IMG/VR virus record: IMGVR_UViG_3300046459_000427 | Span: 1-64,000 of that record | Length of the DNA: 64,000 bases | Source: a virus | Direction: 5' to 3' (one strand) | In this document: in pieces, positions 1 through 64,000 of the stretch | How positions within the stretch are numbered: position 1 is the stretch's first letter | How the letters are laid out: every line of letters begins with the position of its first letter | Position numbers and translations under genes: made by a program | The notes under the pieces: generated by a model | Database searches by the model: none | The model's input: the letters and a program-made list of their open reading frames with translations, nothing else | What the model was told of the DNA's origin: nothing

Positions 1-122
1 GGCGCGGTATGAAGAAGCGGCGTATGGGGGCGCAGGTTCACCGCGTGAACGAAGAAGGGCCCCACCCCATGTGTATTCGGCATGGGATGGAGCCTATTCT
101 CCGGGCGGCCGGAAATGGTAAA

Positions 123-590
123 TCAGTCGACGCCGGTCGGGGAATCGAGGTCATGCTCGGGCGCGTAGGGGAAGTTGTTCAACACGCGGTTGATCCCTCG
201 GCCCGGGGACTTCCAGCGTTTCATGTTCCGCCAGACATTCGGTGGGACGTTGTAGTAGCCGTAGACCTGGCCATTTCGGAACCGTACCCGTAGCGTCTGA
301 GCATCCCTGTCATATCCTGCGGCAAGGGTCCTCGGACGCGGCGGATTGATGGAGGGGGTCGGCTGGTAGGGGAGGAGATCGAAATCGTCTCCGTCCTTGG
401 CCAACTGAATGGCGTCGGAGGTCTCCTGGCTAAGCACCCGGCGGGATCCTGCTCGGGCGGAGGGGTTGGTGTTGCTGGAGGGTATTTCGACGGCGGGCGC
501 TGGTGGGGTCAGATCCCCGAAGTCGAAGGACAACTGCTCGTAGGCATTGTTACGACTTCTCCCCCCGCCTCGGGGCTTTCTGGGTGCCAC
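123..590 (-). CDS. KTSC domain protein
   Basis: C-terminal AAGYDRDAQTLRVRFRNGQVYGYYNVPPNVW...SPGRGINR matches the KTSC pattern; disordered N-terminus with QLSFDF. Confidence 0.75.
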   Translation of the reverse strand: MAPRKPRGGGRSRNNAYEQLSFDFGDLTPPAPAVEIPSSNTNPSARAGSRRVLSQETSDAIQLAKDGDDFDLLPYQPTPSINPPRPRTLAAGYDRDAQTLRVRFRNGQVYGYYNVPPNVWRNMKRWKSPGRGINRVLNNFPYAPEHDLDSPTGVD

Positions 591-655
591 TGTGTCTCCT
601 TACAAAAACAGCCCCTGCCCCGGTGACGGGAAGCAGGGGCTGTCGGGTCCGGGGA

Positions 656-1054
656 TCAGGCCGGAACGTTGTCGACCGTGGAGGCCGTCGCCGGGGCCTT
701 GTCACCCGCGCCGGGGGCCGTGGAGGCCGCAGCGTTGATGGTGCCCTCGTAGACGGAGGTACCGGCGAGACGGTCGTCGGCCTCGGGGCCGCCGGGGTGC
801 TTGGCCGCCTCGTCGTCGGTCAGGACGATGAGACCGGCGTTCGCGGTCGCCGGGTCGATGCCAGCCGCGACCTGGAGGGCCGGGACGGGCAACTGCTTGG
901 CGACGAAGACCTGGCCGGGGACCGGGTCGGTGTTCTCGAACTTGGCGCCGCTCTGGACGGTCCAGCCGAGGTTGGGGGCGTCCCAGTCGGACGAACGGCC
1001 GGGGACGGGAGCGGGGACGGTGACCTGCTCGGCAGCGCTCTTGGATGCAGCCAC
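656..1054 (-). CDS. hypothetical protein (Ala/Pro-rich, possibly virion)
   Basis: RBS AGAGGAAG upstream of GTG, phage-like codon bias, hairpin downstream at ~608-643. Confidence 0.6.
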   Translation of the reverse strand: MAASKSAAEQVTVPAPVPGRSSDWDAPNLGWTVQSGAKFENTDPVPGQVFVAKQLPVPALQVAAGIDPATANAGLIVLTDDEAAKHPGGPEADDRLAGTSVYEGTINAAASTAPGAGDKAPATASTVDNVPA

Positions 1055-1227
1055 GTTTCTTCCTCTTTCGTACAGGGGTTAAGGGTTACCGGTTTTGCTG
1101 GACGGTCCAGCCCGGTTCCTTCACCGGACCCTCTTCGTCCTCTTCTCGATTATGAGGGCAATCAGGGCCGGAATAGACATGCTGACCCTCATGGAAGATG
1201 CAGCTCGTTACATACATGGGTGTGCTC

Positions 1228-1416
1228 CTACAGGGAACTGCCTGCCTCGGTAAATGAGCCTACCGGCATTCCTCCGGGACTTTCCCATGGCTGGCCTCCG
1301 GCGAATTGATCGGCGGATAGCAGGGCACTGCGGAGAGGGGATCCTCCGACGGTGAAGGCGTAGCCCCCTGCGTACGCGTCTCCGGTGGCGGGGATGGGCT
1401 CAGGCGTCTTGGGCAT
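1228..1416 (-). CDS. small hypothetical protein
   Basis: overlaps the stop of the upstream gene; GGAGGA RBS. Confidence 0.45.
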   Translation of the reverse strand: MPKTPEPIPATGDAYAGGYAFTVGGSPLRSALLSADQFAGGQPWESPGGMPVGSFTEAGSSL

Positions 1417-1606
1417 CGGGTTCCTCCCGGGCGGCGTCGAAGCCGGAGCGCAGGCGGGCCATCTTGCCCTTGTAGGTGCGCAGGCGGGACATGTGCTCGC
1501 AGGCCGACTCCACGATGGCGCCTACCTCTTCGAGGCAGCGGTCCACCAGGTCTTCGATGTCGGCGATGTCGTCGCGTGTCTCGCGGGTCTGGGGAAGCAG
1601 TGGCAT
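1400..1606 (-). CDS. small hypothetical coiled-coil protein
   Basis: TGATG coupling with upstream gene, AGGAG RBS. Confidence 0.55.
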   Translation of the reverse strand: MPLLPQTRETRDDIADIEDLVDRCLEEVGAIVESACEHMSRLRTYKGKMARLRSGFDAAREEPDAQDA

Positions 1607-1947
1607 CAGGGACTCCTCCTCCGGCGAGGCCGGGGGGTGGCGTCGCTCTGGAACAGGTCCAGGACGTCTTCGAGGACGTCCGTAACGGTTGCCTGTGCGG
1701 CGACGCTGTCCCTGGTGGCCTGCACCAGGTCTCGGGCGGTGGTCACCATCTGCTCGGCGAGGGGGACGACCTTTTCGGTCAGTGCCCGCAGGCGCCTGTT
1801 TTCTTCCACCTCACGGCGGTAGGCCTTACCCGAGACAACTACTTCGGTGACGAATACCGCGAAGATGAAAGCCGCGATCGGTCCGAGCACGAGCGGGTTG
1901 TCGACGGACAGCCCTCCGCTATCGGCCGATGCCAGAAAATCAAACAT
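1606..1947 (-). CDS. membrane protein, one TM helix plus coiled coil (holin-like)
   Basis: hydrophobic PLVLGPIAAFIFAVFVTEVVV followed by a charged helical tail. Confidence 0.55.
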   Translation of the reverse strand: MFDFLASADSGGLSVDNPLVLGPIAAFIFAVFVTEVVVSGKAYRREVEENRRLRALTEKVVPLAEQMVTTARDLVQATRDSVAAQATVTDVLEDVLDLFQSDATPRPRRRRSP

Positions 1948-2013
1948 CCCGGGTACCGCCCGTCGCTGTATTGTGCTTGCGACTTAATGGTACCCGGGAT
2001 GTTCTATTCGGTT

Positions 2014-2259
2014 TTAGTTGATATGAAGTCCGGACTTCTTGAGCTGATTTTTGGCCTTGACCCATCCGGGTCCGGCGCCGGTCAGTCCGCTAATGCAGAC
2101 CACCTTTCCGTCGGGGTCGACCCATCTGATGTGGTTTCCACCAGTTACTGTCACCTCCCAGTCTTCCTTGCGGGCCTTCCTGGCCGCCTTTTCGATTTCC
2201 TTGTCGGCTCCGAGTCGGTCAGAGCCGGTCTTGGCTACTGGCGCTCCCCTGCGGGCCAT
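2014..2259 (-). CDS. HicA-like mRNA interferase fold protein
   Basis: 81 aa, basic; WEVTVTGGNHIRWVDPDGKVVCIS resembles the HicA G-x-H motif. Confidence 0.55.
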   Translation of the reverse strand: MARRGAPVAKTGSDRLGADKEIEKAARKARKEDWEVTVTGGNHIRWVDPDGKVVCISGLTGAGPGWVKAKNQLKKSGLHIN

Positions 2260-2307
2260 CAGGTACTCCTCGGTGTTCTGTTAGGTCGTGCGTTTGTCTG
2301 CGCCTCC

Positions 2308-2337
2308 AGCATAGGGTGACGGGTTATCAGTTCGCAA
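2308..2337 (-). promoter_or_regulatory. HrdB/sigma70-type promoter TTGCGA-N18-TATGCT
   Basis: read on minus strand upstream of 2259. Confidence 0.55.
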
Positions 2338-2558
2338 GCGATTGAGTGAATCCGCTTGACGTGACCTAGGCCACAAACGGCTTGGTTACCCTTGACTCAC
2401 CTAGGTGTAGCACTCAGCTAACTGGGGGGGGGTGCTCCCCGTCTGACATCCGGCCGCCATGGCAGCGCGAAGCCCCGACTGCCAGTGTCGCAGCCGGGGC
2501 TAGGTACCGCGAGGATCAGGCCTTGGCCCGACGGGGTCGGCTCATGTTGCTCTCCTGC

Positions 2559-3701
2559 CTACTTGCCAACGGTCTTCCTGCGGCGCAGCGGGTCCTTGCG
2601 CTGGGCATCGACGGGGACGATCTGTGTGGGGGCGTCCTGGCCTTCCGGCAGGTCCTCCAGCTTCGTCCAGTACGGCTCGACCCAGACGGTGGTGGTCTGT
2701 GTGCGCTGGCCGGACTTGCCGGGCCCGACCCAGACGGTCCTGAAGTGCCCGGCGCGGTGCTGCGGGCCGTACTCGACGCCGGAGGGGATGGAGATCCCGG
2801 AGCGGTCGGCGGATGCGGCGCGCTGGCGGGCGGTGTGGAGCTGGGGGCCGACGTACCAGCCGACGCGGACCCAGAAGGGGTCGCGCTCTCTGGGCTTGCG
2901 GTTCTTGCCGGTCTTCTTCTTGCGCTGCGCCGTGGTCCACTCCGGGGGGTTTTTGATGTCCCGGTTGTCGGTGCAGAGGTAGGTGAGGACGGCGAAGGCC
3001 TTCTGGAGGATGGGGCGGAAGGTCTTGACGGCGTCGCTGCGGTCCTTGCCGTCGGCGCTTCCGCCCTGCCACTCCTCGGCGAAGTGGATGGCCTCGTCGG
3101 CGGTGAAGGTCTTCTTGTCCATGGGCAGCGGGATGAGGTCCCGGAACTCTCCGGGGACGATCTCGCCGGTCTCCTCGTCGACCACGTCGTAGCAGAAGAG
3201 GATCGCCATGCCGTCGCGGTCGGGGTCGTTGGAGCTGCACAGGCCCTTGCCGGAGATGCCGACGATGAAGAAGCACCGAACGTATCCCTCGGCGAAGCCT
3301 CCCCGGCCCTTTCCGACGGGCCAGGGGTCGGGGATGACGACCATGGGGTTGATGTGGGGCAGCTTGTTGAACAGGTCGCCGGGGACCTTGCTCATCTTGG
3401 AGCGGTAGAGGGCGTCGGCCAGCTCGTGGTGGAGGTCGTAGACGACCCGGCCGTTGCGCTTCCACAGCTCGCTCACGGCGATCTCGCCCATGAGGTCGCC
3501 GGTCCGCTCCAGGGTGGCCGCGTCGAACTGCTGGCGGTCCTGGAGGTCCCAGCCGGGGGCGATCCCCCGCGTCATCGAGTCGATCCCCCGCGCGATCTTC
3601 GGGATGCTCCGCAGCTCCTGCGAGGCCTCGGTGAGCTTGTCCACGTGCGCCATGGCCGCCCTGTGCGCCTCGGCTGCACGGTTGGTCCTGTCCTGTGCCA
3701 T
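2559..3701 (-). CDS. conserved phage protein with AcrVA2-like C-terminal HxxGHxR...GPG...W motif
   Basis: QHRAGHFRTVWVGPG...VWVEPYW; own promoter and terminator. Confidence 0.5.
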   Translation of the reverse strand: MAQDRTNRAAEAHRAAMAHVDKLTEASQELRSIPKIARGIDSMTRGIAPGWDLQDRQQFDAATLERTGDLMGEIAVSELWKRNGRVVYDLHHELADALYRSKMSKVPGDLFNKLPHINPMVVIPDPWPVGKGRGGFAEGYVRCFFIVGISGKGLCSSNDPDRDGMAILFCYDVVDEETGEIVPGEFRDLIPLPMDKKTFTADEAIHFAEEWQGGSADGKDRSDAVKTFRPILQKAFAVLTYLCTDNRDIKNPPEWTTAQRKKKTGKNRKPRERDPFWVRVGWYVGPQLHTARQRAASADRSGISIPSGVEYGPQHRAGHFRTVWVGPGKSGQRTQTTTVWVEPYWTKLEDLPEGQDAPTQIVPVDAQRKDPLRRRKTVGK

Positions 3702-3736
3702 CGGTCCCTCCCTGACGTGCAAATCCTACGGGCAAG

Positions 3737-3765
3737 AACCTACCCATCCCCTGAAGCGTTGTCAA
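3737..3765 (-). promoter_or_regulatory. promoter TTGACA-N17-TAGGTT
   Basis: near-consensus housekeeping sigma promoter. Confidence 0.75.
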
Positions 3766-3896
3766 GCGATCTCATCGGATTACTTGACGATTGAATCCGG
3801 GCAGCACGAAGCCCCGGCCACTGCCACGGGGGGAGCAGTACGCCGGGGCTTCCTTCCGTACCGGTCAGCGCCACGGAGAGCCGACCGATGCGGGAC

Positions 3897-4190
3897 CTAG
3901 ACCCGCTCTGCTGGCTCGGCCCGTCCAGGGCTCGGCACCAGCGGCGCGGGAGGTTCGGGCGGGCCGTCCTCGTGACGTACGACCCGGTAGTAGTTCGTGG
4001 TGGTCAGCCGGAAACCGAAGTGAGACTTCCGGCCCGCGTGCTTGAGGGCCCACGTCTGGCACTCATCGAACGGGAGGCATCCGGAGGATTCGCTGCACGT
4101 CGTGCACTCCATCTCCTCCATGTCGCGCTCAGCCTGGGGCTCCAGGCCGATCGAGTGGTTGACGAAGCGGGAAACGGATTTCACCACCAC
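3897..4190 (-). CDS. Streptomyces-type Zn-binding small protein (CxxC...WALKH...H)
   Basis: MECTTCSESS...QTWALKHAGRKSH; a type usually found beside XRE/DUF397 loci. Confidence 0.55.
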   Translation of the reverse strand: MVVKSVSRFVNHSIGLEPQAERDMEEMECTTCSESSGCLPFDECQTWALKHAGRKSHFGFRLTTTNYYRVVRHEDGPPEPPAPLVPSPGRAEPAERV

Positions 4191-4420
4191 AGTGCACCTC
4201 TGCTCTTCGCGTTGGCCTCCGCCACCGCAGGACTCAGCGTCTCAGCCGTGGTCGGCTCACGCAGGTCGGCCTTCGAGACCCACCACTCCACACCGCCGGA
4301 CGTCTTACGCAGGACGCACTGCGTTTCGCCGATCTCCATGACCTCGCCCACGCATTCCCTGGTCTCGTCATACGCCAGTGTGTTCAGCTCGGGCTCGTAC
4401 CACTGCTCAGGCACTGACAT
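4181..4420 (-). CDS. small Streptomyces-type hypothetical protein
   Basis: VGEVMEI...LRKTSGGVEWW; overlaps neighbours as an operon. Confidence 0.55.
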   Translation of the reverse strand: MSVPEQWYEPELNTLAYDETRECVGEVMEIGETQCVLRKTSGGVEWWVSKADLREPTTAETLSPAVAEANAKSRGALWW

Positions 4421-4730
4421 TCACCTCCCTCTCGGACGCCGCGACCTTCTCGCGCAGCTCCACCAGCTCGGTCAGGCGGGCCGCCAGATCCTGGGCAACG
4501 TCCGGCCGACACCGGCCGAGGTCGACCAGTGGGCTGTCTATGGCGGAGTACTCCCGGCTGAGCGAGGGGAACGTGACGCCCACTGCCGCAAGGGCTTCCT
4601 TGAGCGCCTGGACGGCGTCGTTGGCTTCCTTGCTGGACCACCTGGTGGGCGGCACTGCCCGCTTCTTCGCTCTCATCCCAGCCATCTGCGTCTCCTTCGC
4701 CACGCCGCAGTCGATGCCCAACGCCTGCAA
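4407..4730 (-). CDS. Streptomyces-type hypothetical protein (LAAVGVTFPSL...LVDLGRC); start uncertain
   Basis: motif typical of genes divergent from XRE regulators. Confidence 0.55.
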   Translation of the reverse strand: MQALGIDCGVAKETQMAGMRAKKRAVPPTRWSSKEANDAVQALKEALAAVGVTFPSLSREYSAIDSPLVDLGRCRPDVAQDLAARLTELVELREKVAASEREVNVSA

Positions 4731-4911
4731 ACCGAACAGCAGTTGGAAAAGGCAGTGACCGTGTCACCACCCTGCGCTAGTAGCATCCTCCGCATCGGCC
4801 TGTCACGCAAGTGCATGAGACCGGCAAGTGCACGAGAGAGTGAAGGCTGTTCCGTGGCGAGAGGGGGTGGCAGACTGTGAGGCAGTACCCGCAACCAGGG
4901 AGGGGGGCCCG

Positions 4912-5772
4912 TTGTCCAGTCCGACCGTGCTGAAGCGACGGCTGGGTGCCGAGCTGCGCAAGATGCGCCGTGCTCGGAACCTGACCACTGCGCAGGTCGC
5001 CAAGGAATTGGGCTGGTCCGAGTCCAAGGTCAGCCGCATCGAGACGGGCAAGTCTCCGCTGTCTGACCAGGATGCCAAACTTCTGCTTGCGCAGTACGGC
5101 GTTGAGAATTCCGATGAGGTCCGGCAGTTCATCGCGTTGACTCGCAAGAGCCGACAGAACGGCTGGTGGCACTCCTTCGGCGATGCGCTGCCGGAGTGGT
5201 TCAAGCCCTACCTGGGGTTCGAGTCGGACGCTGCATCGATCTGGACGTACCAGAACGAACTGGTGCCCGGACTGCTTCAAACGCTCAGATACGCGCAGGC
5301 CGTGATCCGGTCAACGGAGCTGGACTTCTCTGCCGAAGAGGTGGAGACCCGTGCAAGTGCGCGAGTCCAGCGGCAGGAAATCCTGACCTCCGATGCACCC
5401 CCCAAGGTCTGGGCGGTCCTCAACGAAGCGGTGATCCGCCGGATCGTAGGCTCGCCTGGCATCATGCAGGAGCAGTTGAACGCACTGGCGGACGTAGCGG
5501 AGGCGCTTCCCAATGTCACTGTCCAGGTACTGCCGTTCGACGCCGGGGCCCACGTCTCGATGGGCTACAGCTTCTCCTATCTGTCCTTCGAGGACGTCCC
5601 CGGCTCCATCGTCTACGCGGAAGGGATCACAAGCGGCACGTACTTCGACAAGCCATCCGACCTGAGCCGTCACGAGGACATGTTCCAGCGGCTGGTAGCC
5701 GCGTCCGAGCGGCCCGAAAAGTCCATTGACCTGATCAGAAACATCGCAGAGGAATACAGCCATGCAGGGTAA
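4912..5772 (+). CDS. XRE-family HTH regulator with DUF5753 domain (WhiJ/Scr1-like)
   Basis: RRLGAELRKMR...SKVSRIETG, WWHSF, VPGLLQT..YA, AVLNEAVIRR, QVLPFDAGAH. Confidence 0.9.
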   Translation: MSSPTVLKRRLGAELRKMRRARNLTTAQVAKELGWSESKVSRIETGKSPLSDQDAKLLLAQYGVENSDEVRQFIALTRKSRQNGWWHSFGDALPEWFKPYLGFESDAASIWTYQNELVPGLLQTLRYAQAVIRSTELDFSAEEVETRASARVQRQEILTSDAPPKVWAVLNEAVIRRIVGSPGIMQEQLNALADVAEALPNVTVQVLPFDAGAHVSMGYSFSYLSFEDVPGSIVYAEGITSGTYFDKPSDLSRHEDMFQRLVAASERPEKSIDLIRNIAEEYSHAG

Positions 5773-5962
5773 CCAGGACCTCGTATTCGTCAAGAGCAGC
5801 TTCAGCAACGGCACGGCCGAGTGTGTCGAGGTCGCCGTTACGGCCGACGGCGGCCGGGCTGTCCGCGACTCCAAGAACCCCCAGGGCCCGGTGCACTTCT
5901 TCACCCCGGGTGAGTGGACCGCATTCATCAAGGGAGCGAAGGCCGGAGAGTTCGACGCCTGA
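5762..5962 (+). CDS. DUF397 domain protein (Scr2-like)
   Basis: KSSFS..ECVEVA...AVRDSKNPQGP...WTAFI. Confidence 0.92.
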   Translation: MQGNQDLVFVKSSFSNGTAECVEVAVTADGGRAVRDSKNPQGPVHFFTPGEWTAFIKGAKAGEFDA

Positions 5963-5978
5963 TCCGCCAGAGCACGCA

Positions 5979-6015
5979 GAAAGCCCCTGGCTCCTCATGG
6001 GAGTCGGGGGCTTCC
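5979..6015. terminator. bidirectional hairpin terminator
   Basis: AAGCCCC..GGGGCTT stem between convergent genes. Confidence 0.6.
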
Positions 6016-6022
6016 TCATGTC

Positions 6023-6532
6023 CTACAGCCACTCTCCGGTGATGGCGCCGTGGACGTCGGCCTCGCGGTAGGTGCCGGGCTTGAGGATCTTGCCGTCCTC
6101 GCGGCGGATCACCTGGCCGTCCGGGCCGACCTTGCTCATGTTACTTCTGTGTACTTCGGCGAATACGGACTCCAGCGGGATGTCGAGGAGTTGCGCGGTG
6201 CCGTAGACGACGTACAGGACGTCGGCGAGTTCCTTGGCCAGGGCCTCGTACCAGCGCGGTCCCTCGACGACGTGGAGGCCGGTTACGGCGCTCTCCGGGT
6301 GGGCCTCGAAGTGCTCGTCCATGATCTGGGCCTTACGGTAGTTCAGCAGGGCCTCCAGGGCCTCCTGAACCTCCTCGGTGATGAGGGTGGACCGCAGGGC
6401 GATCAGGTCGTCCCGTCCGGCGTCGTCACACTCGATGAAGGGCTTCTCCCCCACGGCGCGGTGCCACTGTCCCAGCGCCCGCATGGGGCGGTGGGTGGAG
6501 GTATGAAGCAGGGTCTTCGGGATGCTGCGCAA
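6023..6532 (-). CDS. MazG-like/PRA-PH nucleotide pyrophosphohydrolase
   Basis: LITEEVQE, KELADVLYVVYG, EVHRSNMSK, REDGKILKP. Confidence 0.85.
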   Translation of the reverse strand: MRSIPKTLLHTSTHRPMRALGQWHRAVGEKPFIECDDAGRDDLIALRSTLITEEVQEALEALLNYRKAQIMDEHFEAHPESAVTGLHVVEGPRWYEALAKELADVLYVVYGTAQLLDIPLESVFAEVHRSNMSKVGPDGQVIRREDGKILKPGTYREADVHGAITGEWL

Positions 6533-6540
6533 GGGTTCTC

Positions 6541-7035
6541 CTAGAAGGTTTCGGCGATGTCGCCGGGGTCGACGGCCAGCGGCAGGCGTCCGTCGTCGAA
6601 GAGGTGGATGCCGTTTCGGGAGTAGGCCAGGTCGCACAACTGGGCGCACTGGAGCCGGTCCTGCCGGGCGATGCGCTGGGCCACCCGGTCGCTCCAGATA
6701 CCGAAGAACCGCAGTCCGAGTGCGATGTCGTCGAGCCAGTTGTAGCCGATGCCCTTGCCGTTGTTGGCCTGGGCGAAGCCGAGTGCGGTCTCCCAGATGG
6801 CCAGCCGCGTCTCGTCGGGTATGACCTTGTCGCTGTTGTACTTCGCCTTGGGGTACATCGAGACGTGACCGAGGCGGGCGCCGCCCGGCTGGGCCTCGAC
6901 GAGGAGACCGGCCGGGCCGACGATGAAGGCGTGGTTGTAGCGGGAGAAGGTCATCAGACGGATGCCCCAGCCGATGATCCCGCCGGTCGCGGTGACCCCG
7001 ATGGATCCGATCGGGGGCATGGTTCCCTTAGCCAT
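6541..7035 (-). CDS. permuted papain-like (NlpC/P60, YiiX-type) amidase
   Basis: SRYNHAFI (His) precedes GYNW...LQCAQL (Cys). Confidence 0.7.
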   Translation of the reverse strand: MAKGTMPPIGSIGVTATGGIIGWGIRLMTFSRYNHAFIVGPAGLLVEAQPGGARLGHVSMYPKAKYNSDKVIPDETRLAIWETALGFAQANNGKGIGYNWLDDIALGLRFFGIWSDRVAQRIARQDRLQCAQLCDLAYSRNGIHLFDDGRLPLAVDPGDIAETF

Positions 7036-7306
7036 CCTGGCGGTCCTCCGGCTCCTGCTCGTCCGTCTTGGCCGGGCGTGCGCTGAGGGAGTCGTACCAG
7101 GCGATGTAGTCGCCGAGCAGGCCGCTCTTGGAGCGCTGGCCGTAGGAGAACGGGCCGAGGCCGTAGTTGTAGCGGAGCGGGCCGTAGGGGTAGCCGTCGG
7201 CGTCCCGCTCGACCACGGTGGTGACGGTCCTGGAGAACTCGCTCCAGTTGCCGTCCTTGTCCTTCTCGCTGTGGACCACGGTGGTGGTTGTCGTCTTACG
7301 CGACAC
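7028..7306 (-). CDS. hypothetical protein
   Basis: coupled to neighbours, GGAGGA RBS. Confidence 0.5.
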   Translation of the reverse strand: MSRKTTTTTVVHSEKDKDGNWSEFSRTVTTVVERDADGYPYGPLRYNYGLGPFSYGQRSKSGLLGDYIAWYDSLSARPAKTDEQEPEDRQDG

Positions 7307-7490
7307 TGTCTTCCTCCAGGTTGTACTTGCCGTAGAAGTCGATGTGCAGGCTGTCGTTGTTCTGCGCGCGCTCCAGCCAGCGGTCGGCGAAGACCTGGCG
7401 GGCGTAGAAGAAGGTCTTGGCGGTCCAGGCGCCGTCCTTGTTGATCAGCACCCGGACCTTCCACAGATGGTTGTCCCTAGGCGTTCGCAC
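7296..7490 (-). CDS. hypothetical protein
   Basis: codon bias, operon packing. Confidence 0.5.
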   Translation of the reverse strand: MRTPRDNHLWKVRVLINKDGAWTAKTFFYARQVFADRWLERAQNNDSLHIDFYGKYNLEEDSVA

Positions 7491-7803
7491 CAGCAGCCCC
7501 TCCGGGCAAGATATGAAGCGCGCCGGGCTGGTCGAGGGACATGAAGGGGTCGGCCAACTGGACGGCTACCTGGCAGAAGGCGTTGCCGATGGCCTCCTGG
7601 ACGCCGCCGAGGCCTTCGAGGGTGTTGGCCAGTTCCAGGAGGGTGCCGACGACGTCCTTGATCGCGACGAAGTACTCGCCGTCGTCGTCCTGGATGTAGC
7701 GGTAGGACGCCTCGTGCTCGGACGTGGTCTCGGTGAGGATGCTCAAGGGGGTCTCCAGGGTCGTGGTGGTGGTGGGGGGCTTACAACCAGATGCGGTACT
7801 CAC
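7477..7803 (-). CDS. hypothetical protein
   Basis: codon bias, operon packing. Confidence 0.5.
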   Translation of the reverse strand: MSTASGCKPPTTTTTLETPLSILTETTSEHEASYRYIQDDDGEYFVAIKDVVGTLLELANTLEGLGGVQEAIGNAFCQVAVQLADPFMSLDQPGALHILPGGAAGANA

Positions 7804-9016
7804 TGGTGACGCGGCCCTTCTCGGGGTTGATGAAGTGCAGGCGCTGGGAGGGGTCTCCCGTGGCCGCCACGAATTCGTGGGCGTAGATGTTGTCCGATTC
7901 CGGTGAACCGGTCATGTAGACCGAGCCTCCGTTGGCCAACTGCAACTGCATGGACTGGTGGTAGTGGCCGATGTAGAGGTCGCGGAAGGCCGGGAGGACG
8001 CCGGAGGCCCACTGGTTGGCCTTGCGGAGGATGCCGTAGGCAGGGATGTTGCCGCCGAAGGACTTGATCTCGTCGCCGTGGATCGCCATCGCGGAGTAGT
8101 TGCCGATGGTGAAGTGCTGGTACCAGTCCCCCGACGTCTGGAACTTCGTCAGCCGGGGCTCGTCGGCCAGGCGCTCCTTGACTATGTTGTAGACCATGCG
8201 GTCGACGTTGTCGGAGGCCTTGATGCCGTCCGACTTCTTGCCGAGGCGGCCGTGGTTGCCGTACTCGGCGATGACCTCCACCGTCTCGTAGGTATGAAGC
8301 GCCTGCTTGATCGTCCAGATCATCAGGTCGGCGACGTCGAACATCTGCTCGTACAGGGTGCCGTCGAGTTCCCAGACCTGGCCCGGGAAGATGCTCACGC
8401 CTTCGACAAGGTCTCCAGTGAAGAGCAGGACGCCGTGCTTGACCGGATGGTCGGCGCGCTGGATCTCCGTGATCTCGTTGGCCTTCTCGACGTAGCGCAT
8501 GATGCGGGTCCGCATGATGGTGCGGTCGTACGTGATGGTCTTCTTGCCGCCCTGCCAGTCCGTGAGGTGCCACAGAGCGACCTCGGACGGCTTGGTGCGC
8601 CGGTCCCGCGCCGGAGGCTCGACGGGGCTCGCTCCGACGTACTGCGCGGCGTCGCTGGCTGCGCGGTAGACGGCCTCGATGTACTCGTCTCCGCGCGCCT
8701 TCGCCTTCTTGAACTGCTGGAACAGTCGGCGGTTGTCGGCCTCCAGGGCCTGGATCCGCTCGATCTGTTCCTCGTTCTCGGCCACTGCCTCGGCCGTGCC
8801 CTCCTCGGGCAGGGTATGAAGCGACTTCTCCTTGCCCGTCCCGACGAGGACCGCGCGCTTGTAGCCGTTGGCCTTGCGCCAGCGCCGGACGGCGGTCTCG
8901 GAGGTCTCCACACCGTTGAAGTTGAGGTCGTCGGACGCGGCCTGGTGACCGACGTTGGCGTCCATCAGGATCTCGCGGACCCAGTCGACCTCGATGTACT
9001 CGGCGAGCGTGCTCAA
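7781..9016 (-). CDS. calcineurin-like metallophosphoesterase with N-terminal HTH/coiled coil
   Basis: TDWQ, TGDLVEG, GNHGR, HGD and GHYH motifs. Confidence 0.85.
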   Translation of the reverse strand: MSTLAEYIEVDWVREILMDANVGHQAASDDLNFNGVETSETAVRRWRKANGYKRAVLVGTGKEKSLHTLPEEGTAEAVAENEEQIERIQALEADNRRLFQQFKKAKARGDEYIEAVYRAASDAAQYVGASPVEPPARDRRTKPSEVALWHLTDWQGGKKTITYDRTIMRTRIMRYVEKANEITEIQRADHPVKHGVLLFTGDLVEGVSIFPGQVWELDGTLYEQMFDVADLMIWTIKQALHTYETVEVIAEYGNHGRLGKKSDGIKASDNVDRMVYNIVKERLADEPRLTKFQTSGDWYQHFTIGNYSAMAIHGDEIKSFGGNIPAYGILRKANQWASGVLPAFRDLYIGHYHQSMQLQLANGGSVYMTGSPESDNIYAHEFVAATGDPSQRLHFINPEKGRVTSEYRIWL

Positions 9017-9282
9017 GGGGTGTTCCTCTCGGAGGCGATGGTGGTTGCCGGACCGTTCCCGGTCCGACGTTCAGTACGCTATCAGGGTTATCGCTTCTTT
9101 GACAACACTCACTTCTGAAGTGAAGCCGTTTCACTGCTGGACTCACCTGTCCCGGGGGGTTCGCACACGCTCGTCATACCAGGTCAGAGTAGGTACCCAC
9201 TTAGACTGGGAGTCTTCCAAAGCGATAACAAAGAAGACCCCGGCCACTGTTCGTGAGCCGGGGCTGAAGTCTGGGGTAGGTC

Positions 9283-9582
9283 ATGTTCTGGTTCTGCGAG
9301 ACGTGCAACGACTGGGGTGTCACGGACACCGAGGTCGACGCTGCGGTGGACCGGCAGCAGCACATGAGCGCTCACGCCGTCCGGGCGCTGGATACGACAG
9401 AGCCCCAGCAGGAGTCCGTGGCTGAGGTTGAGGACACTGTCCTCCGCGCCAAATACCTGGCGTGGGGTAGCACGGCTCTGCTGGGGCTACTGTCTGCTCG
9501 TTGGCACGCGCTGGCGGGGGTAGTGCCCTTCGCGGCCTTGCTCGCCTGGGTGGTGACCCAGTCGGGTAAAGAGGGTGAATGA
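9283..9582 (+). CDS. small membrane protein with N-terminal CxxC/HxxxH
   Basis: FCETC...QQHMSAH plus two hydrophobic segments; convergent on the tRNA cluster. Confidence 0.5.
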   Translation: MFWFCETCNDWGVTDTEVDAAVDRQQHMSAHAVRALDTTEPQQESVAEVEDTVLRAKYLAWGSTALLGLLSARWHALAGVVPFAALLAWVVTQSGKEGE

Positions 9583-9659
9583 CGGGGATTGAACCCGCAC
9601 GCTCCTTCCGGAACACCGGGGTCACAGCCCGGCGCGTCTACCATTTCGCCACACTCACC
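9574..9659 (-). tRNA. tRNA-His(GUG) with long variable arm
   Basis: G-1:C73, acceptor GTGAGTG/CATTCAC, anticodon arm CCGGG-CTGTGAC-CCCGG, T-loop TTCAAT. Confidence 0.8.
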
Positions 9660-9660
9660 G

Positions 9661-9733
<73 letters not shown>

Positions 9734-9813
9734 AAGAAAGAGAAAGTCTCGACCACGCGCTACCCACCCGGAATTTCACCGGCCTAAGCCTTGTCCGTCG
9801 GCCCTTCCCTACG

Positions 9814-9894
9814 TAGCCGAGGCGGGATTCGAACCCGCACGCCTTTCGGCACCGTCTTTTGAGGACGGCGTGGCTGCCATTTCACCACTCGGCC
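9814..9894 (-). tRNA. tRNA-Leu(CAA)
   Basis: CCGTC-CTCAAAA-GACGG, variable arm GCCGAAAGGC, GGTTCGAATCC, A73. Confidence 0.88.
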
Positions 9895-9954
9895 ATTGTG
9901 CCGGACGGCTCCCGGTCTGCCCCAGGTCACCGTCCGGCCTTTCCTGTGTGAATC

Positions 9955-10452
9955 CTACTTCACGGTGTAGCGCCCGTAGTAAACGGACTTCGTCCACGGC
10001 TTGTAGTAGTTGACACCCTTACCCGGCTTCTCGCTTTCGAGCCAGGTGTGGGAATTGACGTAGATACCGACGTGGTAGACGTAGCCGTGCGAGTCGTGGG
10101 CGAAGACGAGATCTCCGGCACGGGGCGTCTTGACGTGCATGCTGTGCCGGTACTGGTCGTTCGCGACCCGGGGGATGCTCCTCCCCAGCTTCTTGAACGT
10201 GTACTGGGTAAGGCCCGAGCAGTCGAAGCCTCTCGACGGCGAGGAACCTCCCCACACGTACCGGACACCCTTGTACTTGGCGCCCTGCTTCACGATCTTC
10301 GTGCCGGACGAAACCGACGTGGTGGACTTGACGGCGACCGGCGCGGTGACCTTCGTGGTCGAGACCGAGGTATTTGCCTGCGCGCTTGTTGCAGCGAGCG
10401 GGGAAAATGCCAGGGCGCCTGCGACCAGAAGTCCAGCGATCCTCTTATTCAT
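9955..10452 (-). CDS. secreted NlpC/P60 cell-wall endopeptidase
   Basis: signal peptide MNKRIAGLLVAGALAF..AQA; YVWGG..GFDCSGL, PRVA..Q, HVGIY. Confidence 0.92.
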   Translation of the reverse strand: MNKRIAGLLVAGALAFSPLAATSAQANTSVSTTKVTAPVAVKSTTSVSSGTKIVKQGAKYKGVRYVWGGSSPSRGFDCSGLTQYTFKKLGRSIPRVANDQYRHSMHVKTPRAGDLVFAHDSHGYVYHVGIYVNSHTWLESEKPGKGVNYYKPWTKSVYYGRYTVK

Positions 10453-10465
10453 AACAGCACTCCGC

Positions 10466-10606
10466 ACGCTTACGAGATTAGGTGACGGGCTCGGGTAAGT
10501 GCCTTTCCCTACCACAAATAGCTCTGCGGATTCGCCCCAAAAGATTCGGTCTCCCGCCCCTGTTCAGGGTTGAGTTCAGGATTTGTCCAGGAACAGGGCT
10601 CAGCGT
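10466..10606 (-). ncRNA. c-di-AMP (ydaO/yuaA) riboswitch
   Basis: CGCTGAGCCC...GGGAGACC..GGGGCGAATC...GTAGGG..CCCGAGCCCGTCACCTAA..GTAAGCG; P1 ACGCT/AGCGT; ends just before the NlpC/P60 RBS. Confidence 0.8.
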
Positions 10607-10616
10607 CTGGACAAAG

Positions 10617-10689
10617 TGGCCCCCCTTGGAATCGCACCAAGATCTCCCGCTTTTCAGGCGGGCGCATTAACTGCCTCTGCCAAAGGGCC
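10617..10689 (-). tRNA. tRNA-Phe(GAA), atypical T-loop
   Basis: CCCGC-CTGAAAA-GCGGG; T arm CTTGG-TGCGATT-CCAAG. Confidence 0.7.
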
Positions 10690-10695
10690 GTGAAG

Positions 10696-10768
10696 TCGGA
10701 AATCAGGGACTCGAACCCGTGTCTACCTGCTCCCAAAGCAGGCGCGCTGACCCTTACGCGAATTTCCG
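10696..10768 (-). tRNA. tRNA-Pro(UGG)
   Basis: acceptor CGGAAAT/ATTTCCG-A, CCTGC-TTTGGGA-GCAGG, GGTTCGAGTCC. Confidence 0.8.
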
Positions 10769-11170
10769 CTGGTTGATGTCTCCGACACTACCGTATCAGG
10801 GATACCCCTTGTCAAGCCATAAACCGCATTAGCTTGCATGGAGAGGGAAGGGTTCCCCGCCGGGTCTTACGCAGCCGCGCCTAGGCGACCGCCGCCCGGT
10901 CAGGCGGGGAACGGGAAACGGCCGAGGCAGAACGCCTTAAAGGCCGGGATGAGCGCGGGCATGCTGGCGGAGGGGAGGTGGTTCCCCTGGCCCGGCCGTC
11001 GCTCGCTCATCGTGTTCATGCATCCATTGAAGCGGATCTCGACTACGGGTTTGTAATCGCTTCCGGCCACTGCCCGAACCCCTCGCGCGAGGCGGGGGGT
11101 AGGACACTGTCCAGACATGGAGAAGGGGCCGGGGATGCACTCCCTCGGCCCCTCGGAAGAATCGGTCAGC

Positions 11171-11536
11171 TTACTTGTGCGCGTCCTGGTACTCGCGCAG
11201 CAGGTCCTCCGGCAGACGCCCCGTGTGGGACACCTCGCGGCCCTGCTCCTGCAACCACTTACGCACGTCCGCCGTGGTGAAGGCGCCCCGCTTGCCCTGA
11301 AGCGCCTTCCTCACCTGCGTACCTGTGCGCTTCTGCGCGTCGTGAGCTACCGAGATGAACGGCTGCACCGCGTCGTTCAGCGCGTCCTGGTGCTCCTCGC
11401 ACAGGTCCATGAGGTACCTCGTGGTCCCGATGGTTACCGCCGTGGGGATGTCGTCGGGCACGGGCCTGCCACAGGACTTCTCGGTGCGGCCCTTCTTCAC
11501 CTTGATATCGCAGAACTTGCTCACACGTTCACCCAT
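11171..11536 (-). CDS. lsr2: Lsr2-like nucleoid-associated protein
   Basis: YLMDLCEEHQDAL..AVQPFI and DVRKWLQEQG.EVS.TGRLP...EY. Confidence 0.8.
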   Translation of the reverse strand: MGERVSKFCDIKVKKGRTEKSCGRPVPDDIPTAVTIGTTRYLMDLCEEHQDALNDAVQPFISVAHDAQKRTGTQVRKALQGKRGAFTTADVRKWLQEQGREVSHTGRLPEDLLREYQDAHK

Positions 11537-11669
11537 AACAACTCCCTCACAACGGCACCTCCGGTTGCTGCGCACCGCAACCTCACGAACGATGCCAATA
11601 CTGCTATCTGACTACTGCTTCTGTCAAGCAGTTCCGGTGTGACGCTCGACAAGCCGGATCCGGTAACAG

Positions 11670-12536
11670 CTAGCCGCCAAGCAGGTGGACCACCGGCGCG
11701 AGAAGGCCGTGGACCACCGATCCGACCGCGCCGGGGTGGCTCGCGGCCGTCGGAGTCGGGCTCGGCGTTGCTGACAGCAGTTTCACCGTAATCGCCGGAG
11801 TCTTCGAGGGCGCGGCGGAGGGCACGGCGGAGGGCACGGAGGTGGTGGCGGTCTTTCGGTGCTTGCCCGCAGTCGCCGTGGCTGCCACTGTCTCAGGCTT
11901 CGTGGTCACCTTGGCGTGCTTGGCCTTCTTGACGGCGCTTCTGGCGTAGTACGAGGCTGCTGGTGCGGGTGCGTAGCCGGACATCTCGTGGGGGGCGAGG
12001 TCGTCGGTGTCGTCGGAGGTGAGATCGGGGCGTTCCAGCTCTTGGTGGGCCCGGTGCTCACCCTCTTCGGCCGCGTAGGCGCACACACCGATGACGAAGG
12101 GGGCCGTCATGGTAGCGGCGATGGCCAGAATGGCCTTCTTGAAGCGTGGGCGCTTGGGACGTCGCCGGGAGACCCTCGTCGGCTGCTGCAAGAGGCTGTC
12201 AGGCATGACCAGCGGACGGCCTGCGGCCTCTTCTTCGGGGAACCAGAAGCCGAACTCCTGACGCTCTTCGAGCCAGCCGACGCACAGCTCGCCGTCCTCG
12301 ACCATCTGGAGCAGCTCGTCGGTGATTTCGTCGCTTTCACCGAAAGCGTTGTCAAGCCCGTAGAAGTCTGGGATGGCATCCTCGTGGGGGACGTCTTCCT
12401 TGTCCCGTACGTAGGGGCCGATGTCGTTGAGCGGCAGCGTGGGAGGGTCGACCGGGGCCCCTCCGTAAAGGCGGCGCAGCTCGCGGACGTCCTGTTCCCC
12501 CGTGTCCTCCGCGCCGTCACGCCTCATGGTGTTCAT
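11670..12536 (-). CDS. membrane-anchored hypothetical protein
   Basis: central TM segment, AKHAK/GKHRK motifs, Ser/Pro/Thr-rich tail. Confidence 0.55.
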   Translation of the reverse strand: MNTMRRDGAEDTGEQDVRELRRLYGGAPVDPPTLPLNDIGPYVRDKEDVPHEDAIPDFYGLDNAFGESDEITDELLQMVEDGELCVGWLEERQEFGFWFPEEEAAGRPLVMPDSLLQQPTRVSRRRPKRPRFKKAILAIAATMTAPFVIGVCAYAAEEGEHRAHQELERPDLTSDDTDDLAPHEMSGYAPAPAASYYARSAVKKAKHAKVTTKPETVAATATAGKHRKTATTSVPSAVPSAAPSKTPAITVKLLSATPSPTPTAASHPGAVGSVVHGLLAPVVHLLGG

Positions 12537-13037
12537 GTTCGTTACTTACCCCTCCTACATGACGCACCCGAGTAAGCGGATTCGCGTGCGTGATCATCTC
12601 CTGTGTCTGGTCCCGGGGGTCACGAGGGGCGTGCGGCTGCTGTAGGAGCAGGGCGCGTGGGGACGCTTAGCCGTGTGATACCGGGTCAACCAGTTGTTGA
12701 AAGGTAGCACCGGGACCTCACAGGGAACAGAGGACCGCCGACTTCCGCAACGGCGTTGCTTTACGTTTCAACGGCGTTTCTTGGTTGTCCCTTTGCGTTT
12801 GCGAGCACAACTCTTGGCGTTACCGGCAGTTACGTGTACTGGGAACGCGTAGAAACACACGGTGGCTTGTTTGTGAACGTTCTGTACCGTGACCTAGATC
12901 ACAGCATAGTTTCGGCCATGAGTGATCAGCCTGTCGACTTAATGTCAAGCTACCACCGGGTACGCCTTGACCCCGCCACGGGATGCCGTAGCGGGGTCAA
13001 TTGTCAAGCGAGTTGCCTTAGAGGCAACTATGCAGTT

Positions 13038-13907
13038 TTAGAAGGCGCCGGGGGCCACCTGAAGGCACCGAAGACCGAGCCAGCGCCACTTCTCGACCAC
13101 CTGGTCGCGGTCGTCGAGGACCAGCCACACGTTGTAGTGGTCGCGGATCTTCGCCTCGTAGATCTCCTCCTTCACGAGCGAGTCCTTGCGGTTGTCCCCC
13201 GCCTCCCGCATGTGCAGGTGCGCCTGCCGCGTCCACTTCCCCACGTGCAGTTCGAGCCAGGCCCGCGTCTGCTCGTAGCAGGAACCGTCCCGGCCGGACA
13301 CGAACACGATCTCCGCGCCCGCGTCGCCGAGGACGTTCACCAGGTCGACGATCTCGCTGACCGGCTCATCCTCGTAGACCCTGTGCCACTCGAAGGGGCC
13401 CCGGCCGACCATCCGGGCCAGCGTGCCGTCGATGTCCACCAGGACCGCGTTCGGCCTGCTCGCGACGTACGGCGGAGGGTCCAGGGGCTTGGGGGCCAGG
13501 AACTGGCTGTGCATGTCCCGGATGACCTTCTCGCCGACGCTCCTGGCCCGCTGGAGGTCTCGCTTGATGCAGGTATGAAGCGGGACCTCGGTGAAGTCCT
13601 TGACGAAGAAGTTCGCCCCCTTCGCCACCGCGATACGGTGCAGCCGGTCCTCGTGCGCCGGGTTGAGGTTGGTGTCGGCGACGATCACGCTGACGCCCTG
13701 GGTCAGGAAGGTCTCCACCAGCAGGTCCCTGGCCTTGACGACCTGGCGCTCGTTCTTGCCGTGCCAGCGGTCGGCGTGCAGCATCGCCCGCAGGTCGTCC
13801 TTGCACACGATGACGACCGAGCCGGGGATGGCCTTGAGGACCTGCTCCCTGGCCCAGGTGCTCTTGCCGGAGCCGGGCAGTCCCTTGGTCATGGTCAGCG
13901 TGGTCAC
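13038..13907 (-). CDS. polynucleotide kinase/3'-phosphatase (T4 PseT-like)
   Basis: GLPGSGKST P-loop, DDLR, HAD DIDGTL and DDR. Confidence 0.92.
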   Translation of the reverse strand: MTTLTMTKGLPGSGKSTWAREQVLKAIPGSVVIVCKDDLRAMLHADRWHGKNERQVVKARDLLVETFLTQGVSVIVADTNLNPAHEDRLHRIAVAKGANFFVKDFTEVPLHTCIKRDLQRARSVGEKVIRDMHSQFLAPKPLDPPPYVASRPNAVLVDIDGTLARMVGRGPFEWHRVYEDEPVSEIVDLVNVLGDAGAEIVFVSGRDGSCYEQTRAWLELHVGKWTRQAHLHMREAGDNRKDSLVKEEIYEAKIRDHYNVWLVLDDRDQVVEKWRWLGLRCLQVAPGAF

Positions 13908-13957
13908 GTGCTTCTCCTTGGGAGTCTTCGGGCCGCAGCACTTGCACTTGTAGGGGC

Positions 13958-14257
13958 TCATCGACAGCACCCGTCGCAGCCGTGCAGGCCCTCGTAGGCG
14001 TCATAGTCCTCGCCCTGCATCAGGCGCTTGTAGGCGAGGTCGTCCGGGTCGGGGTGGCCGACTCCGTGGGGGCAGGTCCGTTCCATCAGCGCCCGGTCCA
14101 TGCGGAAGTGCTGGGGGAAGTCGGCCATGCCGTGGGAGGAGGGGTTGTGGATGGCGCAGTGGCGGCCGAGGCAGTCCTTGCGGGGGTGGGCGAGGAGGCG
14201 TTCCCCGCCCACCAGCTCGGCTTCCTCAAACCACCCGCCGAAGTCATCGGGCTCCAT
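13958..14257 (-). CDS. Cys/His-rich conserved actinophage protein
   Basis: CAIHNPS.H...ERTCPHGVGHPDPD...HGCDGCC. Confidence 0.65.
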   Translation of the reverse strand: MEPDDFGGWFEEAELVGGERLLAHPRKDCLGRHCAIHNPSSHGMADFPQHFRMDRALMERTCPHGVGHPDPDDLAYKRLMQGEDYDAYEGLHGCDGCCR

Positions 14258-15357
14258 CAGGCGGCGTCCTCGGAGACTCCCGAGTACGGCTTGTCGTAGG
14301 CCGGGCGGACCCGCTTCCACAGCCGCGAGGAGACGTCCTTGCCGTCGTACAGGCCGAACAGCACGTCCTTGAACTCGGACTCCTGGGCCAGCAGCGCGAA
14401 CTCCTTGCGGGCGTCCCTGTCCCACTCCGGGCGGCGTACGCGCTTCTTGATCCACTCGTACTCGTCGACCGCGTCCGCGTAGACGCGGCTGTAGTCGCCC
14501 TCCAGCCGGTGCACCTGCTGGTGGACCCAGGTGTAGAACTCGTCCGGCACGTGGTCGATCCAGGACTCGATGCCCTGCCCGTTGGCGAGCGCGTCCCACA
14601 CCGACAGCGTGGAGACGTTCGTGAGGATCCGGTGCAGGCGCACGTACTCGTCGAACTTCCACTTCACCCGCAGATCGCTTTCGGGGAAGTGGACGACGAA
14701 GCCCTCCTCGTTCTTCTCCTGCGGTGCGGCCAGCACGTCGGCCAGCGAGGAGTAGTAGCCGACCGGTGCGTTCCACGGGCCCGGCCAGTCGTAGGGGTCC
14801 TTCGGCAGGGTCTTTCCGGTGGCGGTGTCGAGCACCGCGATCAGGACCAGGTCATCCATCGACTTGTAGTCGACGACGATCCGGTTCTCCGGGTAGACGA
14901 TCTCGAAGAGGTACGTCAGGCCGAGGATCGGCTCGAAGTTCGCGTAGCGGGTGCGCAGGACCTCGGTGGCGTGCAGCGCCTGGGGGCTGGTGAAGGAGCC
15001 GCGCGTGGCAATCGCGTGCTCCCCGGTATGAAGCCCGTACAGGATGCCCAGGCTGCCGTCCCACTTGAGGTAGGTGTCGACCGGCTTGTTCATCAGCCGG
15101 GCCTGCTCCTCGGCCGGGATCTGCGACCAGTTGAAGAACTTCTCGAACGGCCGGGAGACGACCTTCTCCGTGTGGGTGTCGATGATCAGGCCACGGGTCT
15201 TCTTGGTGACGTCGTTCCACTCGTTGTCGAACTGGGCCTTGTTCGTGTAGTTGAAGATGGCCCGGCTGCCGTCCGGGTGGGTCTGATGACGGACGTAGCC
15301 CTTGGTGATGTTGTCGAGAAGGGACTTCTCGTTCACGACGTCGTACAGGTGCACCAT
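14257..15357 (-). CDS. RNA ligase (T4 Rnl1-like)
   Basis: KWDGSLG (motif I), ATRGSF, FEIVYP.NRIV, EGFVV, KxK. Confidence 0.9.
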   Translation of the reverse strand: MVHLYDVVNEKSLLDNITKGYVRHQTHPDGSRAIFNYTNKAQFDNEWNDVTKKTRGLIIDTHTEKVVSRPFEKFFNWSQIPAEEQARLMNKPVDTYLKWDGSLGILYGLHTGEHAIATRGSFTSPQALHATEVLRTRYANFEPILGLTYLFEIVYPENRIVVDYKSMDDLVLIAVLDTATGKTLPKDPYDWPGPWNAPVGYYSSLADVLAAPQEKNEEGFVVHFPESDLRVKWKFDEYVRLHRILTNVSTLSVWDALANGQGIESWIDHVPDEFYTWVHQQVHRLEGDYSRVYADAVDEYEWIKKRVRRPEWDRDARKEFALLAQESEFKDVLFGLYDGKDVSSRLWKRVRPAYDKPYSGVSEDAA

Positions 15358-15386
15358 GTGTGCGCTCCTCGGTTGTGGTGGGACGG

Positions 15387-15611
15387 TCAGAGACGCTGGT
15401 CGAGGGCTGCGACCACGCGCTTGGCGAAGGTCACGTAGAACTCCTCGGGCAGGTGGTCGATGGCGAACCACTTCTTGGTCTCAAGGACGACGATGTCGAC
15501 GGCGGCCTCGCGCTTCTCGCCCTGGCGCTTGAGCCAGTCCTCGGCGGCGCTCTCGTGAGGGATGGCGAGGTGCCCGAGGTTCATGACGGGGCGGTTGTCG
15601 ATGGCGGTCAT
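15387..15611 (-). CDS. hypothetical protein
   Basis: codon bias, operon packing. Confidence 0.5.
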   Translation of the reverse strand: MTAIDNRPVMNLGHLAIPHESAAEDWLKRQGEKREAAVDIVVLETKKWFAIDHLPEEFYVTFAKRVVAALDQRL

Positions 15612-15613
15612 GT

Positions 15614-16021
15614 TCAGCCCTTCTTCGCGGCCTTGGCGGCCTTCTTGGTCTTCTTGGCTGCGGCCTTGAGGTCCCGCTCGTCGAGGTCGCTCTCGACGTC
15701 GATCAGGGCCTCCTCCAGCTTCTCGATGAAGAGGTAGACGGCGCCCTTGAGCCGGTCGGCCTTCGCGCGGGCGTTCTCCAGGTCCTTGCGGAGCTGGTCG
15801 CGGTCCTTCTGCTTGCTGGTCTGGCCGTAGACGCCGAAGTCGAGCGTCGCGCTGCGGGAGCAGTCCTGGATCTGGAGGGTGGCGCTGAAGTCCAGGTAGT
15901 CGTCGCTGTCGTCACCGTCGTTGATCTCCGCGAGTACAGCACCGAGGCCGTGGTGGCCCTCGTTGTTCAGGAACTCCCGGATGTAGAGGCGGCGCTGCTC
16001 GTCGGTGGTCGCGGTGCTCAT
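15614..16021 (-). CDS. hypothetical protein with Lys/Ala-rich tail
   Basis: AGGAG RBS, downstream of promoter 16081-16109. Confidence 0.6.
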   Translation of the reverse strand: MSTATTDEQRRLYIREFLNNEGHHGLGAVLAEINDGDDSDDYLDFSATLQIQDCSRSATLDFGVYGQTSKQKDRDQLRKDLENARAKADRLKGAVYLFIEKLEEALIDVESDLDERDLKAAAKKTKKAAKAAKKG

Positions 16022-16080
16022 GTTGTGGCTCCTAGCGGGTGCTTCTCCGGCGCCTGGCGGGGCGTCTTCCAATAACCAGG

Positions 16081-16109
16081 AATCTATAACGAAGAAGCCG
16101 TAATCGCAA
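16081..16109 (-). promoter_or_regulatory. promoter TTGCGA-N17-TAGATT
   Basis: minus-strand consensus match. Confidence 0.65.
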
Positions 16110-16218
16110 GGGGGTTCACCCAACCGATTTACAAGCGATTACGTGACGACCTTCACGCAGCACGAAGACCCCCGCCGGGAGAGTGTCCCGATGAGGGTCT
16201 TCGCAGGTCAGACGACCT

Positions 16219-16872
16219 CTACAGCCGACGCACGTAGTTGATGAAGTCCTGGAGCCGGTCCGTCCGAGGTTGCTCGGGGAGGATCCCGACGCGGTCGTTG
16301 AAGGTGTCGAACGCCTTCCAGAACTCCTTCTCGATCTGGTCGGCGGTCATCTCATCGAACGCCCAGTAGAACTCCGGGTCCGGCACCCTCACCGTCAGCG
16401 TGCCGTACTCCAGCAGTTGCTGGCCCTGGCGCAGCAGCCTGAAACAGTGCCTCGCGTGCTTCGCGACGCGCTTCTGTCGGCCGTCGTTGGCCAGCTCCTG
16501 CTTGATGCGCTTGATCTGCCCCATGGCGTACCCGCCGTACGCCGAGCGCACGTAGCCCTCGGACAGGAAATCCTCGCGGATGTCGAGCAACCACTCGCCC
16601 TCCCAGGACTGCTGCTCGTACTCCTCCAGGTACATCAGGTCCATGATCGTCGGGTTGCACTTCAGCGCGAGGTTTACGTACTTACCGACCTCATGCAGCG
16701 CGACGTCCGGAGCCTTCGAGACCAGCGAGTCCTGCTGCTTGGCCCCTATGCGGAAGAACTCCGGCGTCGGACGGACGAAGATGCCCAGCCGGTCGATGTC
16801 CGACCCGGGCCGGGCGAGGCCGAAGGCAGTCGAGCCCACGACCCCGCTCAGCAGAATGTTCGGTGTCGTCAT
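16219..16872 (-). CDS. Pol-beta superfamily nucleotidyltransferase (RlaP/Nuc-transf family)
   Basis: VVGSTAFGL...SDIDRLGIF, KCNP, HCFRLL.QG. Confidence 0.8.
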   Translation of the reverse strand: MTTPNILLSGVVGSTAFGLARPGSDIDRLGIFVRPTPEFFRIGAKQQDSLVSKAPDVALHEVGKYVNLALKCNPTIMDLMYLEEYEQQSWEGEWLLDIREDFLSEGYVRSAYGGYAMGQIKRIKQELANDGRQKRVAKHARHCFRLLRQGQQLLEYGTLTVRVPDPEFYWAFDEMTADQIEKEFWKAFDTFNDRVGILPEQPRTDRLQDFINYVRRL

Positions 16873-17384
16873 CAGAACCAGTAGTCCTCGGACGGGTCGT
16901 TGCGGCCGTCGGACTCGTAGGCCTCCGCCGACTCCTCGTACGTCGCCAGCGCTTCCTCCAGCGCCCGGCCCCACGTCTGTCCCTGGTCCTGCTCGACCTG
17001 AGCAACGGTGAGCAAGGCGAGCGTCTCGTTGTCGACCTTGATGTGCCCTTCCTCGACCAGTTCCTGGACCTCGGTGACGACGCTGCTGGTCGACTCCAGC
17101 CGCTCGTACGTCAGGCCCTTGTACGCCAGCACGTGGCCGACCAAGCAGGACGGCGCCTTGTCGGACGGATCGAAGTACGCACACTGAGTGCGTCCCATGT
17201 CCGTGATCGGCTGGTAGACGAAGTCCGCGCCCTTCTCCTTCACGGCGCGGCCCAGCAGTTCCTTGGCCTCGTCCAGCGTGATCTCGACGGCCGTGGGATT
17301 CGGCTTGGAGGTCTTGGCCTCCGGGGTATGAAGCGCCTCGTCGAGGGTGGGGACGTGGCCGACGATCTCGAAGATGTTGGTCAT
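16872..17384 (-). CDS. hypothetical protein
   Basis: YQP...CAYF...PSCLVGHVL; coupled to the downstream gene. Confidence 0.55.
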   Translation of the reverse strand: MTNIFEIVGHVPTLDEALHTPEAKTSKPNPTAVEITLDEAKELLGRAVKEKGADFVYQPITDMGRTQCAYFDPSDKAPSCLVGHVLAYKGLTYERLESTSSVVTEVQELVEEGHIKVDNETLALLTVAQVEQDQGQTWGRALEEALATYEESAEAYESDGRNDPSEDYWF

Positions 17385-17683
17385 GGGGTGCTCTCTTTCG
17401 AGGGGTGGGGAGTCAGTGGCCGAGCAGGTGGAACGCGAGGTAGAAGCCTGTGGCGCTGCACAGGACGCGGAAGACGACCCGCCCAAGGGACTGGAACCAC
17501 AGATCGGACTTCGACGGCCTCGGGCACGGTGCATGGTTCTGGTCGAGGTTCTTCACAGGGCGGCCTTTCAGGAGCAGTCGAATTCGGGGGCGTCGGTTTC
17601 CGGCTCTTCGTCCAGGGCGACGCCGTTGATGAAGATGACGTCGCCGACGTCGATGCCGACGTGCTCCAGCAGGGAACGGATAC

Positions 17684-17935
17684 TCACAGTCCCAGAACCT
17701 CCTTGAGTCGCTGACCGAACGCGTTGACGGTCTCTTCGCGCAGCCGGTCCTCGTGCATGTTGTAGTCCTCCTCGTCGCTGGCGGTGCGCTGCATCAGCAC
17801 CACGTCACCGACCGAGATGGTCGTCGTGAACTCCCGGTAGCCGGTGAAGCCACCGTCCTTCCACGACTCCTCGGTGCTCACCTTGATCAGCGGCTCGGGG
17901 ATCTCAATGGAGCCCCCGTAGGTATGAAGGGTCAC
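17684..17935 (-). CDS. hypothetical protein
   Basis: CCAGGAGG RBS before GTG. Confidence 0.5.
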   Translation of the reverse strand: MTLHTYGGSIEIPEPLIKVSTEESWKDGGFTGYREFTTTISVGDVVLMQRTASDEEDYNMHEDRLREETVNAFGQRLKEVLGL

Positions 17936-17985
17936 GTGTCCTCCTGGTTGGGGGTGGGGCCCGGCGTACCGAGCCCCACCGAGAT

Positions 17986-18681
17986 TCACAGAGATGCAGG
18001 GTCGAACAGGTTGCCCACCCTGGGGTCCTTGATGACCGGAGTGAGCTTGCCCCTGCTCACCCAGGTGCCGATCGTGCTCTTGTCGACGCCCAGCCGGTCG
18101 GCGACCTCTTTCGTGGTGAGCAAGTCCTCCTGCTCGGGTGTCTCATCCACCCGCCGGGCCGCCAGAACCTCCGACAGCCGGTGGAAGGTGAGCGCCGCCA
18201 GGTGGGTACCCAGCGCGATACAGATGGTCGGGGCAGCCGACGCGAGGATCACATGCCCCCACGTCGTGGCGTCCGACGCTCCGGTGACCCCACCGGCCGC
18301 AGAGCCGTGGGCCACGTTGAGCAGCAGCGAGATGCCGGTGAGAAAGACCACCGTGCCGATCGCCCACCGGTATCCGGAGGAGCCGACCAGCGCCAGCGAG
18401 GCGACGACCGCAAGGCCGTCCAGACCGTCGATGACCAGGGGGTAGTACTGCCGCACCTCGTGCAGCCCGATCGAGTCAGCGGTGTCTCGCAGAGGCACCC
18501 AGCTCACTCTCATGCCGACCAGCGACACGAACGCCAGCGCCACCAGGATCAACGTGAACCCGATGGCCAGACCGGTCGTGTGCCAGGCCGACAGGGACTG
18601 AGCGGGCCGCGAGACAGGGACTTTCTCACCCTTGCTCGTCCGCCGCTCACGCCAGCTCTCGATAACCTTGGGAATGCCCAT
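17986..18681 (-). CDS. DUF2637-like membrane protein with C-terminal excisionase-type HTH
   Basis: 4 TM segments, YPLVIDG; LLTTKEVADRLGVDKSTI..WV..GKL. Confidence 0.7.
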   Translation of the reverse strand: MGIPKVIESWRERRTSKGEKVPVSRPAQSLSAWHTTGLAIGFTLILVALAFVSLVGMRVSWVPLRDTADSIGLHEVRQYYPLVIDGLDGLAVVASLALVGSSGYRWAIGTVVFLTGISLLLNVAHGSAAGGVTGASDATTWGHVILASAAPTICIALGTHLAALTFHRLSEVLAARRVDETPEQEDLLTTKEVADRLGVDKSTIGTWVSRGKLTPVIKDPRVGNLFDPASL

Positions 18682-18781
18682 GGAGAGACGCAACCTCTCG
18701 TATGTGGGACAGGTGTCCGGCTGGGTTGCCTCCCGGCCGGACACCCACATACCTAGGGCTAGGTATGAAGCCGGATGGTCT

Positions 18782-19147
18782 TCATCGACCGACCACCTCC
18801 ACGTTGACGGCGTTGCCCGAGGACGGGTGGATCGTGACGCTGCTGCTCGCGTGGATGTCCAGCCGGTGGTTCTCCGTCAGCCGCACCAGGAAGTACGTCC
18901 AGAACTTCTCGTGCTCCTGCTTGAATCGGAACTCCACCGTCGGGTTCCCCTGCTGCGGCTGCCGGTTCTCGCTGTAGGGGTCGATGACCACCGAGGCATC
19001 CTCCGGCCCCTCGTTCAGCAGGGCCCGCGCCCTGGCCAGCTCCTGCTCCAGCCGGACGATCTGCTCGCCCCTGTCCCGCAGGCCGTCCTTCACCCACTTC
19101 GGCAGACGCTCGAACCTCGGGTCCTCTTCGATCGGCGTGCTCATCAC
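18782..19147 (-). CDS. hypothetical protein
   Basis: RLPKWV, coiled coil; codon bias. Confidence 0.55.
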   Translation of the reverse strand: MMSTPIEEDPRFERLPKWVKDGLRDRGEQIVRLEQELARARALLNEGPEDASVVIDPYSENRQPQQGNPTVEFRFKQEHEKFWTYFLVRLTENHRLDIHASSSVTIHPSSGNAVNVEVVGR

Positions 19148-19615
19148 TTCTCCAGTTCGTCGATTCGGTCCAGCACGTACGCGCTGGCGTTGCCGCTGAT
19201 GCTTCCGTGGGACATGACCTCGTGGAGCACCGCCAGCTCGTACTCGTCGAGCAGCGGCTGCGTCGCTCCCAGCCGCCGCAGGACCCGACCCGCGCGGGTC
19301 TTCGCGTCGAGAGTCCTGGTCTTGGCCACTACCGCTGCCCGCCCTGCTCGACCGAAGCCGCGTAGGTATGAAGTCGCTTCACTGCTGCCTCCCTGTACTG
19401 TCGGGCCGGGCCCCGGCGGCCGTCCGCACTAGTCCTGCGGACGACCACCGGGGTTTCCTGCTAGCTGCGGTCGGCGCACTTCTCGCCGTTGGGGCACTCG
19501 CTCTTCGCGAAGCCGTCCCCGCACAGGCCCGGGTCGATACCGAGCCCTGCGCCCAGCTCACCGAACTCCAGCGGGCCTTCGTCGTGCACCCAGCGGTCGA
19601 CAGGGTTCTCGTACA

Positions 19616-20140
19616 TCACTTCACCGGCCAGCGGTACGCCGACAGGACGTTCCGGGAAGAGACGCCCCAGTGCTCGTCCTCCTCGTAGCCGGGCAGCTTG
19701 CCGATCGCCTTCCGGCGCAGCGCGTCGCAGAAGCTGTGCGCCTCGGACTTCTCCCACTCGGGGTGCTCGCACGCCTGGTACTCGAAGCCGTCGATCGCCT
19801 TGAGCACCGCGACGGGGTTCGGGACGCCCGGCAGCGACTGGAAGACGTAGGGCTGCTCCCACTCCTCCTCGGCGTACCGGTGGTCGACCGAGCGCCGGTT
19901 CTCCGCCAGGAGCATCGCGCCGACGTAACCGGCGTTCTCCCGGGTCAGGTGACGCACGACCCGTCCGTACATCATGTGCGCCTCCGGCCCCCACGGCTGG
20001 CCCTTGGAGTACACCCGGTTCTGCTCCTCCACGGTCAGCTCACGAACCTGCCAGCGGAGACGGCTGAGACCGATCGAGTACGACAGCCCCGCGTTGACCA
20101 GCAGGTGGATGTGCTCGTCGTCGACCATGTAGGCACTCAC
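19616..20140 (-). CDS. conserved hypothetical phage protein
   Basis: SAYMV..EHIHLLV...AVLKAIDGFEYQACEHPEW; promoter upstream. Confidence 0.65.
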   Translation of the reverse strand: MSAYMVDDEHIHLLVNAGLSYSIGLSRLRWQVRELTVEEQNRVYSKGQPWGPEAHMMYGRVVRHLTRENAGYVGAMLLAENRRSVDHRYAEEEWEQPYVFQSLPGVPNPVAVLKAIDGFEYQACEHPEWEKSEAHSFCDALRRKAIGKLPGYEEDEHWGVSSRNVLSAYRWPVK

Positions 20141-20198
20141 ATGACCCCTCACACTTTCTCTACGGCTTCGTACTTACGACTTCCGAAGCAGTAAGAGG

Positions 20199-20228
20199 AA
20201 TCTATCGCTAGTTGCTACGCCTCGTCAA
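20199..20228 (-). promoter_or_regulatory. promoter TTGACG-N18-TAGATT
   Basis: minus-strand consensus match. Confidence 0.65.
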
Positions 20229-20308
20229 GCCGTATCGGCATACGACTTTCCAAGCATGAAGAAGGCCCCCACCCAGTCACCCGGGCAGGGGCCTCCAACA
20301 GCCAGACA

Positions 20309-20710
20309 TCAGCCGTACTGCTGCGTGCACTCCAGCTTGATCGAGGGTGCGTAGGCCGCGATGGCGTCCACCGCCGTCGTGTGCACGCCCTGGGCCAACT
20401 CACGGGCGCCCAGGTCCGCGTGCTCCTTGTAGACGTCCCACATCGGCGTCCCATCCGCCTTCACACCGAAGGCTGCGAACTGCTCCTCGGTCTCGACCCC
20501 GGACGGCTTCCCCAGGGCCGCGTTGAAGGTCAGGTCCAACGCCTTGATCACCTCGGAGAAGCACTTCGCCGCATCCCCGCTGCGCCCCTGTGACGCGCTC
20601 GCCTTCGGGCTCGCCGCAGTCTTCGAGTCGTCTCCACCACCGCACCCGACAGCCGCGAACGCCAGCACTGCGACCGCCAGGAACACTCTCTTGCTCACTA
20701 CGCCCCCCAT
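20309..20710 (-). CDS. lipoprotein
   Basis: KRVFLAVAVLAFAAVGC lipobox. Confidence 0.65.
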   Translation of the reverse strand: MGGVVSKRVFLAVAVLAFAAVGCGGGDDSKTAASPKASASQGRSGDAAKCFSEVIKALDLTFNAALGKPSGVETEEQFAAFGVKADGTPMWDVYKEHADLGARELAQGVHTTAVDAIAAYAPSIKLECTQQYG

Positions 20711-20715
20711 GTTGA

Positions 20716-21165
20716 TCAACCGACCAGTGACCTTACGAACTTCGTGAACGCCGACTGCGCAGCGCGCTTCGCCGACTCGACGCCGGTCGACTCTCCTCCG
20801 GCGTCTACCAAGTCGAGCGAGTAGTGACAGCTCCCGCCCCACGTATCCGCCAGGTGCACGACGGTAGCGACTGTCATCCCGTTGACTTTGCCGACCCAGC
20901 GCTCCCCCTTCGGGTACGTCTCGTCCTGCCCCCACTCGATCCGCTGCACCTTGACGGGAGGCACCTTCTTCGGCATGGACGGACCGGAGTCGATGACGAT
21001 ACGGAGGGTGCGCGGGTTGAGCAGCAGGTTCTCCACGGCCTGCTTCACCTCCGCCACGGACCCCACCGTCTGCCGACTCTCGTACGACTTCCCGCCTGCT
21101 CCGGCTTCCTCGGCGGTGTACCGAAGGACGATCTTCTCCATGTCAGTTCCCTGCCCTCTCGCCAC
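20716..21165 (-). CDS. hypothetical protein
   Basis: codon bias. Confidence 0.45.
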   Translation of the reverse strand: MARGQGTDMEKIVLRYTAEEAGAGGKSYESRQTVGSVAEVKQAVENLLLNPRTLRIVIDSGPSMPKKVPPVKVQRIEWGQDETYPKGERWVGKVNGMTVATVVHLADTWGGSCHYSLDLVDAGGESTGVESAKRAAQSAFTKFVRSLVG

Positions 21166-21877
21166 GTGAAATTCGAAGAATCATCCGGCTCGCATCGTCC
21201 GGGTAAAGGATCAGCGCGCCGGAGGCGTCGATCTCCAGGTCCCCGTTGTCGCGCGACGTCACGGTGAACTCGTCGTCCTGGCGGCCGTCGTCCCGAGTAA
21301 CTGGGAACTTGACCACCGACGACTGCTCCCGCGTCCGCACGGCCCCGTTGGCCTTGTCGACCCAGTCCTGGCAGACCTTACGCAGCCACTCCGGCGCCTC
21401 GCTGTACTCGCCCAGCGGGTCCACGAAGGGCAGCGGGTAGTTCCGCTTCGTGACGACCTTGCCCTCCTTGACCTTCTGGCCGAACACGTTGACCACCCCG
21501 ACCGTCCAGACCCCGTCGGCGACGCCGATCCCCAGGGTGACGCCCACCGGCCGTAGCGCGCCCCCCGGTTGATCCGGGTGCACCGTGTCCGGCGCTCCGA
21601 CCACGTCCAGGTGGAGCTGCCACATCGAGCTGTCCTGGACCGTGTAACGCACCCTCGACGGCTCTTCGATCTTCGGCTCCTCGATCTTCGGCTCTTCCAC
21701 CGGCCCCGGCCCCTTCCCCTGCATGTACCACTTCCCGTTCCGCCGGTACGCGGACCCGGCCCTCTCCATCGCGCGCAGCGTGGCCCCGTGGACATTGACC
21801 AGCTCTCCGTCCGGGCGCTTCTCCGCAGCCATGAAGGCCGTCATCCAGTGCGTCTCCTTGGACACCGTGCCAGTCAT
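21143..21877 (-). CDS. hypothetical protein
   Basis: GGAGG RBS; EEPKIEEPKIEEP repeat. Confidence 0.55.
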   Translation of the reverse strand: MTGTVSKETHWMTAFMAAEKRPDGELVNVHGATLRAMERAGSAYRRNGKWYMQGKGPGPVEEPKIEEPKIEEPSRVRYTVQDSSMWQLHLDVVGAPDTVHPDQPGGALRPVGVTLGIGVADGVWTVGVVNVFGQKVKEGKVVTKRNYPLPFVDPLGEYSEAPEWLRKVCQDWVDKANGAVRTREQSSVVKFPVTRDDGRQDDEFTVTSRDNGDLEIDASGALILYPDDASRMILRISRGERAGN

Positions 21878-22440
21878 CGCCAAACCCTCCGGGAGATCTC
21901 CTTCTCCAGCACCGCGACCAGCCACTCGGGCCCCTCGAACTCGCCGTCGTCCAGCGGGCCCGAGTACATGCGCTCGCCCCAGCGTTCGCCGACCGTGTTG
22001 TCCTTGCGGTACAGGCGACCCTTCACGATGACCGAGCCGACCGCCCAGTTCTCGTTCTCCAGGCTCACACTGACCCACACCTGCTGGGGCCAGATCTCCT
22101 GCGAGGAGTTGACGACCAAGCGCTCGCCCTCCTCCGACTCCACAGGCAGCCACATGGTGACCGTGCCTTCGACCTGGAACTCCCCGTCGTCCTTCAAACG
22201 AGCCATCGTCAAACCCTCCCCGCCGTTTTTAAATCGCGGAAATGTATCCCGACCGAGATGCTCCGCGCTTCGCGCTCCGGCCGCCTTCGGGTGCTCCGCC
22301 CCGTCGCTCTTGCCCGGCCACTCGTGGTTCTGCGGCTGGCCGCACCAGCACACCTCGCGGGAGCCCAGTGTCTCCTGCGGAGCCCACGCCAGGTCACGCT
22401 GCCGGACCAGGTTCTGGTCGTTGACCCGGGACCAGTTCAT
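21874..22440 (-). CDS. hypothetical protein (alternative start at 22206)
   Basis: codon bias; internal RBS GGGGAGGG before 22206. Confidence 0.45.
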   Translation of the reverse strand: MNWSRVNDQNLVRQRDLAWAPQETLGSREVCWCGQPQNHEWPGKSDGAEHPKAAGARSAEHLGRDTFPRFKNGGEGLTMARLKDDGEFQVEGTVTMWLPVESEEGERLVVNSSQEIWPQQVWVSVSLENENWAVGSVIVKGRLYRKDNTVGERWGERMYSGPLDDGEFEGPEWLVAVLEKEISRRVWR

Positions 22441-22676
22441 CCCAGCGCCCGCCACTTACGGATCTCCCGCTGGATCTTCTTGATGGCCGGGGAGCCCAGG
22501 TCCTCGCCCATGTCGATGCCCCGGCCGTCGTCCAGCACCGACTTCTCCATGCGGTCCCAGACGTCTTCCCAGTCGATGCGGCCTTCGTCGTACCAGCCCT
22601 CGACGATGCCCTGGACGATCTCCAGCACTTCCTCGGTGACGTCCTCGGCCGTCCGTACCTCGAAGTCGTTAGCCAT
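22437..22676 (-). CDS. acidic small hypothetical protein
   Basis: first gene after promoter 22713-22741. Confidence 0.65.
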   Translation of the reverse strand: MANDFEVRTAEDVTEEVLEIVQGIVEGWYDEGRIDWEDVWDRMEKSVLDDGRGIDMGEDLGSPAIKKIQREIRKWRALG

Positions 22677-22712
22677 CCCAACTCCCTTTCCGTGCTTCTC
22701 AATTACGGGATA

Positions 22713-22741
22713 AGACTATCCGCTACCCGACCCCATGTCAA
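22713..22741 (-). promoter_or_regulatory. promoter TTGACA-N17-TAGTCT
   Basis: consensus match; back-to-back with plus-strand promoter TTGCCG-N17-TAGTCT at 22765-22793. Confidence 0.7.
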
Positions 22742-22799
22742 CCACTTTCGCGGAACAACTTGCATTGCCGGAACCACCGAGTCCGCTTAGTCTGCAAAC

Positions 22800-22991
22800 A
22801 TGCGAAACCTCACCGACGCCCTGATGTGGCGTGGCACCCGCGCGGCTGCGCTCACCGAAGCCAGGAAGCTGACGGCGTCCGCCCGCCGCATGGGCTACGA
22901 CATCGTGGTCCGGGGCACCGTGCGTCGGTACGGCAACTCCACATATGAGGAACGTCCCTACGGCGTCTTCCTCAACCCCCGCGACTCCTGA
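22800..22991 (+). CDS. small basic protein, probably leaderless
   Basis: ATG 6 nt after the -10 TAGTCT; no SD. Confidence 0.6.
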   Translation: MRNLTDALMWRGTRAAALTEARKLTASARRMGYDIVVRGTVRRYGNSTYEERPYGVFLNPRDS

Positions 22992-23870
22992 TCCTCCCAC
23001 TCCCCGGCGCCCCCATCCCCCAATTCCCCGAATCCCCCGGCCACTGTGACACTGTCCGATTCCTACAATCGGTGCGCTGCGCGGCTGTCCGGGCCACCTA
23101 GGTCTGGATTTTATTCATTTAAGGGTGGGGGGGTGCATATTTATACATTTGCCGAGCACACTTGACAGCCCTTTGTCAACACGGACACATCGGGCAGCCC
23201 CTAGGTATCGCGCTTCTGACCAGTATCTGCACCCTTCACCCCTGGAGTGAGCTACATCACATCAGGGCGCAGCGTGGCCCTATGCACATGCTGACGGATC
23301 TGTCAATGAGCAATATCACTGCATAGCTATTCAGCGTTATTCACTCGCGGCCACTGCCCTATTTCCCGAATTGCGCCCCTGTCATCATGCCCCGGACATG
23401 GGAGAGGTGGGCGCGGCTGTAGCAACTCGACAACCGGGGGCCGTGCAATCACCCGTAATGGTGGTGCGCGGTCGCATGGCGTGCGGTCGCATGGCTAGAG
23501 GGGTTGACGTAGTGCTGTCTCATGTGCTGATAGCAGCGGTGGGGAGCCTTCCCCCGGCCCGCGATCCTGGCCCCGTGGTGGCAGGCTGGATGCATGAGCG
23601 TTGGCATGTCGTGGGGTGCCATAGGGCACGGGCAGGCGTGGGGAGAGTTCCCTACGGTGGATGAGTGCGCACGGGCCTTGAATGGCTCTCTACGGCGCGA
23701 ACTTCGCAGACTGCCACCCGGTCACCGGGGATGCCTGCTGAAAGCCTCTGTGCACGCGCTGCGCGTCGGCATGTGCGGGGAGGGGCTGCACGCTGTGGCC
23801 CGGGGCCGAGAGTGGCACGGAGAGCAGGGGGGTGTGTGGGTTGGTCTGTATCCCAGGGGTGGACACAAAC
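22992..23870. other. long non-coding region (candidate genome terminus or origin)
   Basis: no biased ORF, AT-rich patch ~23105-23150, C/G tracts, palindromes. Confidence 0.5.
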
Positions 23871-23874
23871 ACGA

Positions 23875-23918
23875 GAAAGCCCCTCACCGGCCCGAGATTG
23901 GGCGGTGAGGGGCTTTCG
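23875..23918 (-). terminator. intrinsic terminator, repeated hairpin family
   Basis: GAAAGCCCCTCACCG...CGGTGAGGGGCTTTC. Confidence 0.7.
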
Positions 23919-23932
23919 TGGCCCGGGTGGGC

Positions 23933-24430
23933 CTAGCGGACGTCTACGGGGTGCGCGGCCTCGTACGCGGCACGCAGGGCCTTAAAGGCGGCCCACACTT
24001 CGGCGCCGTTGGTCTGGGGGCCGATGCCGTGGCCGTTGCTGGCCGAAATGGCGGTGTTGCACAGGAACGACTCTCCCCGGCGGTGTGCGCGGTGCGCGTC
24101 CATGTCGGCGCGGCTGATCACGTAGCCGCAGCGTCCGCGACCCTTGGGCAGGTCCTCGCGGCACTCCCACCCGGTAATTTCGTCACCTTCGATGACCGGG
24201 CGCAGCGTGGTGGACGTGAGCCACGTGTGGGCGGGGTCATATCCGTTCGCTTCGCACTGCGCGGCGCTGTAGCTGTGGCGGTGGGCGTGCAGTCCGGCGG
24301 CCGATGCGTTGGCCATGCTGCACCGCTCGCAGGTGGAGAAGTAGCCGCCGCGCGGGGGCTCGCTGTCGTACGCGGCGTCACGGGTGCAGTTGGGGGTAAG
24401 GCACTGCGGGGCGGTCGTGGTGGTGTTCAT
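23933..24430 (-). CDS. Cys/His-rich hypothetical protein
   Basis: CCCCACACCAGGAGG before ATG. Confidence 0.6.
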   Translation of the reverse strand: MNTTTTAPQCLTPNCTRDAAYDSEPPRGGYFSTCERCSMANASAAGLHAHRHSYSAAQCEANGYDPAHTWLTSTTLRPVIEGDEITGWECREDLPKGRGRCGYVISRADMDAHRAHRRGESFLCNTAISASNGHGIGPQTNGAEVWAAFKALRAAYEAAHPVDVR

Positions 24431-24482
24431 GTCGGGTGACCTCCTGGTGTGGGGTGAGTGGTGGGCAGTGTAGGGCGTGTGG

Positions 24483-24815
24483 TCAGTGCTGGGGTCGGCG
24501 GATCATCGTTTCCTGTGTGCCGTAGTCGCGGGTGCGTCCCTTGTTGGGCGCGAATCCAAACCGGGCATAGAACCGGCGCAGTCGGGCCACGCTGCCCCCA
24601 AAATCGGCGCTGGGCGTGGTGGCCAGGTTGCGCCCGTACGCGTCGGCGTAGGCGGTCAGTTCGGCCATGACGGCGGAGCCGGTGCCCGCGTTGCGCTCAC
24701 CCTTGGGGACGGTCAGCCGGGACAGGATCACGAACTCCGCCGCGTTCGTTTCGAGCGAGACGCGGACGCCGGGGAAGGTGTCGGCGATGTGCTGGGCGAG
24801 GGTGTCGACGCTCAC
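24483..24815 (-). CDS. GNAT-family acetyltransferase
   Basis: LSRLTVPKGERNAGTGSAVM...RRFYARFGF. Confidence 0.8.
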   Translation of the reverse strand: MSVDTLAQHIADTFPGVRVSLETNAAEFVILSRLTVPKGERNAGTGSAVMAELTAYADAYGRNLATTPSADFGGSVARLRRFYARFGFAPNKGRTRDYGTQETMIRRPQH

Positions 24816-24858
24816 GGGGGGGGGGCCTCCTGGTGTGGGGCGGGTGGTGGTGTAGGGC

Positions 24859-25200
24859 TTAGGCGCGGGCGGCGGTGCCGTCTTCGCGGCCCAGGGTGAG
24901 GGAGTTGGACAGCTCGGGGCGGTAGGCCAGTGCGCGGCGCAGGTCGGCGAGGAACGGCGTACGTTCGAACGCGGCCCCGTCGGTGTAGGCGTCCACGGCG
25001 CCGAGCATGTAGGCGACGGCCTGGCGTCCCTCGTTCCGCGCGGACTCCCAAGAGAGCTGCCGGGCGGTGGGGGACGCGGCGAGGATCGCGCGGTATCCGG
25101 TGCCGTTGCTGCCGGTGCCGACCTTGACGGACACGCGCTCTTCGGTGAGTGCGCCCAGGTGGGCGGCGACCATGGCGGCGGTGGTGTGGGTGACGCGCAT
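24859..25200 (-). CDS. hypothetical protein
   Basis: CAGGAGG RBS. Confidence 0.55.
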   Translation of the reverse strand: MRVTHTTAAMVAAHLGALTEERVSVKVGTGSNGTGYRAILAASPTARQLSWESARNEGRQAVAYMLGAVDAYTDGAAFERTPFLADLRRALAYRPELSNSLTLGREDGTAARA

Positions 25201-25268
25201 TGGGGGTGTCCTCCTGTGGTGGGAGGGGGCCGGAGCGTTTCCCCGGCCCCGGGAACGTGGGGCGGGTG

Positions 25269-26012
25269 CTACTCGGCGAGACCCTGCGCGGCGTGCATCT
25301 TCGCCGCCTGCTTGAGCGTGGCGCGGTACTCGGCGAGCGTGGCCGGGCGGACCGCTTCGAAGTCGCGGGCCCACTTCGGGAGTACGGCGACCTTCTGATC
25401 CTGGAAGACGCCACCGGCCGCAATCATGGCGTGATTCTGGCCGCGCGTCTCCGTGGCCAGCGCCTTACGGGCGAGCGGGGAGAACATCAGCGAATGCTTG
25501 CGGTACGCGGCCTCTTCGCCGTGGCGGTCGACGCCGCGCCCGGTGCCAGCGTGGCCGAAGACGTCGTGCACGGCGCGGAACATGTCGTTTTCGTCGTCGG
25601 AGAAGAAGAAGTGAGAGCCGGTAACGGCGGTGGCCAGGACGCGCATGCGGCCATTGGCGACGTCGTCGAAGAAAGCGCGGGTGCCCTGCGCGTTCATGTC
25701 GTAGGGGTCGGCCTCCTCGACGCTCACGGCGATGCCGAGGCCGCCACGCGACGCGGGGGCGGTCATGTAGTCAAACTGGCGCTTGACCTCCTGGCCCATG
25801 GCCTTCCACGCGGCCGGGGCGGCGTTGTCGATGAACGGGAGAGCGTTGTACGCCTCCGCCACCTTGGCGACGGCCGAGGGGGCGACGACTACGCGGGAGT
25901 AGTCCCAGTGGTCGCGGGTGGTGAGACCGTGGCGGGCGTTGAAGCGGCGCGCACCTTCGGCGACGGCGACGACGGGCGAGAGGGACAGGGCGGGGATGTT
26001 GGCGGTACGCAC
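25269..26012 (-). CDS. HDxxGH metallo-enzyme-like domain (FRAVHDVFGH...GEE...TETRGQN)
   Basis: motif set I recall from large phage/polyvalent proteins; extended RBS. Confidence 0.6.
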   Translation of the reverse strand: MRTANIPALSLSPVVAVAEGARRFNARHGLTTRDHWDYSRVVVAPSAVAKVAEAYNALPFIDNAAPAAWKAMGQEVKRQFDYMTAPASRGGLGIAVSVEEADPYDMNAQGTRAFFDDVANGRMRVLATAVTGSHFFFSDDENDMFRAVHDVFGHAGTGRGVDRHGEEAAYRKHSLMFSPLARKALATETRGQNHAMIAAGGVFQDQKVAVLPKWARDFEAVRPATLAEYRATLKQAAKMHAAQGLAE

Positions 26013-26144
26013 GGGGGGCCTCCTGGTGTGGGGCGGTTGATGTGTTGTTGTGTTCCCAACCTATCCCCGATTACGGCTTGTAAAGCCATTTTCGGGGATA
26101 GGTAGACAAGTCTTTATAAAGCTGTGACCTAGGGCCGACAGGGC

Positions 26145-27110
26145 CTAGCGGGTGGTGGACGCGTCGCGGTAGTGCGGCACGGCGTCCGCGTCGGCCAGGA
26201 AGGCGGCGACGCGGGCGGGGTCACCGTTGGGGACGTGGGCGTAATTGATGCGATCCCCGCTCGCCGTGGTGACCCACACGGTCACGGGCGCCGGGACGGG
26301 TGCCAGCAGGGCCAGCAGCTCGGCCGTGGTGACCACGGGCAGCGGGAGGCCGGAGAGCGCCGCAGGGGCGTCCTGGGCCGTCTCGGCGGCCGGGGCGGGT
26401 GCGCCTGCCACGTGCACGACGGTGCGCACGTCGGTCCAGTTGCGGCCGACCGTGCCGAAGTGCTCCGGCGTCCGGTCAATGCGGATCACTTCACCCGCGC
26501 CGACCGTGTCGACGATGCCCCGGCAGTACCGTTCGGCGGAACCGTCGGTGTGGCGGAACCCGGCATCGGCGTACGGGCCCCACACGCTCCCGGTGTGGTC
26601 GCGGTAGCTCCAAAGGGTGCGGTACTCATCCGCCCAGACGTAACCGGTCGCGTACTGGCGAACCCAGGGGTTCACATCGGCGCTGGTCTTGATGCCCGTG
26701 GGCATGTCGCCCGCATAGATCGTCTCGGTACCGAGGAAGACATAAAGGCGGGTGCCGCCCGCTTCAACGTGCGCCGTGACGTGCTTACCGGCCAGCCACA
26801 GGGGGGAAGCGTCACGCCAGCCCCGCGCGCCTTCCTCGGCCGGGGCGTACTGGCCGACGGCCGGGCGCTCCGGTGCCGGGTGCGTGATGGAGAGGAAGCG
26901 GCACCCGTTCGCGTCGTCCCACCCCTGGTAGTCGCCGTGGGTGTCGACGTAGCGAATGCAGCGGAGGCAGAAGCGGCGTTCGGCCGCATCCTCGAAGCCG
27001 AGGTAACGGGCGACGATGCCGCCGCAGACGCTTTCGTCGTTGCCGGTGCTGTAGTGCACCGCCGCGCCCTTGCCGACCTGTGCGAGCTGGTATCCGTGCT
27101 GCGTGTCCAT
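26145..27110 (-). CDS. hypothetical multi-domain protein
   Basis: AAGGAG RBS, promoter 27145-27173. Confidence 0.55.
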   Translation of the reverse strand: MDTQHGYQLAQVGKGAAVHYSTGNDESVCGGIVARYLGFEDAAERRFCLRCIRYVDTHGDYQGWDDANGCRFLSITHPAPERPAVGQYAPAEEGARGWRDASPLWLAGKHVTAHVEAGGTRLYVFLGTETIYAGDMPTGIKTSADVNPWVRQYATGYVWADEYRTLWSYRDHTGSVWGPYADAGFRHTDGSAERYCRGIVDTVGAGEVIRIDRTPEHFGTVGRNWTDVRTVVHVAGAPAPAAETAQDAPAALSGLPLPVVTTAELLALLAPVPAPVTVWVTTASGDRINYAHVPNGDPARVAAFLADADAVPHYRDASTTR

Positions 27111-27307
27111 GTCGTGCGCTCCTTCGTGTGTGGTGGGAGGGCTGATCTTTCCGAAGGGGGAAGGGCCTGTCAAGCCCTTTCACCCCCTCGCTTTACAAGA
27201 CGTTATGAACCTGTGACCGGCGGCCGGGGCGGGGCGTGGTCCCATGGACCCCGAAGGGGCCCCCACCGGCCAGCGGGACGCGGTGGGGGCCTTTGGCATG
27301 CCCGGGG

Positions 27308-28984
27308 TCAGACGGTGGGGGCGTCGCCGTCGCAGCCGACGGCCAGCAGCAGGCCGCCCCACTGGCCAGCGGCCCAGCCGGGGCCGGAGACCCAGTCGGC
27401 ACCCTCGGCGTATGCCTGGCCCAGCAGGTCATAGCCGTCGGCGACGTTCATCCGCTCGACGTCGTCGCCGAGCCGGACCCAGACGAACAGCTCCCGCATG
27501 TGCGCGAAGAACTGGGATTCCGACCAGCCCCCGGGGCAGAACCTTGCCGCGATTCCGGCCGCGCCGCCCTCGTACATCCGCAGCGGATTCCGAACCGGCT
27601 CCGGCAGGGTCTCCGGCACGGAATCCGATCCGGCATCCTGCGGGGTCTCCTCGGCGATTTCCGGGGCGTCCTCGACGACGACGGCCACCGGGGCCGGGAC
27701 CTCCTCGACCGGGGCCACAGCGGGCACAGAAGCCTTCTTGCGGGGGGTGCTCTTCTTCTTCGGAGCGTCGATCTCATACGCCTTGGGCTCCGGCGCGGCG
27801 GCCTCGACCAAGGTGCAGCGGGTGAGGACAGTCGCCTTGACGCCCTTGTATTCGTCGTGCTCCTTGACGGTCCCCCGGAAGGTGACGCGCACGCCCGTGT
27901 TCTCGCCGAGCGCGTCGCTGGACGCGAACCACTTCACGATCACGCCGGACAGTTCGTCGCGGACCTGGTAGAGGGTGGTGGCGCCGTACAGGCCGTCGAT
28001 GTAGCGGATGGACTCGATAACGCCCGTGAAGGTGATACGCGAGCCCTTGATACCGGCGGCCTTGTCGGGCGCGGTGCCGATCCACTCGGAGGGCTGCTCC
28101 TCGCGCGCCTTGCGGATGAGGGTCTGCTCGTTGAAGCGGGCCCAGGCCTGCGGGGCGGAGACGAGGATGCCGAAGTTCCGCGACGAGGCGCGCTTGCCGC
28201 CCGCGATGGCCTTCAGGTTGATGACGTACTCAGACGTACCGCTGAAGTCGTCGGAGAGGATGAACGCGCGGATCTCGGCGGCCTTCGCCTTGGCCTCGGC
28301 AGCGAGCGGGCGCATGGCCTCAGCGAACTCGCGGTCCTGGCGGGCCTTGCCGGGGTTGATGGCGTTGCGCACGAGCTGCACGGTCGGGGTGGCGTGGTAG
28401 TCCTGGGAGCGGACGAAGCCGAAGGCCTTGATGCAGGCCCAGGCGTAGGCCAGGACGGTGTCCGTGGACACGTCGCGGTCCCCGCCGCCCATGCCGTAGA
28501 ACTCGCGCTCCTCGTCGTCGTCGGCCGGGGTGGAGGGCCACGAGATGCCGGTGTCCCAGCCGAGGAAGTCCTTGATGCACTGGCGGCCGATCTGCTTCTC
28601 CTCGCCGGTCTCCTCGTTCTTGACGAGGAAGGTCTCGCGGCGCATGCGGTTCTTCTGGCAGTGGTCGCACCAGCCCTCGCGCAGGCCGTCGCGGTCGACG
28701 GAGTGGACGCCCGGCGCGGTGCGGACGATCAGTCCGGCGTTCTCGTCCCAGTCCAGGGTGGCGAGGAAGGTCCAGCCGTTGTGCTTGGGGGCCTCGCCCG
28801 TGAACTCGACGTCGTACATGATCTCGACGACCTCGAAGCCCATGTCGTCCTTGCTCTTGACCTCGACCTCCGTGACCTTGAGGTCCAGGCGGCCGGTGAG
28901 GCCCTTCTTCGACGCGCGGGCGTTGATCTTCTCGATCTTCTCCAGCGTGTTGGTGAGCTGGAAGTGGTCGATGCGAGCGGACAC
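27308..28984 (-). CDS. conserved phage protein with Zn finger (CDHC...C) and probable C-terminal OB fold
   Basis: WCDHCQKNRMRR.TFLV...QIGRQCIKDFLG; VKWFAS...GTVKEHDEYKGVKATVLTRC. Confidence 0.65.
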   Translation of the reverse strand: MSARIDHFQLTNTLEKIEKINARASKKGLTGRLDLKVTEVEVKSKDDMGFEVVEIMYDVEFTGEAPKHNGWTFLATLDWDENAGLIVRTAPGVHSVDRDGLREGWCDHCQKNRMRRETFLVKNEETGEEKQIGRQCIKDFLGWDTGISWPSTPADDDEEREFYGMGGGDRDVSTDTVLAYAWACIKAFGFVRSQDYHATPTVQLVRNAINPGKARQDREFAEAMRPLAAEAKAKAAEIRAFILSDDFSGTSEYVINLKAIAGGKRASSRNFGILVSAPQAWARFNEQTLIRKAREEQPSEWIGTAPDKAAGIKGSRITFTGVIESIRYIDGLYGATTLYQVRDELSGVIVKWFASSDALGENTGVRVTFRGTVKEHDEYKGVKATVLTRCTLVEAAAPEPKAYEIDAPKKKSTPRKKASVPAVAPVEEVPAPVAVVVEDAPEIAEETPQDAGSDSVPETLPEPVRNPLRMYEGGAAGIAARFCPGGWSESQFFAHMRELFVWVRLGDDVERMNVADGYDLLGQAYAEGADWVSGPGWAAGQWGGLLLAVGCDGDAPTV

Positions 28985-29023
28985 GAGGGGCCTCCTGATG
29001 TGGAGCGGTTGTTGACGTGCACG

Positions 29024-29052
29024 ACCTTACGGAGATGCATACGGCTTGTCAA
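29024..29052 (-). promoter_or_regulatory. promoter TTGACA-N17-TAAGGT
   Basis: consensus match. Confidence 0.7.
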
Positions 29053-29151
29053 CCGCTTCCGCCCATCGGCTTTCCATGGTTCTATGGGCGGACACGAAAG
29101 GCCCCCACCGGCCAGCTCGACGCGGTGGGGGCCTTTTGCGTTGCCCGGGGC

Positions 29152-29622
29152 CTACTCGGCCCGGTAGAGGGTGCCTCGGATGTTGCGGCGCAGGAGGCGG
29201 TACAGGACGGACCAGCCGGTCTTCTTGTCCGGCGGGGCCGGGACGCCGTGGTCGGCTTCCCAGGCCGCCTGCACCCGCCGGATCAGGGCGTTCCACTGGT
29301 TGCGGTCGATGAGCGGTGCGCAGGTTCCGCAGGCCATCCAGTCGCCCTCGTAACCCTGCATCTTCCCGTTGACCGGGTTGCGGCCCGCCACGAAATCAGA
29401 CACGGGCAGAACCCATTTTTCCGACACGAGATCCTGGTTGCAGAAGTCGCAGCGTCCCAGGAATTTTCCGGTCTCGGCTTCCACGGGAATTGCCTTGTGG
29501 CCGGAGAGGGAATCCTGCTCGTGGTGCTCCCAGGTTTCCTCCAAGGTCCCCTTGGCGAGGTGCCGCTCCAGGGGGCGCTTGCAGACCTTGCAGACCTTGG
29601 GCGGGGTGCTGGGCTCTGTCAC
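29152..29622 (-). CDS. Zn-finger hypothetical protein
   Basis: CKVC, CDFC, WMACGTC. Confidence 0.6.
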   Translation of the reverse strand: MTEPSTPPKVCKVCKRPLERHLAKGTLEETWEHHEQDSLSGHKAIPVEAETGKFLGRCDFCNQDLVSEKWVLPVSDFVAGRNPVNGKMQGYEGDWMACGTCAPLIDRNQWNALIRRVQAAWEADHGVPAPPDKKTGWSVLYRLLRRNIRGTLYRAE

Positions 29623-30059
29623 TGGGCTACCTTCGGGGTGAGCAGGCGGAACTCGGTGCCGTCCTCGGCGGTGACCGGCTCGCCGTTGATTACGTCCCGA
29701 ATGAATCCGTGCTCGCCGCCCAGCTCGCCATAGCGCAGGCCCCGGCGCTGCATCTCGTCCGCCAGACCATCCCAGGCGGTCTCCCAGTCCTGGCCTCCGG
29801 TCTTGGCGGTCACCCACTCGCCGCCCTTTACGCGGTACTGGGCCACGAAGCCAGCGGGGGAAGGCGCCGCGTCCTCCAGCTTCTCGGCGAAGGTGATCTG
29901 GAATGCGCGGGTCGCCCCGGTTCCGGTGCCGTCGTCGACCGTGATGTCCAGGGCCCACGGGCCGGGACCGGAGAGGGGGTTGACGGCGTCGATGGACTTG
30001 ACGTCCTCGTTGCCTTGCAGGTGGTTGCTGACGAGCTGGCGGATGGTGAGGAGGTTCAT
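29619..30059 (-). CDS. hypothetical protein
   Basis: AAGGAG RBS; promoter TTGACA-N17-TAGGTT at 30102-30130. Confidence 0.6.
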   Translation of the reverse strand: MNLLTIRQLVSNHLQGNEDVKSIDAVNPLSGPGPWALDITVDDGTGTGATRAFQITFAEKLEDAAPSPAGFVAQYRVKGGEWVTAKTGGQDWETAWDGLADEMQRRGLRYGELGGEHGFIRDVINGEPVTAEDGTEFRLLTPKVAQ

Positions 30060-30370
30060 CGTTCGCTCCTTGTTAGGGCGGGGTGGTTGGTGACAAGGAC
30101 GAACCTAGTCACGGCGATGCTCATTGTCAAGCGCTATCTTGATCTCGCTTGACGTTGGTGTATTTCCGGCGCACCAGACGGACCGGCATGGGCTGCACGG
30201 CCATCACGCTCTGGCCGGGCTTGACGGCGACGATCTCGACGTCCGTAGCGGTGCGGCGCAGCTCGTCCGCGCGCTGGTCGGCGCTGGGCTTGTCGTAGCT
30301 CACGACGGACACGAACCGGCGGTCCTTAATGGTCCACAGGACCTTGTAGCTGATCACGGCAGGCTCCTGG

Positions 30371-31048
30371 TCAGGCGAGGATGTCGGCGAGGTACCGGGC
30401 CTGCTGCAAGGCGTCCTCAACGTCCCAGCCGTCGAAGTAGCGCTTGCCCAGGTAGAAGTCGGCGGCCTCGGCGGCGTCGTCCTCGCTCTTGAGGTTGGCG
30501 CGTACGTAGCCGACGACGATGCCGTGCGCACCGTCGATGACGCGGGCGCCGTAGGAGGCCTTTTCCGGGGATCCGGGGGTGCCGTAGTCCTTCCGCATGT
30601 GGCGGACGATCTCGACCCTGTCCCCGTCGGGCTCCCCGCTGGCGCGGACCGTGGTGAGGACCTCGCCCGCGTCGCCGGAAAGCTGGGACTCCTCGCCTTC
30701 CGCGTAACCGAACAGCTCCAGCATGCGAGGCAGGTCCTGGTACAGACCGTGCTGGAAGAGTGACCGGTTGTGCTCGCCCAGCTTGTAGTAGTTCCGGAGC
30801 GTGGCCAGCTCCTCCTTGCTCAGATCGCGGTGCCCGATCCGTTTCACTTCGGTGTTCACCGGCTGCTTACGCACCTTGCGGGTGAACGCGAAGCGTCCGT
30901 CCTGGCCGTTCTCCGACTTCGTGACGGCGGACGTCTTAGTCACGTTCACAACGATCTTGCGGTAGGTAACGCGGCCGATGACCTCGGTGACGATGTCACC
31001 TACTCGCAGGTCCTGGGCGAGGACCGTCTCGGGGTTGGTGAGAGGCAT
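30371..31048 (-). CDS. hypothetical protein
   Basis: AGGAG RBS, codon bias. Confidence 0.55.
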   Translation of the reverse strand: MPLTNPETVLAQDLRVGDIVTEVIGRVTYRKIVVNVTKTSAVTKSENGQDGRFAFTRKVRKQPVNTEVKRIGHRDLSKEELATLRNYYKLGEHNRSLFQHGLYQDLPRMLELFGYAEGEESQLSGDAGEVLTTVRASGEPDGDRVEIVRHMRKDYGTPGSPEKASYGARVIDGAHGIVVGYVRANLKSEDDAAEAADFYLGKRYFDGWDVEDALQQARYLADILA

Positions 31049-31061
31049 GATGCGCTCCTGA

Positions 31062-31304
31062 TCAGACGAGGGTGGTGGCGTTGGCGACGTGCGGGCAGCC
31101 CTGCGAAATGTAGTCCTGCCAACTGACAAGGTTGTTCCGCGTCGCCTGGATGCGGGTCATGACGAGCCGCTGCTTGCGTGCGGTCTTCTCTCCGCGCCAG
31201 CGGCGCTCCAGGGCGGCCAGCTCGCGCTTGCGCTGTGAGATCAGCTTGTCCGCTGCCGCCTGCCGGTCGGCGAGGAAGTGGGAACGGAACGGGCTGGCGG
31301 CCAT
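31062..31304 (-). CDS. small basic protein
   Basis: extended RBS; promoter TTGACA-N17-TAGCGT at 31342-31370. Confidence 0.6.
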   Translation of the reverse strand: MAASPFRSHFLADRQAAADKLISQRKRELAALERRWRGEKTARKQRLVMTRIQATRNNLVSWQDYISQGCPHVANATTLV

Positions 31305-31393
31305 CTGCGGCTCCTCCTGGTGTGGGGTGCTTGCAGGAGAAACGCTAAGGGGACCGCTTGGTGTTGTCAAGCGGTCCCCTGATATTGCTTGCG

Positions 31394-31744
31394 TCAGTTC
31401 CCGAGCAACCGGGCACGCGCCTCCAGCGCCCGCTGGAGCAGTGCGGCCTCGCCCTCGTCAATTTCCTGCACGCCGTGGATGATCTGCTCAAGTGGCGGGA
31501 CTGCCAGCCGGGTGACGTCCGGCAGACCGTCGGCCAGCTCCTTCACCGCACGCTCTTCGAGTGGGAGCCTCACGGAGAGCCCCACGTCGGCGACGGAGAT
31601 ATCGAAGGCCATCGAGTCGCTCAGGTAGACCGTGATGGTCCCCCCGGTGGACAGCACCTCGGTCAGTTCGTCCGTGGTCATCTCGATGTGCTCGAACTCT
31701 TCGTCATCCGTCTTCGTGCTGTCCATGCCCACGTCCCCCATCAC
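31394..31744 (-). CDS. acidic hypothetical protein
   Basis: coupled to the upstream gene. Confidence 0.5.
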   Translation of the reverse strand: MMGDVGMDSTKTDDEEFEHIEMTTDELTEVLSTGGTITVYLSDSMAFDISVADVGLSVRLPLEERAVKELADGLPDVTRLAVPPLEQIIHGVQEIDEGEAALLQRALEARARLLGN

Positions 31745-32073
31745 GCGCTTATCAGTTGCTCGGTCTCGTCCACCGTCTCGCTGACGGTGTCGAAGGCGGC
31801 CGTCCAGGCGGCGTTCACGGCCTCGTAAGGCAGCGGGTGGTCGGAGAGGTCGACGCCGGGCGGAACGGGGCCGTCAAGGGCGAACGTACCGTCCAGCGGA
31901 TCCCACTTCAGCCCGGCCGCCGCCAGCTCTGCGTTGAACCGCGCGGAGTGCTGGCGGGCCAGCTCGGCGACGAGGTTGACGGGGGCGGTGTCGTATCCGG
32001 CCTGGGTCTCCAGGAAGTCTTTCCACTCCTGCTGGAGGGTGGGAAGGTCGAAGCCGGGGAGCTGGTGGTTCAT
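31741..32073 (-). CDS. hypothetical protein
   Basis: CCCCACATCAGGAGG before ATG. Confidence 0.55.
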   Translation of the reverse strand: MNHQLPGFDLPTLQQEWKDFLETQAGYDTAPVNLVAELARQHSARFNAELAAAGLKWDPLDGTFALDGPVPPGVDLSDHPLPYEAVNAAWTAAFDTVSETVDETEQLISA

Positions 32074-32218
32074 GGTTACCTCCTGATGTGGGGTGCTGGT
32101 CATCGCTTATCGTCCGTGGGGCCCCAGTAGTGGCCCTTGTACACGTGGGCCGGGTAGCCACCCTGCTCGACCTTCTTGAGGTGGCCCTGGTAGGTGGTGG
32201 CCTTGCACTTACACACGG

Positions 32219-32617
32219 TCAGCTCTCCTCGTCCTCGATCAGCAGGATGATCTGGGTCTCGGTCAGGAAGCGCTTGGCGGCCTCCTGCGTGAGGTGCTGG
32301 TGGACGCCGTACAGGCCGGACTGCTGGGAGCGGTAGCTGAGCAGCCAGTCGGTCAGGCTCCTGCGCTGGTCCTCGATGCGGTCCAGGACCTTGTCGTCGT
32401 CGTACGAGCTGTCGCCGTTGGCGTCCAGGCCCAGCTTGTCGGAGTAGACGTTGGCGACGGCGCGCAGCTCCATGAACTTCTCGAAGTCCATCACTGAGTC
32501 GACGCGGTTGGCGCCGGTTTCCAGCTTCTGCCGAAGGCTGTCGGCGAAGCCGAGGTACGCGGTGTGCGCGTTCTTGGCGTACATGCGGACGCCTCGGATC
32601 GCCTGGGTCTTGTCCAT
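32219..32617 (-). CDS. hypothetical protein
   Basis: AGGAG RBS, codon bias. Confidence 0.55.
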   Translation of the reverse strand: MDKTQAIRGVRMYAKNAHTAYLGFADSLRQKLETGANRVDSVMDFEKFMELRAVANVYSDKLGLDANGDSSYDDDKVLDRIEDQRRSLTDWLLSYRSQQSGLYGVHQHLTQEAAKRFLTETQIILLIEDEES

Positions 32618-32834
32618 GGCCTACTCCTGGTCTCGTATGGCTGCGTGCTTGGCAGTCTTGCGTGTGCGCTGCTTGCGGGGGCGGGAATCGTGACCTCCGG
32701 CCGCTCCGCTGCGCCGACGTTCCTGCACGGCGCGGATGTGCTCGGGGTGCTGCTGGGCGTTCATGTGTGCCTCCTGGGCCGGTACGGGAGATACCAGGTT
32801 ATTGGTTCTCCCGTACCGCTTCCCAGTCCCGCTT

Positions 32835-33701
32835 CTAGCGGCGGCTGGCCCGCTTCTTGGCCTCGGCCAGGACCGTCTCGGTGTCCTTGCCCTCCTTGTG
32901 GGCGACGGCCTTGGCGACGTCGTCCAGGGACTCCTTGCGGTAGGAGGGGTGGGCGCCGCCCTTGTTCCAGTAGTAGTAGTCCGTGAGCCAGCCACGGGCC
33001 GCGTGCAGGGTCTCCAGCTTGTCGTAGGCGTCGTGGGCCGGGTGGACCTTGACGACCACGCCGTTGCGGACGACCTGGCGCTCGGGGTAGTGGCCGGTGA
33101 AGACCTTCAGCGGGGTGCCGTCGGGGTTGGTGATGGCCTTGGCGGCCTTCTTCGCCTCACGCTCGGCCTTCTTGGCTTCGCGCTCCAGGCGGGCAGCCTT
33201 GCGCTCCGGCGCCTCCAGGCGGGTCTTCTGCTTGAGGGTGTCGACCGGAGCCCACGGGAAGCAGACGGTGCACGCCTTCTCGCCCGCCAGCTCGACCAGC
33301 TCCTCGGCGCTCAGGCCGGACTGCTCGACCAGCCAGGCGTACTGGGTGGTGGGGAAGCAGGTGGCGCAGTGCGTGTCCTTGTGGACGTGACCATTGGTGT
33401 TGTCGACCAGGTAGTAGCGGGTCCAGCGACGGTCGTTGTACTGGGCTTCTCGGGGATAGACCTCGGACTGGAGGGTGTCCTGGACGCGCTCCTGGAGTGC
33501 CTCGATCTCGGCGACCAGCTTGGCGCGGCTCGCGGGCGAGTAGTCCGGGAGCATGGACCGGTAGGACCCGGGCTCGACCTCGTCGATGCGGACCACCGTG
33601 GCGGTGAGGCGGTGCTGCTGGCTGGTCAGGTCGGCGATCTTGCCGTACGCGGTGGCCAGCTCGGTGTCGATCTCGACCGGGGTGGCGGTGGTGAGGTCCA
33701 T
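32835..33701 (-). CDS. conserved actinophage protein (GHVH...CxxC...CTVCFP)
   Basis: Zn-binding motifs; promoter TTGACA-N17-TAGAGT at 33742-33770. Confidence 0.65.
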   Translation of the reverse strand: MDLTTATPVEIDTELATAYGKIADLTSQQHRLTATVVRIDEVEPGSYRSMLPDYSPASRAKLVAEIEALQERVQDTLQSEVYPREAQYNDRRWTRYYLVDNTNGHVHKDTHCATCFPTTQYAWLVEQSGLSAEELVELAGEKACTVCFPWAPVDTLKQKTRLEAPERKAARLEREAKKAEREAKKAAKAITNPDGTPLKVFTGHYPERQVVRNGVVVKVHPAHDAYDKLETLHAARGWLTDYYYWNKGGAHPSYRKESLDDVAKAVAHKEGKDTETVLAEAKKRASRR

Positions 33702-33756
33702 CGTGTTGCCTCCTGTTGTGGAGCGGTTGGTGACAGGTAGAACTCTACGGACAGGC

Positions 33757-34092
33757 CTAAGCCTTGTCAAGCGGAATCGGGTTACCGCTTGCGTCGATGT
33801 ACTGCTCGATCTCGTAGCCCATGTTCAGGCTGTTCAGACGCTTCGCGCCGATCGACTTCACTCGTAGTTCCAGGCGGGTGGTCCAGCCCGCTACCGCGTC
33901 CGGGGAGATCGGACCGACGTTGCACTGTCGCAGCCACAGGACGGGGTCGAAGCGGTCGCTCGTGCCGGTGAGGGCGTCGGCGATGTTGAAGGCGATGTTG
34001 CGGCGCGCGTTGAAGTCCTGGTCGTCGGAGTCAGCGATGGCGGCCGACAGGGTCTCGTAGTCGCTGCGGCTCATGTTGCGGGGCGCGGGCAT
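33757..34092 (-). CDS. hypothetical protein
   Basis: extended RBS; MSRSDYE.L...RFD...L..C. Confidence 0.55.
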   Translation of the reverse strand: MPAPRNMSRSDYETLSAAIADSDDQDFNARRNIAFNIADALTGTSDRFDPVLWLRQCNVGPISPDAVAGWTTRLELRVKSIGAKRLNSLNMGYEIEQYIDASGNPIPLDKA

Positions 34093-34195
34093 GGCGGGCT
34101 CCTCCTGGTGCGGGGATTGATGGTCGCGGGAAGCGTACGGGCCGCCCGGCTCAGGTGTCGAGTCGGGCGGCCCGTATGCGGGTGGTGCGCAAGGA

Positions 34196-35050
34196 TCATG
34201 CGGCGATGCGGGTGCGGCTGCCGCCGATGGCGCGCTGGGAGCCGAGCCGGGCGGACTGGGCGGCGCTGTCCCCGGCCTGGCGGGCGCTGGTGCTGTAGGT
34301 GGTGCTGCTGGCGCCCTTCCACGAGCCCCGGGCGGTGGATGCCTTCGAGTAGTAGTCGTTGATCTCCTGCTTCTTGTCCGCGAGGACCAGCGCGGCGGAG
34401 ACCTCGATCTCGTACTCGACGCCGTTGTCCTTGCCGACGGTGGGCAGGGTGTAGGTGTTCTTCTTGGCCTCCTCCAGGGCCTCCTGGCGGGCCGACCACA
34501 GGCGGGAGGAGATGCGACGGGTGAAGGCGTCGTAGAAGTTGGCGCGGGCGGTGCGGCCGTCCATGGGCTTGACGACGGTCTGGACGTCCCACTCCCCCCA
34601 GTAGGCGTCCCAGACGCGCTTCTTTCCTGTCACCTCTTCCTTCTTGTACTCGCCGGTCTTGAGCCACGCGTTGGCGGACTCGGTCATCTGGAAGAGCAGG
34701 GAGGCGTACAGGGCCTCGACCACCTCGATGTCGCTGGGCATCCCGAAGACGATGACGAAGGTGGAGTTCTGCGCGATGTTCACCTTGACGTCGTTGTTGT
34801 CGGCGACCGCGATGAACAGGTTGACGAGTCGCGCGTTGTTCAGCTTGCGCGCCTGGCCGATGGTGATCCGCTTGTGGGTCGGCTGCTCGCGCTGCTCCCT
34901 CTTGGCGGTGTGCTGGCGGGCAACGGCCAGGTCGATGCTGGTCAGGGTCGCCATGGCCTGCGCCTTGCGCATGTAGGCCTCGGCCTCCTCGGGGGTGGAG
35001 GCGTTCTCGGCCTTGTTGAGGATCTTGGCCAGCTTGTCGAGGGTGCTCAT
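34196..35050 (-). CDS. DUF2786 domain protein
   Basis: LDKLAKILNKAE.ASTPEEAEAYMRKAQ; promoter TTGACA-N17-TAGTGT at 35091-35119. Confidence 0.8.
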   Translation of the reverse strand: MSTLDKLAKILNKAENASTPEEAEAYMRKAQAMATLTSIDLAVARQHTAKREQREQPTHKRITIGQARKLNNARLVNLFIAVADNNDVKVNIAQNSTFVIVFGMPSDIEVVEALYASLLFQMTESANAWLKTGEYKKEEVTGKKRVWDAYWGEWDVQTVVKPMDGRTARANFYDAFTRRISSRLWSARQEALEEAKKNTYTLPTVGKDNGVEYEIEVSAALVLADKKQEINDYYSKASTARGSWKGASSTTYSTSARQAGDSAAQSARLGSQRAIGGSRTRIAA

Positions 35051-35136
35051 GTGGTGCTCCTCCTGGTGTGAGGCGGTTGGTGTGTGGTGAACACTACGGG
35101 GTCGGATATTGCCTGTCAAGCACTTTTCTCAAATGA

Positions 35137-35475
35137 CTAGCGGGGCTGTCCTCCGCTGGGGATGCTGACCACCCGCTTGCCCTGGCGATAGTCGAAGGTC
35201 TGCTCCTGGGCGCGGTCGGCGGCGAAGTCGTCGTAGAACTCCTGGACGGCCTGGATGGCCTCCGGCAGGGTGTCGAAGGGGCCGCCGGAGCGGGTGGTCA
35301 GCCGGGGCGCGTTGAGGTCGAAGTGCCAGCCGACGTCCTCGGCCGTGATGTCGTCCTCGGTGGGGTTCTCGACGATGGACTCCTCGCCTACGCGCCACAG
35401 GGAGCCGAAGCGGCCGAAGCGGTCGGTGATCAGGATGCTGTCGGGATCCTCGGTGGTCTTGAACGTGACGGTCAT
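35137..35475 (-). CDS. hypothetical protein
   Basis: GAGGA RBS, codon bias. Confidence 0.5.
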   Translation of the reverse strand: MTVTFKTTEDPDSILITDRFGRFGSLWRVGEESIVENPTEDDITAEDVGWHFDLNAPRLTTRSGGPFDTLPEAIQAVQEFYDDFAADRAQEQTFDYRQGKRVVSIPSGGQPR

Positions 35476-35484
35476 GCTGTCCTC

Positions 35485-36000
35485 TCAGACGGTGGCAAGG
35501 GCGCCGAAGCGGACGCCGTGCTGGGTGAAGGAGTCGGTGAGCAGCAGGCCGATCTCGGGGCCCATCACCTCGCGCACCATGTGCAGGAAGGTGCTGGCGA
35601 ACGCGGGGCCGTGGTGCTCTCCGTGGTTGGCCAGGTGGTGGCTCAGCTCGTGCAGGATGACGATCTCGCGCAGGGCCCAGCCGCTGCTGTTCTCGTGGTC
35701 GGGGATGGCGAAGGTGCGCGTCAGGGGCTCGTAGTGGGCGAACTTCCGTCCCGCCCGGCGCCGCACGTGGACCGGCAGGATGGTGCGCTCGGGCCACATG
35801 TCCTTGACCCAGTTGAGTTCGAGGACGGCGTCGATGTAGCGCTGGATGGACTCCAGGTCGCCGAACTTGCGCTCCAGGGGCATCAGCAGGCTGGAGCCGT
35901 AGAAGTCGAAGGTGGGCACGTCGGCCTGGGCGAGGGATGCGAGGACGTCGCGGACGAAGTACTCGGCGTCGTAGAGGCGCTGGCGTTGGTTGTCTCGCAT
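35485..36000 (-). CDS. TIGR04338-like zincin metallohydrolase
   Basis: RD.QR.RLYDAE, WALREIVILHELSHH...HGPAF. Confidence 0.8.
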   Translation of the reverse strand: MRDNQRQRLYDAEYFVRDVLASLAQADVPTFDFYGSSLLMPLERKFGDLESIQRYIDAVLELNWVKDMWPERTILPVHVRRRAGRKFAHYEPLTRTFAIPDHENSSGWALREIVILHELSHHLANHGEHHGPAFASTFLHMVREVMGPEIGLLLTDSFTQHGVRFGALATV

Positions 36001-36148
36001 GAGGTGCTCCTCCTGGTGTGGGGGCGAGTGGTGATGAGAGAAACAATACTCAGGAAGCGATAGTCGTCAAGCCGTATCGGGCAAGCAGTAAGCCGTGAGC
36101 TGCGTCACATGCGCGGCCCACGGCTTACCTGGTTGACTGGCTATGCAA

Positions 36149-36547
36149 TTACTTGCTAGATGTTGGCGTTTCCGTAACCGTTTCCTTCGGGCACGGAATC
36201 TTGACCTGCACGGAATGCGTGTGCTCAAGCCCGTATACGGGGGCGTACGGCGTGGCCGAAGACGTAGGTGCGGGTATTGCGGGGGAAGGCCCGACCACGA
36301 GCGATACCTTGCACGTGCCCGGGGATTTCGACTTCGTCGCTTTCGGCGTCGGCGCAGACAGATACCGGGTCACCGTGGGCACAGGCTGCGGAGTAGAATC
36401 CCCTTCAATCGCCGGAGAATCCGACTGGGAATTCTCGGTATGAAGCCCCGAGAAATCCGACTGGGGAACTACCGAGATCCCAATCGCGGGTACGGCGAGA
36501 ATTCCGATTGCCACAAGGGCGACTTTGATGCGCTGGAGTCCGTTCAT
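36149..36547 (-). CDS. secreted/membrane Ser/Pro/Thr-rich protein
   Basis: N-terminal hydrophobic helix. Confidence 0.5.
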   Translation of the reverse strand: MNGLQRIKVALVAIGILAVPAIGISVVPQSDFSGLHTENSQSDSPAIEGDSTPQPVPTVTRYLSAPTPKATKSKSPGTCKVSLVVGPSPAIPAPTSSATPYAPVYGLEHTHSVQVKIPCPKETVTETPTSSK

Positions 36548-36693
36548 ACCAGCACCGTACCGAAGCCCTCGCAGTGGACACAGTCGGCGCCTTCGCGGTC
36601 CTCACCGGACCCGTAGCACCGCTTGCAGTCGATCTCCTCTGCCGCGCCCTCGCCGGTTTCGGCGAAAGACACTGCATGCACGTGTGCGCTCAT
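36544..36693 (-). CDS. small DnaJ-type Zn-finger protein (not in the ORF track)
   Basis: my translation MSAHVHAV...CKRCYGSG...CVHCEGFG. Confidence 0.5.
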   Translation of the reverse strand: MSAHVHAVSFAETGEGAAEEIDCKRCYGSGEDREGADCVHCEGFGTVLV

Positions 36694-36705
36694 GAGAAGT
36701 ACTAA

Positions 36706-38244
36706 CTAACCTTCCTGGTTGATGTAAGTTGGTACATCGACTATTTCGGCGTCGATGAAACCGGTTGAGGACTCGATCATCCGGTCCGCCGGAACGGGCC
36801 TGTCGAGTGCCGTCATCTGCTCCCCGGCGTCGCGGCCGAAGATACGGCTGATCATACCGGCCCCACCGCCATTCCCCTTAGCCTCCAGTTTCACGGAGAA
36901 GGAATCCTGCTCCAGTTCCGTCTTCACCTTCACGAGTTTCTGAAGCCGGTCGATCTCACCCGACAGGTTCGGATCCGCGTAGCCACCGGTCATATCCTCG
37001 ACCATCTTCATGAAGAGGACCCGCTGCGCCTGCATCTCGATGAGTGAATTCTGGAGCGACTGCATCTGCTGCTTGCTCTTCACTTCGACCGGGATGTCGT
37101 ACGCGCAGTTGGCATTCTGGTCGAAGGCCGGGCACTTCGAGGACAGGAAGCATGACGAGCAGGCCCGCATCGACTGGCTGCGCACGGTCAGGAGAGGGAT
37201 GTCCCGCTCCTTGTTCACGCCGTCCTCGGGGTCGGTGTAGACCTCCTTCTCCTGCACCAGGCCGATGACCGGCAAGTTGGTACGCGGGCGGTCCTTCCGG
37301 GCGCCGGGAGTTGTCACCGGGTTGAGCATTTTTCCGGCCTCCGTATCAACTTCACTACCCTGCAATTGAGCGAAACCCGAAAGTACCCCTCCGGCAGAAG
37401 TAGTAACTGCTTGAGCCTCCTGCGGCCGGTGGTCATCAATCGAGGCCGCCAACTGCTGCCACGACCAGATGGTGAACCGCAGTACTTCGTCGTTCTCTCC
37501 TGCCTCGATACGGTCGGCATCGAAGCCCGCCTCGGTAAACAGCGTGCGGTGCCTTTTACGCGCCTGGTCCTTGTACTTCTTCGGATAGCGCTTCAATTCC
37601 CGGCCGGTCCACACAATGGTGTCACCGTACTGGGAAGGGGAAAGCCAGGAGGTCGACGCGACGCTGTCCCAGTTCACGGCAGCCATTTCCGCAGGCTTAG
37701 TCATAGCCACTCCGTGGAGTAGCGTGCCGTATTTCCTGGTGATCTCGTTGAGCACCGGAGTGAGATTCCGGCCGTCGAGATCTGTCTGCGTCACGCCGAC
37801 GCGCTTATACCTCTGGGCGAGTTTATCGAGTTCGTCTACGCCCCATTCCGAATGCCATATCGGAAGGAACTTGTCTTCCGGCAGGTCCTCGTAGAAGTCC
37901 TCTCGCCGGGCCTCGATCCATTCCCGTCCGAGAACGACAGCGTCGAACTCGGACACCATATGAAGGGAATCGATGTTCTGCTGGACGAATGCCTCGTAAT
38001 GCGCGGCGATGTCTTTCAATTCACCGACCGAGTACTTGTCGTCTTCGGCCTTGTTGACCGTGTAGGCGCCGGAGTCCAGGAAGACCTTCTGGCTGTCGAG
38101 GTAGTTGTCCTCGATCAGCCAGGGCCTCGTGAACTTGGTCCGGCGCCGCAGGCCTATGTACGAGAGGGAGACGGTTTCGACGCCTTCCTCGGCCAGCATC
38201 TTGCGCCAGCCGGGAATCTCGGATCCGCCAAGGAAGAGGTGCAC
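36706..38244 (-). CDS. tRNA-guanine transglycosylase (TGT/DpdA)-like TIM barrel plus C-terminal Cys-cluster domain
   Basis: VFLDSGAYT, LPIWH, LHGVAMT, DSVASTSW; CSSC...C...C. Confidence 0.55.
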   Translation of the reverse strand: MHLFLGGSEIPGWRKMLAEEGVETVSLSYIGLRRRTKFTRPWLIEDNYLDSQKVFLDSGAYTVNKAEDDKYSVGELKDIAAHYEAFVQQNIDSLHMVSEFDAVVLGREWIEARREDFYEDLPEDKFLPIWHSEWGVDELDKLAQRYKRVGVTQTDLDGRNLTPVLNEITRKYGTLLHGVAMTKPAEMAAVNWDSVASTSWLSPSQYGDTIVWTGRELKRYPKKYKDQARKRHRTLFTEAGFDADRIEAGENDEVLRFTIWSWQQLAASIDDHRPQEAQAVTTSAGGVLSGFAQLQGSEVDTEAGKMLNPVTTPGARKDRPRTNLPVIGLVQEKEVYTDPEDGVNKERDIPLLTVRSQSMRACSSCFLSSKCPAFDQNANCAYDIPVEVKSKQQMQSLQNSLIEMQAQRVLFMKMVEDMTGGYADPNLSGEIDRLQKLVKVKTELEQDSFSVKLEAKGNGGGAGMISRIFGRDAGEQMTALDRPVPADRMIESSTGFIDAEIVDVPTYINQEG

Positions 38245-38270
38245 GGTTAGGTTCTCCGAATCTGCTTGGG

Positions 38271-38927
38271 TTACTTCGGGGGCTGGACGGCGCTCTTCGG
38301 GAAGAGGCCGGGCTGGGTGACGCGGGGCTTCTTGGCGGCCGGAGCGCCCCCAGCGCCCTTCTGCCGTGGGCCTGCCGTCGCGGCCAGACCGAACTGCTGC
38401 GGGGAACGGACCGGGGCGACCTGACTCGGACCGAACAGACCGGCCTGGACGACGCGCTGCGGCTTGGCGGCCGGTGGCGGGGTCTGCGGGGCCGACTGCA
38501 CCGAGGTACTGGCGTGGGTGCCGAACGCTGCGTGGAAGTCGTCCCAGGCCCCACCGGAGGGCTTGCTCTGCGCCTGGATGCCGTTCATCCGGGCGTTGAA
38601 GGTATGAAGGAGGTCGGAGGCCGCGCTGGAGTGCTGGGCGTGCCAGGCGTCGAGGCTGGAGGAGTGGTCCTCGCGCACCCGCTGGATGTCGGCGTGGTTC
38701 TTGATGCCGTTGGCGATGCCCTCGCGGCTCATCACGCGGGCGGCCGGGCTGGTCTGTCCCTTGGCGCGGCTCTTGGTACGGCCGCTGGACGGCTGGGCGA
38801 CGTTGCGGGAGTTCTCCAGGTCGCTGACGCGGTCCTCGACGGTGCGGCGCGAGCCTGGGAACTGGAGGGGCTGGAGGTAGCGGTCGCGGAACTGGGTTGC
38901 TATGGAATGAAAGACGGAGCCACTCAT
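38271..38927 (-). CDS. low-complexity basic protein with QAGLF/QPGLF motifs
   Basis: RBS AAGGGA, codon bias. Confidence 0.55.
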   Translation of the reverse strand: MSGSVFHSIATQFRDRYLQPLQFPGSRRTVEDRVSDLENSRNVAQPSSGRTKSRAKGQTSPAARVMSREGIANGIKNHADIQRVREDHSSSLDAWHAQHSSAASDLLHTFNARMNGIQAQSKPSGGAWDDFHAAFGTHASTSVQSAPQTPPPAAKPQRVVQAGLFGPSQVAPVRSPQQFGLAATAGPRQKGAGGAPAAKKPRVTQPGLFPKSAVQPPK

Positions 38928-39223
38928 GGCCGTGTGTCCCTTCTCAGGAAGTAGAGGTAGCGGTGACCGGCCACGAAGGAGGCCAGGAAGCCGACGGTGA
39001 TCAGCGACCGTGCGGAGGTGGTCGACGCCAGGAACACGGCGGTGAACACGGTCACGTTGGCGCTGTAGACGAAGAGGGTGGCCGCGAGCCACCTCTCTGC
39101 GGCGCCGAGCTGGCGCCAGGCGGGGAGGGTTGCGCGCAGCAGCAGGGCTGCGAATGCCGCTCCGGTGAGGACGGAGAGGATTCGGGCGATGCCGATGAAC
39201 AGGACAAAGCCGTTGCTTGTCAC
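38924..39223 (-). CDS. small 3-TM membrane protein (holin candidate)
   Basis: three hydrophobic segments. Confidence 0.5.
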   Translation of the reverse strand: MTSNGFVLFIGIARILSVLTGAAFAALLLRATLPAWRQLGAAERWLAATLFVYSANVTVFTAVFLASTTSARSLITVGFLASFVAGHRYLYFLRRDTRP

Positions 39224-39723
39224 AGGATCTCCATGTGTGGGCGCTGATCTTCTTCGCGTAGTGCTCGCTGCCTCTCCACTTCGTCCACCAGGGCTGACCA
39301 GGGGGTGACGCTCTCCTGGTAGTCGGGGCGGAAGCGTGGGGAGGAGTAGTTGGGGTGGAGGTAGTTGAGGACTCCGACCCCGTTGGCCATGACGTGTGCG
39401 GCGATCTCCGGATCGGGCTCGATCAGCAGCTCGACGTTGCATCCGGCCTGCCGTAGCCGGGAGATCTGCCGCATCCTTCGCTCGGCCGGGTCTTCGGGAT
39501 CCCGCAGGTTCGCGGGGATCAGGTAGGGGTGTTTGTTGAAGCCGTTGACGCGCAGCCAGTGCTTGACCGGCTCGACGTCGGTGTGGTCCGTGATGAGGGC
39601 GACCCGGTAGGTCTCCATCAGGCCCCAGTACAGGCGCTGCCCCTGGTGGATGACGGCCTCGCCGACTTCCTTGGACAGCACCCCTTCGATGACGATGGCT
39701 ACGGTTGCTGTCACCGCGATCAC
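39220..39723 (-). CDS. HAD-fold-like protein (degenerate motif I)
   Basis: VAIVIEGVL, VALIT, HWL..NGF, LLIEPDP. Confidence 0.45.
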   Translation of the reverse strand: MIAVTATVAIVIEGVLSKEVGEAVIHQGQRLYWGLMETYRVALITDHTDVEPVKHWLRVNGFNKHPYLIPANLRDPEDPAERRMRQISRLRQAGCNVELLIEPDPEIAAHVMANGVGVLNYLHPNYSSPRFRPDYQESVTPWSALVDEVERQRALREEDQRPHMEIL

Positions 39724-40577
39724 CTGTGCTCGTGCTCGTGCAGGCCCTCGCGGTGTTCCTGCTCGTGCTTGCGGATGACGCGTTCGGGTGTGCCGCCCAG
39801 GTTCGGGCTGTAGCCGTGGTGCTTGACCAGGTGCTCGATGACGCCGGGGTGCGGTGTCTTGTTCCGCTTGATCTTGTCGACGGGTTCGGCGTGGAACTGG
39901 TCGAGGTTCAGCACATGGGCGCCGATGTGGGTGTCTCCCCGGCCGCGCGCTTCGGCGAGCCGGTGGTGCGCGTCGGCGACGTAGGGGGTGCCTCCCTTGA
40001 TGACCACCTTGACGTGCGGGTGGTCAGGGGCCAGCGGGCCGGTGATGTAGGAGTGCGAGCCGGTCTCGTACGCAGTCTGGCCGGTGTGCAGAACGGCGCT
40101 CGTGCTGATGCTCTGGAACTTGGCGTGCTTGTTCCAGAAGGCCTCGTTGCCGTCGCTCATCTGCGGGCCGTGCTTCTCGTACCACTTGTCGTCGATCTTG
40201 GGGTCGACGATGTTGCCGTGGCCGTCGAGGTGCCCGAACTGCTGCGGGTTGTGAGGCGGGCCCATGACCATCTGCCCGTGCGCCTGCGGGTAGTTGGTGC
40301 GCTCCTCGTCATGGATGAGCGTCTCGTCGCGGGCGGCGCCGAGCGAGGTGACCTTGGTGAACATCCCGCCGCTGTGAGGCGTGGGATGCCCGATATGAAG
40401 CGCGCCAGGTTTGGCCTGGAGGTGCAGCGGCGTGTCCTTGTTCAGGTGGTACGCCGCGCGGAGCGCGGTCTGCTTCTGTCCTTGCTGAGAGACCCGGCTG
40501 CCCAGGGGGATGGGCAGGGCGGTCTGCTCGAACTGTGGACCGGCGGTGTCCGGCTTGCTGCGGGAAGGGGCCATCAC
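39720..40577 (-). CDS. ParB/Srx-like domain protein, His-rich
   Basis: PHVKVVIKGGTPYVADAHHRLAEARGRG. Confidence 0.55.
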   Translation of the reverse strand: MMAPSRSKPDTAGPQFEQTALPIPLGSRVSQQGQKQTALRAAYHLNKDTPLHLQAKPGALHIGHPTPHSGGMFTKVTSLGAARDETLIHDEERTNYPQAHGQMVMGPPHNPQQFGHLDGHGNIVDPKIDDKWYEKHGPQMSDGNEAFWNKHAKFQSISTSAVLHTGQTAYETGSHSYITGPLAPDHPHVKVVIKGGTPYVADAHHRLAEARGRGDTHIGAHVLNLDQFHAEPVDKIKRNKTPHPGVIEHLVKHHGYSPNLGGTPERVIRKHEQEHREGLHEHEHR

Positions 40578-41566
40578 GATCTCCTGTAGGGGGTGTTCCA
40601 GAGGGCCGCCTTGGCGAGTGCCATGGCAGCGTCATCGAGGGGAGCCCCGTACAGATCCGTTTCTTGTGCCTTGCGGGCCTCGGTCTCCGCTGTGGCGAGG
40701 GCGCTCAGGGCCTGGACGGTCCCGGCTTCCTTGTGTGCCTGCCAGCGGAAGTTGTAGTAGTCGCCGTAGCCCTCGCCGGTTCCGGAGAAGGCCATACGGC
40801 GGCTGAGGTGGATGTCGTCGAAGAGGGCCTTGGCCTGCTCGGTGACGATGCGCTGAGAGTCCATGGCGTTCTTCCAGGCCGGACTGTTCTCGACTGTCTG
40901 GGCGGCCTGGGAGCGCAGGAGGCCGTAGCGCTTGACGAGGAGTTCAGCCTGCTTCTGCTCGTCCTCGACGGCGGTCTTCCACTCGGCCGGGTAGAGGCTG
41001 CGGGGGTCGTCCGGCAGCTCGGGCGGGGTGATTTCCCAGCGGTCGGTGGTGAGGTTGTACGCCGCGTAGGGGTGAATTGCCGCGATGCTGTGGGAGGTCG
41101 TGCCAGGGTTCAGGTAGTAGGTGACCTCGTACGTCTGGCCGTGGAAGTCGGTATTGGCGGTGGACGGCCACAGATTCTGCTTGAGGTCGTTGTTCAGGAG
41201 GTCGGCGAATTCCGATTCGGAGATCCCCTGGAAGGTCGGGTTGGTCTCGTAGAACTTCGGGAAGTCGACGCCGAAGAGGACATCGAGGTCGCCGTTTCCA
41301 CGGTCTCCGGCCCACTGGTAGGAGATGCCGGATCCAGCGAGCCAGGCCGCTGACCAGGTACGGGAGCCCTTGTAGCGGGCGTCGAGGAAGTTGTTCAGGA
41401 TGCCGAGGATGTGGTCGCGCACGTCGGGCTTGATGTGCTTGCCGTCGAAGATGTGCGGGTCCAGTCCGCGCTGCGGCGTGCTGAAATAGCCGGATGCCCC
41501 CGAGTGAATGTCGGGCTGCGCTCCCTGGCTTACTGCTCGATTGAGGTAGAACTCGTATCCGGCCAT
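40574..41566 (-). CDS. Pol-beta-like nucleotidyltransferase
   Basis: WLAGSGISYQW...GDLDVLFGVD. Confidence 0.65.
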   Translation of the reverse strand: MAGYEFYLNRAVSQGAQPDIHSGASGYFSTPQRGLDPHIFDGKHIKPDVRDHILGILNNFLDARYKGSRTWSAAWLAGSGISYQWAGDRGNGDLDVLFGVDFPKFYETNPTFQGISESEFADLLNNDLKQNLWPSTANTDFHGQTYEVTYYLNPGTTSHSIAAIHPYAAYNLTTDRWEITPPELPDDPRSLYPAEWKTAVEDEQKQAELLVKRYGLLRSQAAQTVENSPAWKNAMDSQRIVTEQAKALFDDIHLSRRMAFSGTGEGYGDYYNFRWQAHKEAGTVQALSALATAETEARKAQETDLYGAPLDDAAMALAKAALWNTPYRRS

Positions 41567-41590
41567 GGTTTCGATTCTAGCTGGAATAGG

Positions 41591-41626
41591 GAAAGCCCCC
41601 GATTCTGCAATTGAATCGGGGGCTTT
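41591..41626 (-). terminator. intrinsic terminator
   Basis: AAAGCCCCCGATTC...GAATCGGGGGCTTT. Confidence 0.7.
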
Positions 41627-41643
41627 AGTAGTTGCTATTTCTC

Positions 41644-42030
41644 TCAGATCTTGAGAGAAGCGCGGAGTTGTGCCTCCTGCGCCTGCCGCTGCATCGCCTG
41701 GCCGACCGCCATCATCTGCTGCTGGGTACGCTGGGCCGTCTCCATGACGGTCAGGTCCTTCTGCACCACGGCGACGGCGCCGAAGATGTCGTCCGGGGTG
41801 GCTCCTCGCCGGGGGACGAACTTCTGGGTCAGGTCGCTGGTGGCGACGACTGCGCCGTCCAGGCCGACGGCGACGAGGAACGCGGTGGTGACCGGGGTGC
41901 CGATCTCGTCCTCGGCGGGCGGGTTCTCCTCCGCCATCTTGGCCAGGGCTGCCCGCTGCTCGTCGGTGAGATCGGTATGAAGCGCGTCGTCGTTCTTCGT
42001 GGGGGTCTGGCCGAGGATCGGGATGCTCAT
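41644..42030 (-). CDS. hypothetical protein
   Basis: GGAG RBS, Gln-rich C-terminus. Confidence 0.55.
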   Translation of the reverse strand: MSIPILGQTPTKNDDALHTDLTDEQRAALAKMAEENPPAEDEIGTPVTTAFLVAVGLDGAVVATSDLTQKFVPRRGATPDDIFGAVAVVQKDLTVMETAQRTQQQMMAVGQAMQRQAQEAQLRASLKI

Positions 42031-42058
42031 GAGTGCTCCAGGTGTGTGTCGGGTGGGG

Positions 42059-42544
42059 TTACTTGTAGAGTCCGGCCTTTTCGCGGGCGCTCTGTACGAC
42101 CAGCGAGTGGACCGGGCAGAACTCGCAGAGGTAGCGGTCCTGGGCGGACTTGTACCTCGGCAGGCCTGCCGCCTTGCGCTCGGCTGCGGTGTCCGGCGTG
42201 AGGCGCTTGGAGCCGGTCTTGTAGTCCGAGCAGCCGGGGTTGCGTGCGTGGGCCTTCCAGCAGGCGTGTGCGTCTTCCTGGAAGGTGTTCTTCGCCTCGT
42301 AGAAGGAGGTGTCGAAGCCGGTGTGGCCGGTCTTGTCGCGGATCTGGGAGATGATCGCGTCGCGGGTGCTGGGGCTGTCCCAGTGCTTCTTCTCCACACG
42401 CAGCATCGGGTGCGCGATGTGGTTGGGGTGCTTCTGTACGAGCGCTTCCAGGAGGAAGTCGGCGCGGGGGTCGCCCTCGTAGTCGGGCAGTTCCTCCATA
42501 GACCCGCAGGTCTTGCAGAGAAGAAGCCGTATGTGCTCGGCCAT
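42059..42544 (-). CDS. Zn-binding hypothetical protein
   Basis: CKTC...YLCEFCPVH. Confidence 0.6.
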   Translation of the reverse strand: MAEHIRLLLCKTCGSMEELPDYEGDPRADFLLEALVQKHPNHIAHPMLRVEKKHWDSPSTRDAIISQIRDKTGHTGFDTSFYEAKNTFQEDAHACWKAHARNPGCSDYKTGSKRLTPDTAAERKAAGLPRYKSAQDRYLCEFCPVHSLVVQSAREKAGLYK

Positions 42545-42558
42545 GGTGTCCCTTCGAA

Positions 42559-43164
42559 TCAGTACCAGTTAGTGGCCTGGGAGTGTGCCCAGGCGGTGCA
42601 GGGTGTCCCGTATACCGCCTTGATGTATCCGAGTCCCCATCGTATCTGGGTTATTGCATTTGTTTGCCAATCCGAACCGGCGGAAGCCATCTTCGAACCG
42701 GGCAATGCCTGCGGGATTCCGTAGGCGCCGGAGGAGGGGTTTGTGGCGGTGACTCGCCAGTTCGACTCCTTCTCCCAGAGCAGTTCCAGGCAGGAGAACT
42801 GTGCGGGGCCGACCTGTGCGAGGGCGTAGGCCTTCGGGGAGGTCGTGGCGACGACGGCGCGTGTCGGGGTTGGTGACGCCCGGGGGGTCTTTGTGGGTTT
42901 TGGCTGGTGGGTCGGGGTGCTGCTCGGCTTCGGCTTGACGGTCTTGGTGACCTTGGGCGTAGGCGCCGGGGTGGTTGGGGGCGCCAGCTTGGGGCGGGTC
43001 ATGGACCGGTTGGCGGTGTCCGGAGCTGATCGGGTGACGGCGGGTGCGGCGGCGATGCCGTTGTAGTCGACGGGCTGGTCCTGGCCGGTGATGGAGATGG
43101 CCGAGACGGCAGAAGCCGTAACAAGGATGGCGGACGCTGCTGCTGCGGCTACGCGGTAGCGCAT
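42559..43164 (-). CDS. secreted lytic transglycosylase (SLT-like)
   Basis: signal peptide; LWEKESNW..TATNPSSGAYGIPQALP...QIRWGLGYI..YGTPC.AW. Confidence 0.88.
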   Translation of the reverse strand: MRYRVAAAAASAILVTASAVSAISITGQDQPVDYNGIAAAPAVTRSAPDTANRSMTRPKLAPPTTPAPTPKVTKTVKPKPSSTPTHQPKPTKTPRASPTPTRAVVATTSPKAYALAQVGPAQFSCLELLWEKESNWRVTATNPSSGAYGIPQALPGSKMASAGSDWQTNAITQIRWGLGYIKAVYGTPCTAWAHSQATNWY

Positions 43165-43257
43165 GCGGTTGCCTCACGTTCGGGGACGTTCTTGCTCCTA
43201 GAACGTAACATCCCCACTACGGCATTGGAAGCCGTAATGAGGATGACGTTATTCAGA

Positions 43258-44148
43258 TCACGCCTTGACGGTGAACAGGCCGCTGGCCGTGGCCAGCTTC
43301 GTCAGGGACTGAAGGCCCGGGGCGCCCTTGGCGTCGTTGCCCTGGTAGCCCTTCTTCCGGCGGAAGAGGTCGTAGGCGTCCTGCGTCTTGGTGCCCCAGG
43401 AGCCGTCCACCCACCTCGCGTCCAGGTAGCCCAGCGCCGACAGCGCCTTCTCGACGAGCAGGACATCGGCCTTGTGGGTCGTGTGGCCCGTGGCCGCCGG
43501 GAGATCGGCCTTGCGGGCCGCCACGACGTTGGAGACGTCCACGACCGGCTTGGCCGCAGGCTTCGGAGCGGGCTTGGCCGCAGGCTTCGGAGCGGGCTTC
43601 GGGGCGGCCGGAGTGGCCGAGGTATGAAGCGAAGGGTTCTGCGACTTCCACGCCGGGTCGGCCGACTCGATACCGCCCGGGTATTCCGGGTAGCCGTAGC
43701 CGTAGACGTGCGCATCGGTCCGGATATGGGTCTTCGAATAGACCCCGTCGCCTTCGGCTGAACCATTCACGTTCGTATTGCCTTCGACGGAATACACGTG
43801 AGTCGCGTCGAATCCGATGACGACCCCGGTGTGCTCACCGCCGCCCGGACCGTAGAAGACCTGCGCACCGATGGCGGGGTACTCGGACCAGCGCTTGCGG
43901 GCCTTGTACCAGGAAACGCCGGTAGCGCACGAGGCGGTAACCGGGTAGGAGCCCTTCGGCAGGCCCGCCGTCTGGAAAGCCCACGCCGCGAATACGGCGC
44001 ACCAGGCACCCTCGACGTTGTCGACCCATTCCAGGCCGGGGACCTTGTCGGCGTACTTCTCGTGGTTGTTCCAGTGGCCGTTGGAATAGCCCTCGTGGTA
44101 CCCCACCTCGGCCTTTACGACCTTGCTGAGAGTGTCGGTCAAAGACAT
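43258..44148 (-). CDS. endolysin: CHAP domain plus peptidoglycan-binding domain
   Basis: AWCAVF, HTGVV, SVEGNT; PKPAAK linker; VEKAL..LGY...VDGSWGTKT..AY. Confidence 0.85.
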   Translation of the reverse strand: MSLTDTLSKVVKAEVGYHEGYSNGHWNNHEKYADKVPGLEWVDNVEGAWCAVFAAWAFQTAGLPKGSYPVTASCATGVSWYKARKRWSEYPAIGAQVFYGPGGGEHTGVVIGFDATHVYSVEGNTNVNGSAEGDGVYSKTHIRTDAHVYGYGYPEYPGGIESADPAWKSQNPSLHTSATPAAPKPAPKPAAKPAPKPAAKPVVDVSNVVAARKADLPAATGHTTHKADVLLVEKALSALGYLDARWVDGSWGTKTQDAYDLFRRKKGYQGNDAKGAPGLQSLTKLATASGLFTVKA

Positions 44149-44150
44149 GT

Positions 44151-44399
44151 TCAGAATCCTGCCTGCGATGGTGAGGTCTCGACGTAGTTGGGGGTGTGCA
44201 CCGGCTGGCCGTCGGGACGGATCTTGACCTCGTCCTCATGGCGCCCGTACCACACGTCACTGAGGTCCAGGCGGGCCCGGGTCGTTGCGGAGGTCGTCAC
44301 GCCGATACCGCCACGGTCGACGATGATCTTCTTGTACTTGCCGTCCGTCGCGCCCTCGTTGAGTTCCGCGTTCATGGACCGGGACTGGGCGTAAGCCAT
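44151..44399 (-). CDS. hypothetical protein
   Basis: operon packing. Confidence 0.5.
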   Translation of the reverse strand: MAYAQSRSMNAELNEGATDGKYKKIIVDRGGIGVTTSATTRARLDLSDVWYGRHEDEVKIRPDGQPVHTPNYVETSPSQAGF

Positions 44400-44563
44400 T
44401 TACTTCGCTCGCTTTCCGTTACCGTTCGCGCCCCGGCGATCGTTGAAGATGGCCAGTGGCTTAGCGGCACCGGTCGAACCTTCTTGGACCGTGCGCTTGC
44501 TGTTGTCAGACATTCCAGGGCGCCGCTTGTCGTCGGCGCGGTGCGGCTTTCTGTGCTTGGCCA

Positions 44564-44854
44564 TCAAAAGCCCCCAAGGGTCGGCCTTGAACTTCCAGAA
44601 TAGCCACCTATGCTGCCCACTCCGTTAGTCGGAGCCGGGAACTGGCTATTCACTGAGAGCACGTCCTCTATTCCGAGGGCCGTGGTCCGGTATCCGTACT
44701 TCGGAGGAAACAAAGGACGGACGACAGGGGCGGGCGCTGCCTGCATGGCGAGCACGTCGCCCGGGATATCGGCGACGCCGAGCGCGTCCGTGAGAATCCG
44801 CTCAGGAAGAGAGGCCCACGGACGCGTCCGGTCGTATATGGAATCCGCTTGCAT
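44564..44854 (-). CDS. hypothetical protein
   Basis: TGATG coupling. Confidence 0.5.
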   Translation of the reverse strand: MQADSIYDRTRPWASLPERILTDALGVADIPGDVLAMQAAPAPVVRPLFPPKYGYRTTALGIEDVLSVNSQFPAPTNGVGSIGGYSGSSRPTLGGF

Positions 44855-46110
44855 CAGAACAACTTCTGCTGGCCCGGGTGGACCTCGGTATGAAGCCCGT
44901 TCTTGCCGTAGGTGTTCAGCGAGGAGTCGTGGTTGTCACCACGGCGCCGCTTCTCCTCCGACCACTGCGCGGACTGCATGTTGGTCAGGGAGTTCAGTCC
45001 GCGCTCCTGCATGACGTTGCGGGCGACGTGGTCGTGGAAGGCGTGGATGCCCTTGATACCCATGTACGCCTGCTGGCTGCCGGAGCCCTTCTTGTCCTCC
45101 AGGTGCGGCGCGAAGGCACCACCACCGGAGTGCGTGTCCGACACCCAGAACTGTGAGGAGCCGTGCGGGTCCACCCACGAGTTGTGATAGGCGCCGACCT
45201 TCTCACCGGCCGTCGGCTTCCATGCGTTCGACAACTGCTTGCCGTTGAGGACCTGGTGCGTCACGTCGATCGCCAGGGCGTGGTTACGGGGGTACCCGTT
45301 GGCCGGGTAGGCGCGGGTGTCGCCTTCCTTCTTCACCAGTTGCGTGAACTGCTTGCCCGACTTCGAGGTGACGGTCTTCTCCACCTTGTCCTCGCGCGGG
45401 ACGTAGTAGTCCTTGTGGTAGTGGTAGTCCTCGCCGGTCTTGCCGGATTTGGCCCACTGGATCGCGTGGCTGGCCGCCTGGTCGTTGGGGTAGACCGCCT
45501 TGCCCGTCTCCTTGTCCGGCCGCACGAACACGTTCTGCGGGGACGTGATGGCGTTCGCAGCGGCCTGAACGCCGAAGGGGACACCGTTCTCCTTGGCCGA
45601 GGTCTTCAGACGCGCACGCGGGCTCAGGGAACCGTCCCGGGTGTGGTCGTCGGCCGGGCTGTAGAACGAGTCGTGGTGCCCGCCCTCGTGCGCGTACGCA
45701 CGGTCGACCTGAGAGGCCAGGGCGCGGTGAGCGGAGTCGGGGGTAACACCGAACTTGGCGGCCGAGCGCAGCACGCGGGACTGCTCGGCAGGTGTGTGGT
45801 CCTCCCACCGACGGTTGACCGGCATCATGTCCCTGACCGGGTTCATGGTGTGCTGGCCGTGCCAGACATCAGACCCCTTCGGGCCCTCCAACTCCATCTG
45901 CCCGTGCAGGTTCGGAGCCTTGTCGGTGTTGCCCATCAGCCGGTACGACTGGCGGGGACTGGCTCCGGCTCCGGGCTTGTCCTGGATGGTCGTAAAGCGC
46001 TGCGGGTTGGCGGCCTCGTAGGACTGCCGCTTGGCCGAGGCGTCCTTGACGGTCTTGTTGTAGGCGCGGGTATCCGCAGCCTTCTGTGCTGGGGTCTTGC
46101 TCGCAGCCAT
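44854..46110 (-). CDS. protein with HhH-glycosylase-like phage domain and C-terminal QQKLF
   Basis: AITSPQN, GEKVGAY.N, VSDTH, MQSAQW pattern. Confidence 0.5.
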   Translation of the reverse strand: MAASKTPAQKAADTRAYNKTVKDASAKRQSYEAANPQRFTTIQDKPGAGASPRQSYRLMGNTDKAPNLHGQMELEGPKGSDVWHGQHTMNPVRDMMPVNRRWEDHTPAEQSRVLRSAAKFGVTPDSAHRALASQVDRAYAHEGGHHDSFYSPADDHTRDGSLSPRARLKTSAKENGVPFGVQAAANAITSPQNVFVRPDKETGKAVYPNDQAASHAIQWAKSGKTGEDYHYHKDYYVPREDKVEKTVTSKSGKQFTQLVKKEGDTRAYPANGYPRNHALAIDVTHQVLNGKQLSNAWKPTAGEKVGAYHNSWVDPHGSSQFWVSDTHSGGGAFAPHLEDKKGSGSQQAYMGIKGIHAFHDHVARNVMQERGLNSLTNMQSAQWSEEKRRRGDNHDSSLNTYGKNGLHTEVHPGQQKLF

Positions 46111-46114
46111 CGGG

Positions 46115-46669
46115 CTACCTCCACTGGTCTGGGGAGTTGTGGGGAGACGCCGACGGCAGCAGCTTCCGCAGCCGTTCGGAGCGCACGGGGTCGATGTCGG
46201 CCATGACCTCGGCGATGCCGTACTTCTGCTGGAGAGCGGCCATCTCGGACGGGGACAGGGCGTTGACCTTGCCGCCGTGGGCGAGGCGTTCGGTGACGTC
46301 GCCCTTCTGTGTCCACTTCAGGCCCCGGGCCTGGTAGACCAGACCGGCCTGCGGGTTGACGGAGCCGACGTCAGGCCACGAGTAGTCGCCGGAGTCGATC
46401 TTGTCGCCCTTGTGGACGCCCCTTTGATAGGAGCGGTCGGTAAGGCGCTTCTGGACGCCCTTGAGCAGCCTGTCCTGGCGCCGGTCATTGATGGTGCCGA
46501 GATACCCGTCGGGATATTCGGCGGAAGGAACGCGACCACCCATGGCAGCGCGCCGGGCGTCCAGGGAATCGCGGAAGGAAAGAGCGTCTGCGCCTGCTCC
46601 GCCATTCGCACGAACCGGGGCGCCCGGCTGACCTATGCCCATAGGTGGCATGTATTGCCAGTTAGACAT
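46115..46669 (-). CDS. hypothetical protein
   Basis: PSAEYPDGYLGTI...RSYQRGVHKG. Confidence 0.55.
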   Translation of the reverse strand: MSNWQYMPPMGIGQPGAPVRANGGAGADALSFRDSLDARRAAMGGRVPSAEYPDGYLGTINDRRQDRLLKGVQKRLTDRSYQRGVHKGDKIDSGDYSWPDVGSVNPQAGLVYQARGLKWTQKGDVTERLAHGGKVNALSPSEMAALQQKYGIAEVMADIDPVRSERLRKLLPSASPHNSPDQWR

Positions 46670-46682
46670 GGCTGCCTACGAC

Positions 46683-47024
46683 CTACATTCCCTGTCGGTA
46701 CTGACGCCGGAGGTAGAAGTCGCGGTTTCCGATAGCGGAGGGGACCACCACGGTGTTGCGCTGGACGAGTCCAGCCTCGGCAGCATTCGCCTGGTAGAGA
46801 ACTGCGGTCGGGCGCAGGGAGGCGCCGTTCCGCTCCAGGATGTTCGGGCGGTGGGAAGCGGTAGCCGCCTCCAGGAATCCACCCTTGGACTGGTTCTTCT
46901 TCGGGACGGACCGGCCCTTGATGGGCTTGGCCACATTCCCGACCCGGGACGCTGCGGTACCCATGGTCGGACGCAACGACGGGTCATTCGTCGTCACGAG
47001 GTTGTCGCTCTTCTTCTTCGCCAC
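46683..47024 (-). CDS. small basic protein
   Basis: AAGGAG RBS before GTG (AKKKS). Confidence 0.5.
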   Translation of the reverse strand: MAKKKSDNLVTTNDPSLRPTMGTAASRVGNVAKPIKGRSVPKKNQSKGGFLEAATASHRPNILERNGASLRPTAVLYQANAAEAGLVQRNTVVVPSAIGNRDFYLRRQYRQGM

Positions 47025-47371
47025 TTCTGGCTCCTTAGCCGCCGAGGGTTCGGTACGGGTTCTTGTCGATCCACAGCCGCTTGTCGTACGTCTGGGAGGA
47101 GGCACCATTCGCTGATGGCATTGATCCCCCGCCTATACGCCTTCGGTCGTAGTCCTGAGAGCCCAGACCGTTGGCGGAACCACGTACCTGGGTCTCGTCA
47201 AAGACTGAGGTCGGTGTGAATCGCTGGGTATGGACCGGCTGGGCCGACGGGTACTTTGTTTCCATGGCACCAGTCGAAAAGGACCCATTTCGTCCGTCCG
47301 ATACACCATTCATTTCGCCTCCGTGGGATCCTTCCCAGTGTAAAGACGGAATGGCGGCGGTTTAGAACTCG

Positions 47372-47674
47372 TCAGTGGACGAGGATCCGCAGAAGGATCG
47401 CGCTGATTTCTCCGGCGTCGGGGGTGTTCACCGTGGTGAATCCGGGCCGGGTGTCGAGGACGATTCCCCGGGGTGCGACGAAACTGTTGGCGATAGCGAT
47501 TGCCTTGACGCCCTGATTCACCGCTCCGGCACCGATGGCTCGCAGGGTCACACGCTTACCGTCATAGACGGCGTGCGAGATGGCGCTGGCCACACTGGCG
47601 GCGGACGACGAACTCTTGACGCGGAGGATGACCTCGTTACCGGCCCCCTCGTCGGCGTCGAACTGAACTCCCAT
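47372..47674 (-). CDS. spoVS: SpoVS-family protein
   Basis: LRVKSSS...SVASAI...RAIGAGAVNQGVKAIAIA..FVAP.G...PGF; close to B. subtilis SpoVS as I recall it. Confidence 0.85.
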   Translation of the reverse strand: MGVQFDADEGAGNEVILRVKSSSSAASVASAISHAVYDGKRVTLRAIGAGAVNQGVKAIAIANSFVAPRGIVLDTRPGFTTVNTPDAGEISAILLRILVH

Positions 47675-47797
47675 TTGTGTCTCCTGTTGCTCCGATTTGC
47701 ATCACATTTTGAGAATACGGAGCAGCAGGAATCTTGTGTTAATGACAACAGGCCCCGAGGTGTCGTCTTCACCCGGGGCCTGCTGCGCTTCTAGTTG

Positions 47798-48205
47798 TTA
47801 CTTCTGGGAGATCCAGCGACCGATTTCCTGCGCCGGGGGGTTTTCGAGGTAGACCTTGGCGCGGGTGAAGAACTCCGGGTCGTCGCGTGCGTGGCCCAGC
47901 AGGTCATTGCACGGCCGACACAAAAGGCCCCGTACGAGCAGCGTTTTGTGGTCGTGGTCGACGGACAGCCGTCGGGTGGCGCCGGTTGCTCTGCGGCAGA
48001 TGGCGCACCGTCCGCCCTGGGCCTCGTACAAGGCGGTGTAGTCGCCCTCGCCGAGCCCGTAGGTGGTCTGTACGCGCTTCTCGTGGGCGGCCTTGCTGCG
48101 GCGCTTCTTCTCCTCGCGCCAGTGCGTGGCGCACCGTGGGCCGGGGTTGGGCGCTGGGCGCTTGCTCCCCGGCTCGCAGTCCTTGCAGACCTTGGTGTCG
48201 GTCAC
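47798..48205 (-). CDS. endonuclease VII-like
   Basis: QGGRCAIC...LSVDHDH...VRGLLCRPCN..LG. Confidence 0.88.
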   Translation of the reverse strand: MTDTKVCKDCEPGSKRPAPNPGPRCATHWREEKKRRSKAAHEKRVQTTYGLGEGDYTALYEAQGGRCAICRRATGATRRLSVDHDHKTLLVRGLLCRPCNDLLGHARDDPEFFTRAKVYLENPPAQEIGRWISQK

Positions 48206-48810
48206 GCGAAGGCCAGGATCTCCCTGACCTTGGTATGAAGGTCTTCGAGGGTGCCGTCGTTGACCAGGCGGACGTCGAACCACTTGTCCGGGAGGGGCTT
48301 CTCCGACTTGTGGTCGTTGACGGCGCCGATGCCGGGCCGGTCGATCTTGATGAGCAGGCCGAGGCGGGAGTCGATGGCGTGGTGCTCGTTCTCGAACCGC
48401 AGGTCGGTGAAGACGTACTTCTTGTTCTCGTCGAGGTTCTTGAAGGCGGCCTTGACCCACACGTTCTGGTCGATCATCTCGCGGCCGACCTCGGTGCCCA
48501 GGACCTGGAGCATCCGGCGGATCTCCTCGTACTGGCGCTTGGCGTCATCCCAGCCGAGGTTGTCCACGAGGTCCTGGACGCGGAGGTGGTAGCCGTACTC
48601 GTCGGTGATGATGATCGGGTTGAGGACGTACAGGGCCTCGCGGAGGTTGTCGGCGAAGGCGACGGCGGTGTAGCCGTAGTCGGCGAGGATCTTGGCGACG
48701 GTGTCCTTGCCTGCGCTCGGGTAGCCGTGGAGGCCGACGAACTGCGGGAGCCAGGACTCGATGATGTCGTGGCCGTCGGTGGCGGTGGCGGTGGCGGTGG
48801 CGGTGGTCAC
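48202..48810 (-). CDS. deoxynucleoside monophosphate kinase
   Basis: GYPSAGKDT, AFAD.LRE, LQVLGTEVGR, DLRFENE, HKSE. Confidence 0.88.
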   Translation of the reverse strand: MTTATATATATDGHDIIESWLPQFVGLHGYPSAGKDTVAKILADYGYTAVAFADNLREALYVLNPIIITDEYGYHLRVQDLVDNLGWDDAKRQYEEIRRMLQVLGTEVGREMIDQNVWVKAAFKNLDENKKYVFTDLRFENEHHAIDSRLGLLIKIDRPGIGAVNDHKSEKPLPDKWFDVRLVNDGTLEDLHTKVREILAFA

Positions 48811-49020
48811 TGGTTTTCTCCGTTGTTCGTGCTGCGTTCGACGGGGAGGGCGGTACGCGGGTTCATCAGGGCATCAGGCACCGGGCGGGTACTTCCTTGA
48901 CGGGCGCCCATCCGAACCAGGAGCAGGGTGCCTCGGCCCTGAATACGAGGCTGCCTGCCACGAGGACGGCGACGGCGATGCCGAAGAGGAGGCCGATGAC
49001 GGAGTCGGTCTTTCTGCTCA

Positions 49021-49728
49021 TCAGGGGGCCACTCTTCCGTTGTTGGTGTAGGCGATGTAGGTGAGCGGGAAGTGCTCGGCGAACGCCTCCTCCATGTCCT
49101 GCGCGACCTTCTCGATCTCCTGCTGGGGGAAGGAGGGGAACGTGGCGGAGGGGACGCGGGTGCGCAGGCCGAGGAAGTGCATCAGCGAGCGCGGGTTGCA
49201 GGTGGCGTAGAAGGAGGTGAACAGGCCGACCGGGAGGACGTCGCGGGCGATCTCCTTGGCGACTCCGGCCTTGAGCATCCGCTGGTACGAGGACCATGCG
49301 GTGCGGTAGGCCTGCTCGTGCTCCGCGCGGGTGATGCCGTACTGCTCGTCTGTGCCGTCCACGAAGGTGTAGGCGCCGGGCTTGCCCTCCTGCACGAGGG
49401 GGCGCGTGCGGTCGGGGACGTAGAAGACCGGCTCCAACTCCCTGTACCTTCCGCTGGTTTCGTTGTAACTCCAGCCGGAGCGGTGGCGCATGAACTCTCT
49501 GGCCACGAAGATCGGTGCCTCCACGAGGAAGGACAGTTGTCCGTGCTCGAAGGGGCTGCCGTGCCGGTCCCGCATCAGGTAGTTGATCAGGCCGGAGGCC
49601 TCCCCCGACTCCGCCGCAGCAGAGCCGAGGGTGGACACGCGGGCCGCCTGGCAGATCTTCGCGTCGGACCCGGCGAGGTTGTCCAGGTCGAGTGTCGCGG
49701 TGATCTCGGAGCGCTGGGAGATCGTCAC
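49021..49728 (-). CDS. thyX: flavin-dependent thymidylate synthase
   Basis: HGSPFEH, REFMRHR..SYNETSGRY, ARDVLP. Confidence 0.95.
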   Translation of the reverse strand: MTISQRSEITATLDLDNLAGSDAKICQAARVSTLGSAAAESGEASGLINYLMRDRHGSPFEHGQLSFLVEAPIFVAREFMRHRSGWSYNETSGRYRELEPVFYVPDRTRPLVQEGKPGAYTFVDGTDEQYGITRAEHEQAYRTAWSSYQRMLKAGVAKEIARDVLPVGLFTSFYATCNPRSLMHFLGLRTRVPSATFPSFPQQEIEKVAQDMEEAFAEHFPLTYIAYTNNGRVAP

Positions 49729-50405
49729 TTGGCGGACACCTTGCTCTTCGGCGCCTCGTCGTTCTTGATCGTGGCCTTGAAGAAGGCCCCGGCCGCGTCG
49801 TGCCAGACGACGACACCTTCGGGGTCCTGGAAGCCTGGGGCGATGAAGGAGCCGTCCGACTCCAAGGTATGAAGCGCGATGTTGACGGCGTAGTTCAGGT
49901 CGTTGCCGTTGGCGACCAGGATGACCGGGACGACGGTGACCTCCGGCGGGGCCGGTACGGCCTTGGGGAAGGTCGTCAGGTACTGGTCGGTGACCTCGGG
50001 GTCGCGGATGTCGTACCAGCGGTTGACGTTGAAGAGCGCGAATCGCTTCTCGTCGAGGCCGTAGCCGGACTGGATGCCCTTGCCGAACCACTCGCCGTAG
50101 TGGCGGCCGGGGCCGAGCGCGGTCAGCGCCACGGAGTTGTCGAAGACCCAGTTGGCGAAGCCGAAGTTGTCGTTGTTCCGGTCCAGCCAGCGGTTGCGGC
50201 TGCCTGCTCGGACGATGAAGGGTTCGTTGTCGCGGTAGGCGAGGACTCCCTGGGAGACGTCCTGGGTGTCGGCGTCGAAGTCCGCGAGCGGGGTGATCTC
50301 GATCAGGCCGTTCGTGCCGTCGACCTTCTCGGTAAGCACGACCTTGCGGTGCAGGCGGGGGATGGGGCGGAACTTCGGGTAATCGCTGGCCTTGAGGATG
50401 GTCAT
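49725..50405 (-). CDS. second RNA ligase-family protein (Rnl2-like adenylation domain)
   Basis: TEKVDGTN, GSRNRW, YGEWFG.GIQ, EGVVV. Confidence 0.8.
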   Translation of the reverse strand: MTILKASDYPKFRPIPRLHRKVVLTEKVDGTNGLIEITPLADFDADTQDVSQGVLAYRDNEPFIVRAGSRNRWLDRNNDNFGFANWVFDNSVALTALGPGRHYGEWFGKGIQSGYGLDEKRFALFNVNRWYDIRDPEVTDQYLTTFPKAVPAPPEVTVVPVILVANGNDLNYAVNIALHTLESDGSFIAPGFQDPEGVVVWHDAAGAFFKATIKNDEAPKSKVSAK

Positions 50406-50412
50406 GTGGTGG

Positions 50413-50838
50413 TCAGTCCCCTTCGTAGGACGAGTAAGCGCTGAGTGGGATTCCGAAGCGGGGGCCGTAGGGGGTCTCAACCGTTCCTCCGGCCGCGAGC
50501 GCTTCCTTCTTGGAGATACGAAACACCATCTCGTGGTGATTGTCAACGTACTCGATCCAATCCGTTGACAAGCGTATTCCAGGCATCTCGGTGTCCAGGT
50601 CGTACAGGACGTAGCCCTCCCACCGGACGGACTGAACCGAGACGCCGACGTGCTGGTACAGCCGCAGCATCCAGTCGAACTGACCGACCTTGTAGACGTG
50701 CTCGCCCTGACGCACATAGACCGGATCGCGGTAGTTGGACAGGCACGTGCGGGGCGCCCCGGTGTGGAAGGAGTTACGCCACTCCCACGGCGGCCGGGGC
50801 TGCTCCACGCGTGTCGCCCTGCGGAGTACGTACCTCAT
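50413..50838 (-). CDS. hypothetical protein
   Basis: ATGA coupling, fills the operon gap. Confidence 0.45.
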   Translation of the reverse strand: MRYVLRRATRVEQPRPPWEWRNSFHTGAPRTCLSNYRDPVYVRQGEHVYKVGQFDWMLRLYQHVGVSVQSVRWEGYVLYDLDTEMPGIRLSTDWIEYVDNHHEMVFRISKKEALAAGGTVETPYGPRFGIPLSAYSSYEGD

Positions 50839-51344
50839 GCGTTCATCCGTCCGGCGCGGTTCTCCCGGTCGCCACGGCCGACCCTGCGGGTCAGTTCACG
50901 GCTCAGGAGGGTGTTCTTGCGGTCGGCGCTGTCGTAGACGGCCTGGAGCATCTTCCGGTAGGCGTAGGCGGCTGTCTTGGCCTCCTGGGCCGCCACGTAC
51001 TCCGGGTCCTCGTAGGCCATGGCCTTGGCGGCCGTCACGGTCTTCTGGTTGGAGTTGCGGACGGCCGACAGGGCCTTATGCGCTTCGAGTGTGTCGACGG
51101 ACGACTTTTCGTCCACCTCCGCCGCTGCCAGGCGCGCTCCCGTGTACTCCACCCACGACGTCGTCCTGGCGAACAGGCTCATCAGTTCGCCGTCGCTTAG
51201 AGCGGTGGGATCCTCCGGCAGTTCGGGCACGTCGCCGTCCGGCTTCGGGGGCAGGTACAGATCCTCGCGCTCCAGTTTCCTGGTCGCCTTCTGGCTGGGC
51301 GTCTGTACCGCTTCCCAGCCCTTCCTCGCTACCGCTCGCGTCAT
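50835..51344 (-). CDS. helical hypothetical protein
   Basis: AYAYRKML...LLSRELTRR; sits beside the nuclease and RecA genes. Confidence 0.55.
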   Translation of the reverse strand: MTRAVARKGWEAVQTPSQKATRKLEREDLYLPPKPDGDVPELPEDPTALSDGELMSLFARTTSWVEYTGARLAAAEVDEKSSVDTLEAHKALSAVRNSNQKTVTAAKAMAYEDPEYVAAQEAKTAAYAYRKMLQAVYDSADRKNTLLSRELTRRVGRGDRENRAGRMNA

Positions 51345-52293
51345 CGGTGGTGGTCTCCCAGCAGGTGTTGAAGAACGGACAGTCCTTGCAGGTCTTCTTG
51401 TCCTGGCCGCAGAAGTCCGGCCGTGGTGGTGGCTTGCCCTTCTTCAGGGCGTATTTGATGTCCAGAGCGGACTCGAACAGCGGCTCGGCGATCTCCGGGT
51501 TGTACTTGACGACGAATTCCTTGTGGGCCTGCGTCGCCTTGTACTCGTAGAGGAAGATCACCTTGTCGAAGGGAAGGCCCATCTCCTTGCACAGGCGCAG
51601 GTAGATCTGGGTCTGGCGTATGTGGCTGCCGAACGGGCGCCGCAGGGACTTCCACAGGCCGTCTGTGTCGATGACGGTCTTGCCGTCCTCGGTCTTCACG
51701 GTGAACTGCCGCAGCAGCTCGGGCTGGTCGAAGCGGACGGTGCCGTTACCGATGGACTTGACCTCGACGAGCGCGTTCAGGTCCTCAATGGCGCCGTCCT
51801 CGTGCCCGGCGATCAGGAACTCGCTCTCCGCCTGGAGGGGCACCTCGCAGTACTCTAGGTAGACCGGGAGGGCGGCGAGGTCAGTGCGGTTACGGCAGGA
51901 GGGGCAGGCGATGCGTCCGGCCGTGCCCGTCTCCCAGTAGTCGCAGACAGGGCACTTCCACTTCCCCCACAGGCGGCCCATCTGCTGGAGCCACGTCTGC
52001 CACTTCGCGTGGATCGCGTGACCCTCCATGAAGACGGTCTCCAGTTGCGCGGAGAAGTTCCGGCTCTTCTCGGGGGAAGCCCCCGCCAGCCTGTAGTAGG
52101 TCTGACGGGGGCACCAGTCGCTCTTGGCCATCTCCGACGGATGGATGATGTCCTGCCGACGGTCGGTCGGCTTGTCGTGCTCTTCCAGGAGGTGCTTGTG
52201 GATGTCGCCGAGGAGGACGGAATTACTCTTCTTCGTCTCCGCCAGCGACGCGATCCGGCCAGATGGCTTCAAGGGTTTCTTTGCTCGGGGCAC
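51076..52293 (-). CDS. Cas4-like PD-(D/E)xK exonuclease
   Basis: IHPSE..CPR, GHAIH, GHEDG, VEVKS, QTQIY, C...CKDCPF..C. Confidence 0.8.
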   Translation of the reverse strand: MPRAKKPLKPSGRIASLAETKKSNSVLLGDIHKHLLEEHDKPTDRRQDIIHPSEMAKSDWCPRQTYYRLAGASPEKSRNFSAQLETVFMEGHAIHAKWQTWLQQMGRLWGKWKCPVCDYWETGTAGRIACPSCRNRTDLAALPVYLEYCEVPLQAESEFLIAGHEDGAIEDLNALVEVKSIGNGTVRFDQPELLRQFTVKTEDGKTVIDTDGLWKSLRRPFGSHIRQTQIYLRLCKEMGLPFDKVIFLYEYKATQAHKEFVVKYNPEIAEPLFESALDIKYALKKGKPPPRPDFCGQDKKTCKDCPFFNTCWETTTDDASGSEEGLGSGTDAQPEGDQETGARGSVPAPEAGRRRARTAGGSHRSKRRRTDEPVRQDDVVGGVHGSAPGSGGGGRKVVRRHTRSA

Positions 52294-52603
52294 GGTCGAA
52301 ACTCCACTCGTTCTTGGGCACGAACCTCCTGATGTAGGCCCGCTCCAGGACGGTGAGTCCGCCCCAGATTCCGTAGTGCTCGTTGTTGACGAGCGCGAAT
52401 TCCAGACACTGTTCCCGGAGGGGGCAAACCCTTTCGGTATAGGTGCCATTGCAGATGTGCTTGGCCTGGGCCTCGCTGCCGCTGCCGTCCCCGAAGAAGT
52501 CGTCGTGTTCCCGCGTCGGCCGGAACTTGCGGCACGAGGCTTCCTTTTCAGGATTACCTCCGCCGTCCCACTCCGGGGCATTCAGTCGGAGGTGCATTAC
52601 CAC
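52223..52603 (-). CDS. whiB: WhiB-family Fe-S transcription factor
   Basis: C..DDFF...AKHIC...CPLREQCLEFAL...YGIWGGLT. Confidence 0.9.
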   Translation of the reverse strand: MVMHLRLNAPEWDGGGNPEKEASCRKFRPTREHDDFFGDGSGSEAQAKHICNGTYTERVCPLREQCLEFALVNNEHYGIWGGLTVLERAYIRRFVPKNEWSFDRAPSKETLEAIWPDRVAGGDEEE

Positions 52604-52941
52604 GGCAGTATCTCCTCGGCGTCCATTTCCGGATGCGCCAGGGCATGAAGCGCCAGGAAAGTCTCTTCGGACATCGTGATCCAGTTCCTTCCACCGGACA
52701 TCTGAGTCCCGAAGAGCATTTCCCTGCCATCGATCAGGGCTTGCTTCTCTGCGGTGATCAGTTCTTTTTCTTTGAGCGAGTACGAGCCCTTACTGGTGAC
52801 CTTGTACTCGATCGAGTAATCCGGAGTGCGGACGTCGTTCTTTCGCACCCAACCGTTGCCGCTACCCGCGTTCACCGTCCCGCCGAGGAGTTCCGCTCCC
52901 CGCCGCTCCTGCCTCTGGCTCTTCTTGAGCATGTCCGCCAT
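52597..52941 (-). CDS. Holliday junction resolvase-like PD-(D/E)xK nuclease
   Basis: QERR.A..LGG...GSG...KNDV...IEYK. Confidence 0.65.
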   Translation of the reverse strand: MADMLKKSQRQERRGAELLGGTVNAGSGNGWVRKNDVRTPDYSIEYKVTSKGSYSLKEKELITAEKQALIDGREMLFGTQMSGGRNWITMSEETFLALHALAHPEMDAEEILPW

Positions 52942-53073
52942 ATGAGGCCTCCAGGAGTGTGGCGAGGAGATTGAACTTCTCGTGGGACCGGCCCTGGCGC
53001 CGGGAGTACCGGACGCCAAGGGCCAGGATGTAAACGGCTGCTATGACCAGCAGCGCGGAGAGGATGGCCACCA

Positions 53074-54258
53074 TCAGGCGGCCTGGGTATGAAGCCCGTC
53101 GGCCTCTTCCGGCTTCGGCCGTCGGCTGACCTTCTTGGTGCCCGAGTTCTCGGCGGCCGTCAGGTCGTCCTCGGAGATGGAACGCTCATCCGCGTGCTGC
53201 GAGGCGGCGAGGACCTTTTCGTAGAGGAATTCCTGGAGGTCCAGGTCCTCTCGAATTGCGGCGAGGGTGTTCTCCTTGCTGTGCCAGCGAAGGACGGGCT
53301 TTCCCCTGTCGTCGTATTCGCCGTTGTCGACCTCGTAGTAAGCGCCCGCGCGCTTGATGACGTCGAAGAGGATCCCCATGATCATGATTTCCTTTGTGGT
53401 GTCGAAATCACCACGGGTGAAATTCAGATAGGGAGCGGAGCGGAAGTAGGCGTCGATCGTGGCGATCTGCTGCGGGGCCGCCGACTTGTTCTTGATGGTC
53501 TTCACCTTGATGACCTGGCCGACGTTCACCTTGCCCTTTCCGGGCCGAGGCTCCTGAATCCACTCGTCGCGTCGGACTTCCACCCTGGTGTAGAACGCAT
53601 AATTCTTCGCGTTTCCGCCGGGGGTTGTGGTCGGCGTGCCGTGCGGGGAGAACTTGCCGATGGCGTCGCGGTACTGGTTGATGACGATGCCGAGCAGCGG
53701 GCGGTCCTCGGGGTCGGTCATGCTGCGCTTCGTCGCGGCGCCGGACTTCCGGAAGAACTTGCCGGTGAGACGGGCGCCCAGCGCCATGGTCGCCTCGTCC
53801 ATGTCCTTCTCGGACTCCTCGTCCGGTATGAGCGCCGGGTAGGAGTCGAGGACGATCATGTCGACCGAGCGGGACGTCGCGAAGTCGAGCATGGTCTGGT
53901 AGGCGAATTCCATGGCCTGGGTGGGGACGACGATCACGCGGTCGTTGTCGACGCCCAGCGCTTCGGCCTGGTCGGTGTCGTAGTGCTCTGCGGCGATCCA
54001 CAGGCACGTGAAGTCGGGGTCCTTCTTCTGGTTGGCGGCCAGCGTCTTGTAGACGATGAAGGTCTTGCCGTGGGACTCACGGCCGATGACCTCGACCCAC
54101 TGGTTGCCCGGCCAGCCACCGCCGAGGGCGATGTCCAGGGAGAGGGAGCCGGAGGTGAAGCGCTTGGCCACGCGCATGTCCGAGGCGAAACACACGGCAC
54201 CCGGATGGGTCTTGTTGATCTTGGCGAGAAGTGCGAGGGCGTCCTTGTTCACGCTCAA
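53074..54258 (-). CDS. recA: RecA-like recombinase
   Basis: SGSLSLDIALGGG.P, GRESHGKT, VLDS, INQ.R, TPGG. Confidence 0.92.
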   Translation of the reverse strand: MSVNKDALALLAKINKTHPGAVCFASDMRVAKRFTSGSLSLDIALGGGWPGNQWVEVIGRESHGKTFIVYKTLAANQKKDPDFTCLWIAAEHYDTDQAEALGVDNDRVIVVPTQAMEFAYQTMLDFATSRSVDMIVLDSYPALIPDEESEKDMDEATMALGARLTGKFFRKSGAATKRSMTDPEDRPLLGIVINQYRDAIGKFSPHGTPTTTPGGNAKNYAFYTRVEVRRDEWIQEPRPGKGKVNVGQVIKVKTIKNKSAAPQQIATIDAYFRSAPYLNFTRGDFDTTKEIMIMGILFDVIKRAGAYYEVDNGEYDDRGKPVLRWHSKENTLAAIREDLDLQEFLYEKVLAASQHADERSISEDDLTAAENSGTKKVSRRPKPEEADGLHTQAA

Positions 54259-54417
54259 CAGGGGCCCCCGTAGGTATGAAGTCGCATGTGTGGTGTTACT
54301 CCTGATCCGATAGCGCGGAAGCGATAACGAAGAACCGGTAGTCCCCATACCATAACGGTGAAGGGACTACCGGTCCACTCATGTATCAACTAGTCCAGCG
54401 AAGAACTTTGAGAACTT

Positions 54418-56379
54418 TCAGGCAGTCACGAGGTCGACGTCCTCGCAGCCACCGGCCGCCGAGCAAGCCAGCGCCTGGGAGCCCACGGTCTGGTCGTAGG
54501 TCTCGTAAAAGGCCAGGTCCGACCACTCGACGCGGTGCTCCTGGGTGATCAGAGCCTCGTACTCGGCCTCCGTGATCTCCTCGTACGGCGCCTGCACGTA
54601 GGTGTGATCGCTGTACGGAAGGAAGGAGACTCCCGAGATCTCGCCCAGGTGCTCCCAGACCCACTCGCCGACCTCGTCCCACTCGTGCTCGCGCACGCTG
54701 ATGGTCACCGACGGCTTGTGCTCGCACCAGAAGCGCTGATAGGCGAGCCAGATCTTCAGGTGCTCGATCGCGGAGACGTCTTCACGCACCAGCGCGGTGT
54801 TGCTGGCACGCTGGGCGAAGGTGAACACCCACGCCGAGGAGTTGTAGGCGTCCTCCTCGTGCGGAATCCCCCCGTCGATCATCACGAACGAGATGGGGTC
54901 CTTCTTGTCCACCCGCACGCGCCGCTTGTAGAAGCGGGCGTGCTTGGTATGAAGCCCGCTCTCGCAGTCGACCAACTGGGAGACGGTCCCGGAGGGCTTC
55001 ACGCAGGTGATCGCGTCCGAGGACGGGATGCCGATGCGCCGGGCCTCCTTCTCGTTGGCGATGCGGGCCGTCAGGCGAAGGTCGGTCAGCGTGAGGGACG
55101 TGAGGCCGTCACCCTTGCTGCCGTCGGTGTTCTGGTTGCCGAAGACCCCGGTGAGGGAGACGCCCAGCAGCCGCTCCTCCTCCGCGTTCTTGCGCCACTC
55201 CTCACGCAGGTACGGGTAGTCCGTCAGCGTGCTCTGCCAGGTGCCCAGGGTGGCCGCCAGGCTCACCTTGCGCTCCAGGTCCTCGACGGTGTCCTCCGGC
55301 CGCACGACGACCTCGGACAGGTTGCAGAACGAGAACGGCCGAAGAATGATCTCCGAGCACGGGTTGGTCCCGTAGTCGGTGTCGGCCGAGCGGTGCCCGT
55401 ACTTCGCAGCCTGACGCTGGGCCGCACCACGGTGGAAGATGCCACGCTCACCCGAGCCGCTGGCTACCAGGGAGCCCCACTCGGCGCGGAAGTCCTCGTG
55501 ACGCATGCCGTCGTAGTAGACGGCCGAGTTGTTGGCCAGCGCACGGTAGCCGTGATCCTTCCACCACTCCCCAGCCTTCGCCTGCGCCATCTCCTGGTCG
55601 TCCAGATCGGACAGGGAGATCATCGCGGACCGCCGGACACCACCGACCACGACGACGCTGGCTATCTTGCAGGCGATGTCGTGGACCTCGATCGGCCGGA
55701 ACTTCCGACCGGCGGCCTGGTGGAACTTCTCCACGGTGAACGCGAACAGTTCGTCCAGCGGACCCGGGCCGGAGGCACGCCCACCGAAGGTACGAAGGCG
55801 GGCACCGGCAGGCCGGATCCCGGACAGGTCCCACTGGTGTACCTCGCCCTGCCACAGGCCTTCCAGCAGGGCCCGGAACGCATAGCCCCAGCCCTCCTTG
55901 GAGTCCTCGACGACGATCACGTCGGCAGACGCCCGAAGGGTGTCCGGGACGGCAGGCAACTGGTCGGTGTACTGGCGCTCGACCGAGTAGCCGACGCCCG
56001 TGCCGTTCATGAGGATGTAGAGGAGTTCGTCCAGGGCGCGCGGGTCCTGGAGCGGCAGGTACGAACAGTTGAAGCCCGCGATGTTCGAGCGGTCCAGGGC
56101 GGCACCGGCCGTCATCACCGCGCGCATCGACGGCATGACCTCGTGGTTGAGGACCGCCTGGCGGACGGCCGCGACGACCCCCTGCTCGGGGATGTAGTCG
56201 TGCTTGTCCTTCAACTGGCCGAGCATGAAGTCGACGTAGCGGTCGACGGTCTCGGTCCAGGTCTCGCGGCGGTTGCGCTCCTCGTCCCAGCGGGCGTACC
56301 GGGACTTGGCGATGAAGGAGCGGTAGGGGTCGGCGATGTCGCCGGTCGGAGTGAGCAGGGAGGTCACCAGGAGGTCCAT
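54418..56379 (-). CDS. nrdJ: class II (B12-dependent) ribonucleotide reductase
   Basis: FNCSY, TNPCSEI, CVKPSGTVS, EHKPS, C-terminal C..GGC. Confidence 0.92.
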   Translation of the reverse strand: MDLLVTSLLTPTGDIADPYRSFIAKSRYARWDEERNRRETWTETVDRYVDFMLGQLKDKHDYIPEQGVVAAVRQAVLNHEVMPSMRAVMTAGAALDRSNIAGFNCSYLPLQDPRALDELLYILMNGTGVGYSVERQYTDQLPAVPDTLRASADVIVVEDSKEGWGYAFRALLEGLWQGEVHQWDLSGIRPAGARLRTFGGRASGPGPLDELFAFTVEKFHQAAGRKFRPIEVHDIACKIASVVVVGGVRRSAMISLSDLDDQEMAQAKAGEWWKDHGYRALANNSAVYYDGMRHEDFRAEWGSLVASGSGERGIFHRGAAQRQAAKYGHRSADTDYGTNPCSEIILRPFSFCNLSEVVVRPEDTVEDLERKVSLAATLGTWQSTLTDYPYLREEWRKNAEEERLLGVSLTGVFGNQNTDGSKGDGLTSLTLTDLRLTARIANEKEARRIGIPSSDAITCVKPSGTVSQLVDCESGLHTKHARFYKRRVRVDKKDPISFVMIDGGIPHEEDAYNSSAWVFTFAQRASNTALVREDVSAIEHLKIWLAYQRFWCEHKPSVTISVREHEWDEVGEWVWEHLGEISGVSFLPYSDHTYVQAPYEEITEAEYEALITQEHRVEWSDLAFYETYDQTVGSQALACSAAGGCEDVDLVTA

Positions 56380-56402
56380 TCAGTAGGTAAGGAGGGGGGC
56401 GC

Positions 56403-56858
56403 TCAGACGGAGCCGTCAGACCGGATGAACGCGCCGGGGTTGTAGTTGCTCTGTCCGCCTCGGCCGCCAGCGGCGGTCTGCTTGGCGGGGGTGGCCGGTC
56501 CGTCTCCGGTGCTGCCGGACGGAAGGCCTGCGGTGCTCTGCGTGAAGCGCGGGTTGTATCCGCACGTGTAGCACTGAGCCATGGCATTGGGCTGGCCGAT
56601 GGGTTTGAAGTAGTCGTTGCCACCACAGTCGGGGCAGTGGGTGTCCTGCTTGGCGACCATCGCACGGGCCGGAGCCTTGCCCTGGGGCTGCTCTGGCACT
56701 GTCTGCGGGGCCTGCGCCGGGGTGGGGTAGGGCTGCTGTCCGGAGGCCCACCAGGGGCTGCCGGACTGCTGCTGTGGTTGCTGCTGCGGCACCGGGGCCG
56801 GGGCCGGGGCGGCCGGTCGAGCAGCCGCCCCCAACTTGTTAGCCCAGAAGTTGCTCAC
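56403..56858 (-). CDS. Zn-ribbon protein
   Basis: CPDCGG.DYF...CYTCGY. Confidence 0.6.
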   Translation of the reverse strand: MSNFWANKLGAAARPAAPAPAPVPQQQPQQQSGSPWWASGQQPYPTPAQAPQTVPEQPQGKAPARAMVAKQDTHCPDCGGNDYFKPIGQPNAMAQCYTCGYNPRFTQSTAGLPSGSTGDGPATPAKQTAAGGRGGQSNYNPGAFIRSDGSV

Positions 56859-57213
56859 CGAACTGCACTCCTTCTGCGTACGTGATGATTCCCATGTCGA
56901 AGAGGTTGGCGAGAATTGCCACGACCCCAGCGCGCAGAACAGAGGAGTGATGCCGCTGGAGAGCGACAGCCGTTTCCTCGTCCGCTGAAATACCCGAGTT
57001 AACCAGCATAGCCGAGGCAGTAATGCCGGAAACTAGTGGAACGAGGAGGTCCAACATTTCCTTGACGTCCTGGACCTCGTTGAGCCTTTCGTGGCTGGCC
57101 CGGTGTTCCATTGCGGCGACGTCCGGGCTGTCCGGGGTCAGTTTCATGAGCGGGATCATGGCCGGGACGTCGGGGCACGGAATGATGTCCCAGAGCAGCC
57201 GCTTGACGAGCAT
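56839..57213 (-). CDS. hypothetical protein
   Basis: operon packing. Confidence 0.5.
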   Translation of the reverse strand: MLVKRLLWDIIPCPDVPAMIPLMKLTPDSPDVAAMEHRASHERLNEVQDVKEMLDLLVPLVSGITASAMLVNSGISADEETAVALQRHHSSVLRAGVVAILANLFDMGIITYAEGVQFGEQLLG

Positions 57214-57308
57214 CTGAGGGGTGAAGATATCGATCCGGGGGGTCTCCTCTTCCTCCTACTCGAAATCCGCCTCGTCGCTATTGCCCTTGTTTCGGTTGAA
57301 GAATCCCA

Positions 57309-59288
57309 TTACTTTGCCTCCGACCAGCGGTCCACGATCTTCACGTCGGAAGACAGCGGAACCTTGAGCAGTTTCTGAATGTCGTCGCCGAGCATGGCTT
57401 CCTTCACCAGAGCGGCGGCTTCCTCGGCGCGGTCCTCCGGAGCGAGCACCACGAGTTCGTCGTGCACGGAGAGGATCAGCCGGATCTCGTCCGGCAGGAT
57501 GTTGTTCAGCCGGATCATCGCCAACTTGATCAGGTCGGCAGCCGAGCCCTGGATGAGGCTGTTGACTGCCTGGCGCTCGGCACCCATGCGCAGGCCGTTG
57601 TTCTGCGACAGGATGAGCGGCAGGCGCCGCTTGCGGCCGAGCAGCGTGCGGATGTACGGGGGTCGGCGCGACCGGCAGACCCGGACGACTTCTTCCTTGA
57701 AGCGGTAGATCTCGGGGAACAACTTCTGGTGCATCTCCATGAAGCGCTTGGCTTCCTTGACGGAGATCTTCGCCATCGATGCGACCTTGTCCGGGCCTGC
57801 ACCGTAGACGACTGCGAAGTTGATTCCCTTGGCGACCTGGCGGAAGTCGATGCACTCCCGGTCGCCCGCCTTTACCCGCCGGATGAATTCCTGCGGGTCC
57901 ACTCCCATAAGAGCGGCAGCGGTGGCCGAGTGAGGGTCGACGCCGTTGTGGAAGCCCTTGTACAGATCGCCTCGGCCGATGAAGTGCGCGAGCACGACCA
58001 GTTCGATCTGTCCGTAGTCCGCGACGACCAGTTTGTATCCGGCCGGTGCCACGAACAGTCCACGGATTCGCTTGCCGAGTTCCGTGTCCGGGCGCGGGAT
58101 GTTCTGGAGGTTGGGTTCCCGGCAGGAGAATCGTCCGGTCACCGTTCCGTACTGGACGAAGTCGGCGTGGATCCGGCCGCCGAATATCCGGCAGGGCTTC
58201 TTCGGGTCATCTTCGACCCCGAGGTAGGACACCGGGTAGTCGATCAGCTTGCTGACTTCGGAGTACTCCAGCAGCTTCTTGACGACGGCGTTGTTCTCGT
58301 GCTTTTCCAGGCTGGCGGCGTCGGTGGAGTAGTCCTTCCACTCCAGCTCCTGCCCGGCCTCGCGCTTCTTCTTGCCGCCGTCGGTCGGCTTGGTGGGGCG
58401 CAGGCCCTGGCCGCCGTCCTTCTTGGGTGCGTACAGCACCTCGGCCTTCTGGGCCGGGGCGTTGAGATTGAACTGCTTGCCCGCAGCGCGGTAGATGTCC
58501 GCCTCGATGTCCACCAGGCGCTCGGACATGTCGCGGACCAGCTCGCGCATGGCCTGCTCGTCGACCGGTGCCCCGGTGATGCCCATGTCGAGCAGTACGC
58601 CGAGGACGTCCTCTTCCAGTCGCCGGACGTTGATCAGGTGCTGGTCGTCGATCCGCTTCTGGAACTTCTTCCAGAGCAGGTAGGTGTACTTCGCGTCCAT
58701 GTAGGCGTAGTGGCCCACCTTGGAGAAGGGGTGTGCCTCGACGCACTTGCCGACGTTCTCAGTGTCGTAGTCGACCTTGTAGTAGCGCTTGACGAGTTCC
58801 TTGAGGCCCTTCTGTTTCATGTTCTCGTCGAGGAGCCACTGAAGGACGATGGTGTCCGAGTACTTCGGGGGTGCGATCTCGCCCCAGTACTTCGCCGTGG
58901 AGATGAGGTCGAAGGTCGCGTTGTGCGCGATCTTGATCTTGTCCTCGGCGAAGAACAGCGGCTTGAGGATGGAGAACACCTCGGAGGGGAGCATCTGCTC
59001 CGGCGGGGCGTCGTAGACGGCCGGGATGTTGTCGAACTTCCCGGTGATCTTGTTCTTCTTCTTCGTGGCCTTGCTCAGCAGGACGTCGCCGTTGGGGTGG
59101 CCGAACGGAATGGCGTAGGCCTCACCGTCGGTGGCCAGGCTCATCCAGTTGGCGACGTTCTGTGTCGGGACTCCTCGGTTGGCGCCGAAGGTCTCGATGT
59201 CGAAAGCGAAGGCCGGGCGCTCCATGAAGCGCTCGACCAAAGTATGAAGTCGGTCGGGGGTGAGGATGACGCTGTTCCGGATGGTCAC
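57309..59288 (-). CDS. polA: family A DNA polymerase with 3'-5' exonuclease
   Basis: FDIET, HNATFD, TGRFS..PNLQNIP, ADYGQIEL, AKGINFAVVYG, VHDE. Confidence 0.95.
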   Translation of the reverse strand: MTIRNSVILTPDRLHTLVERFMERPAFAFDIETFGANRGVPTQNVANWMSLATDGEAYAIPFGHPNGDVLLSKATKKKNKITGKFDNIPAVYDAPPEQMLPSEVFSILKPLFFAEDKIKIAHNATFDLISTAKYWGEIAPPKYSDTIVLQWLLDENMKQKGLKELVKRYYKVDYDTENVGKCVEAHPFSKVGHYAYMDAKYTYLLWKKFQKRIDDQHLINVRRLEEDVLGVLLDMGITGAPVDEQAMRELVRDMSERLVDIEADIYRAAGKQFNLNAPAQKAEVLYAPKKDGGQGLRPTKPTDGGKKKREAGQELEWKDYSTDAASLEKHENNAVVKKLLEYSEVSKLIDYPVSYLGVEDDPKKPCRIFGGRIHADFVQYGTVTGRFSCREPNLQNIPRPDTELGKRIRGLFVAPAGYKLVVADYGQIELVVLAHFIGRGDLYKGFHNGVDPHSATAAALMGVDPQEFIRRVKAGDRECIDFRQVAKGINFAVVYGAGPDKVASMAKISVKEAKRFMEMHQKLFPEIYRFKEEVVRVCRSRRPPYIRTLLGRKRRLPLILSQNNGLRMGAERQAVNSLIQGSAADLIKLAMIRLNNILPDEIRLILSVHDELVVLAPEDRAEEAAALVKEAMLGDDIQKLLKVPLSSDVKIVDRWSEAK

Positions 59289-59368
59289 GGGCGGTACCTC
59301 CAGGTGGTGTGGTGGGGAAGCTGAGGGGGAGGTCCCGGCGCGGTGCCAGAACCTCCCCCGGAGGCTGA

Positions 59369-60178
59369 TCAGTCGTTCAGGATCTCGCGGGCGATCTGCT
59401 TGAGTTCGTTGCGCGTGTTCACCTGGAGGACGTCCTCGTCGTACGCCTTGTCGTCGAACTCCTCCAGGTCCTCCTCGGTCAGGGGCTCGACGTCCCAGTC
59501 ATCGAGGAGGTCCCGCTCCTTCACGGGGGTGATGTAGTAGGTCGTCTTGTTGTTCTTGGACTGCTTGGAGACGGAGAAGTACAGGTCGTCCCGGTTGATC
59601 GGCGCCGTCTTCTTGTCCTTGGAGTAGTTCTTGAGGATGTCCGCGACCATCGGGCCGAACTGCCAGATCTTGACCTGCGGGTCCTCGGGGTCGGTGAAGT
59701 CGACGACGTTGAAGCAGACCTGCTGGGAGGGCTTGTCGCCTGCGTCGTCGCACAGGGGGCAGCGGGACTCCAGGCACGTCCAGGACCGCTTGCCCTTGCG
59801 CTCGATCCAGTGCTGGAGGAAGACCAGGAACGGCTCCTCGTCGAGGATCTTCACGACCACGGCCTCGCCGGTCACCTTGAAGTTCTCGGGGAAGCCGGAC
59901 GTGGCGCTCTTGGTCTTCTCGTACGAGCCCCATCCCTTGCCGCCGACCTTCGGGGTGGGCTCGTCGTCCTCGTCGTCCTCCTGGGAGCGACGCGAGCGAC
60001 GGGAGGAGGTGTCGGCCTCCTCGGTATGAAGCGACTGGCGGCGCGAGCCACGGCGGGAGCCCCGGGCCGGACGCTCGTCCTCGTCGTCCTCCGGGAGGTT
60101 GTTGTCCTCCGGCTCGTCGGCGGGGGTGTAGGCCTCGGTGGACGCGGCGGTGCGGCGGCGGGTGAGGGTGCGGGGCAT
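59369..60178 (-). CDS. single-stranded DNA-binding protein (gp32-like)
   Basis: QHW...C...CPLC Zn motif, acidic tail, next to Pol A. Confidence 0.6.
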   Translation of the reverse strand: MPRTLTRRRTAASTEAYTPADEPEDNNLPEDDEDERPARGSRRGSRRQSLHTEEADTSSRRSRRSQEDDEDDEPTPKVGGKGWGSYEKTKSATSGFPENFKVTGEAVVVKILDEEPFLVFLQHWIERKGKRSWTCLESRCPLCDDAGDKPSQQVCFNVVDFTDPEDPQVKIWQFGPMVADILKNYSKDKKTAPINRDDLYFSVSKQSKNNKTTYYITPVKERDLLDDWDVEPLTEEDLEEFDDKAYDEDVLQVNTRNELKQIAREILND

Positions 60179-60417
60179 CAGGTGTTCTCCTGCTGGTAGA
60201 GGTGTACGTACGACTTGTTCTCGGCGGTGTTCAGCCGGGCCTCTTCGATGTCGGCCGCCAGTGAGGTGACCAGGTACTCGGAGGCGATCGTGTCCAGGTC
60301 CCCGAGCGTCTTGGCTGCGGGGAACTCCTCGGAGTCGACGGTGATCTCGGCACCGAATTCGACCCACTCGAAGTTGCCCATGGACACGTGGTGCTTGGCA
60401 CTGCGGGTGATCTTCAC
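60178..60417 (-). CDS. hypothetical protein
   Basis: SMGNFEWV; coupled. Confidence 0.55.
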   Translation of the reverse strand: MKITRSAKHHVSMGNFEWVEFGAEITVDSEEFPAAKTLGDLDTIASEYLVTSLAADIEEARLNTAENKSYVHLYQQENT

Positions 60418-60875
60418 TGCTCGGCCAGCCGCTTGAAGAGGTCGATGACGCGGAGGGTGAAGTTGGTGCCCTTGATCGGCTTCTGGTGGGAGACCAGGAC
60501 GCCTTCCTCGTACGCGATGCGGACGATGCCCTCGACCTGCTCACGGGTGTAGAGGCGGCGTCGCCCGCGTACGTCGTCGTCCCGGCCGGGCGACTGGAAG
60601 GTGGACTTGGGGATAATCCCCTCGCGCTCCCACTTGCGGATGGTGACCGGCTGGCGGCCCAGGGCGCGGCCGAGCTGGCCGACGGTGAAGAACTCGGTCT
60701 CGACGCCGCCCACGTTGTACTTGCGGGGCTTGGCGTCCCAGTCGGCCGCCGAGGTGGCGGCCTGGGTATGAAGCCCGTTGCGGTTCTGGTGGCGGACGAT
60801 CGGCTTGGTGGATCCGGGGTAGAACTGCTCCCCGATCTCGGCGAAGTCCTGCTCGATGCTGGCGAGGGTGCTCAT
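60414..60875 (-). CDS. MerR-like HTH DNA-binding protein
   Basis: FTVGQLGRALGR..VTIRKWEREGIIP...RRLYT. Confidence 0.8.
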   Translation of the reverse strand: MSTLASIEQDFAEIGEQFYPGSTKPIVRHQNRNGLHTQAATSAADWDAKPRKYNVGGVETEFFTVGQLGRALGRQPVTIRKWEREGIIPKSTFQSPGRDDDVRGRRRLYTREQVEGIVRIAYEEGVLVSHQKPIKGTNFTLRVIDLFKRLAEQ

Positions 60876-60887
60876 GTGGTGGTTCTC

Positions 60888-61364
60888 CTAGCCCTGGAGC
60901 GGCTTGAACGCGTACGAGATGTTCTCGGTGAACAGGGCGTCGAGTTCCTCATCCGAGATGAGGCCCTCCTGGTTGAGGACGTACAACTCGTCCTGGTCCA
61001 GGACCGTGGTGGTGACTTCCTTGTAGACGCGGTCGCGGATGCCCTTCTCGTTGACCAGGGTCTCGACGGCGTCCTCATCCAGGCCGACGGAGGTGCGCTT
61101 CTCGCGCTTGACCTCGGTGAAGCGCTGGCCGTTGACCTCGATGGGGGCCGGGAGTTTCCAGAACTTGGAGCCCTTCTCGTCGGTCTCCCCGGTGGCGTCC
61201 ACGTAGGCGCTGATCTCGTCGCGCAGGTGGTTCTTGCGGGTGACTACCTGGGTCTCCTGGAACTTCAGGATCAGGAACTGTCGGACCTTCTCGATGGGGT
61301 TCTCGGGGTCGAGGTTGATGGGCTTCTCGACCCGGCGGGTGGTGCGTCTCTGGACGGTAGCCAT
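60888..61364 (-). CDS. hypothetical protein
   Basis: promoter TCGACA-N17-TAGAGT at 61413-61441. Confidence 0.6.
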   Translation of the reverse strand: MATVQRRTTRRVEKPINLDPENPIEKVRQFLILKFQETQVVTRKNHLRDEISAYVDATGETDEKGSKFWKLPAPIEVNGQRFTEVKREKRTSVGLDEDAVETLVNEKGIRDRVYKEVTTTVLDQDELYVLNQEGLISDEELDALFTENISYAFKPLQG

Positions 61365-61448
61365 AGAGCGTGGGCTCTCTTTCTTCCGGAGTAGTTGGTC
61401 GATCGAGTAGTGACTCTACACTACCGATTCGAAGTTGTCGATTCTTGA

Positions 61449-61802
61449 TTACGCCTTCTTGAAGGCATCCCGGAACGCCTGGCGGGCAGCGTAGCGGCGG
61501 GCCGCTTCGTCCTTCTGGTCACGGCGGAGGACCGTCTCGGCCACGTCCTGGTAGACGGTGACGACGCGCTTCTCTTCCGGGTCGACGACGGCCACGAGGT
61601 CCCCCCGGATGTGCCGAACCTGTCCAGGAACGCGGCCCGAGGGGTAGGTATGAAGCGGCTCGTTTGCCGCGAGGAGAACGTCCGCGCTGCTCCAGCCCTT
61701 GGCGGCGGCCTGCTGCTGCGCGTGGTGGGTCAGCCGGTAGGTCGGTGCGTCAGTGACGGCTGCGGACCAGGTGATGCCAAGGGTCTCTGCGATGGTGGCC
61801 AT
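61449..61802 (-). CDS. DUF4258-like (RelE-fold) protein
   Basis: YRLTHHAQQQ..KG...VAVVD...VVTVY; promoter TTGACA-N17-TAGTGT at 61848-61876. Confidence 0.6.
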   Translation of the reverse strand: MATIAETLGITWSAAVTDAPTYRLTHHAQQQAAAKGWSSADVLLAANEPLHTYPSGRVPGQVRHIRGDLVAVVDPEEKRVVTVYQDVAETVLRRDQKDEAARRYAARQAFRDAFKKA

Positions 61803-62103
61803 CTCGGTCTCCTCTGTTCGATGTCTTGTTCGAACCTTGTGAGGAAGACACTACGTAGCCTCCTGGCATATGTCAACGACTTTGCGTCATCCGATTGACA
61901 AGTTCACCAGCGGTCGGCGACGGCACCACGACGAGCGAGCCGGACGGGGGTCAGATCCCAGTCGTCCTGCTCCTCGGGAGGGCGTATGACGTCCTCCAGC
62001 CCCTCACGGAGCAGGACGTCGAGCGGTTCTTCTCGCATAGCTTGATATTGCCATGGAGTTACGGCTTTAGAACCACTCGACGTCCCTCATGAGATCCTGG
62101 AAG

Positions 62104-63747
62104 TTACGCCGCTTCCAGGCACTGCGTCAGCGTCACCAGGTCGTTCTCGATGCGCCCCTTGCCATCCGCACCACGGCCGTCGGTGATGGCCGAACCCACC
62201 CGCCTCTTGTGCGCGAGCATGGCGTACTTCCTGGGCTCGGTGGTGCCCTGCGTGATCGCGTTCAGCACGTAGATGTTCTTGAACCCGCTGCTCGCCCGGT
62301 TGTGCCTGGCGTTGATCTGGTCCTGTTTGCCGGACGACCAGGCGAGGTCGTAGTTGATCAGGTAGTTCGCCATCCACAGGTCCGTCCCGAAGGCTCCGGC
62401 GTGGCTGGACAGGAACACCCGGCAGCCCTCCTCCGTCTCGAACCGGCTCGCCGCGTAGGCCTTCGCTCCGGCGCTCATCCGGCCCGTGTACGTGACGGCC
62501 ACACCCTCCGGCAGACGCTCGGCGATCAGGTCGAGCATGTCCGGGTTGACCGAGAAGACGATCACCTTGTTCTTCGGCGTGGCCAGGATGTCCGTCACTG
62601 TCTCCACGACCGCGTCCAGTTTAGGGGTAGAGGTGACCTCGTCGAGCACGCCGTCCTGCCACACCTCGTAGGCGTACTTCGAGCCGGGCCAGGTCTTCTT
62701 CTCGGCCCCTCCCTGCCTCGCCGTCTCGCTCTCCTCATACCGCTGCCCGGACATCACAATGAGGTCCGGGTGGTTCAGCAGCATGTCGAGCGCCTGCATG
62801 CGGGACATGATCTTGCCCTGCTGGCTGTTCTCGTTCGGGGTGTCCCCTCCGTGGTAGTGGGCGAACAAGTCGAAGTCCGTCGTGTTGGGTCCGAGCGCGT
62901 GCAGCTCGGCCAGCAGGTCGGCGGAGATCCGCTTGTAGGCCTTCTTCGTCTTGGCGTCCAGCGTCACCGGGATGGCGCTCTCCTGGACCTGCGGCAGGTA
63001 CGGCTTGACGTCCTCGTCCATGCGGGTCTTACGCACCATGGCGTCGGCCAGTTTCGCGTGCAGGACAGGCAGGTTCTTGTAGTGCTGCACTCCCCCGAAC
63101 TTGTTGCGGACGATGTAGGTCTTGTCGTACAGGTCGAACCGGCCCAGCACCGTCTCGTCGACCCACTGCATGATGCTGAACAACTCCTCCGGCCGCCCGT
63201 TCTCCACCGGGGTGCCGGTCAGCGCGTACCGGTACGGCGCGGTCAGCCTCTTGATCTTCCGGGTGCGCTGCGCCTTGAACGTCTTGATCGCGGTCGCCTC
63301 GTCCAGGACGATGCACTCCGGCTTGATCCGGCGGACGTAGTTCCAGTCATTGACGACGTTCTCGTAGCCCATGATCACGAAGTCCGGCCGGTACGTCTTC
63401 ACCTTGACGTACTGACCGGCCCGCTTCTTGGTGTCGCCGTCGATGAGGATGCAGTAGTCCTCCGTCGGCACGGTGATCTCCTGGGTCTGGCCGTCCTCGC
63501 GCACCTTGATGACCCGGGTGGGCACGTCGGTGAGTTTGGCGATCTGCTTGGCCCACTGGTACTTCAGCGAGGCCGGGACCACGATGACGGCGGTCTCGAC
63601 CTCGCCCTCGGCCAGCAGCTCCTCGATGGCGGCCAGGGCGATGGGTGTCTTGCCCAGGCCCATCTCGTAGGCGATGAGGAGCGACCCGCGCTCGACGGCG
63701 CGGGCCACAGCATCCTCTTGGTACGGGTGCAGGTCGATGTTCAGCAC
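62104..63747 (-). CDS. SNF2-family helicase
   Basis: LHPYQ, EMGLGKT, LDEA, LTGTP.EN, Q..AR..R. Confidence 0.9.
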   Translation of the reverse strand: MLNIDLHPYQEDAVARAVERGSLLIAYEMGLGKTPIALAAIEELLAEGEVETAVIVVPASLKYQWAKQIAKLTDVPTRVIKVREDGQTQEITVPTEDYCILIDGDTKKRAGQYVKVKTYRPDFVIMGYENVVNDWNYVRRIKPECIVLDEATAIKTFKAQRTRKIKRLTAPYRYALTGTPVENGRPEELFSIMQWVDETVLGRFDLYDKTYIVRNKFGGVQHYKNLPVLHAKLADAMVRKTRMDEDVKPYLPQVQESAIPVTLDAKTKKAYKRISADLLAELHALGPNTTDFDLFAHYHGGDTPNENSQQGKIMSRMQALDMLLNHPDLIVMSGQRYEESETARQGGAEKKTWPGSKYAYEVWQDGVLDEVTSTPKLDAVVETVTDILATPKNKVIVFSVNPDMLDLIAERLPEGVAVTYTGRMSAGAKAYAASRFETEEGCRVFLSSHAGAFGTDLWMANYLINYDLAWSSGKQDQINARHNRASSGFKNIYVLNAITQGTTEPRKYAMLAHKRRVGSAITDGRGADGKGRIENDLVTLTQCLEAA

Positions 63748-64000
63748 TGGCTGTACTGCCGGTCGAACTGGCCCCGGGTGCGCGGGCGCCTCGCGAAGGG
63801 GACGCCCGGGGTGTAGTGACCCTCCTGGATGTGGTCCGGGTTGGCGCACATCCGGCGGGTGCACGCGCGGTGCTTCTGCCCGGCCCCTCCGGTGATGAAC
63901 GACAGCAGGCTCTGGCCCCGGTAGGTGGGCCGTGTCGCGGTCGACTGGAAGATCAGGCAGGTGGAGTCCGGGTCGGCCTCGACGCGGTCCCAGAAGGCCT
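63741..64000 (-). CDS. HNH-like protein, truncated by the window edge
   Basis: my translation AFWDRV...C...HRAC..RMCANPDH. Confidence 0.5.
   Translation of the reverse strand, partial: AFWDRVEADPDSTCLIFQSTATRPTYRGQSLLSFITGGAGQKHRACTRRMCANPDHIQEGHYTPGVPFARRPRTRGQFDRQYSQC

Follow-up and report, generated by a model that had tools for sequence, protein, structure and literature searches.

What reads a nine-nucleotide word that recurs in one orientation through dozens of unrelated genes of a phage genome? The question is raised by the record IMGVR_UViG_3300046459_000427, a 105-kb temperate Streptomyces phage in which the word is CTT-CAT-ACC. In the window (the whole 64,000-nt stretch analysed here), GGTATGAAG occurs exactly on the + strand at each of the 23 positions listed by the initial annotation, 17 of them followed by C, with no copy on the − strand; in 100 dinucleotide shuffles the mean was 0.16 and the maximum 2. 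The G+C content is 64.8 %, not the ~68 % that had been estimated. Nearly all genes, including those for RecA, PolA, PNKP and RNA ligase (Pfam), lie on the − strand, so that the sense word is CTTCATACC. When synonymous codons were shuffled 300 times across the genome with the proteins kept, the 28 sense copies observed compared with 5.1, of which ~5 were copies outside gene calls that the shuffle leaves untouched; the antisense mean was 0.02. Counted as CTTCATA(C/T)(C/T), the whole genome holds ~40 copies. Pyrimidine exchange is tolerated at word positions 8–9, and weak preferences in the flanks (G at −1, T and A at +10/+11) extend the consensus to 11–13 nucleotides, giving (S)G-CTT-MAT-AYC-(TA), with M standing for C here and for A in a sister lineage.

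The individual sites, all on the − strand, fall in genes of many kinds. Exact CTTCATACC stands in frame 0 at 6500..6508 (codon 9 of a MazG-like gene, 6023-6532), 8291..8299 and 8813..8821 (codons 240 and 66 of gene 7781-9016, the only gene carrying two copies), 13572..13580 (codon 131, polynucleotide kinase-phosphatase gene), 15025..15033 (codon 109, T4 Rnl1-like RNA ligase gene), 17325..17333 (codon 18, gene 16872-17384), 17921..17929 (codons 3-5 of gene 17684-17935, which begins AGGAGG, GTG, ACC, word), 36437..36445 (codon 35, ORF 36149-36547), 38601..38609 (codon 107, gene 38271-38927), 41974..41982 (codon 17, gene 41644-42030), 43621..43629 (codon 174 of a peptidoglycan-binding, lysin-like gene), 44887..44895 (codon 406 of 418, gene 44854-46110), 48232..48240 (codon 191 of 202, dNMP kinase gene), 49866..49874 (codon 178, RNA ligase gene 49725-50405), 53086..53094 (codon 389 of 394, recA), 54946..54954 (codon 476 of the class II ribonucleotide reductase gene; CTGCACCAG in the sister lineage), 60023..60031 (codon 50, gene 59369-60178), 60765..60773 (codon 35, MerR-like gene) and 61647..61655 (codon 50, gene 61449-61802; CAGCACACC in the sister lineage). 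The copy at 6..14 is codon 18 of a 95-aa ORF spanning the record ends; as the terminal 127 bases of the record duplicate its first 127, this copy and the one at genome position 104732 are a single site. The variants noted previously are, in the sense orientation, CTTCATATC at 2020..2028 (codon 78 of 81, gene 2014-2259), 7510..7518 (codon 96 of 108, gene 7477-7803) and 40392..40400 (codon 60, gene 39720-40577), all in frame 0, as is CTTCATACT at 59241..59249 (codon 14, DNA polymerase I gene); CTTCATATG at 37957..37965 is in frame in a DpdA/TGT-like gene (36706-38244) and corresponds to CTTAATATG in the sister lineage. A decayed copy, CTTCATGCC, is found at 52642..52650, where relatives have CTTCATACC or CTTAATACC.

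The description of these repeats as a dispersed, oriented signal under selection on the nucleic acid and not the peptide is borne out by fixed rare codons, by an orientation that follows the gene and by held wobbles. The codons CTT CAT ACC are used by 27 of 29 Leu-His-Thr tripeptides, the two exceptions being the genes at 2559 and 39720, and the wobble positions of the word are held across relatives, with flanking wobble identity at ~0.71-0.81. Where genes flip, orientation follows transcription: the single inverted copy lies in frame within a small ORF that is itself inverted; five genomes retain it, and in the sister type it has switched along with the others. What the initial annotation missed was a strict frame lock that extends to mini-ORFs, a switch between CAT and AAT types, and the temperate lifestyle of the phage. 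Every one of the 252 intragenic copies in eight genomes (252/252) is in the sense orientation and in frame 0, and the intragenic copies of this genome read CTT CAT ACC in frame in 23 cases out of 23; in a related prophage frame 0 is occupied by 39 of 40 intragenic sense copies, the sole exception being a weak CTTCATATT form, with one further in-frame copy in the inverted ORF. In frame 0 the word is used by 34 of 37 Leu-His-Thr/Ile tripeptides, and none of the ~9 places per genome that would allow the word in frames 1 or 2 by synonymous change is used, one of them being a single change away. Placement in frame 1 would cost one rare codon only (ATA has 30 uses and TCA 39, versus 41 for non-motif CAT).

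The sister lineage has CTTAATACC (CTT-AAT-ACC) at ~35 of these positions, a single base being switched at all of them in concert. Newly gained sites, without exception in frame, arose from His codons already present in the CAT type (CTGCACACC to CTTCATACC) and from Asn codons in the AAT type (CTGAACACC to CTTAATACC). If CTTAATACC is ancestral, the frame of the shared sites would have been forced, because in any other frame the word would contain TAA, or TTA, which has 0 uses in this phage genome; the case for a frame requirement would therefore be left with 10–12 later gains and the unused other-frame places only. Stop codons soon after the word in the +1 or −1 frame showed no excess.

No copy of the word lies in untranslated DNA. 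Copies outside called genes are each within an ORF whose start codon is 2–5 codons upstream, with a recognisable ribosome-binding site in most (GGAGG, GGGAGG, AGGAG; weak at 69167), and most of the stops overlap the next start (TTGA, GTGA, TAGTG, TAATG, TGATG), the genes so overlapped including recA and the replication initiator. The mini-ORF at 54255..54287 (MRLHTYGGPC*, word 54273-54281) is a leader whose stop (TGA) overlaps the recA start (TTG); recA itself contains this word, as codons 3-5, in the sister lineage. At 19329..19382 the mini-ORF MKRLHTYAASVEQGGQR* (word 19365-19373) ends in a TAG that overlaps the GTG start of gene 19144-19329. The 8-codon leader at 18759..18785 (MKTIRLHT*), which has its own GGAGG and the word (18762-18770) as its last three sense codons, ends well before the next start; in the related prophage, a longer ORF finishes with this word. 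Mini-ORF peptides vary while the ORF and word are kept; leader peptides differ, as MGISLHTYRLLGAAE does from MSSRLNINGGFGAAE, with the nucleotide word unchanged. Coupled leader ORFs with their own ribosome-binding site number three in this genome and three in the prophage, and leader-type ORFs account for ~10 % of word copies.

Some 40 non-early genes are marked, with at most about one word per gene (P 0.002-0.02) whatever the gene length. Marked genes belong to replication and nucleotide metabolism, with some structural genes; mean site spacing in dense zones is 1–2 kb, and 35 kb of structural genes hold few sites. Ten sites lie at most 20 codons from the start versus 3.3 expected, and the median relative position inside genes is 0.23–0.30, although many copies are mid-gene and the range runs from codon 3 to codon 476. 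A promoter-rich 17-kb block (19400..36400, − strand) has 0 sites versus 6.0 expected (P = 0.0025); it contains nine of the genome's 18 TTGACA-N16-19-TANNNT promoter-like sites and the presumed early genes. The phage is temperate, with a serine integrase (Pfam) and an adjoining attP, and the related prophage is present in full (106.7 kb, ~45 word copies) in Streptomyces sp. NPDC002088 (G011:C18 76232-182980), with host DNA on both sides.

Something reads the word, probably during translation, because it is placed in sense and in frame and because CTT-AAT-ACC occupies the same places in sister phages. Sense-only orientation, frame lock, conservation, concerted switch and distribution are observed; the involvement of the ribosome and the direction of the effect are what we infer. 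Our working hypothesis, held with somewhat less than even confidence, is that the word is a cis-acting mRNA signal of non-early genes, read in frame on or by the translating ribosome and gating those genes. With similar reserve, we propose that the three fixed codons CUU-NAU-AYY may constitute a ribosomal checkpoint, set once per non-early gene and in the leader ORFs of recA and the replication initiator. Elongation would be checked when Leu(CUU)-His/Asn(NAU)-Thr/Ile(AYY) occupies the ribosome sites, either by a pause or by the action of a ribosome-bound factor, and a single word per cistron would set the amount or timing of the gene product. Where the stop of a leader ORF overlaps the next start, as at recA, the replication initiator and others, the check could gate the downstream gene by translational coupling. 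The presumed early genes that follow host-type promoters lack the word and would so escape the check. Between the lineages the specificity of the reader would have shifted by one base, from a His to an Asn codon or the reverse, with ~35 sites following. CUU, CAU and AAU are decoded by ordinary tRNAs, and to our knowledge a three-codon word of this kind is without precedent.

Among the points against reading by the ribosome, the flanking preferences suit a protein or RNA contacting 11–13 nucleotides equally well, and the concerted one-base switch is a classic mark of diverging immunity specificity in temperate phages, of which this is one. The candidates put forward by the initial annotation must be weighed here: the stoperator-like and mRNA-level ones still stand, whereas a strand-specific nick, a Chi/KOPS cue and packaging fit poorly with the inverted copy, the lack of length scaling and the 17-kb gap. 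As a stoperator-like DNA site, which we consider somewhat unlikely, the asymmetric duplex word would be bound by a phage repressor, in the lysogen or late in infection, halting RNA polymerase in an orientation-dependent manner, and each of the two types, CAT and AAT, would correspond to an immunity group of its own. Integrase, attP and prophage suit this, as do ~40 asymmetric sites oriented with transcription, an extended consensus of 11–13 bases that switched in concert between sister lineages, and early promoters from which the word is missing and which may be served by a separate operator; stoperators of the L5 type are orientation-dependent 13-mers present in more than 20 copies (PMC9283540). 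A DNA binder, however, needs no frame, and the copies are never in untranslated DNA and all in frame 0. Nor do the XRE and MerR-like proteins proposed as readers help: the XRE-DUF5753 and MerR-like HTH regions show no type-specific change between CAT and AAT types, and because these DNA-binding regions are nearly identical the two proteins are unlikely to discriminate the types; no repressor candidate co-varies uniquely with motif type. It is rather unlikely, too, that the word is a frame-blind RNA site at which an endoribonuclease or RNA-binding repressor (T4 RegB/RegA, MazF-type) takes single-stranded CUUMAUACC in middle or late mRNAs for shut-off or processing, the frame lock being a by-product of ancestry and codon cost. 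Sense-only copies, the inverted ORF included, the classes of gene marked, a site number close to one in each cistron, the lean towards 5' ends, the contact length and the tolerated pyrimidine exchange would all be accommodated, but this leaves unexplained both the 0 out-of-frame copies, though frame 1 is cheapest in the CAT type, and the retained start codons and ORFs around between-gene copies. Family scans covered ~115 of ~147 called genes, with structural genes left out and RNA polymerase subunits not specifically sought; in these genes the Pfam, PHROG and NCBIfam scans gave no nuclease or RNA-binding candidate for the word, the gene scans yielded no candidate reader, and no antisense RNA carrying the complement of the word was found.

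The remaining proposals face greater difficulty. A function in DNA metabolism, whether in marking strand-specific nicks or base modifications, as a polar cue of the Chi/KOPS kind, in packaging or as the place where primase starts, is very improbable. One-strand copies across 100 kb, the 1–2-kb spacing in dense zones, and the presence in the phage of the DpdA/TGT-like gene and of a DnaG-type primase that forms the longest branch between the two motif types would be in keeping with it, but it gives no role to the frame lock, and the sense word has no G to serve as target of a guanine transglycosylase. The one-strand rule of T5/tf-type nick sites is broken by the inverted copy, which tracks its ORF and is conserved and co-switched in five genomes, and a Chi/KOPS-type motif does not accord with at most about one site per gene regardless of length, none in 17 kb, few in 35 kb of structural genes and an orientation that follows the gene. 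Least probable of all is a minimal promoter for a phage-redirected, T4-late-like RNA polymerase: the word is short, AT-rich, oriented and found in regions without host-type promoters, but most copies are internal to genes (codons 3-476) and not upstream of the genes served, so that transcripts from them would be truncated (PolA codon 14, RNR codon 476), and Pfam scans of the same ~115 genes found no sigma-factor family.

We know of no described system that matches the word, although several share features with it. The stoperators of cluster A mycobacteriophages, sites of the L5 gp71-type repressor, have 13 bases each and are placed in promoters and in short gaps between genes (PMC9283540, PMC6550527). 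They resemble the present case in belonging to temperate actinobacteriophages, with more than 20 dispersed asymmetric sites, an orientation tied to transcription and a consensus that differs between related immunity groups; here, by contrast, the core is of nine nucleotides, always in translated ORFs in one frame, the host-type promoter block lacks the word, and no cognate repressor was found, no candidate co-varying uniquely with type. The bldA/TTA control of Streptomyces rests on a single TTA codon and one dedicated, developmentally regulated tRNA. It resembles the word in that a rare coding element, in frame and as a rule single in each gene, makes a gene set hang on one decoding step, but in the phage three codons and their flanks are fixed, general tRNAs are used and TTA is not. 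A dedicated regulated tRNA for the word was rejected, as the codons also occur outside it (CTT 129, CAT 41 and AAT 101 uses in this genome) and a phage tRNA-His is missing from a complete CAT-type genome (G009). Arrest leaders of the ermC, cat and secM type act via the nascent peptide and a ligand; like them, the mini-ORFs are short, have their own ribosome-binding site and overlap the regulated gene, and the ORF is kept while the peptide mostly is not, whereas here it is nucleotides that are conserved and most copies are in long genes. Nascent-peptide arrest was discounted on the persistence of the nucleotide word in differing peptides. T4 RegB/RegA and MazF-type words, found at ribosome-binding sites or anywhere in RNA irrespective of frame, likewise mark one temporal mRNA class that includes replication and nucleotide-metabolism genes, but the phage word is frame-locked and such a protein was not detected among the ~115 genes scanned. 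The start-associated sequences of cluster K mycobacteriophages are a repeated 13-base word upstream of the start codon that includes the ribosome-binding site; they are likewise an actinobacteriophage repeat tied to translation starts, but ours is in frame and follows the start codon, often far into the gene.

If the frame requirement is real, the word would represent a new layer of viral gene control, a nucleotide word that depends on being translated for its effect, with a specificity co-evolving across dozens of unrelated genes at one placement per gene. It would provide a natural system for three-codon context control of ribosomes, and the CAT and AAT types might serve as portable, orthogonal switches in Streptomyces engineering. 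Should the word turn out instead to be bound by a repressor, it would give mycobacteriophage stoperators their first counterpart in another phage group, lying within coding sequence, and a clear case of immunity specificity shifting by one base at ~35 sites. Either reading can be tested in Streptomyces sp. NPDC002088, which is cultured and holds the full prophage.

One further observation concerns decoding and is only a lead: His and Asn codons, and the Tyr codon enriched after the word, use tRNAs with GUN anticodons (G34). TGT is absent from the three Streptomyces genomes checked, one of them the host of the prophage, and the phage carries its DpdA/TGT-like gene.

On its + strand the window has 23 copies of the 9-mer GGTATGAAG, and on its − strand none; dinucleotide shuffles of the window gave a mean of 0.16 copies and a maximum of 2. 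All 23 copies placed by the initial annotation proved exact, with none on the − strand, and its statement that C directly follows 17 of them was borne out by recount. The window takes in the first 64 kb of the record, a single contig of 104,853 bases, in which the 9-mer stands at 27 distinct + sites and, inverted, at one more (101832). Judged by composition, the k-mers most over-represented in the genome are TATGAAG (7-mer), GTATGAAG (8-mer) and GGTATGAAG with the overlapping AGGTATGAA (9-mers), and the 7-mer core is divided 39 to 1 between the two orientations. Separately, the first 127 bases (window 1-127) recur as the last 127 (genome 104727-104853), an overlap that seems to be an artefact of the assembler (circular or permuted assembly) and no true terminal repeat.

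The − strand holds about 140 of the 147 genes predicted by a codon-usage gene caller, a direction backed by Pfam for MazG, PNKP, two RNA ligases, dNMP kinase, RecA, class II RNR, PolA, SNF2 helicase and others, so the word in its sense orientation is CTTCATACC. Inside genes it had been said to read CTT-CAT-ACC, and this is true of 23/23 intragenic exact copies. CTT-CAT accounts for 37 of the 78 CAT codons, the codons of the word are used by 27/29 Leu-His-Thr and 7/8 Leu-His-Ile tripeptides, and Leu-His-Thr is eight times as frequent as amino-acid frequencies predict. One-mismatch sense forms, mainly CTTCATATC (n=7) and CTTCATACT (n=4), also lie in frame or within mini-ORFs (short ORFs around copies outside called genes), whereas the eight near-matches of opposite orientation take scattered forms and look like chance. 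The codon-preserving null proposed in the initial annotation, in which synonymous codons were shuffled between positions, yielded 5.1 sense copies, of which about 5 sit outside gene calls and so beyond reach of the shuffle, compared with 28 observed.

When eight genomes were considered, all 252 intragenic copies were in sense and in frame 0, inverted copies being counted apart. For CTTAATACC (CTT-AAT-ACC), the form found at the same places in a sister lineage that we call the AAT type, this frame lock is forced by coding, as the other frames would give TAA, or TTA plus ATA, and TTA is never used in the present genome. For the CTTCATACC of the present lineage, the CAT type, it is not forced by coding: frame 1 (nnC TTC ATA CCn) costs one rare codon and frame 0 costs two, and ATA (30 uses) and TCA (39 uses) are on a par with non-motif CAT (41 uses). 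In each CAT-type genome, synonymous substitutions alone could write the word in frame 1 or 2 at approximately nine places, most of them in genes that lack a site and some needing a single base change, and none of these places is so used; lineage-specific gains in frame 0 number at least 10, and some of these altered amino acids. These unused places, together with the frame-0 gains, are our main reason for placing the reading step at translation. Two further candidates were rejected: antisense ORFs opening at the ATG of GGTATGAAG, which have ATT there in the sister type and of which only 3/23 reach 80 aa, and a frameshift site, as neither the +1 nor the −1 frame shows an excess of early stops downstream of the word.

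Every copy outside called genes belongs to a short ORF whose start codon precedes the copy by 1-5 codons, and a ribosome-binding site is recognisable for most of these ORFs. One such mini-ORF encodes MKTIRLHT; in others the stop codon overlaps the next start, with the TAG of MKRLHTYAASVEQGGQR overlapping the next GTG, the TGA of MRLHTYGGPC overlapping the TTG start of recA, and MGISLHTYRLLGAAE joined by a GTGA overlap to a 335-aa gene (68136-69143). In a prophage relative described below, MRLHTWAAV and MNNRLHTSAEAANASA end in TAATG and TGATG overlaps, respectively. In relatives, the recA leader keeps ATG-N3-word and the stop/start overlap (TTGA or GTGA), and the sequence between differs; in the AAT type recA itself contains the word, as codons 3-5, and the two arrangements are set apart by an 11-base insertion. 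The leader before gene 68136-69143 is mostly 15 codons long in both types, differing by 1-2 codons in a few genomes, and its peptide differs between genomes. The sole inverted copy lies, in five genomes, in a small divergently transcribed ORF adjoining the integrase, in frame near the start, and is CTTAATACC in the AAT type. Orientation of the word thus tracks expression and not DNA strand, which answers the question raised in the initial annotation of whether it would follow transcription where genes flip strand. A trans-acting antisense RNA was rejected, since the only complement in the genome is this inverted copy, in an ORF with its own −10-like element. At window 18690-18760 (−), directly after a word and stop at 18759-18770 and before gene 17986-18750, there is a conserved strong hairpin (GGUAUGUGGGUGUCCGGCC...GGCCGGACACC...CCCACAUAC; z = −4.6 for a 126-nt fold); judging by an indel in the prophage copy, the stretch is probably non-coding, with the gene starting at a later ATG.

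Cultured phages are distant from the present one (PolA identity to BRock is 52%), and IMG/VR supplied 42 loci at 86-96% PolA identity and two more at 67%. Sixteen loci carry CTTCATACC, with 165 sense and 0 antisense copies over 629 kb in total, and 24 lack it and instead have 12-14 sense copies of CTTAATACC per 22 kb, again with 0 antisense. When sites were mapped between four CAT-type and four AAT-type full genomes, about 35 were common to both types, position for position, with a difference at base 4 only and without exception. Sites specific to the CAT type correspond to ordinary His codons of the other lineage (CTGCACACC, CAGCACACC), and those specific to the AAT type to ordinary Asn codons (CTGAACACC); sites are therefore still arising, via mostly synonymous or conservative changes. 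Synonymous change, to which the initial annotation had directed attention, has spared both rare wobble T's of the word between the compared genomes, where wobble identity of the flanks is 0.71-0.81. The PolA tree did not resolve which type is the older. Single CTTAATACC copies in otherwise CAT-type genomes, at G011:C18:136147 (the contig with the prophage) and in loci L029/L030 (recA 3' end), are either relics of the switch or recombination imports.

Streptomyces sp. NPDC002088, reached by searching with the WhiB of the phage, has on contig NZ_JBEOXO010000018 a full relative (PolA 94%) at 76,232-182,980, flanked on both sides by host DNA of 70-72% G+C. In the present phage, an inverted 676-aa gene at genome 102077-104107 (+) encodes a large serine recombinase, and the prophage junctions place the adjoining attP at 104055-104153; a tyrosine recombinase is encoded at 100605-101681. 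The 105-kb phage group is therefore temperate, with a cultured lysogen. In the prophage, 39 sense copies are in frame, five more fall at N-termini or in mini-ORFs, and the inverted copy is also present; the only off-pattern matches are two weak CTTCATATT forms. The NPDC002088 genome outside this contig has about 41 matches, on both strands, versus 21 for a reversed control pattern. Of 400 Streptomyces genomes, seven more bear prophages (PolA identity 52-55%), and a comparable word was absent from the three of these examined, from BRock and from the two 67%-identity contigs.

Within genes the word is sparsely placed, with at most one site in 33/34 genes; length-weighted random placement reaches a smaller number of genes (P = 0.002-0.02 for three genomes out of four, the genomes not being independent of one another). 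Ten sites lie within 20 codons of the start, compared with 3.3 expected, there is a smaller excess at the 3' end, and the median relative position is 0.23-0.30, a 5' bias that could also mirror where proteins tolerate change. The flanks show preferences for S at −2 and G at −1 (60%) on one side and for T at +10 (41%) and A at +11 (48%) on the other, and the codon directly after the word is enriched in Tyr (11% versus 3.3% background) and in stops (6/99 sites). Structural genes have few copies, mostly variant forms. A block at 19.4-36.4 kb has 0 sites where six are expected (P = 0.0025) and contains 9/18 of the genome's TTGACA-N16-19-TANNNT promoter-like sites, so its genes are probably early.

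Our working hypothesis, held tentatively, is that the word is read in frame during translation. Stoperator systems offer a strong precedent for dispersed repressor sites (PMC9283540), and a stoperator-like site would fit both the temperate lifestyle and the concerted switch of the word, but it leaves the frame and the mini-ORFs without explanation, and we consider it somewhat unlikely. It is unlikely that the word is a target at the RNA level for a nuclease or repressor blind to the frame that the copies keep. Nicking, modification, Chi, packaging, primase or promoter readings are very improbable even when taken jointly, and each known family considered fails at least one testable defining feature.

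Association mapping over 42 loci found no gene uniquely tracking word type; most genes separate the two types by fixed differences and gene trees, the primase branch being longest, and clade-specific genes were too numerous to point to a reader. The XRE-DUF5753 and MerR-like proteins, candidates of the initial annotation, are weakened by DNA-binding regions without type-specific change. An XRE HTH protein with DUF5753 (WhiJ-like) and a DUF397 (BldB-like) protein are encoded by an inverted gene pair at window 4927-5962 (+). Such regulatory or toxin-antitoxin-like pairs are typical of Streptomyces, and this phage-borne one might be expressed during lysogeny. Among about 115 proteins scanned with Pfam, no toxin-like ribonuclease or sigma factor emerged. 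Adjoining the phage WhiB, a 114-aa protein (52597-52941, −) has a D...E-x-K pattern, by eye, that suggests a small PD-(D/E)XK nuclease; its identity is 92-97% within the CAT type and about 76% between types.

A class-II-like tRNA-His(GTG) is present only in the phage studied here and in genomes G006 and G008, and is absent from AAT-type genomes. It was rejected as a required reader, being missing from the complete CAT-type genome G009, which has tRNAs Pro, Phe, Leu and Asn only. The tRNA (window 9573-9658, −; 86 nt) has a long variable arm and a tRNA-Leu-like D-arm, adjoins tRNA-Asn and, by eye, retains G-1:C73; it may derive from the neighbouring tRNA-Leu(CAA). Both types have NAU as the middle codon of the word, and a Tyr codon often comes after the word. 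His, Asn and Tyr are decoded by GUN-anticodon tRNAs, the substrates of tRNA-guanine transglycosylase (TGT), which is missing in three Streptomyces genomes and present in 14/14 control genomes. The 512-aa product of gene 36706-38244 (−), in which the motif FLDSGAYT and clustered Cys residues at the C-terminal end are seen, matches PHROG 887 (queuine tRNA-ribosyltransferase, E = 1e-75) and, more weakly, a DpdA cluster (Atlas); it had no match in Pfam, NCBIfam or PDB sequences, and no preQ0 synthesis genes were seen nearby. Its putative DpdA/TGT-like identity comes from the PHROG 887 match and the weak Atlas lead only, and such a protein may modify DNA or tRNA; we regard the connection of G34 tRNAs and TGT to the word as a lead, not evidence.

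The phage also carries an RNA repair set, comprising PNKP and a T4 Rnl1-like ligase (window 13038-15357 (−) and nearby), a second RNA ligase (49725-50405) and an RlaP-family nucleotidyltransferase among small genes, which suggests defence against a host anticodon nuclease. Within the tRNA cluster, a c-di-AMP (ydaO) riboswitch (window 10453-10586, −; Rfam 68.8 bits) directly precedes an NlpC/P60 hydrolase gene.

Follow-up and report, generated by a model that had tools for sequence, protein, structure and literature searches.

A host-style c-di-AMP riboswitch of a temperate Streptomyces phage, proposed as a translational OFF switch of an NlpC/P60 peptidase gene within a tRNA array

Phages that listen to signals of their host or of the surrounding community are of wide interest, and few phage riboswitches have been described; those of other classes include a c-di-GMP-I riboswitch in phage phiCD119 and glutamine riboswitches in cyanophages. 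Among bacteria, St-Onge et al. (2015) and Haiser et al. (2009) are said to have described ydaO riboswitches ahead of rpfA and other wall-hydrolase genes of Streptomyces coelicolor. The closest relative to have been tested experimentally is the riboswitch of nlpC (cg2402) in Corynebacterium glutamicum, where c-di-AMP represses at the level of translation, a pseudoknot that pairs with the ribosome binding site has been proposed, and only the first gene of the operon is affected (PMC9960051); as cited in that same paper, St-Onge 2015 reported transcript-level effects for S. coelicolor rpfA. In Thermoanaerobacter pseudethanolicus, a pseudoknot between a loop and the 3' tail of the riboswitch, which includes the Shine-Dalgarno (SD) sequence, responds to c-di-AMP, and translation is repressed (PMC11963983). 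Here we describe an RNA leader which, in our assessment, is likely to be a true c-di-AMP riboswitch of a temperate phage, arranged in the manner of its host before an NlpC/P60 peptidase gene, and for which we propose the role of a translational OFF switch.

The window, a stretch of 64,000 nucleotides, comprises positions 1 to 64,000 of record IMGVR_UViG_3300046459_000427, which is 104,853 bp long, has terminal repeats and an estimated completeness of 100%, and is a complete virus. Its polymerase is ~52% identical to the polymerases of Streptomyces phages BRock and pSt2308, a megablast search with its first 25 kb returned matches to tRNAs only, and 22 related IMG/VR contigs share the cassette in the identical order tRNA-riboswitch-P60-tRNA. 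A collinear prophage relative resides in Streptomyces sp. NPDC002088 (nucleotide identity 75-86%, polymerase 94%), where it occupies ~76.2-183.0 kb of a 203-kb contig with a GC content of 0.63-0.67, as opposed to 0.70-0.73 in the flanks, and carries a riboswitch copy of its own that scores 59.8 bits against Rfam model RF00379. The collinearity is split at phage positions 104056-104152 (genome G000), and two recombinases, a large one of the serine type (705-aa frame) and one of the tyrosine type, are found at 100.7-103 kb, adjoining the inferred attP. An att direct repeat was looked for at the prophage ends and none was found, which fits a serine integrase but proves nothing. The phage is a temperate Streptomyces phage of a ~105-kb lineage, and as such its peptidase gene may be expressed from the prophage, instead of or besides during lytic growth. 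A sequence-only reading of this DNA had described a phage-borne riboswitch, and the complete, terminally repeated genome, the 22 viral contigs and the Streptomyces prophage bear this out.

That reading had also quoted a series of ydaO-type segments on the minus strand, each of which is indeed present in its place, and had named the Rfam ydaO-yuaA covariance model as one of the checks. With cmscan and Rfam 15, positions 10453-10586 of the minus strand match RF00379 (c-di-AMP, ydaO-yuaA) across model positions 1-134 of 134 with 68.8 bits, well above the gathering score of 38 bits, and with an E value of 7.4e-14 for the whole window (2.9e-17 when the whole record is searched); the copies in the 22 related contigs score 49.2-71.9 bits. 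The blocks GGGGCGAAUCC, GUAGGG and CCCGAGCCCGUCA-CUAA agree with the RF00379 consensus, and where AAC deviates to AAU, this compensates for a G-to-A change in P3. On the combined evidence of the model, covariation and RNAalifold, the aptamer extends from the 5' to the 3' strand of P1 (10466..10606, minus strand). It consists of P1 (ACGCU/AGCGU, 10606-10602 / 10470-10466), an 8-bp P2 with a 25-nt loop (10598-10591 / 10565-10558), P3 (10557-10552 / 10477-10472), a 3-bp helix (10537-10535 / 10489-10487), a hairpin (10529-10526 / 10515-10512) and a pseudoknot-bearing hairpin (10509-10507 / 10495-10493), all on the minus strand. Rfam's own alignment flags P1 as non-canonical ('vv'), and the model misplaces this helix because P2 is extended. 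RNAalifold, given 16 distinct phage copies, recovered P1 and P2 de novo, and the helices it returned are those listed above. Across the 16 sequences helix pairing is kept in 99.1% of 702 cells, compared with 36-48% in slid controls, and compensatory changes occur in three pairs, located in P1 (C-G, U-G and U-A), in P2 (U-A, C-G and U-G) and in the stem of the pseudoknot hairpin, the power of this covariation being modest since the sequences are closely related. The closing helix ACGCT/AGCGT named in the sequence-only reading is the true P1, given its compensatory changes and de novo recovery. By homology and covariation, then, the aptamer belongs genuinely to the c-di-AMP riboswitches (ydaO/yuaA, RF00379).

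The leader precedes a 165-aa NlpC/P60 (C40) peptidoglycan peptidase, putatively secreted, whose gene (9955..10452, minus strand, stop codon included) begins with an ATG at 10452 and was assigned by translation and Pfam (PF00877, NLPC_P60; E 8.5e-23, 80.8 bits). The catalytic Cys78, within DCSGL, and His127 do not vary among 12 homologues, Glu139 and Glu141 are candidates for the third catalytic residue, and the nearest solved structure is 9ubf_A (E 1e-21). The N-terminus, composed of MNKR, a hydrophobic stretch and AQA-N, resembles a Sec signal and is kept in relatives; with a putative signal peptide MNKRIAGLLVAGALAFSPLAATSAQA, as judged by eye, the enzyme looks like one exported via a Sec-type signal. 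The identification of the downstream gene as that of a secreted NlpC/P60 hydrolase, made earlier from the letters alone, is in keeping with the Pfam match and with our inspection of the signal.

Both the leader and the gene stand inside a tRNA array on the minus strand. Upstream are tRNA-Pro (UGG; 10695..10768; Rfam tRNA 47.8 bits) and tRNA-Phe (GAA; 10616..10689; Rfam tRNA 54.7 bits, ending at 10617), and downstream are tRNA-Leu (CAA; 9813..9894), tRNA-Asn (GUU; 9660..9733) and tRNA-His (GUG; 9573..9658), as called by ARAGORN and Rfam, in agreement with the order given in the sequence-only reading. tRNA-Phe has its discriminator A at 10617 and no encoded CCA, such that 3' processing would leave a leader starting at ~10616; tRNA processing would then free an mRNA beginning directly with the riboswitch, and the position within the array suggests an unusual mRNA route by excision of the flanking tRNAs. 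A promoter-like element, TTGACA (10815-10810) and TAGTGT (10790-10785) separated by a 19-nt spacer (10785..10815, minus strand), is located ~17 nt upstream of tRNA-Pro. It is recognized by conservation, in that its TTGACA and ATACnGTA..T blocks are invariant in eight diverged relatives while the flanks vary, and the pattern TTGACA-N19-TAnnnT is unique within the window. A strict sigma-70 scan missed the element because of its 19-nt spacer, and a consensus promoter and terminator scan of 9300-11300 called nothing. We infer that the element acts as a promoter, and the tRNA array is probably transcribed from one conserved promoter. In the interval from the stop codon to tRNA-Leu, conservation also points to a GC-rich hairpin (GCCGGACGG / CCGUCCGGC; 9900..9938, minus strand) that has no U-tract, was not called a terminator by the scan, and is retained in relatives with other stem sequences (e.g. 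GGAGGG/CCCUCC); it may serve as a stabiliser of the mRNA 3' end or as a U-less terminator.

Several elements of the leader suggest how ligand binding could be coupled to the ribosome site. A strand here called a (UUUGUCCAG; 10607..10615, minus strand), located by conservation and RNAalifold, has one C-to-U substitution, which leaves a G-U pair, and is otherwise invariant; its partner a' (CUGGACAAA; 10582..10590, minus strand), located by conservation and folding inside the P2 loop, is likewise invariant save for one A-to-G substitution that leaves a U-G pair, the remainder of that loop being variable. Together, a and a' (10590-10582) could pair over 9 bp in a competing hairpin, with the 5' strands of P1 and P2 enclosed in it; alternatively, the 5' part of strand a may pair with the SD region and extend P1, and RNAalifold pairs alignment columns 1-7 with GCGGAGU. 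The a/a' hairpin alone is predicted at -12.9 kcal/mol, is the first to form in transcript prefixes and is present in the predicted minimum free energy fold at every transcript length tried, the fold containing it reaching -55.6 kcal/mol versus -47.3 kcal/mol with the aptamer enforced. At the other end of the leader, a hairpin loop contains GCACUU (10497..10502, minus strand), which is invariant while the 5' part of that loop varies, and which occupies the position of the pseudoknot strand in the crystallised ydaO RNA (sequence from PMC5393176). Its putative 3' partner GAGUGC (10462-10457) overlaps the SD sequence GGAG (10463-10460), and this region (10457..10463, minus strand) does not vary in any copy, unlike the spacer that leads to the ATG. 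The GCACUU/GAGUGC duplex has a predicted energy of -6.5 to -9.2 kcal/mol. Across the riboswitch family this loop/tail complementarity covaries (CCUUCC/GGAAGG, CUUCG/CGAAG, UCUCC/GGAGA, ACCUC/GAGGU, GCACUU/GAGUGC in the phage and CUCCUUCG/CGAAGGAG in the crystal). Within the phage lineage the pseudoknot strands, a/a' and the P1 extension are almost invariant, that is, conserved without compensatory change, the sole changes being three that are one-sided and wobble-compatible. One and the same GAG is claimed by both the pseudoknot and the P1 extension, so that no more than one of the two can be correct in full.

On these grounds we propose the following sequence of events. At a high host c-di-AMP level, P1, P2 and the pseudoknot would form, and pairing of GCACUU with GAGUGC across the SD sequence GGAG would bury the ribosome site, such that no peptidase is made; the P1 extension, in which the 5' strand CUUUGU pairs onto GCGGAG, may add to this occlusion. 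At a low level, the 9-bp hairpin UUUGUCCAG / CUGGACAAA would form first during transcription and trap the 5' strands of P1 and P2, whereupon the aptamer and the pseudoknot would fall apart and the peptidase gene would be translated. From P1 to the start codon there are 14 nt, which leaves no room for a terminator. The ON state is not demonstrated in silico, because the thermodynamically predicted SD accessibility shifts with the length of RNA folded; the instability of this prediction for the ligand-free RNA led us to discard it as evidence. A further SD-pairing partner, UCCGC (10530-10526), which RNAfold proposed on longer transcripts, was rejected as it is not kept in one relative (L019). 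No c-di-AMP cyclase (DAC) or AtaC-type phosphodiesterase domain was found in the phage, and one DAC domain was found in the lysogen; with neither enzyme encoded by the phage, the signal would be the host's, and the phage can probably tie a wall-cutting enzyme to the c-di-AMP level of its host. That osmotic or germination state times such wall remodelling, as had been put forward, is pure conjecture.

Other accounts of the locus have to be weighed. Prophage-derived IMG/VR contigs can carry host flanks, and L085, the one further viral contig seen to carry a c-di-AMP riboswitch of canonical type, derives from an isolate genome, so one could suppose that the stretch is host DNA misbinned as viral and that the riboswitch is not phage-borne; we find this scarcely conceivable, as the cassette is situated ~10 kb inside the terminally repeated 104.9-kb record, has a phage-like GC content of 0.63-0.65 and phage genes such as an RNA ligase alongside, is syntenic in the 22 viral contigs, and in the lysogen sits ~11 kb within the low-GC prophage block and not in its flanks. 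The host does own comparable units. The chromosome of NPDC002088 contains eight further RF00379 copies, six of them before wall hydrolase genes (M23 peptidases in three cases, NlpC/P60 in two and an SLT transglycosylase in one, with unassigned ORFs behind the other two), all eight have an SD sequence and a start codon within ~15 nt after P1, and the association of riboswitch and wall gene is also seen in other Actinomycetota. Judged from these gene neighbourhoods, the phage cassette copies the host's own c-di-AMP wall-hydrolase arrangement, the phage protein being only ~45% identical to the host's small riboswitch-controlled P60. Such copying would also be expected had the leader merely been carried along as an inert passenger when a host hydrolase gene was captured, with no regulatory role in the phage, and six cultured Streptomyces phages (pSt2308, KimJongPhill, BRock, Rainydai, Wakanda and Lululemon) do express P60 homologues without a riboswitch, none being found in an Rfam scan upstream of these genes. 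However, the leader is kept in 23 of 23 members of the lineage, down to 51% protein identity, its pairing is maintained through compensatory changes, and its rate of change is below that of synonymous sites in the gene next to it: identity to relatives is 0.76-0.99 for the leader and 0.55-0.84 for third codon positions in 7/7 usable pairs, a comparison that leaves out one relative (L018) whose ungapped codon alignment was out of register. These comparisons indicate that purifying selection acts on the aptamer in some two dozen phage genomes, and we regard an inert passenger as very improbable.

A regulatory leader could still act at a level, or on a ligand, other than those we propose. Control of transcription, by non-canonical attenuation or Rho-dependent polarity, would gate the peptidase together with tRNA-Leu/Asn/His, much as the sequence-only reading had suggested for the downstream tRNAs. 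No separate promoter was found between the ORF and tRNA-Leu, and so these tRNAs probably depend on read-through; moreover, S. coelicolor rpfA, the nearest precedent on the host side, whose riboswitch is of the same class and without a canonical terminator, is reported to show a transcript-level change (cited in PMC9960051). Against this, the leader has no terminator, P1 is only 14 nt from the ATG, no terminator-like site was detected in 9300-11300, and the C. glutamicum nlpC riboswitch leaves transcript levels and the second gene of its operon unaffected (PMC9960051). The conserved hairpin after the stop codon may insulate the tRNAs in any case, and in relatives the gene and the later tRNAs are separated by an insert of 380 nt or by an ORF, which makes the linkage loose. 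Control at the transcript level therefore appears rather unlikely to us, and gating of the downstream tRNAs is likewise unlikely. With regard to the ligand, a junction G conserved in the family is a C in all 23 phage copies and in the prophage (GUCAGCUAA to GUCACCUAA), G occupies this position in 14/14 bacterial copies read, and among 401 Streptomyces genomes sampled the phage-type pattern was seen only in the lysogen. In view of this change, ligand affinity or identity could differ, and the extended P2 with its lineage-specific conserved element adds to the case for a variant aptamer that recognizes another cyclic dinucleotide or a c-di-AMP range different from that of host riboswitches. The high score of 68.8 bits and the match of all other conserved blocks speak against such a variant, and the change of AAC to AAU merely compensates for the G-to-A change in P3. 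That the lineage has retuned its aptamer through the G-to-C change, the extended P2 and the switching hairpin, so as to respond to a dinucleotide or a concentration range other than that of the host's eight copies, is in our estimation improbable; were it true, the phage could sense, for instance, a defence-system nucleotide, and would not merely follow the wall-hydrolase regulon of its host.

We thus retain the translational OFF switch as the preferred account of the locus. Its significance lies in a phage riboswitch that mirrors the host c-di-AMP wall-hydrolase regulon and precedes the gene of a presumably secreted wall hydrolase. A published phage c-di-AMP riboswitch was not found in the literature searched, which is no proof of absence, and when the leader was compared by blastn with 50,697 phage records, chance matches alone came up; in two exact-pattern scans of 2.9 million viral contigs, c-di-AMP riboswitches were almost confined to this lineage. 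A cultured lysogen is apparently available (Streptomyces sp. NPDC002088), and with the disA and ataC mutants of Streptomyces already in established use, the reading of host c-di-AMP by the phage is directly testable.

Of the known systems, the C. glutamicum nlpC riboswitch (PMC9960051) is among the closest, as it likewise couples the ydaO class to an NlpC/P60 wall peptidase, there of an actinobacterium, and both leaders are without a canonical terminator. That riboswitch is chromosomal and heads a seven-gene operon, whereas its phage counterpart is embedded in a tRNA array, its P2 is extended, and a conserved hairpin on the 5' side is in competition with P1 and P2. The rpfA-type riboswitches of S. 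coelicolor share the host genus, the class and the logic of the regulon, in which secreted wall lytic enzymes are repressed by c-di-AMP; they differ in that they belong to host genes, with effects reported at the transcript level for rpfA, while the phage aptamer has its lineage-specific G-to-C change. With the Thermoanaerobacter riboswitches (PDB 4QLM/4QLN, sequence from PMC5393176; riboCdA, PMC11963983) the phage RNA shares the helices and, the one G-to-C change aside, the junction blocks, and the pseudoknot CUCCUUCG/CGAAGGAG is there the counterpart of the putative GCACUU/GAGUGC pairing; the P2 of the phage is much longer, and the upstream competing hairpin is an addition. Last, the riboswitches of phiCD119 and of cyanophages are, as here, host-type sensing RNAs placed before a gene of the phage itself, and it is the class of ligand that differs.

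A cmscan of the 64 kb against all 4227 Rfam families returned a sole non-tRNA match, to RF00379, the model for the c-di-AMP (ydaO/yuaA) riboswitch, which was hit over its full length at 10453-10586(-) with a score of 68.8 bits (gathering score 38; E 7.4e-14). A ydaO-type c-di-AMP riboswitch had been proposed here from the sequence alone, together with a secreted NlpC/P60 hydrolase and a placement between tRNA-Pro/Phe and tRNA-Leu/Asn/His, and each of these proposals is borne out, with secretion as a prediction. On the minus strand, a promoter-like element (TTGACA-N19-TAGTGT, 10815-10785) is followed by tRNA-Pro (10768-10695), tRNA-Phe (10689-10616), a 164-nt leader, an open reading frame of 165 codons (10452-9955), a GC-rich hairpin (9900-9938) between the stop codon of this peptidase gene and the next tRNA, and then tRNA-Leu (9894-9813), tRNA-Asn (9733-9660) and tRNA-His (9658-9573). 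The encoded product has a Sec-like N-terminus (MNKR, a hydrophobic core and AQA|N) that is a putative signal, and carries an NlpC/P60 domain (PF00877, E 8.5e-23); Cys78 and His127 are invariant in the peptidase alignment.

P1 is flagged as mispaired in Rfam's own alignment, which misplaces this helix because P2 is long here. The real P1 is ACGCU (10606-10602) paired with AGCGU (10470-10466), as the sequence-only reading had it, and P2 is formed by CCCUGUUC (10598-10591) and GAACAGGG (10565-10558) around a 25-nt loop. An alignment of the window's copy with those of 14 viral relatives and a prophage, 16 distinct copies in all, has 99.1% pairing in this structure, versus 36-48% with the partners slid. 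Compensatory changes occur in P1 (C-G, U-G, U-A) and P2 (U-A, C-G, U-G), and the hairpin that bears the pseudoknot strand shows them in its stem (G-C, A-U); RNAalifold recovers the same helices from this alignment without structure input. At the 3' junction, the deviation from AAC to AAU is explained by a G-to-A change at its pairing partner in P3. The deviation from GUCAGCUAA to GUCACCUAA (CAGCUAA to CACCUAA; window 10481-10486, GUCACC) has no pairing partner, and the C that here replaces the family-consensus G is invariant across all phage copies, with G in 14/14 of the bacterial copies read.

The ATG lies 14 nt after P1, and no terminator-like site was found at the cassette. The GGAG overlaps with GAGUGC (10462-10457), to which the loop sequence of the last hairpin, GCACUU (10502-10497), is complementary. 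The homologous loop of the crystallised ydaO RNA pairs with the 3' tail (CUCCUUCG/CGAAGGAG; sequence in PMC5393176), and this pairing covaries among the bacterial copies read. In the T. pseudethanolicus riboswitch the pseudoknot is the c-di-AMP-sensitive, translation-repressing element (PMC11963983), and the C. glutamicum nlpC riboswitch represses translation with transcript levels and the second gene unaffected (PMC9960051). It is reasonable to postulate that in the c-di-AMP-bound state P1, P2 and the pseudoknot would hold the SD and leave the peptidase gene off. The alternative state would be provided by a lineage-specific 5' hairpin, in which UUUGUCCAG (10615-10607), beginning right after the end of tRNA-Phe, is perfectly complementary to CUGGACAAA (10590-10582) in the P2 loop, with the 5' strands of both P1 and P2 enclosed between them. 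This hairpin alone is predicted at -12.9 kcal/mol, is the first to form in every transcript prefix in predicted folding, and is included in the minimum free energy fold (-55.6 kcal/mol, vs -47.3 when the aptamer is enforced). The neighbouring loop varies, but the two strands of the hairpin show just two changes, each wobble-compatible, and are otherwise invariant. Once freed, the 5' strand may itself serve as an anti-SD: RNAalifold pairs its (A)CUUUGU with GCGGAGU, extending P1 (-4.9 kcal/mol). This extension and the pseudoknot draw on the same bases, and either could be the operating pairing, though not both at once. Predicted SD exposure in the ligand-free state is unstable between folding predictions.

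Given that the promoter-like element is conserved in eight diverged relatives and that no other promoter was found for the array or cassette, the array is probably one transcript. The motif GCAAG is conserved about 18 nt upstream of the element's TTGACA (window 10810-10839), and the downstream block GATACnGTA is unique within the window to this promoter-like element. The tRNA-Phe gene lacks a CCA, and the first base after it is the start of the leader. The hairpin at 9900-9938(-) covaries, has a different stem sequence in relatives, lacks a U-tract and lies only a few bases upstream of tRNA-Leu; it may stabilise the 3' end once RNase P has cut, or act as a terminator without a U-tract. RNase Z and RNase P would excise the flanking tRNAs, which would yield a defined mRNA running from the riboswitch to the 3' hairpin. 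The sequence-only reading also held that the riboswitch might gate the downstream tRNAs, which we consider rather unlikely; translational control would leave them ungated. A few kb from the array lies a T4 Rnl1-type RNA ligase (PF09511, E 4e-15; window 14257-15471(-)), which may have a role in tRNA repair against host anticodon nucleases. A queuine tRNA-ribosyltransferase/DpdA homologue (phrog_887, E 1e-75) is encoded at window 36706-38244(-), in the lowest-GC stretch of the window (0.594).

The cassette is carried by a phage, a temperate one of Streptomyces. The whole record (G000; 104,853 bp, the window being its first 64 kb) has terminal repeats and 100% estimated completeness, and encodes a phage-type ribonucleotide reductase, a UvsX-like recombinase, a Cas4-like exonuclease, an RNA ligase and a PolA about 52% identical to that of Streptomyces phages BRock, pSt2308, Alone3, LuckySocke and GiJojo; several close protein homologues carry Streptomyces names at NCBI. 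Contig 18 of Streptomyces sp. NPDC002088 (203 kb) holds a full-length collinear integrated prophage at about 76.2-183.0 kb, with 75-86% nucleotide identity to the phage, a 94% identical PolA, and a GC of 0.63-0.67 between flanks of 0.70-0.73. The strain appears to be a cultured lysogen carrying a member of this lineage. The prophage ends map to adjacent positions on the phage circle, 104055 and 104153 (split at G000 104056-104152), and next to the inferred attP two recombinases are encoded side by side, one of the tyrosine type (373-aa frame, G000 100704-101276(-)) and one large serine recombinase (705-aa frame, G000 102653-102967(+)). No att direct repeat was found at the prophage ends, in keeping with a serine integrase.

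This lineage conserves the cassette, which is rare elsewhere. RF00379 lies directly upstream of the gene, between the same tRNAs, in 12/12 viral contigs found via the peptidase (51-90% protein identity). Scanning 2.9 million IMG/VR contigs for an exact aptamer-core pattern gave 23 stretches, 22 of them from this lineage and above the Rfam threshold, and a second pattern, for the canonical bacterial form, added a single contig, L085 (IMGVR_UViG_2932454522_000001), where a 51.6-bit riboswitch precedes a LysM-M23 peptidase. L085 is the only other viral contig found in the two scans with a canonical-type c-di-AMP riboswitch, and as it comes from an isolate genome, its riboswitch may sit in the host flank of a predicted prophage. 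None of the homologous P60 genes in six cultured Streptomyces phages has the riboswitch upstream, and among 401 sampled Streptomyces genomes the phage-type aptamer occurs in the lysogen only. In 7/7 comparisons the adjacent gene's synonymous sites have diverged faster than the leader, which is therefore under selection in the phage.

The lysogen chromosome has eight other RF00379 copies, followed by genes for M23 peptidases (three), NlpC/P60 proteins (two), an SLT transglycosylase (one) and unassigned ORFs (two), each with an SD and start codon within about 15 nt of P1; the riboswitch also precedes chromosomal P60 homologues in Humibacillus, Intrasporangium and Terracoccus. The phage unit thus copies a module that is standard in actinobacteria and adds a ninth member to the host's c-di-AMP wall-hydrolase set. 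Domain searches of the phage found neither a diadenylate cyclase nor an AtaC-type phosphodiesterase, and the lysogen has one cyclase, so the ligand must be host-derived. Among orthologues, a LysM domain between the signal peptide and catalytic domain has been gained or lost (207-220 aa with it, 163-165 aa without; alignment A1, stretches L016, L018, L019, L022, L029 and L043), and the riboswitch is unchanged in either case. A second NlpC/P60 domain, in a 1038-aa open frame at G000 84204-84488(-) (L083), probably belongs to a tail- or virion-associated lysin, and the small secreted enzyme is therefore not the phage's sole wall hydrolase. As the phage is temperate and the promoter host-type in look, the peptidase gene may serve lysogenic conversion, under joint regulation with the host hydrolases. 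It could just as well be an accessory of the lytic phase.

No published phage example of a c-di-AMP riboswitch was found in the literature searched. This class of riboswitch, its association with NlpC/P60 genes and the pseudoknot mechanism are already known; what is new is carriage of this riboswitch by a phage, its retention inside a tRNA array by a whole lineage and, in the phage riboswitch, a competing hairpin of its own and the alteration of one conserved base.
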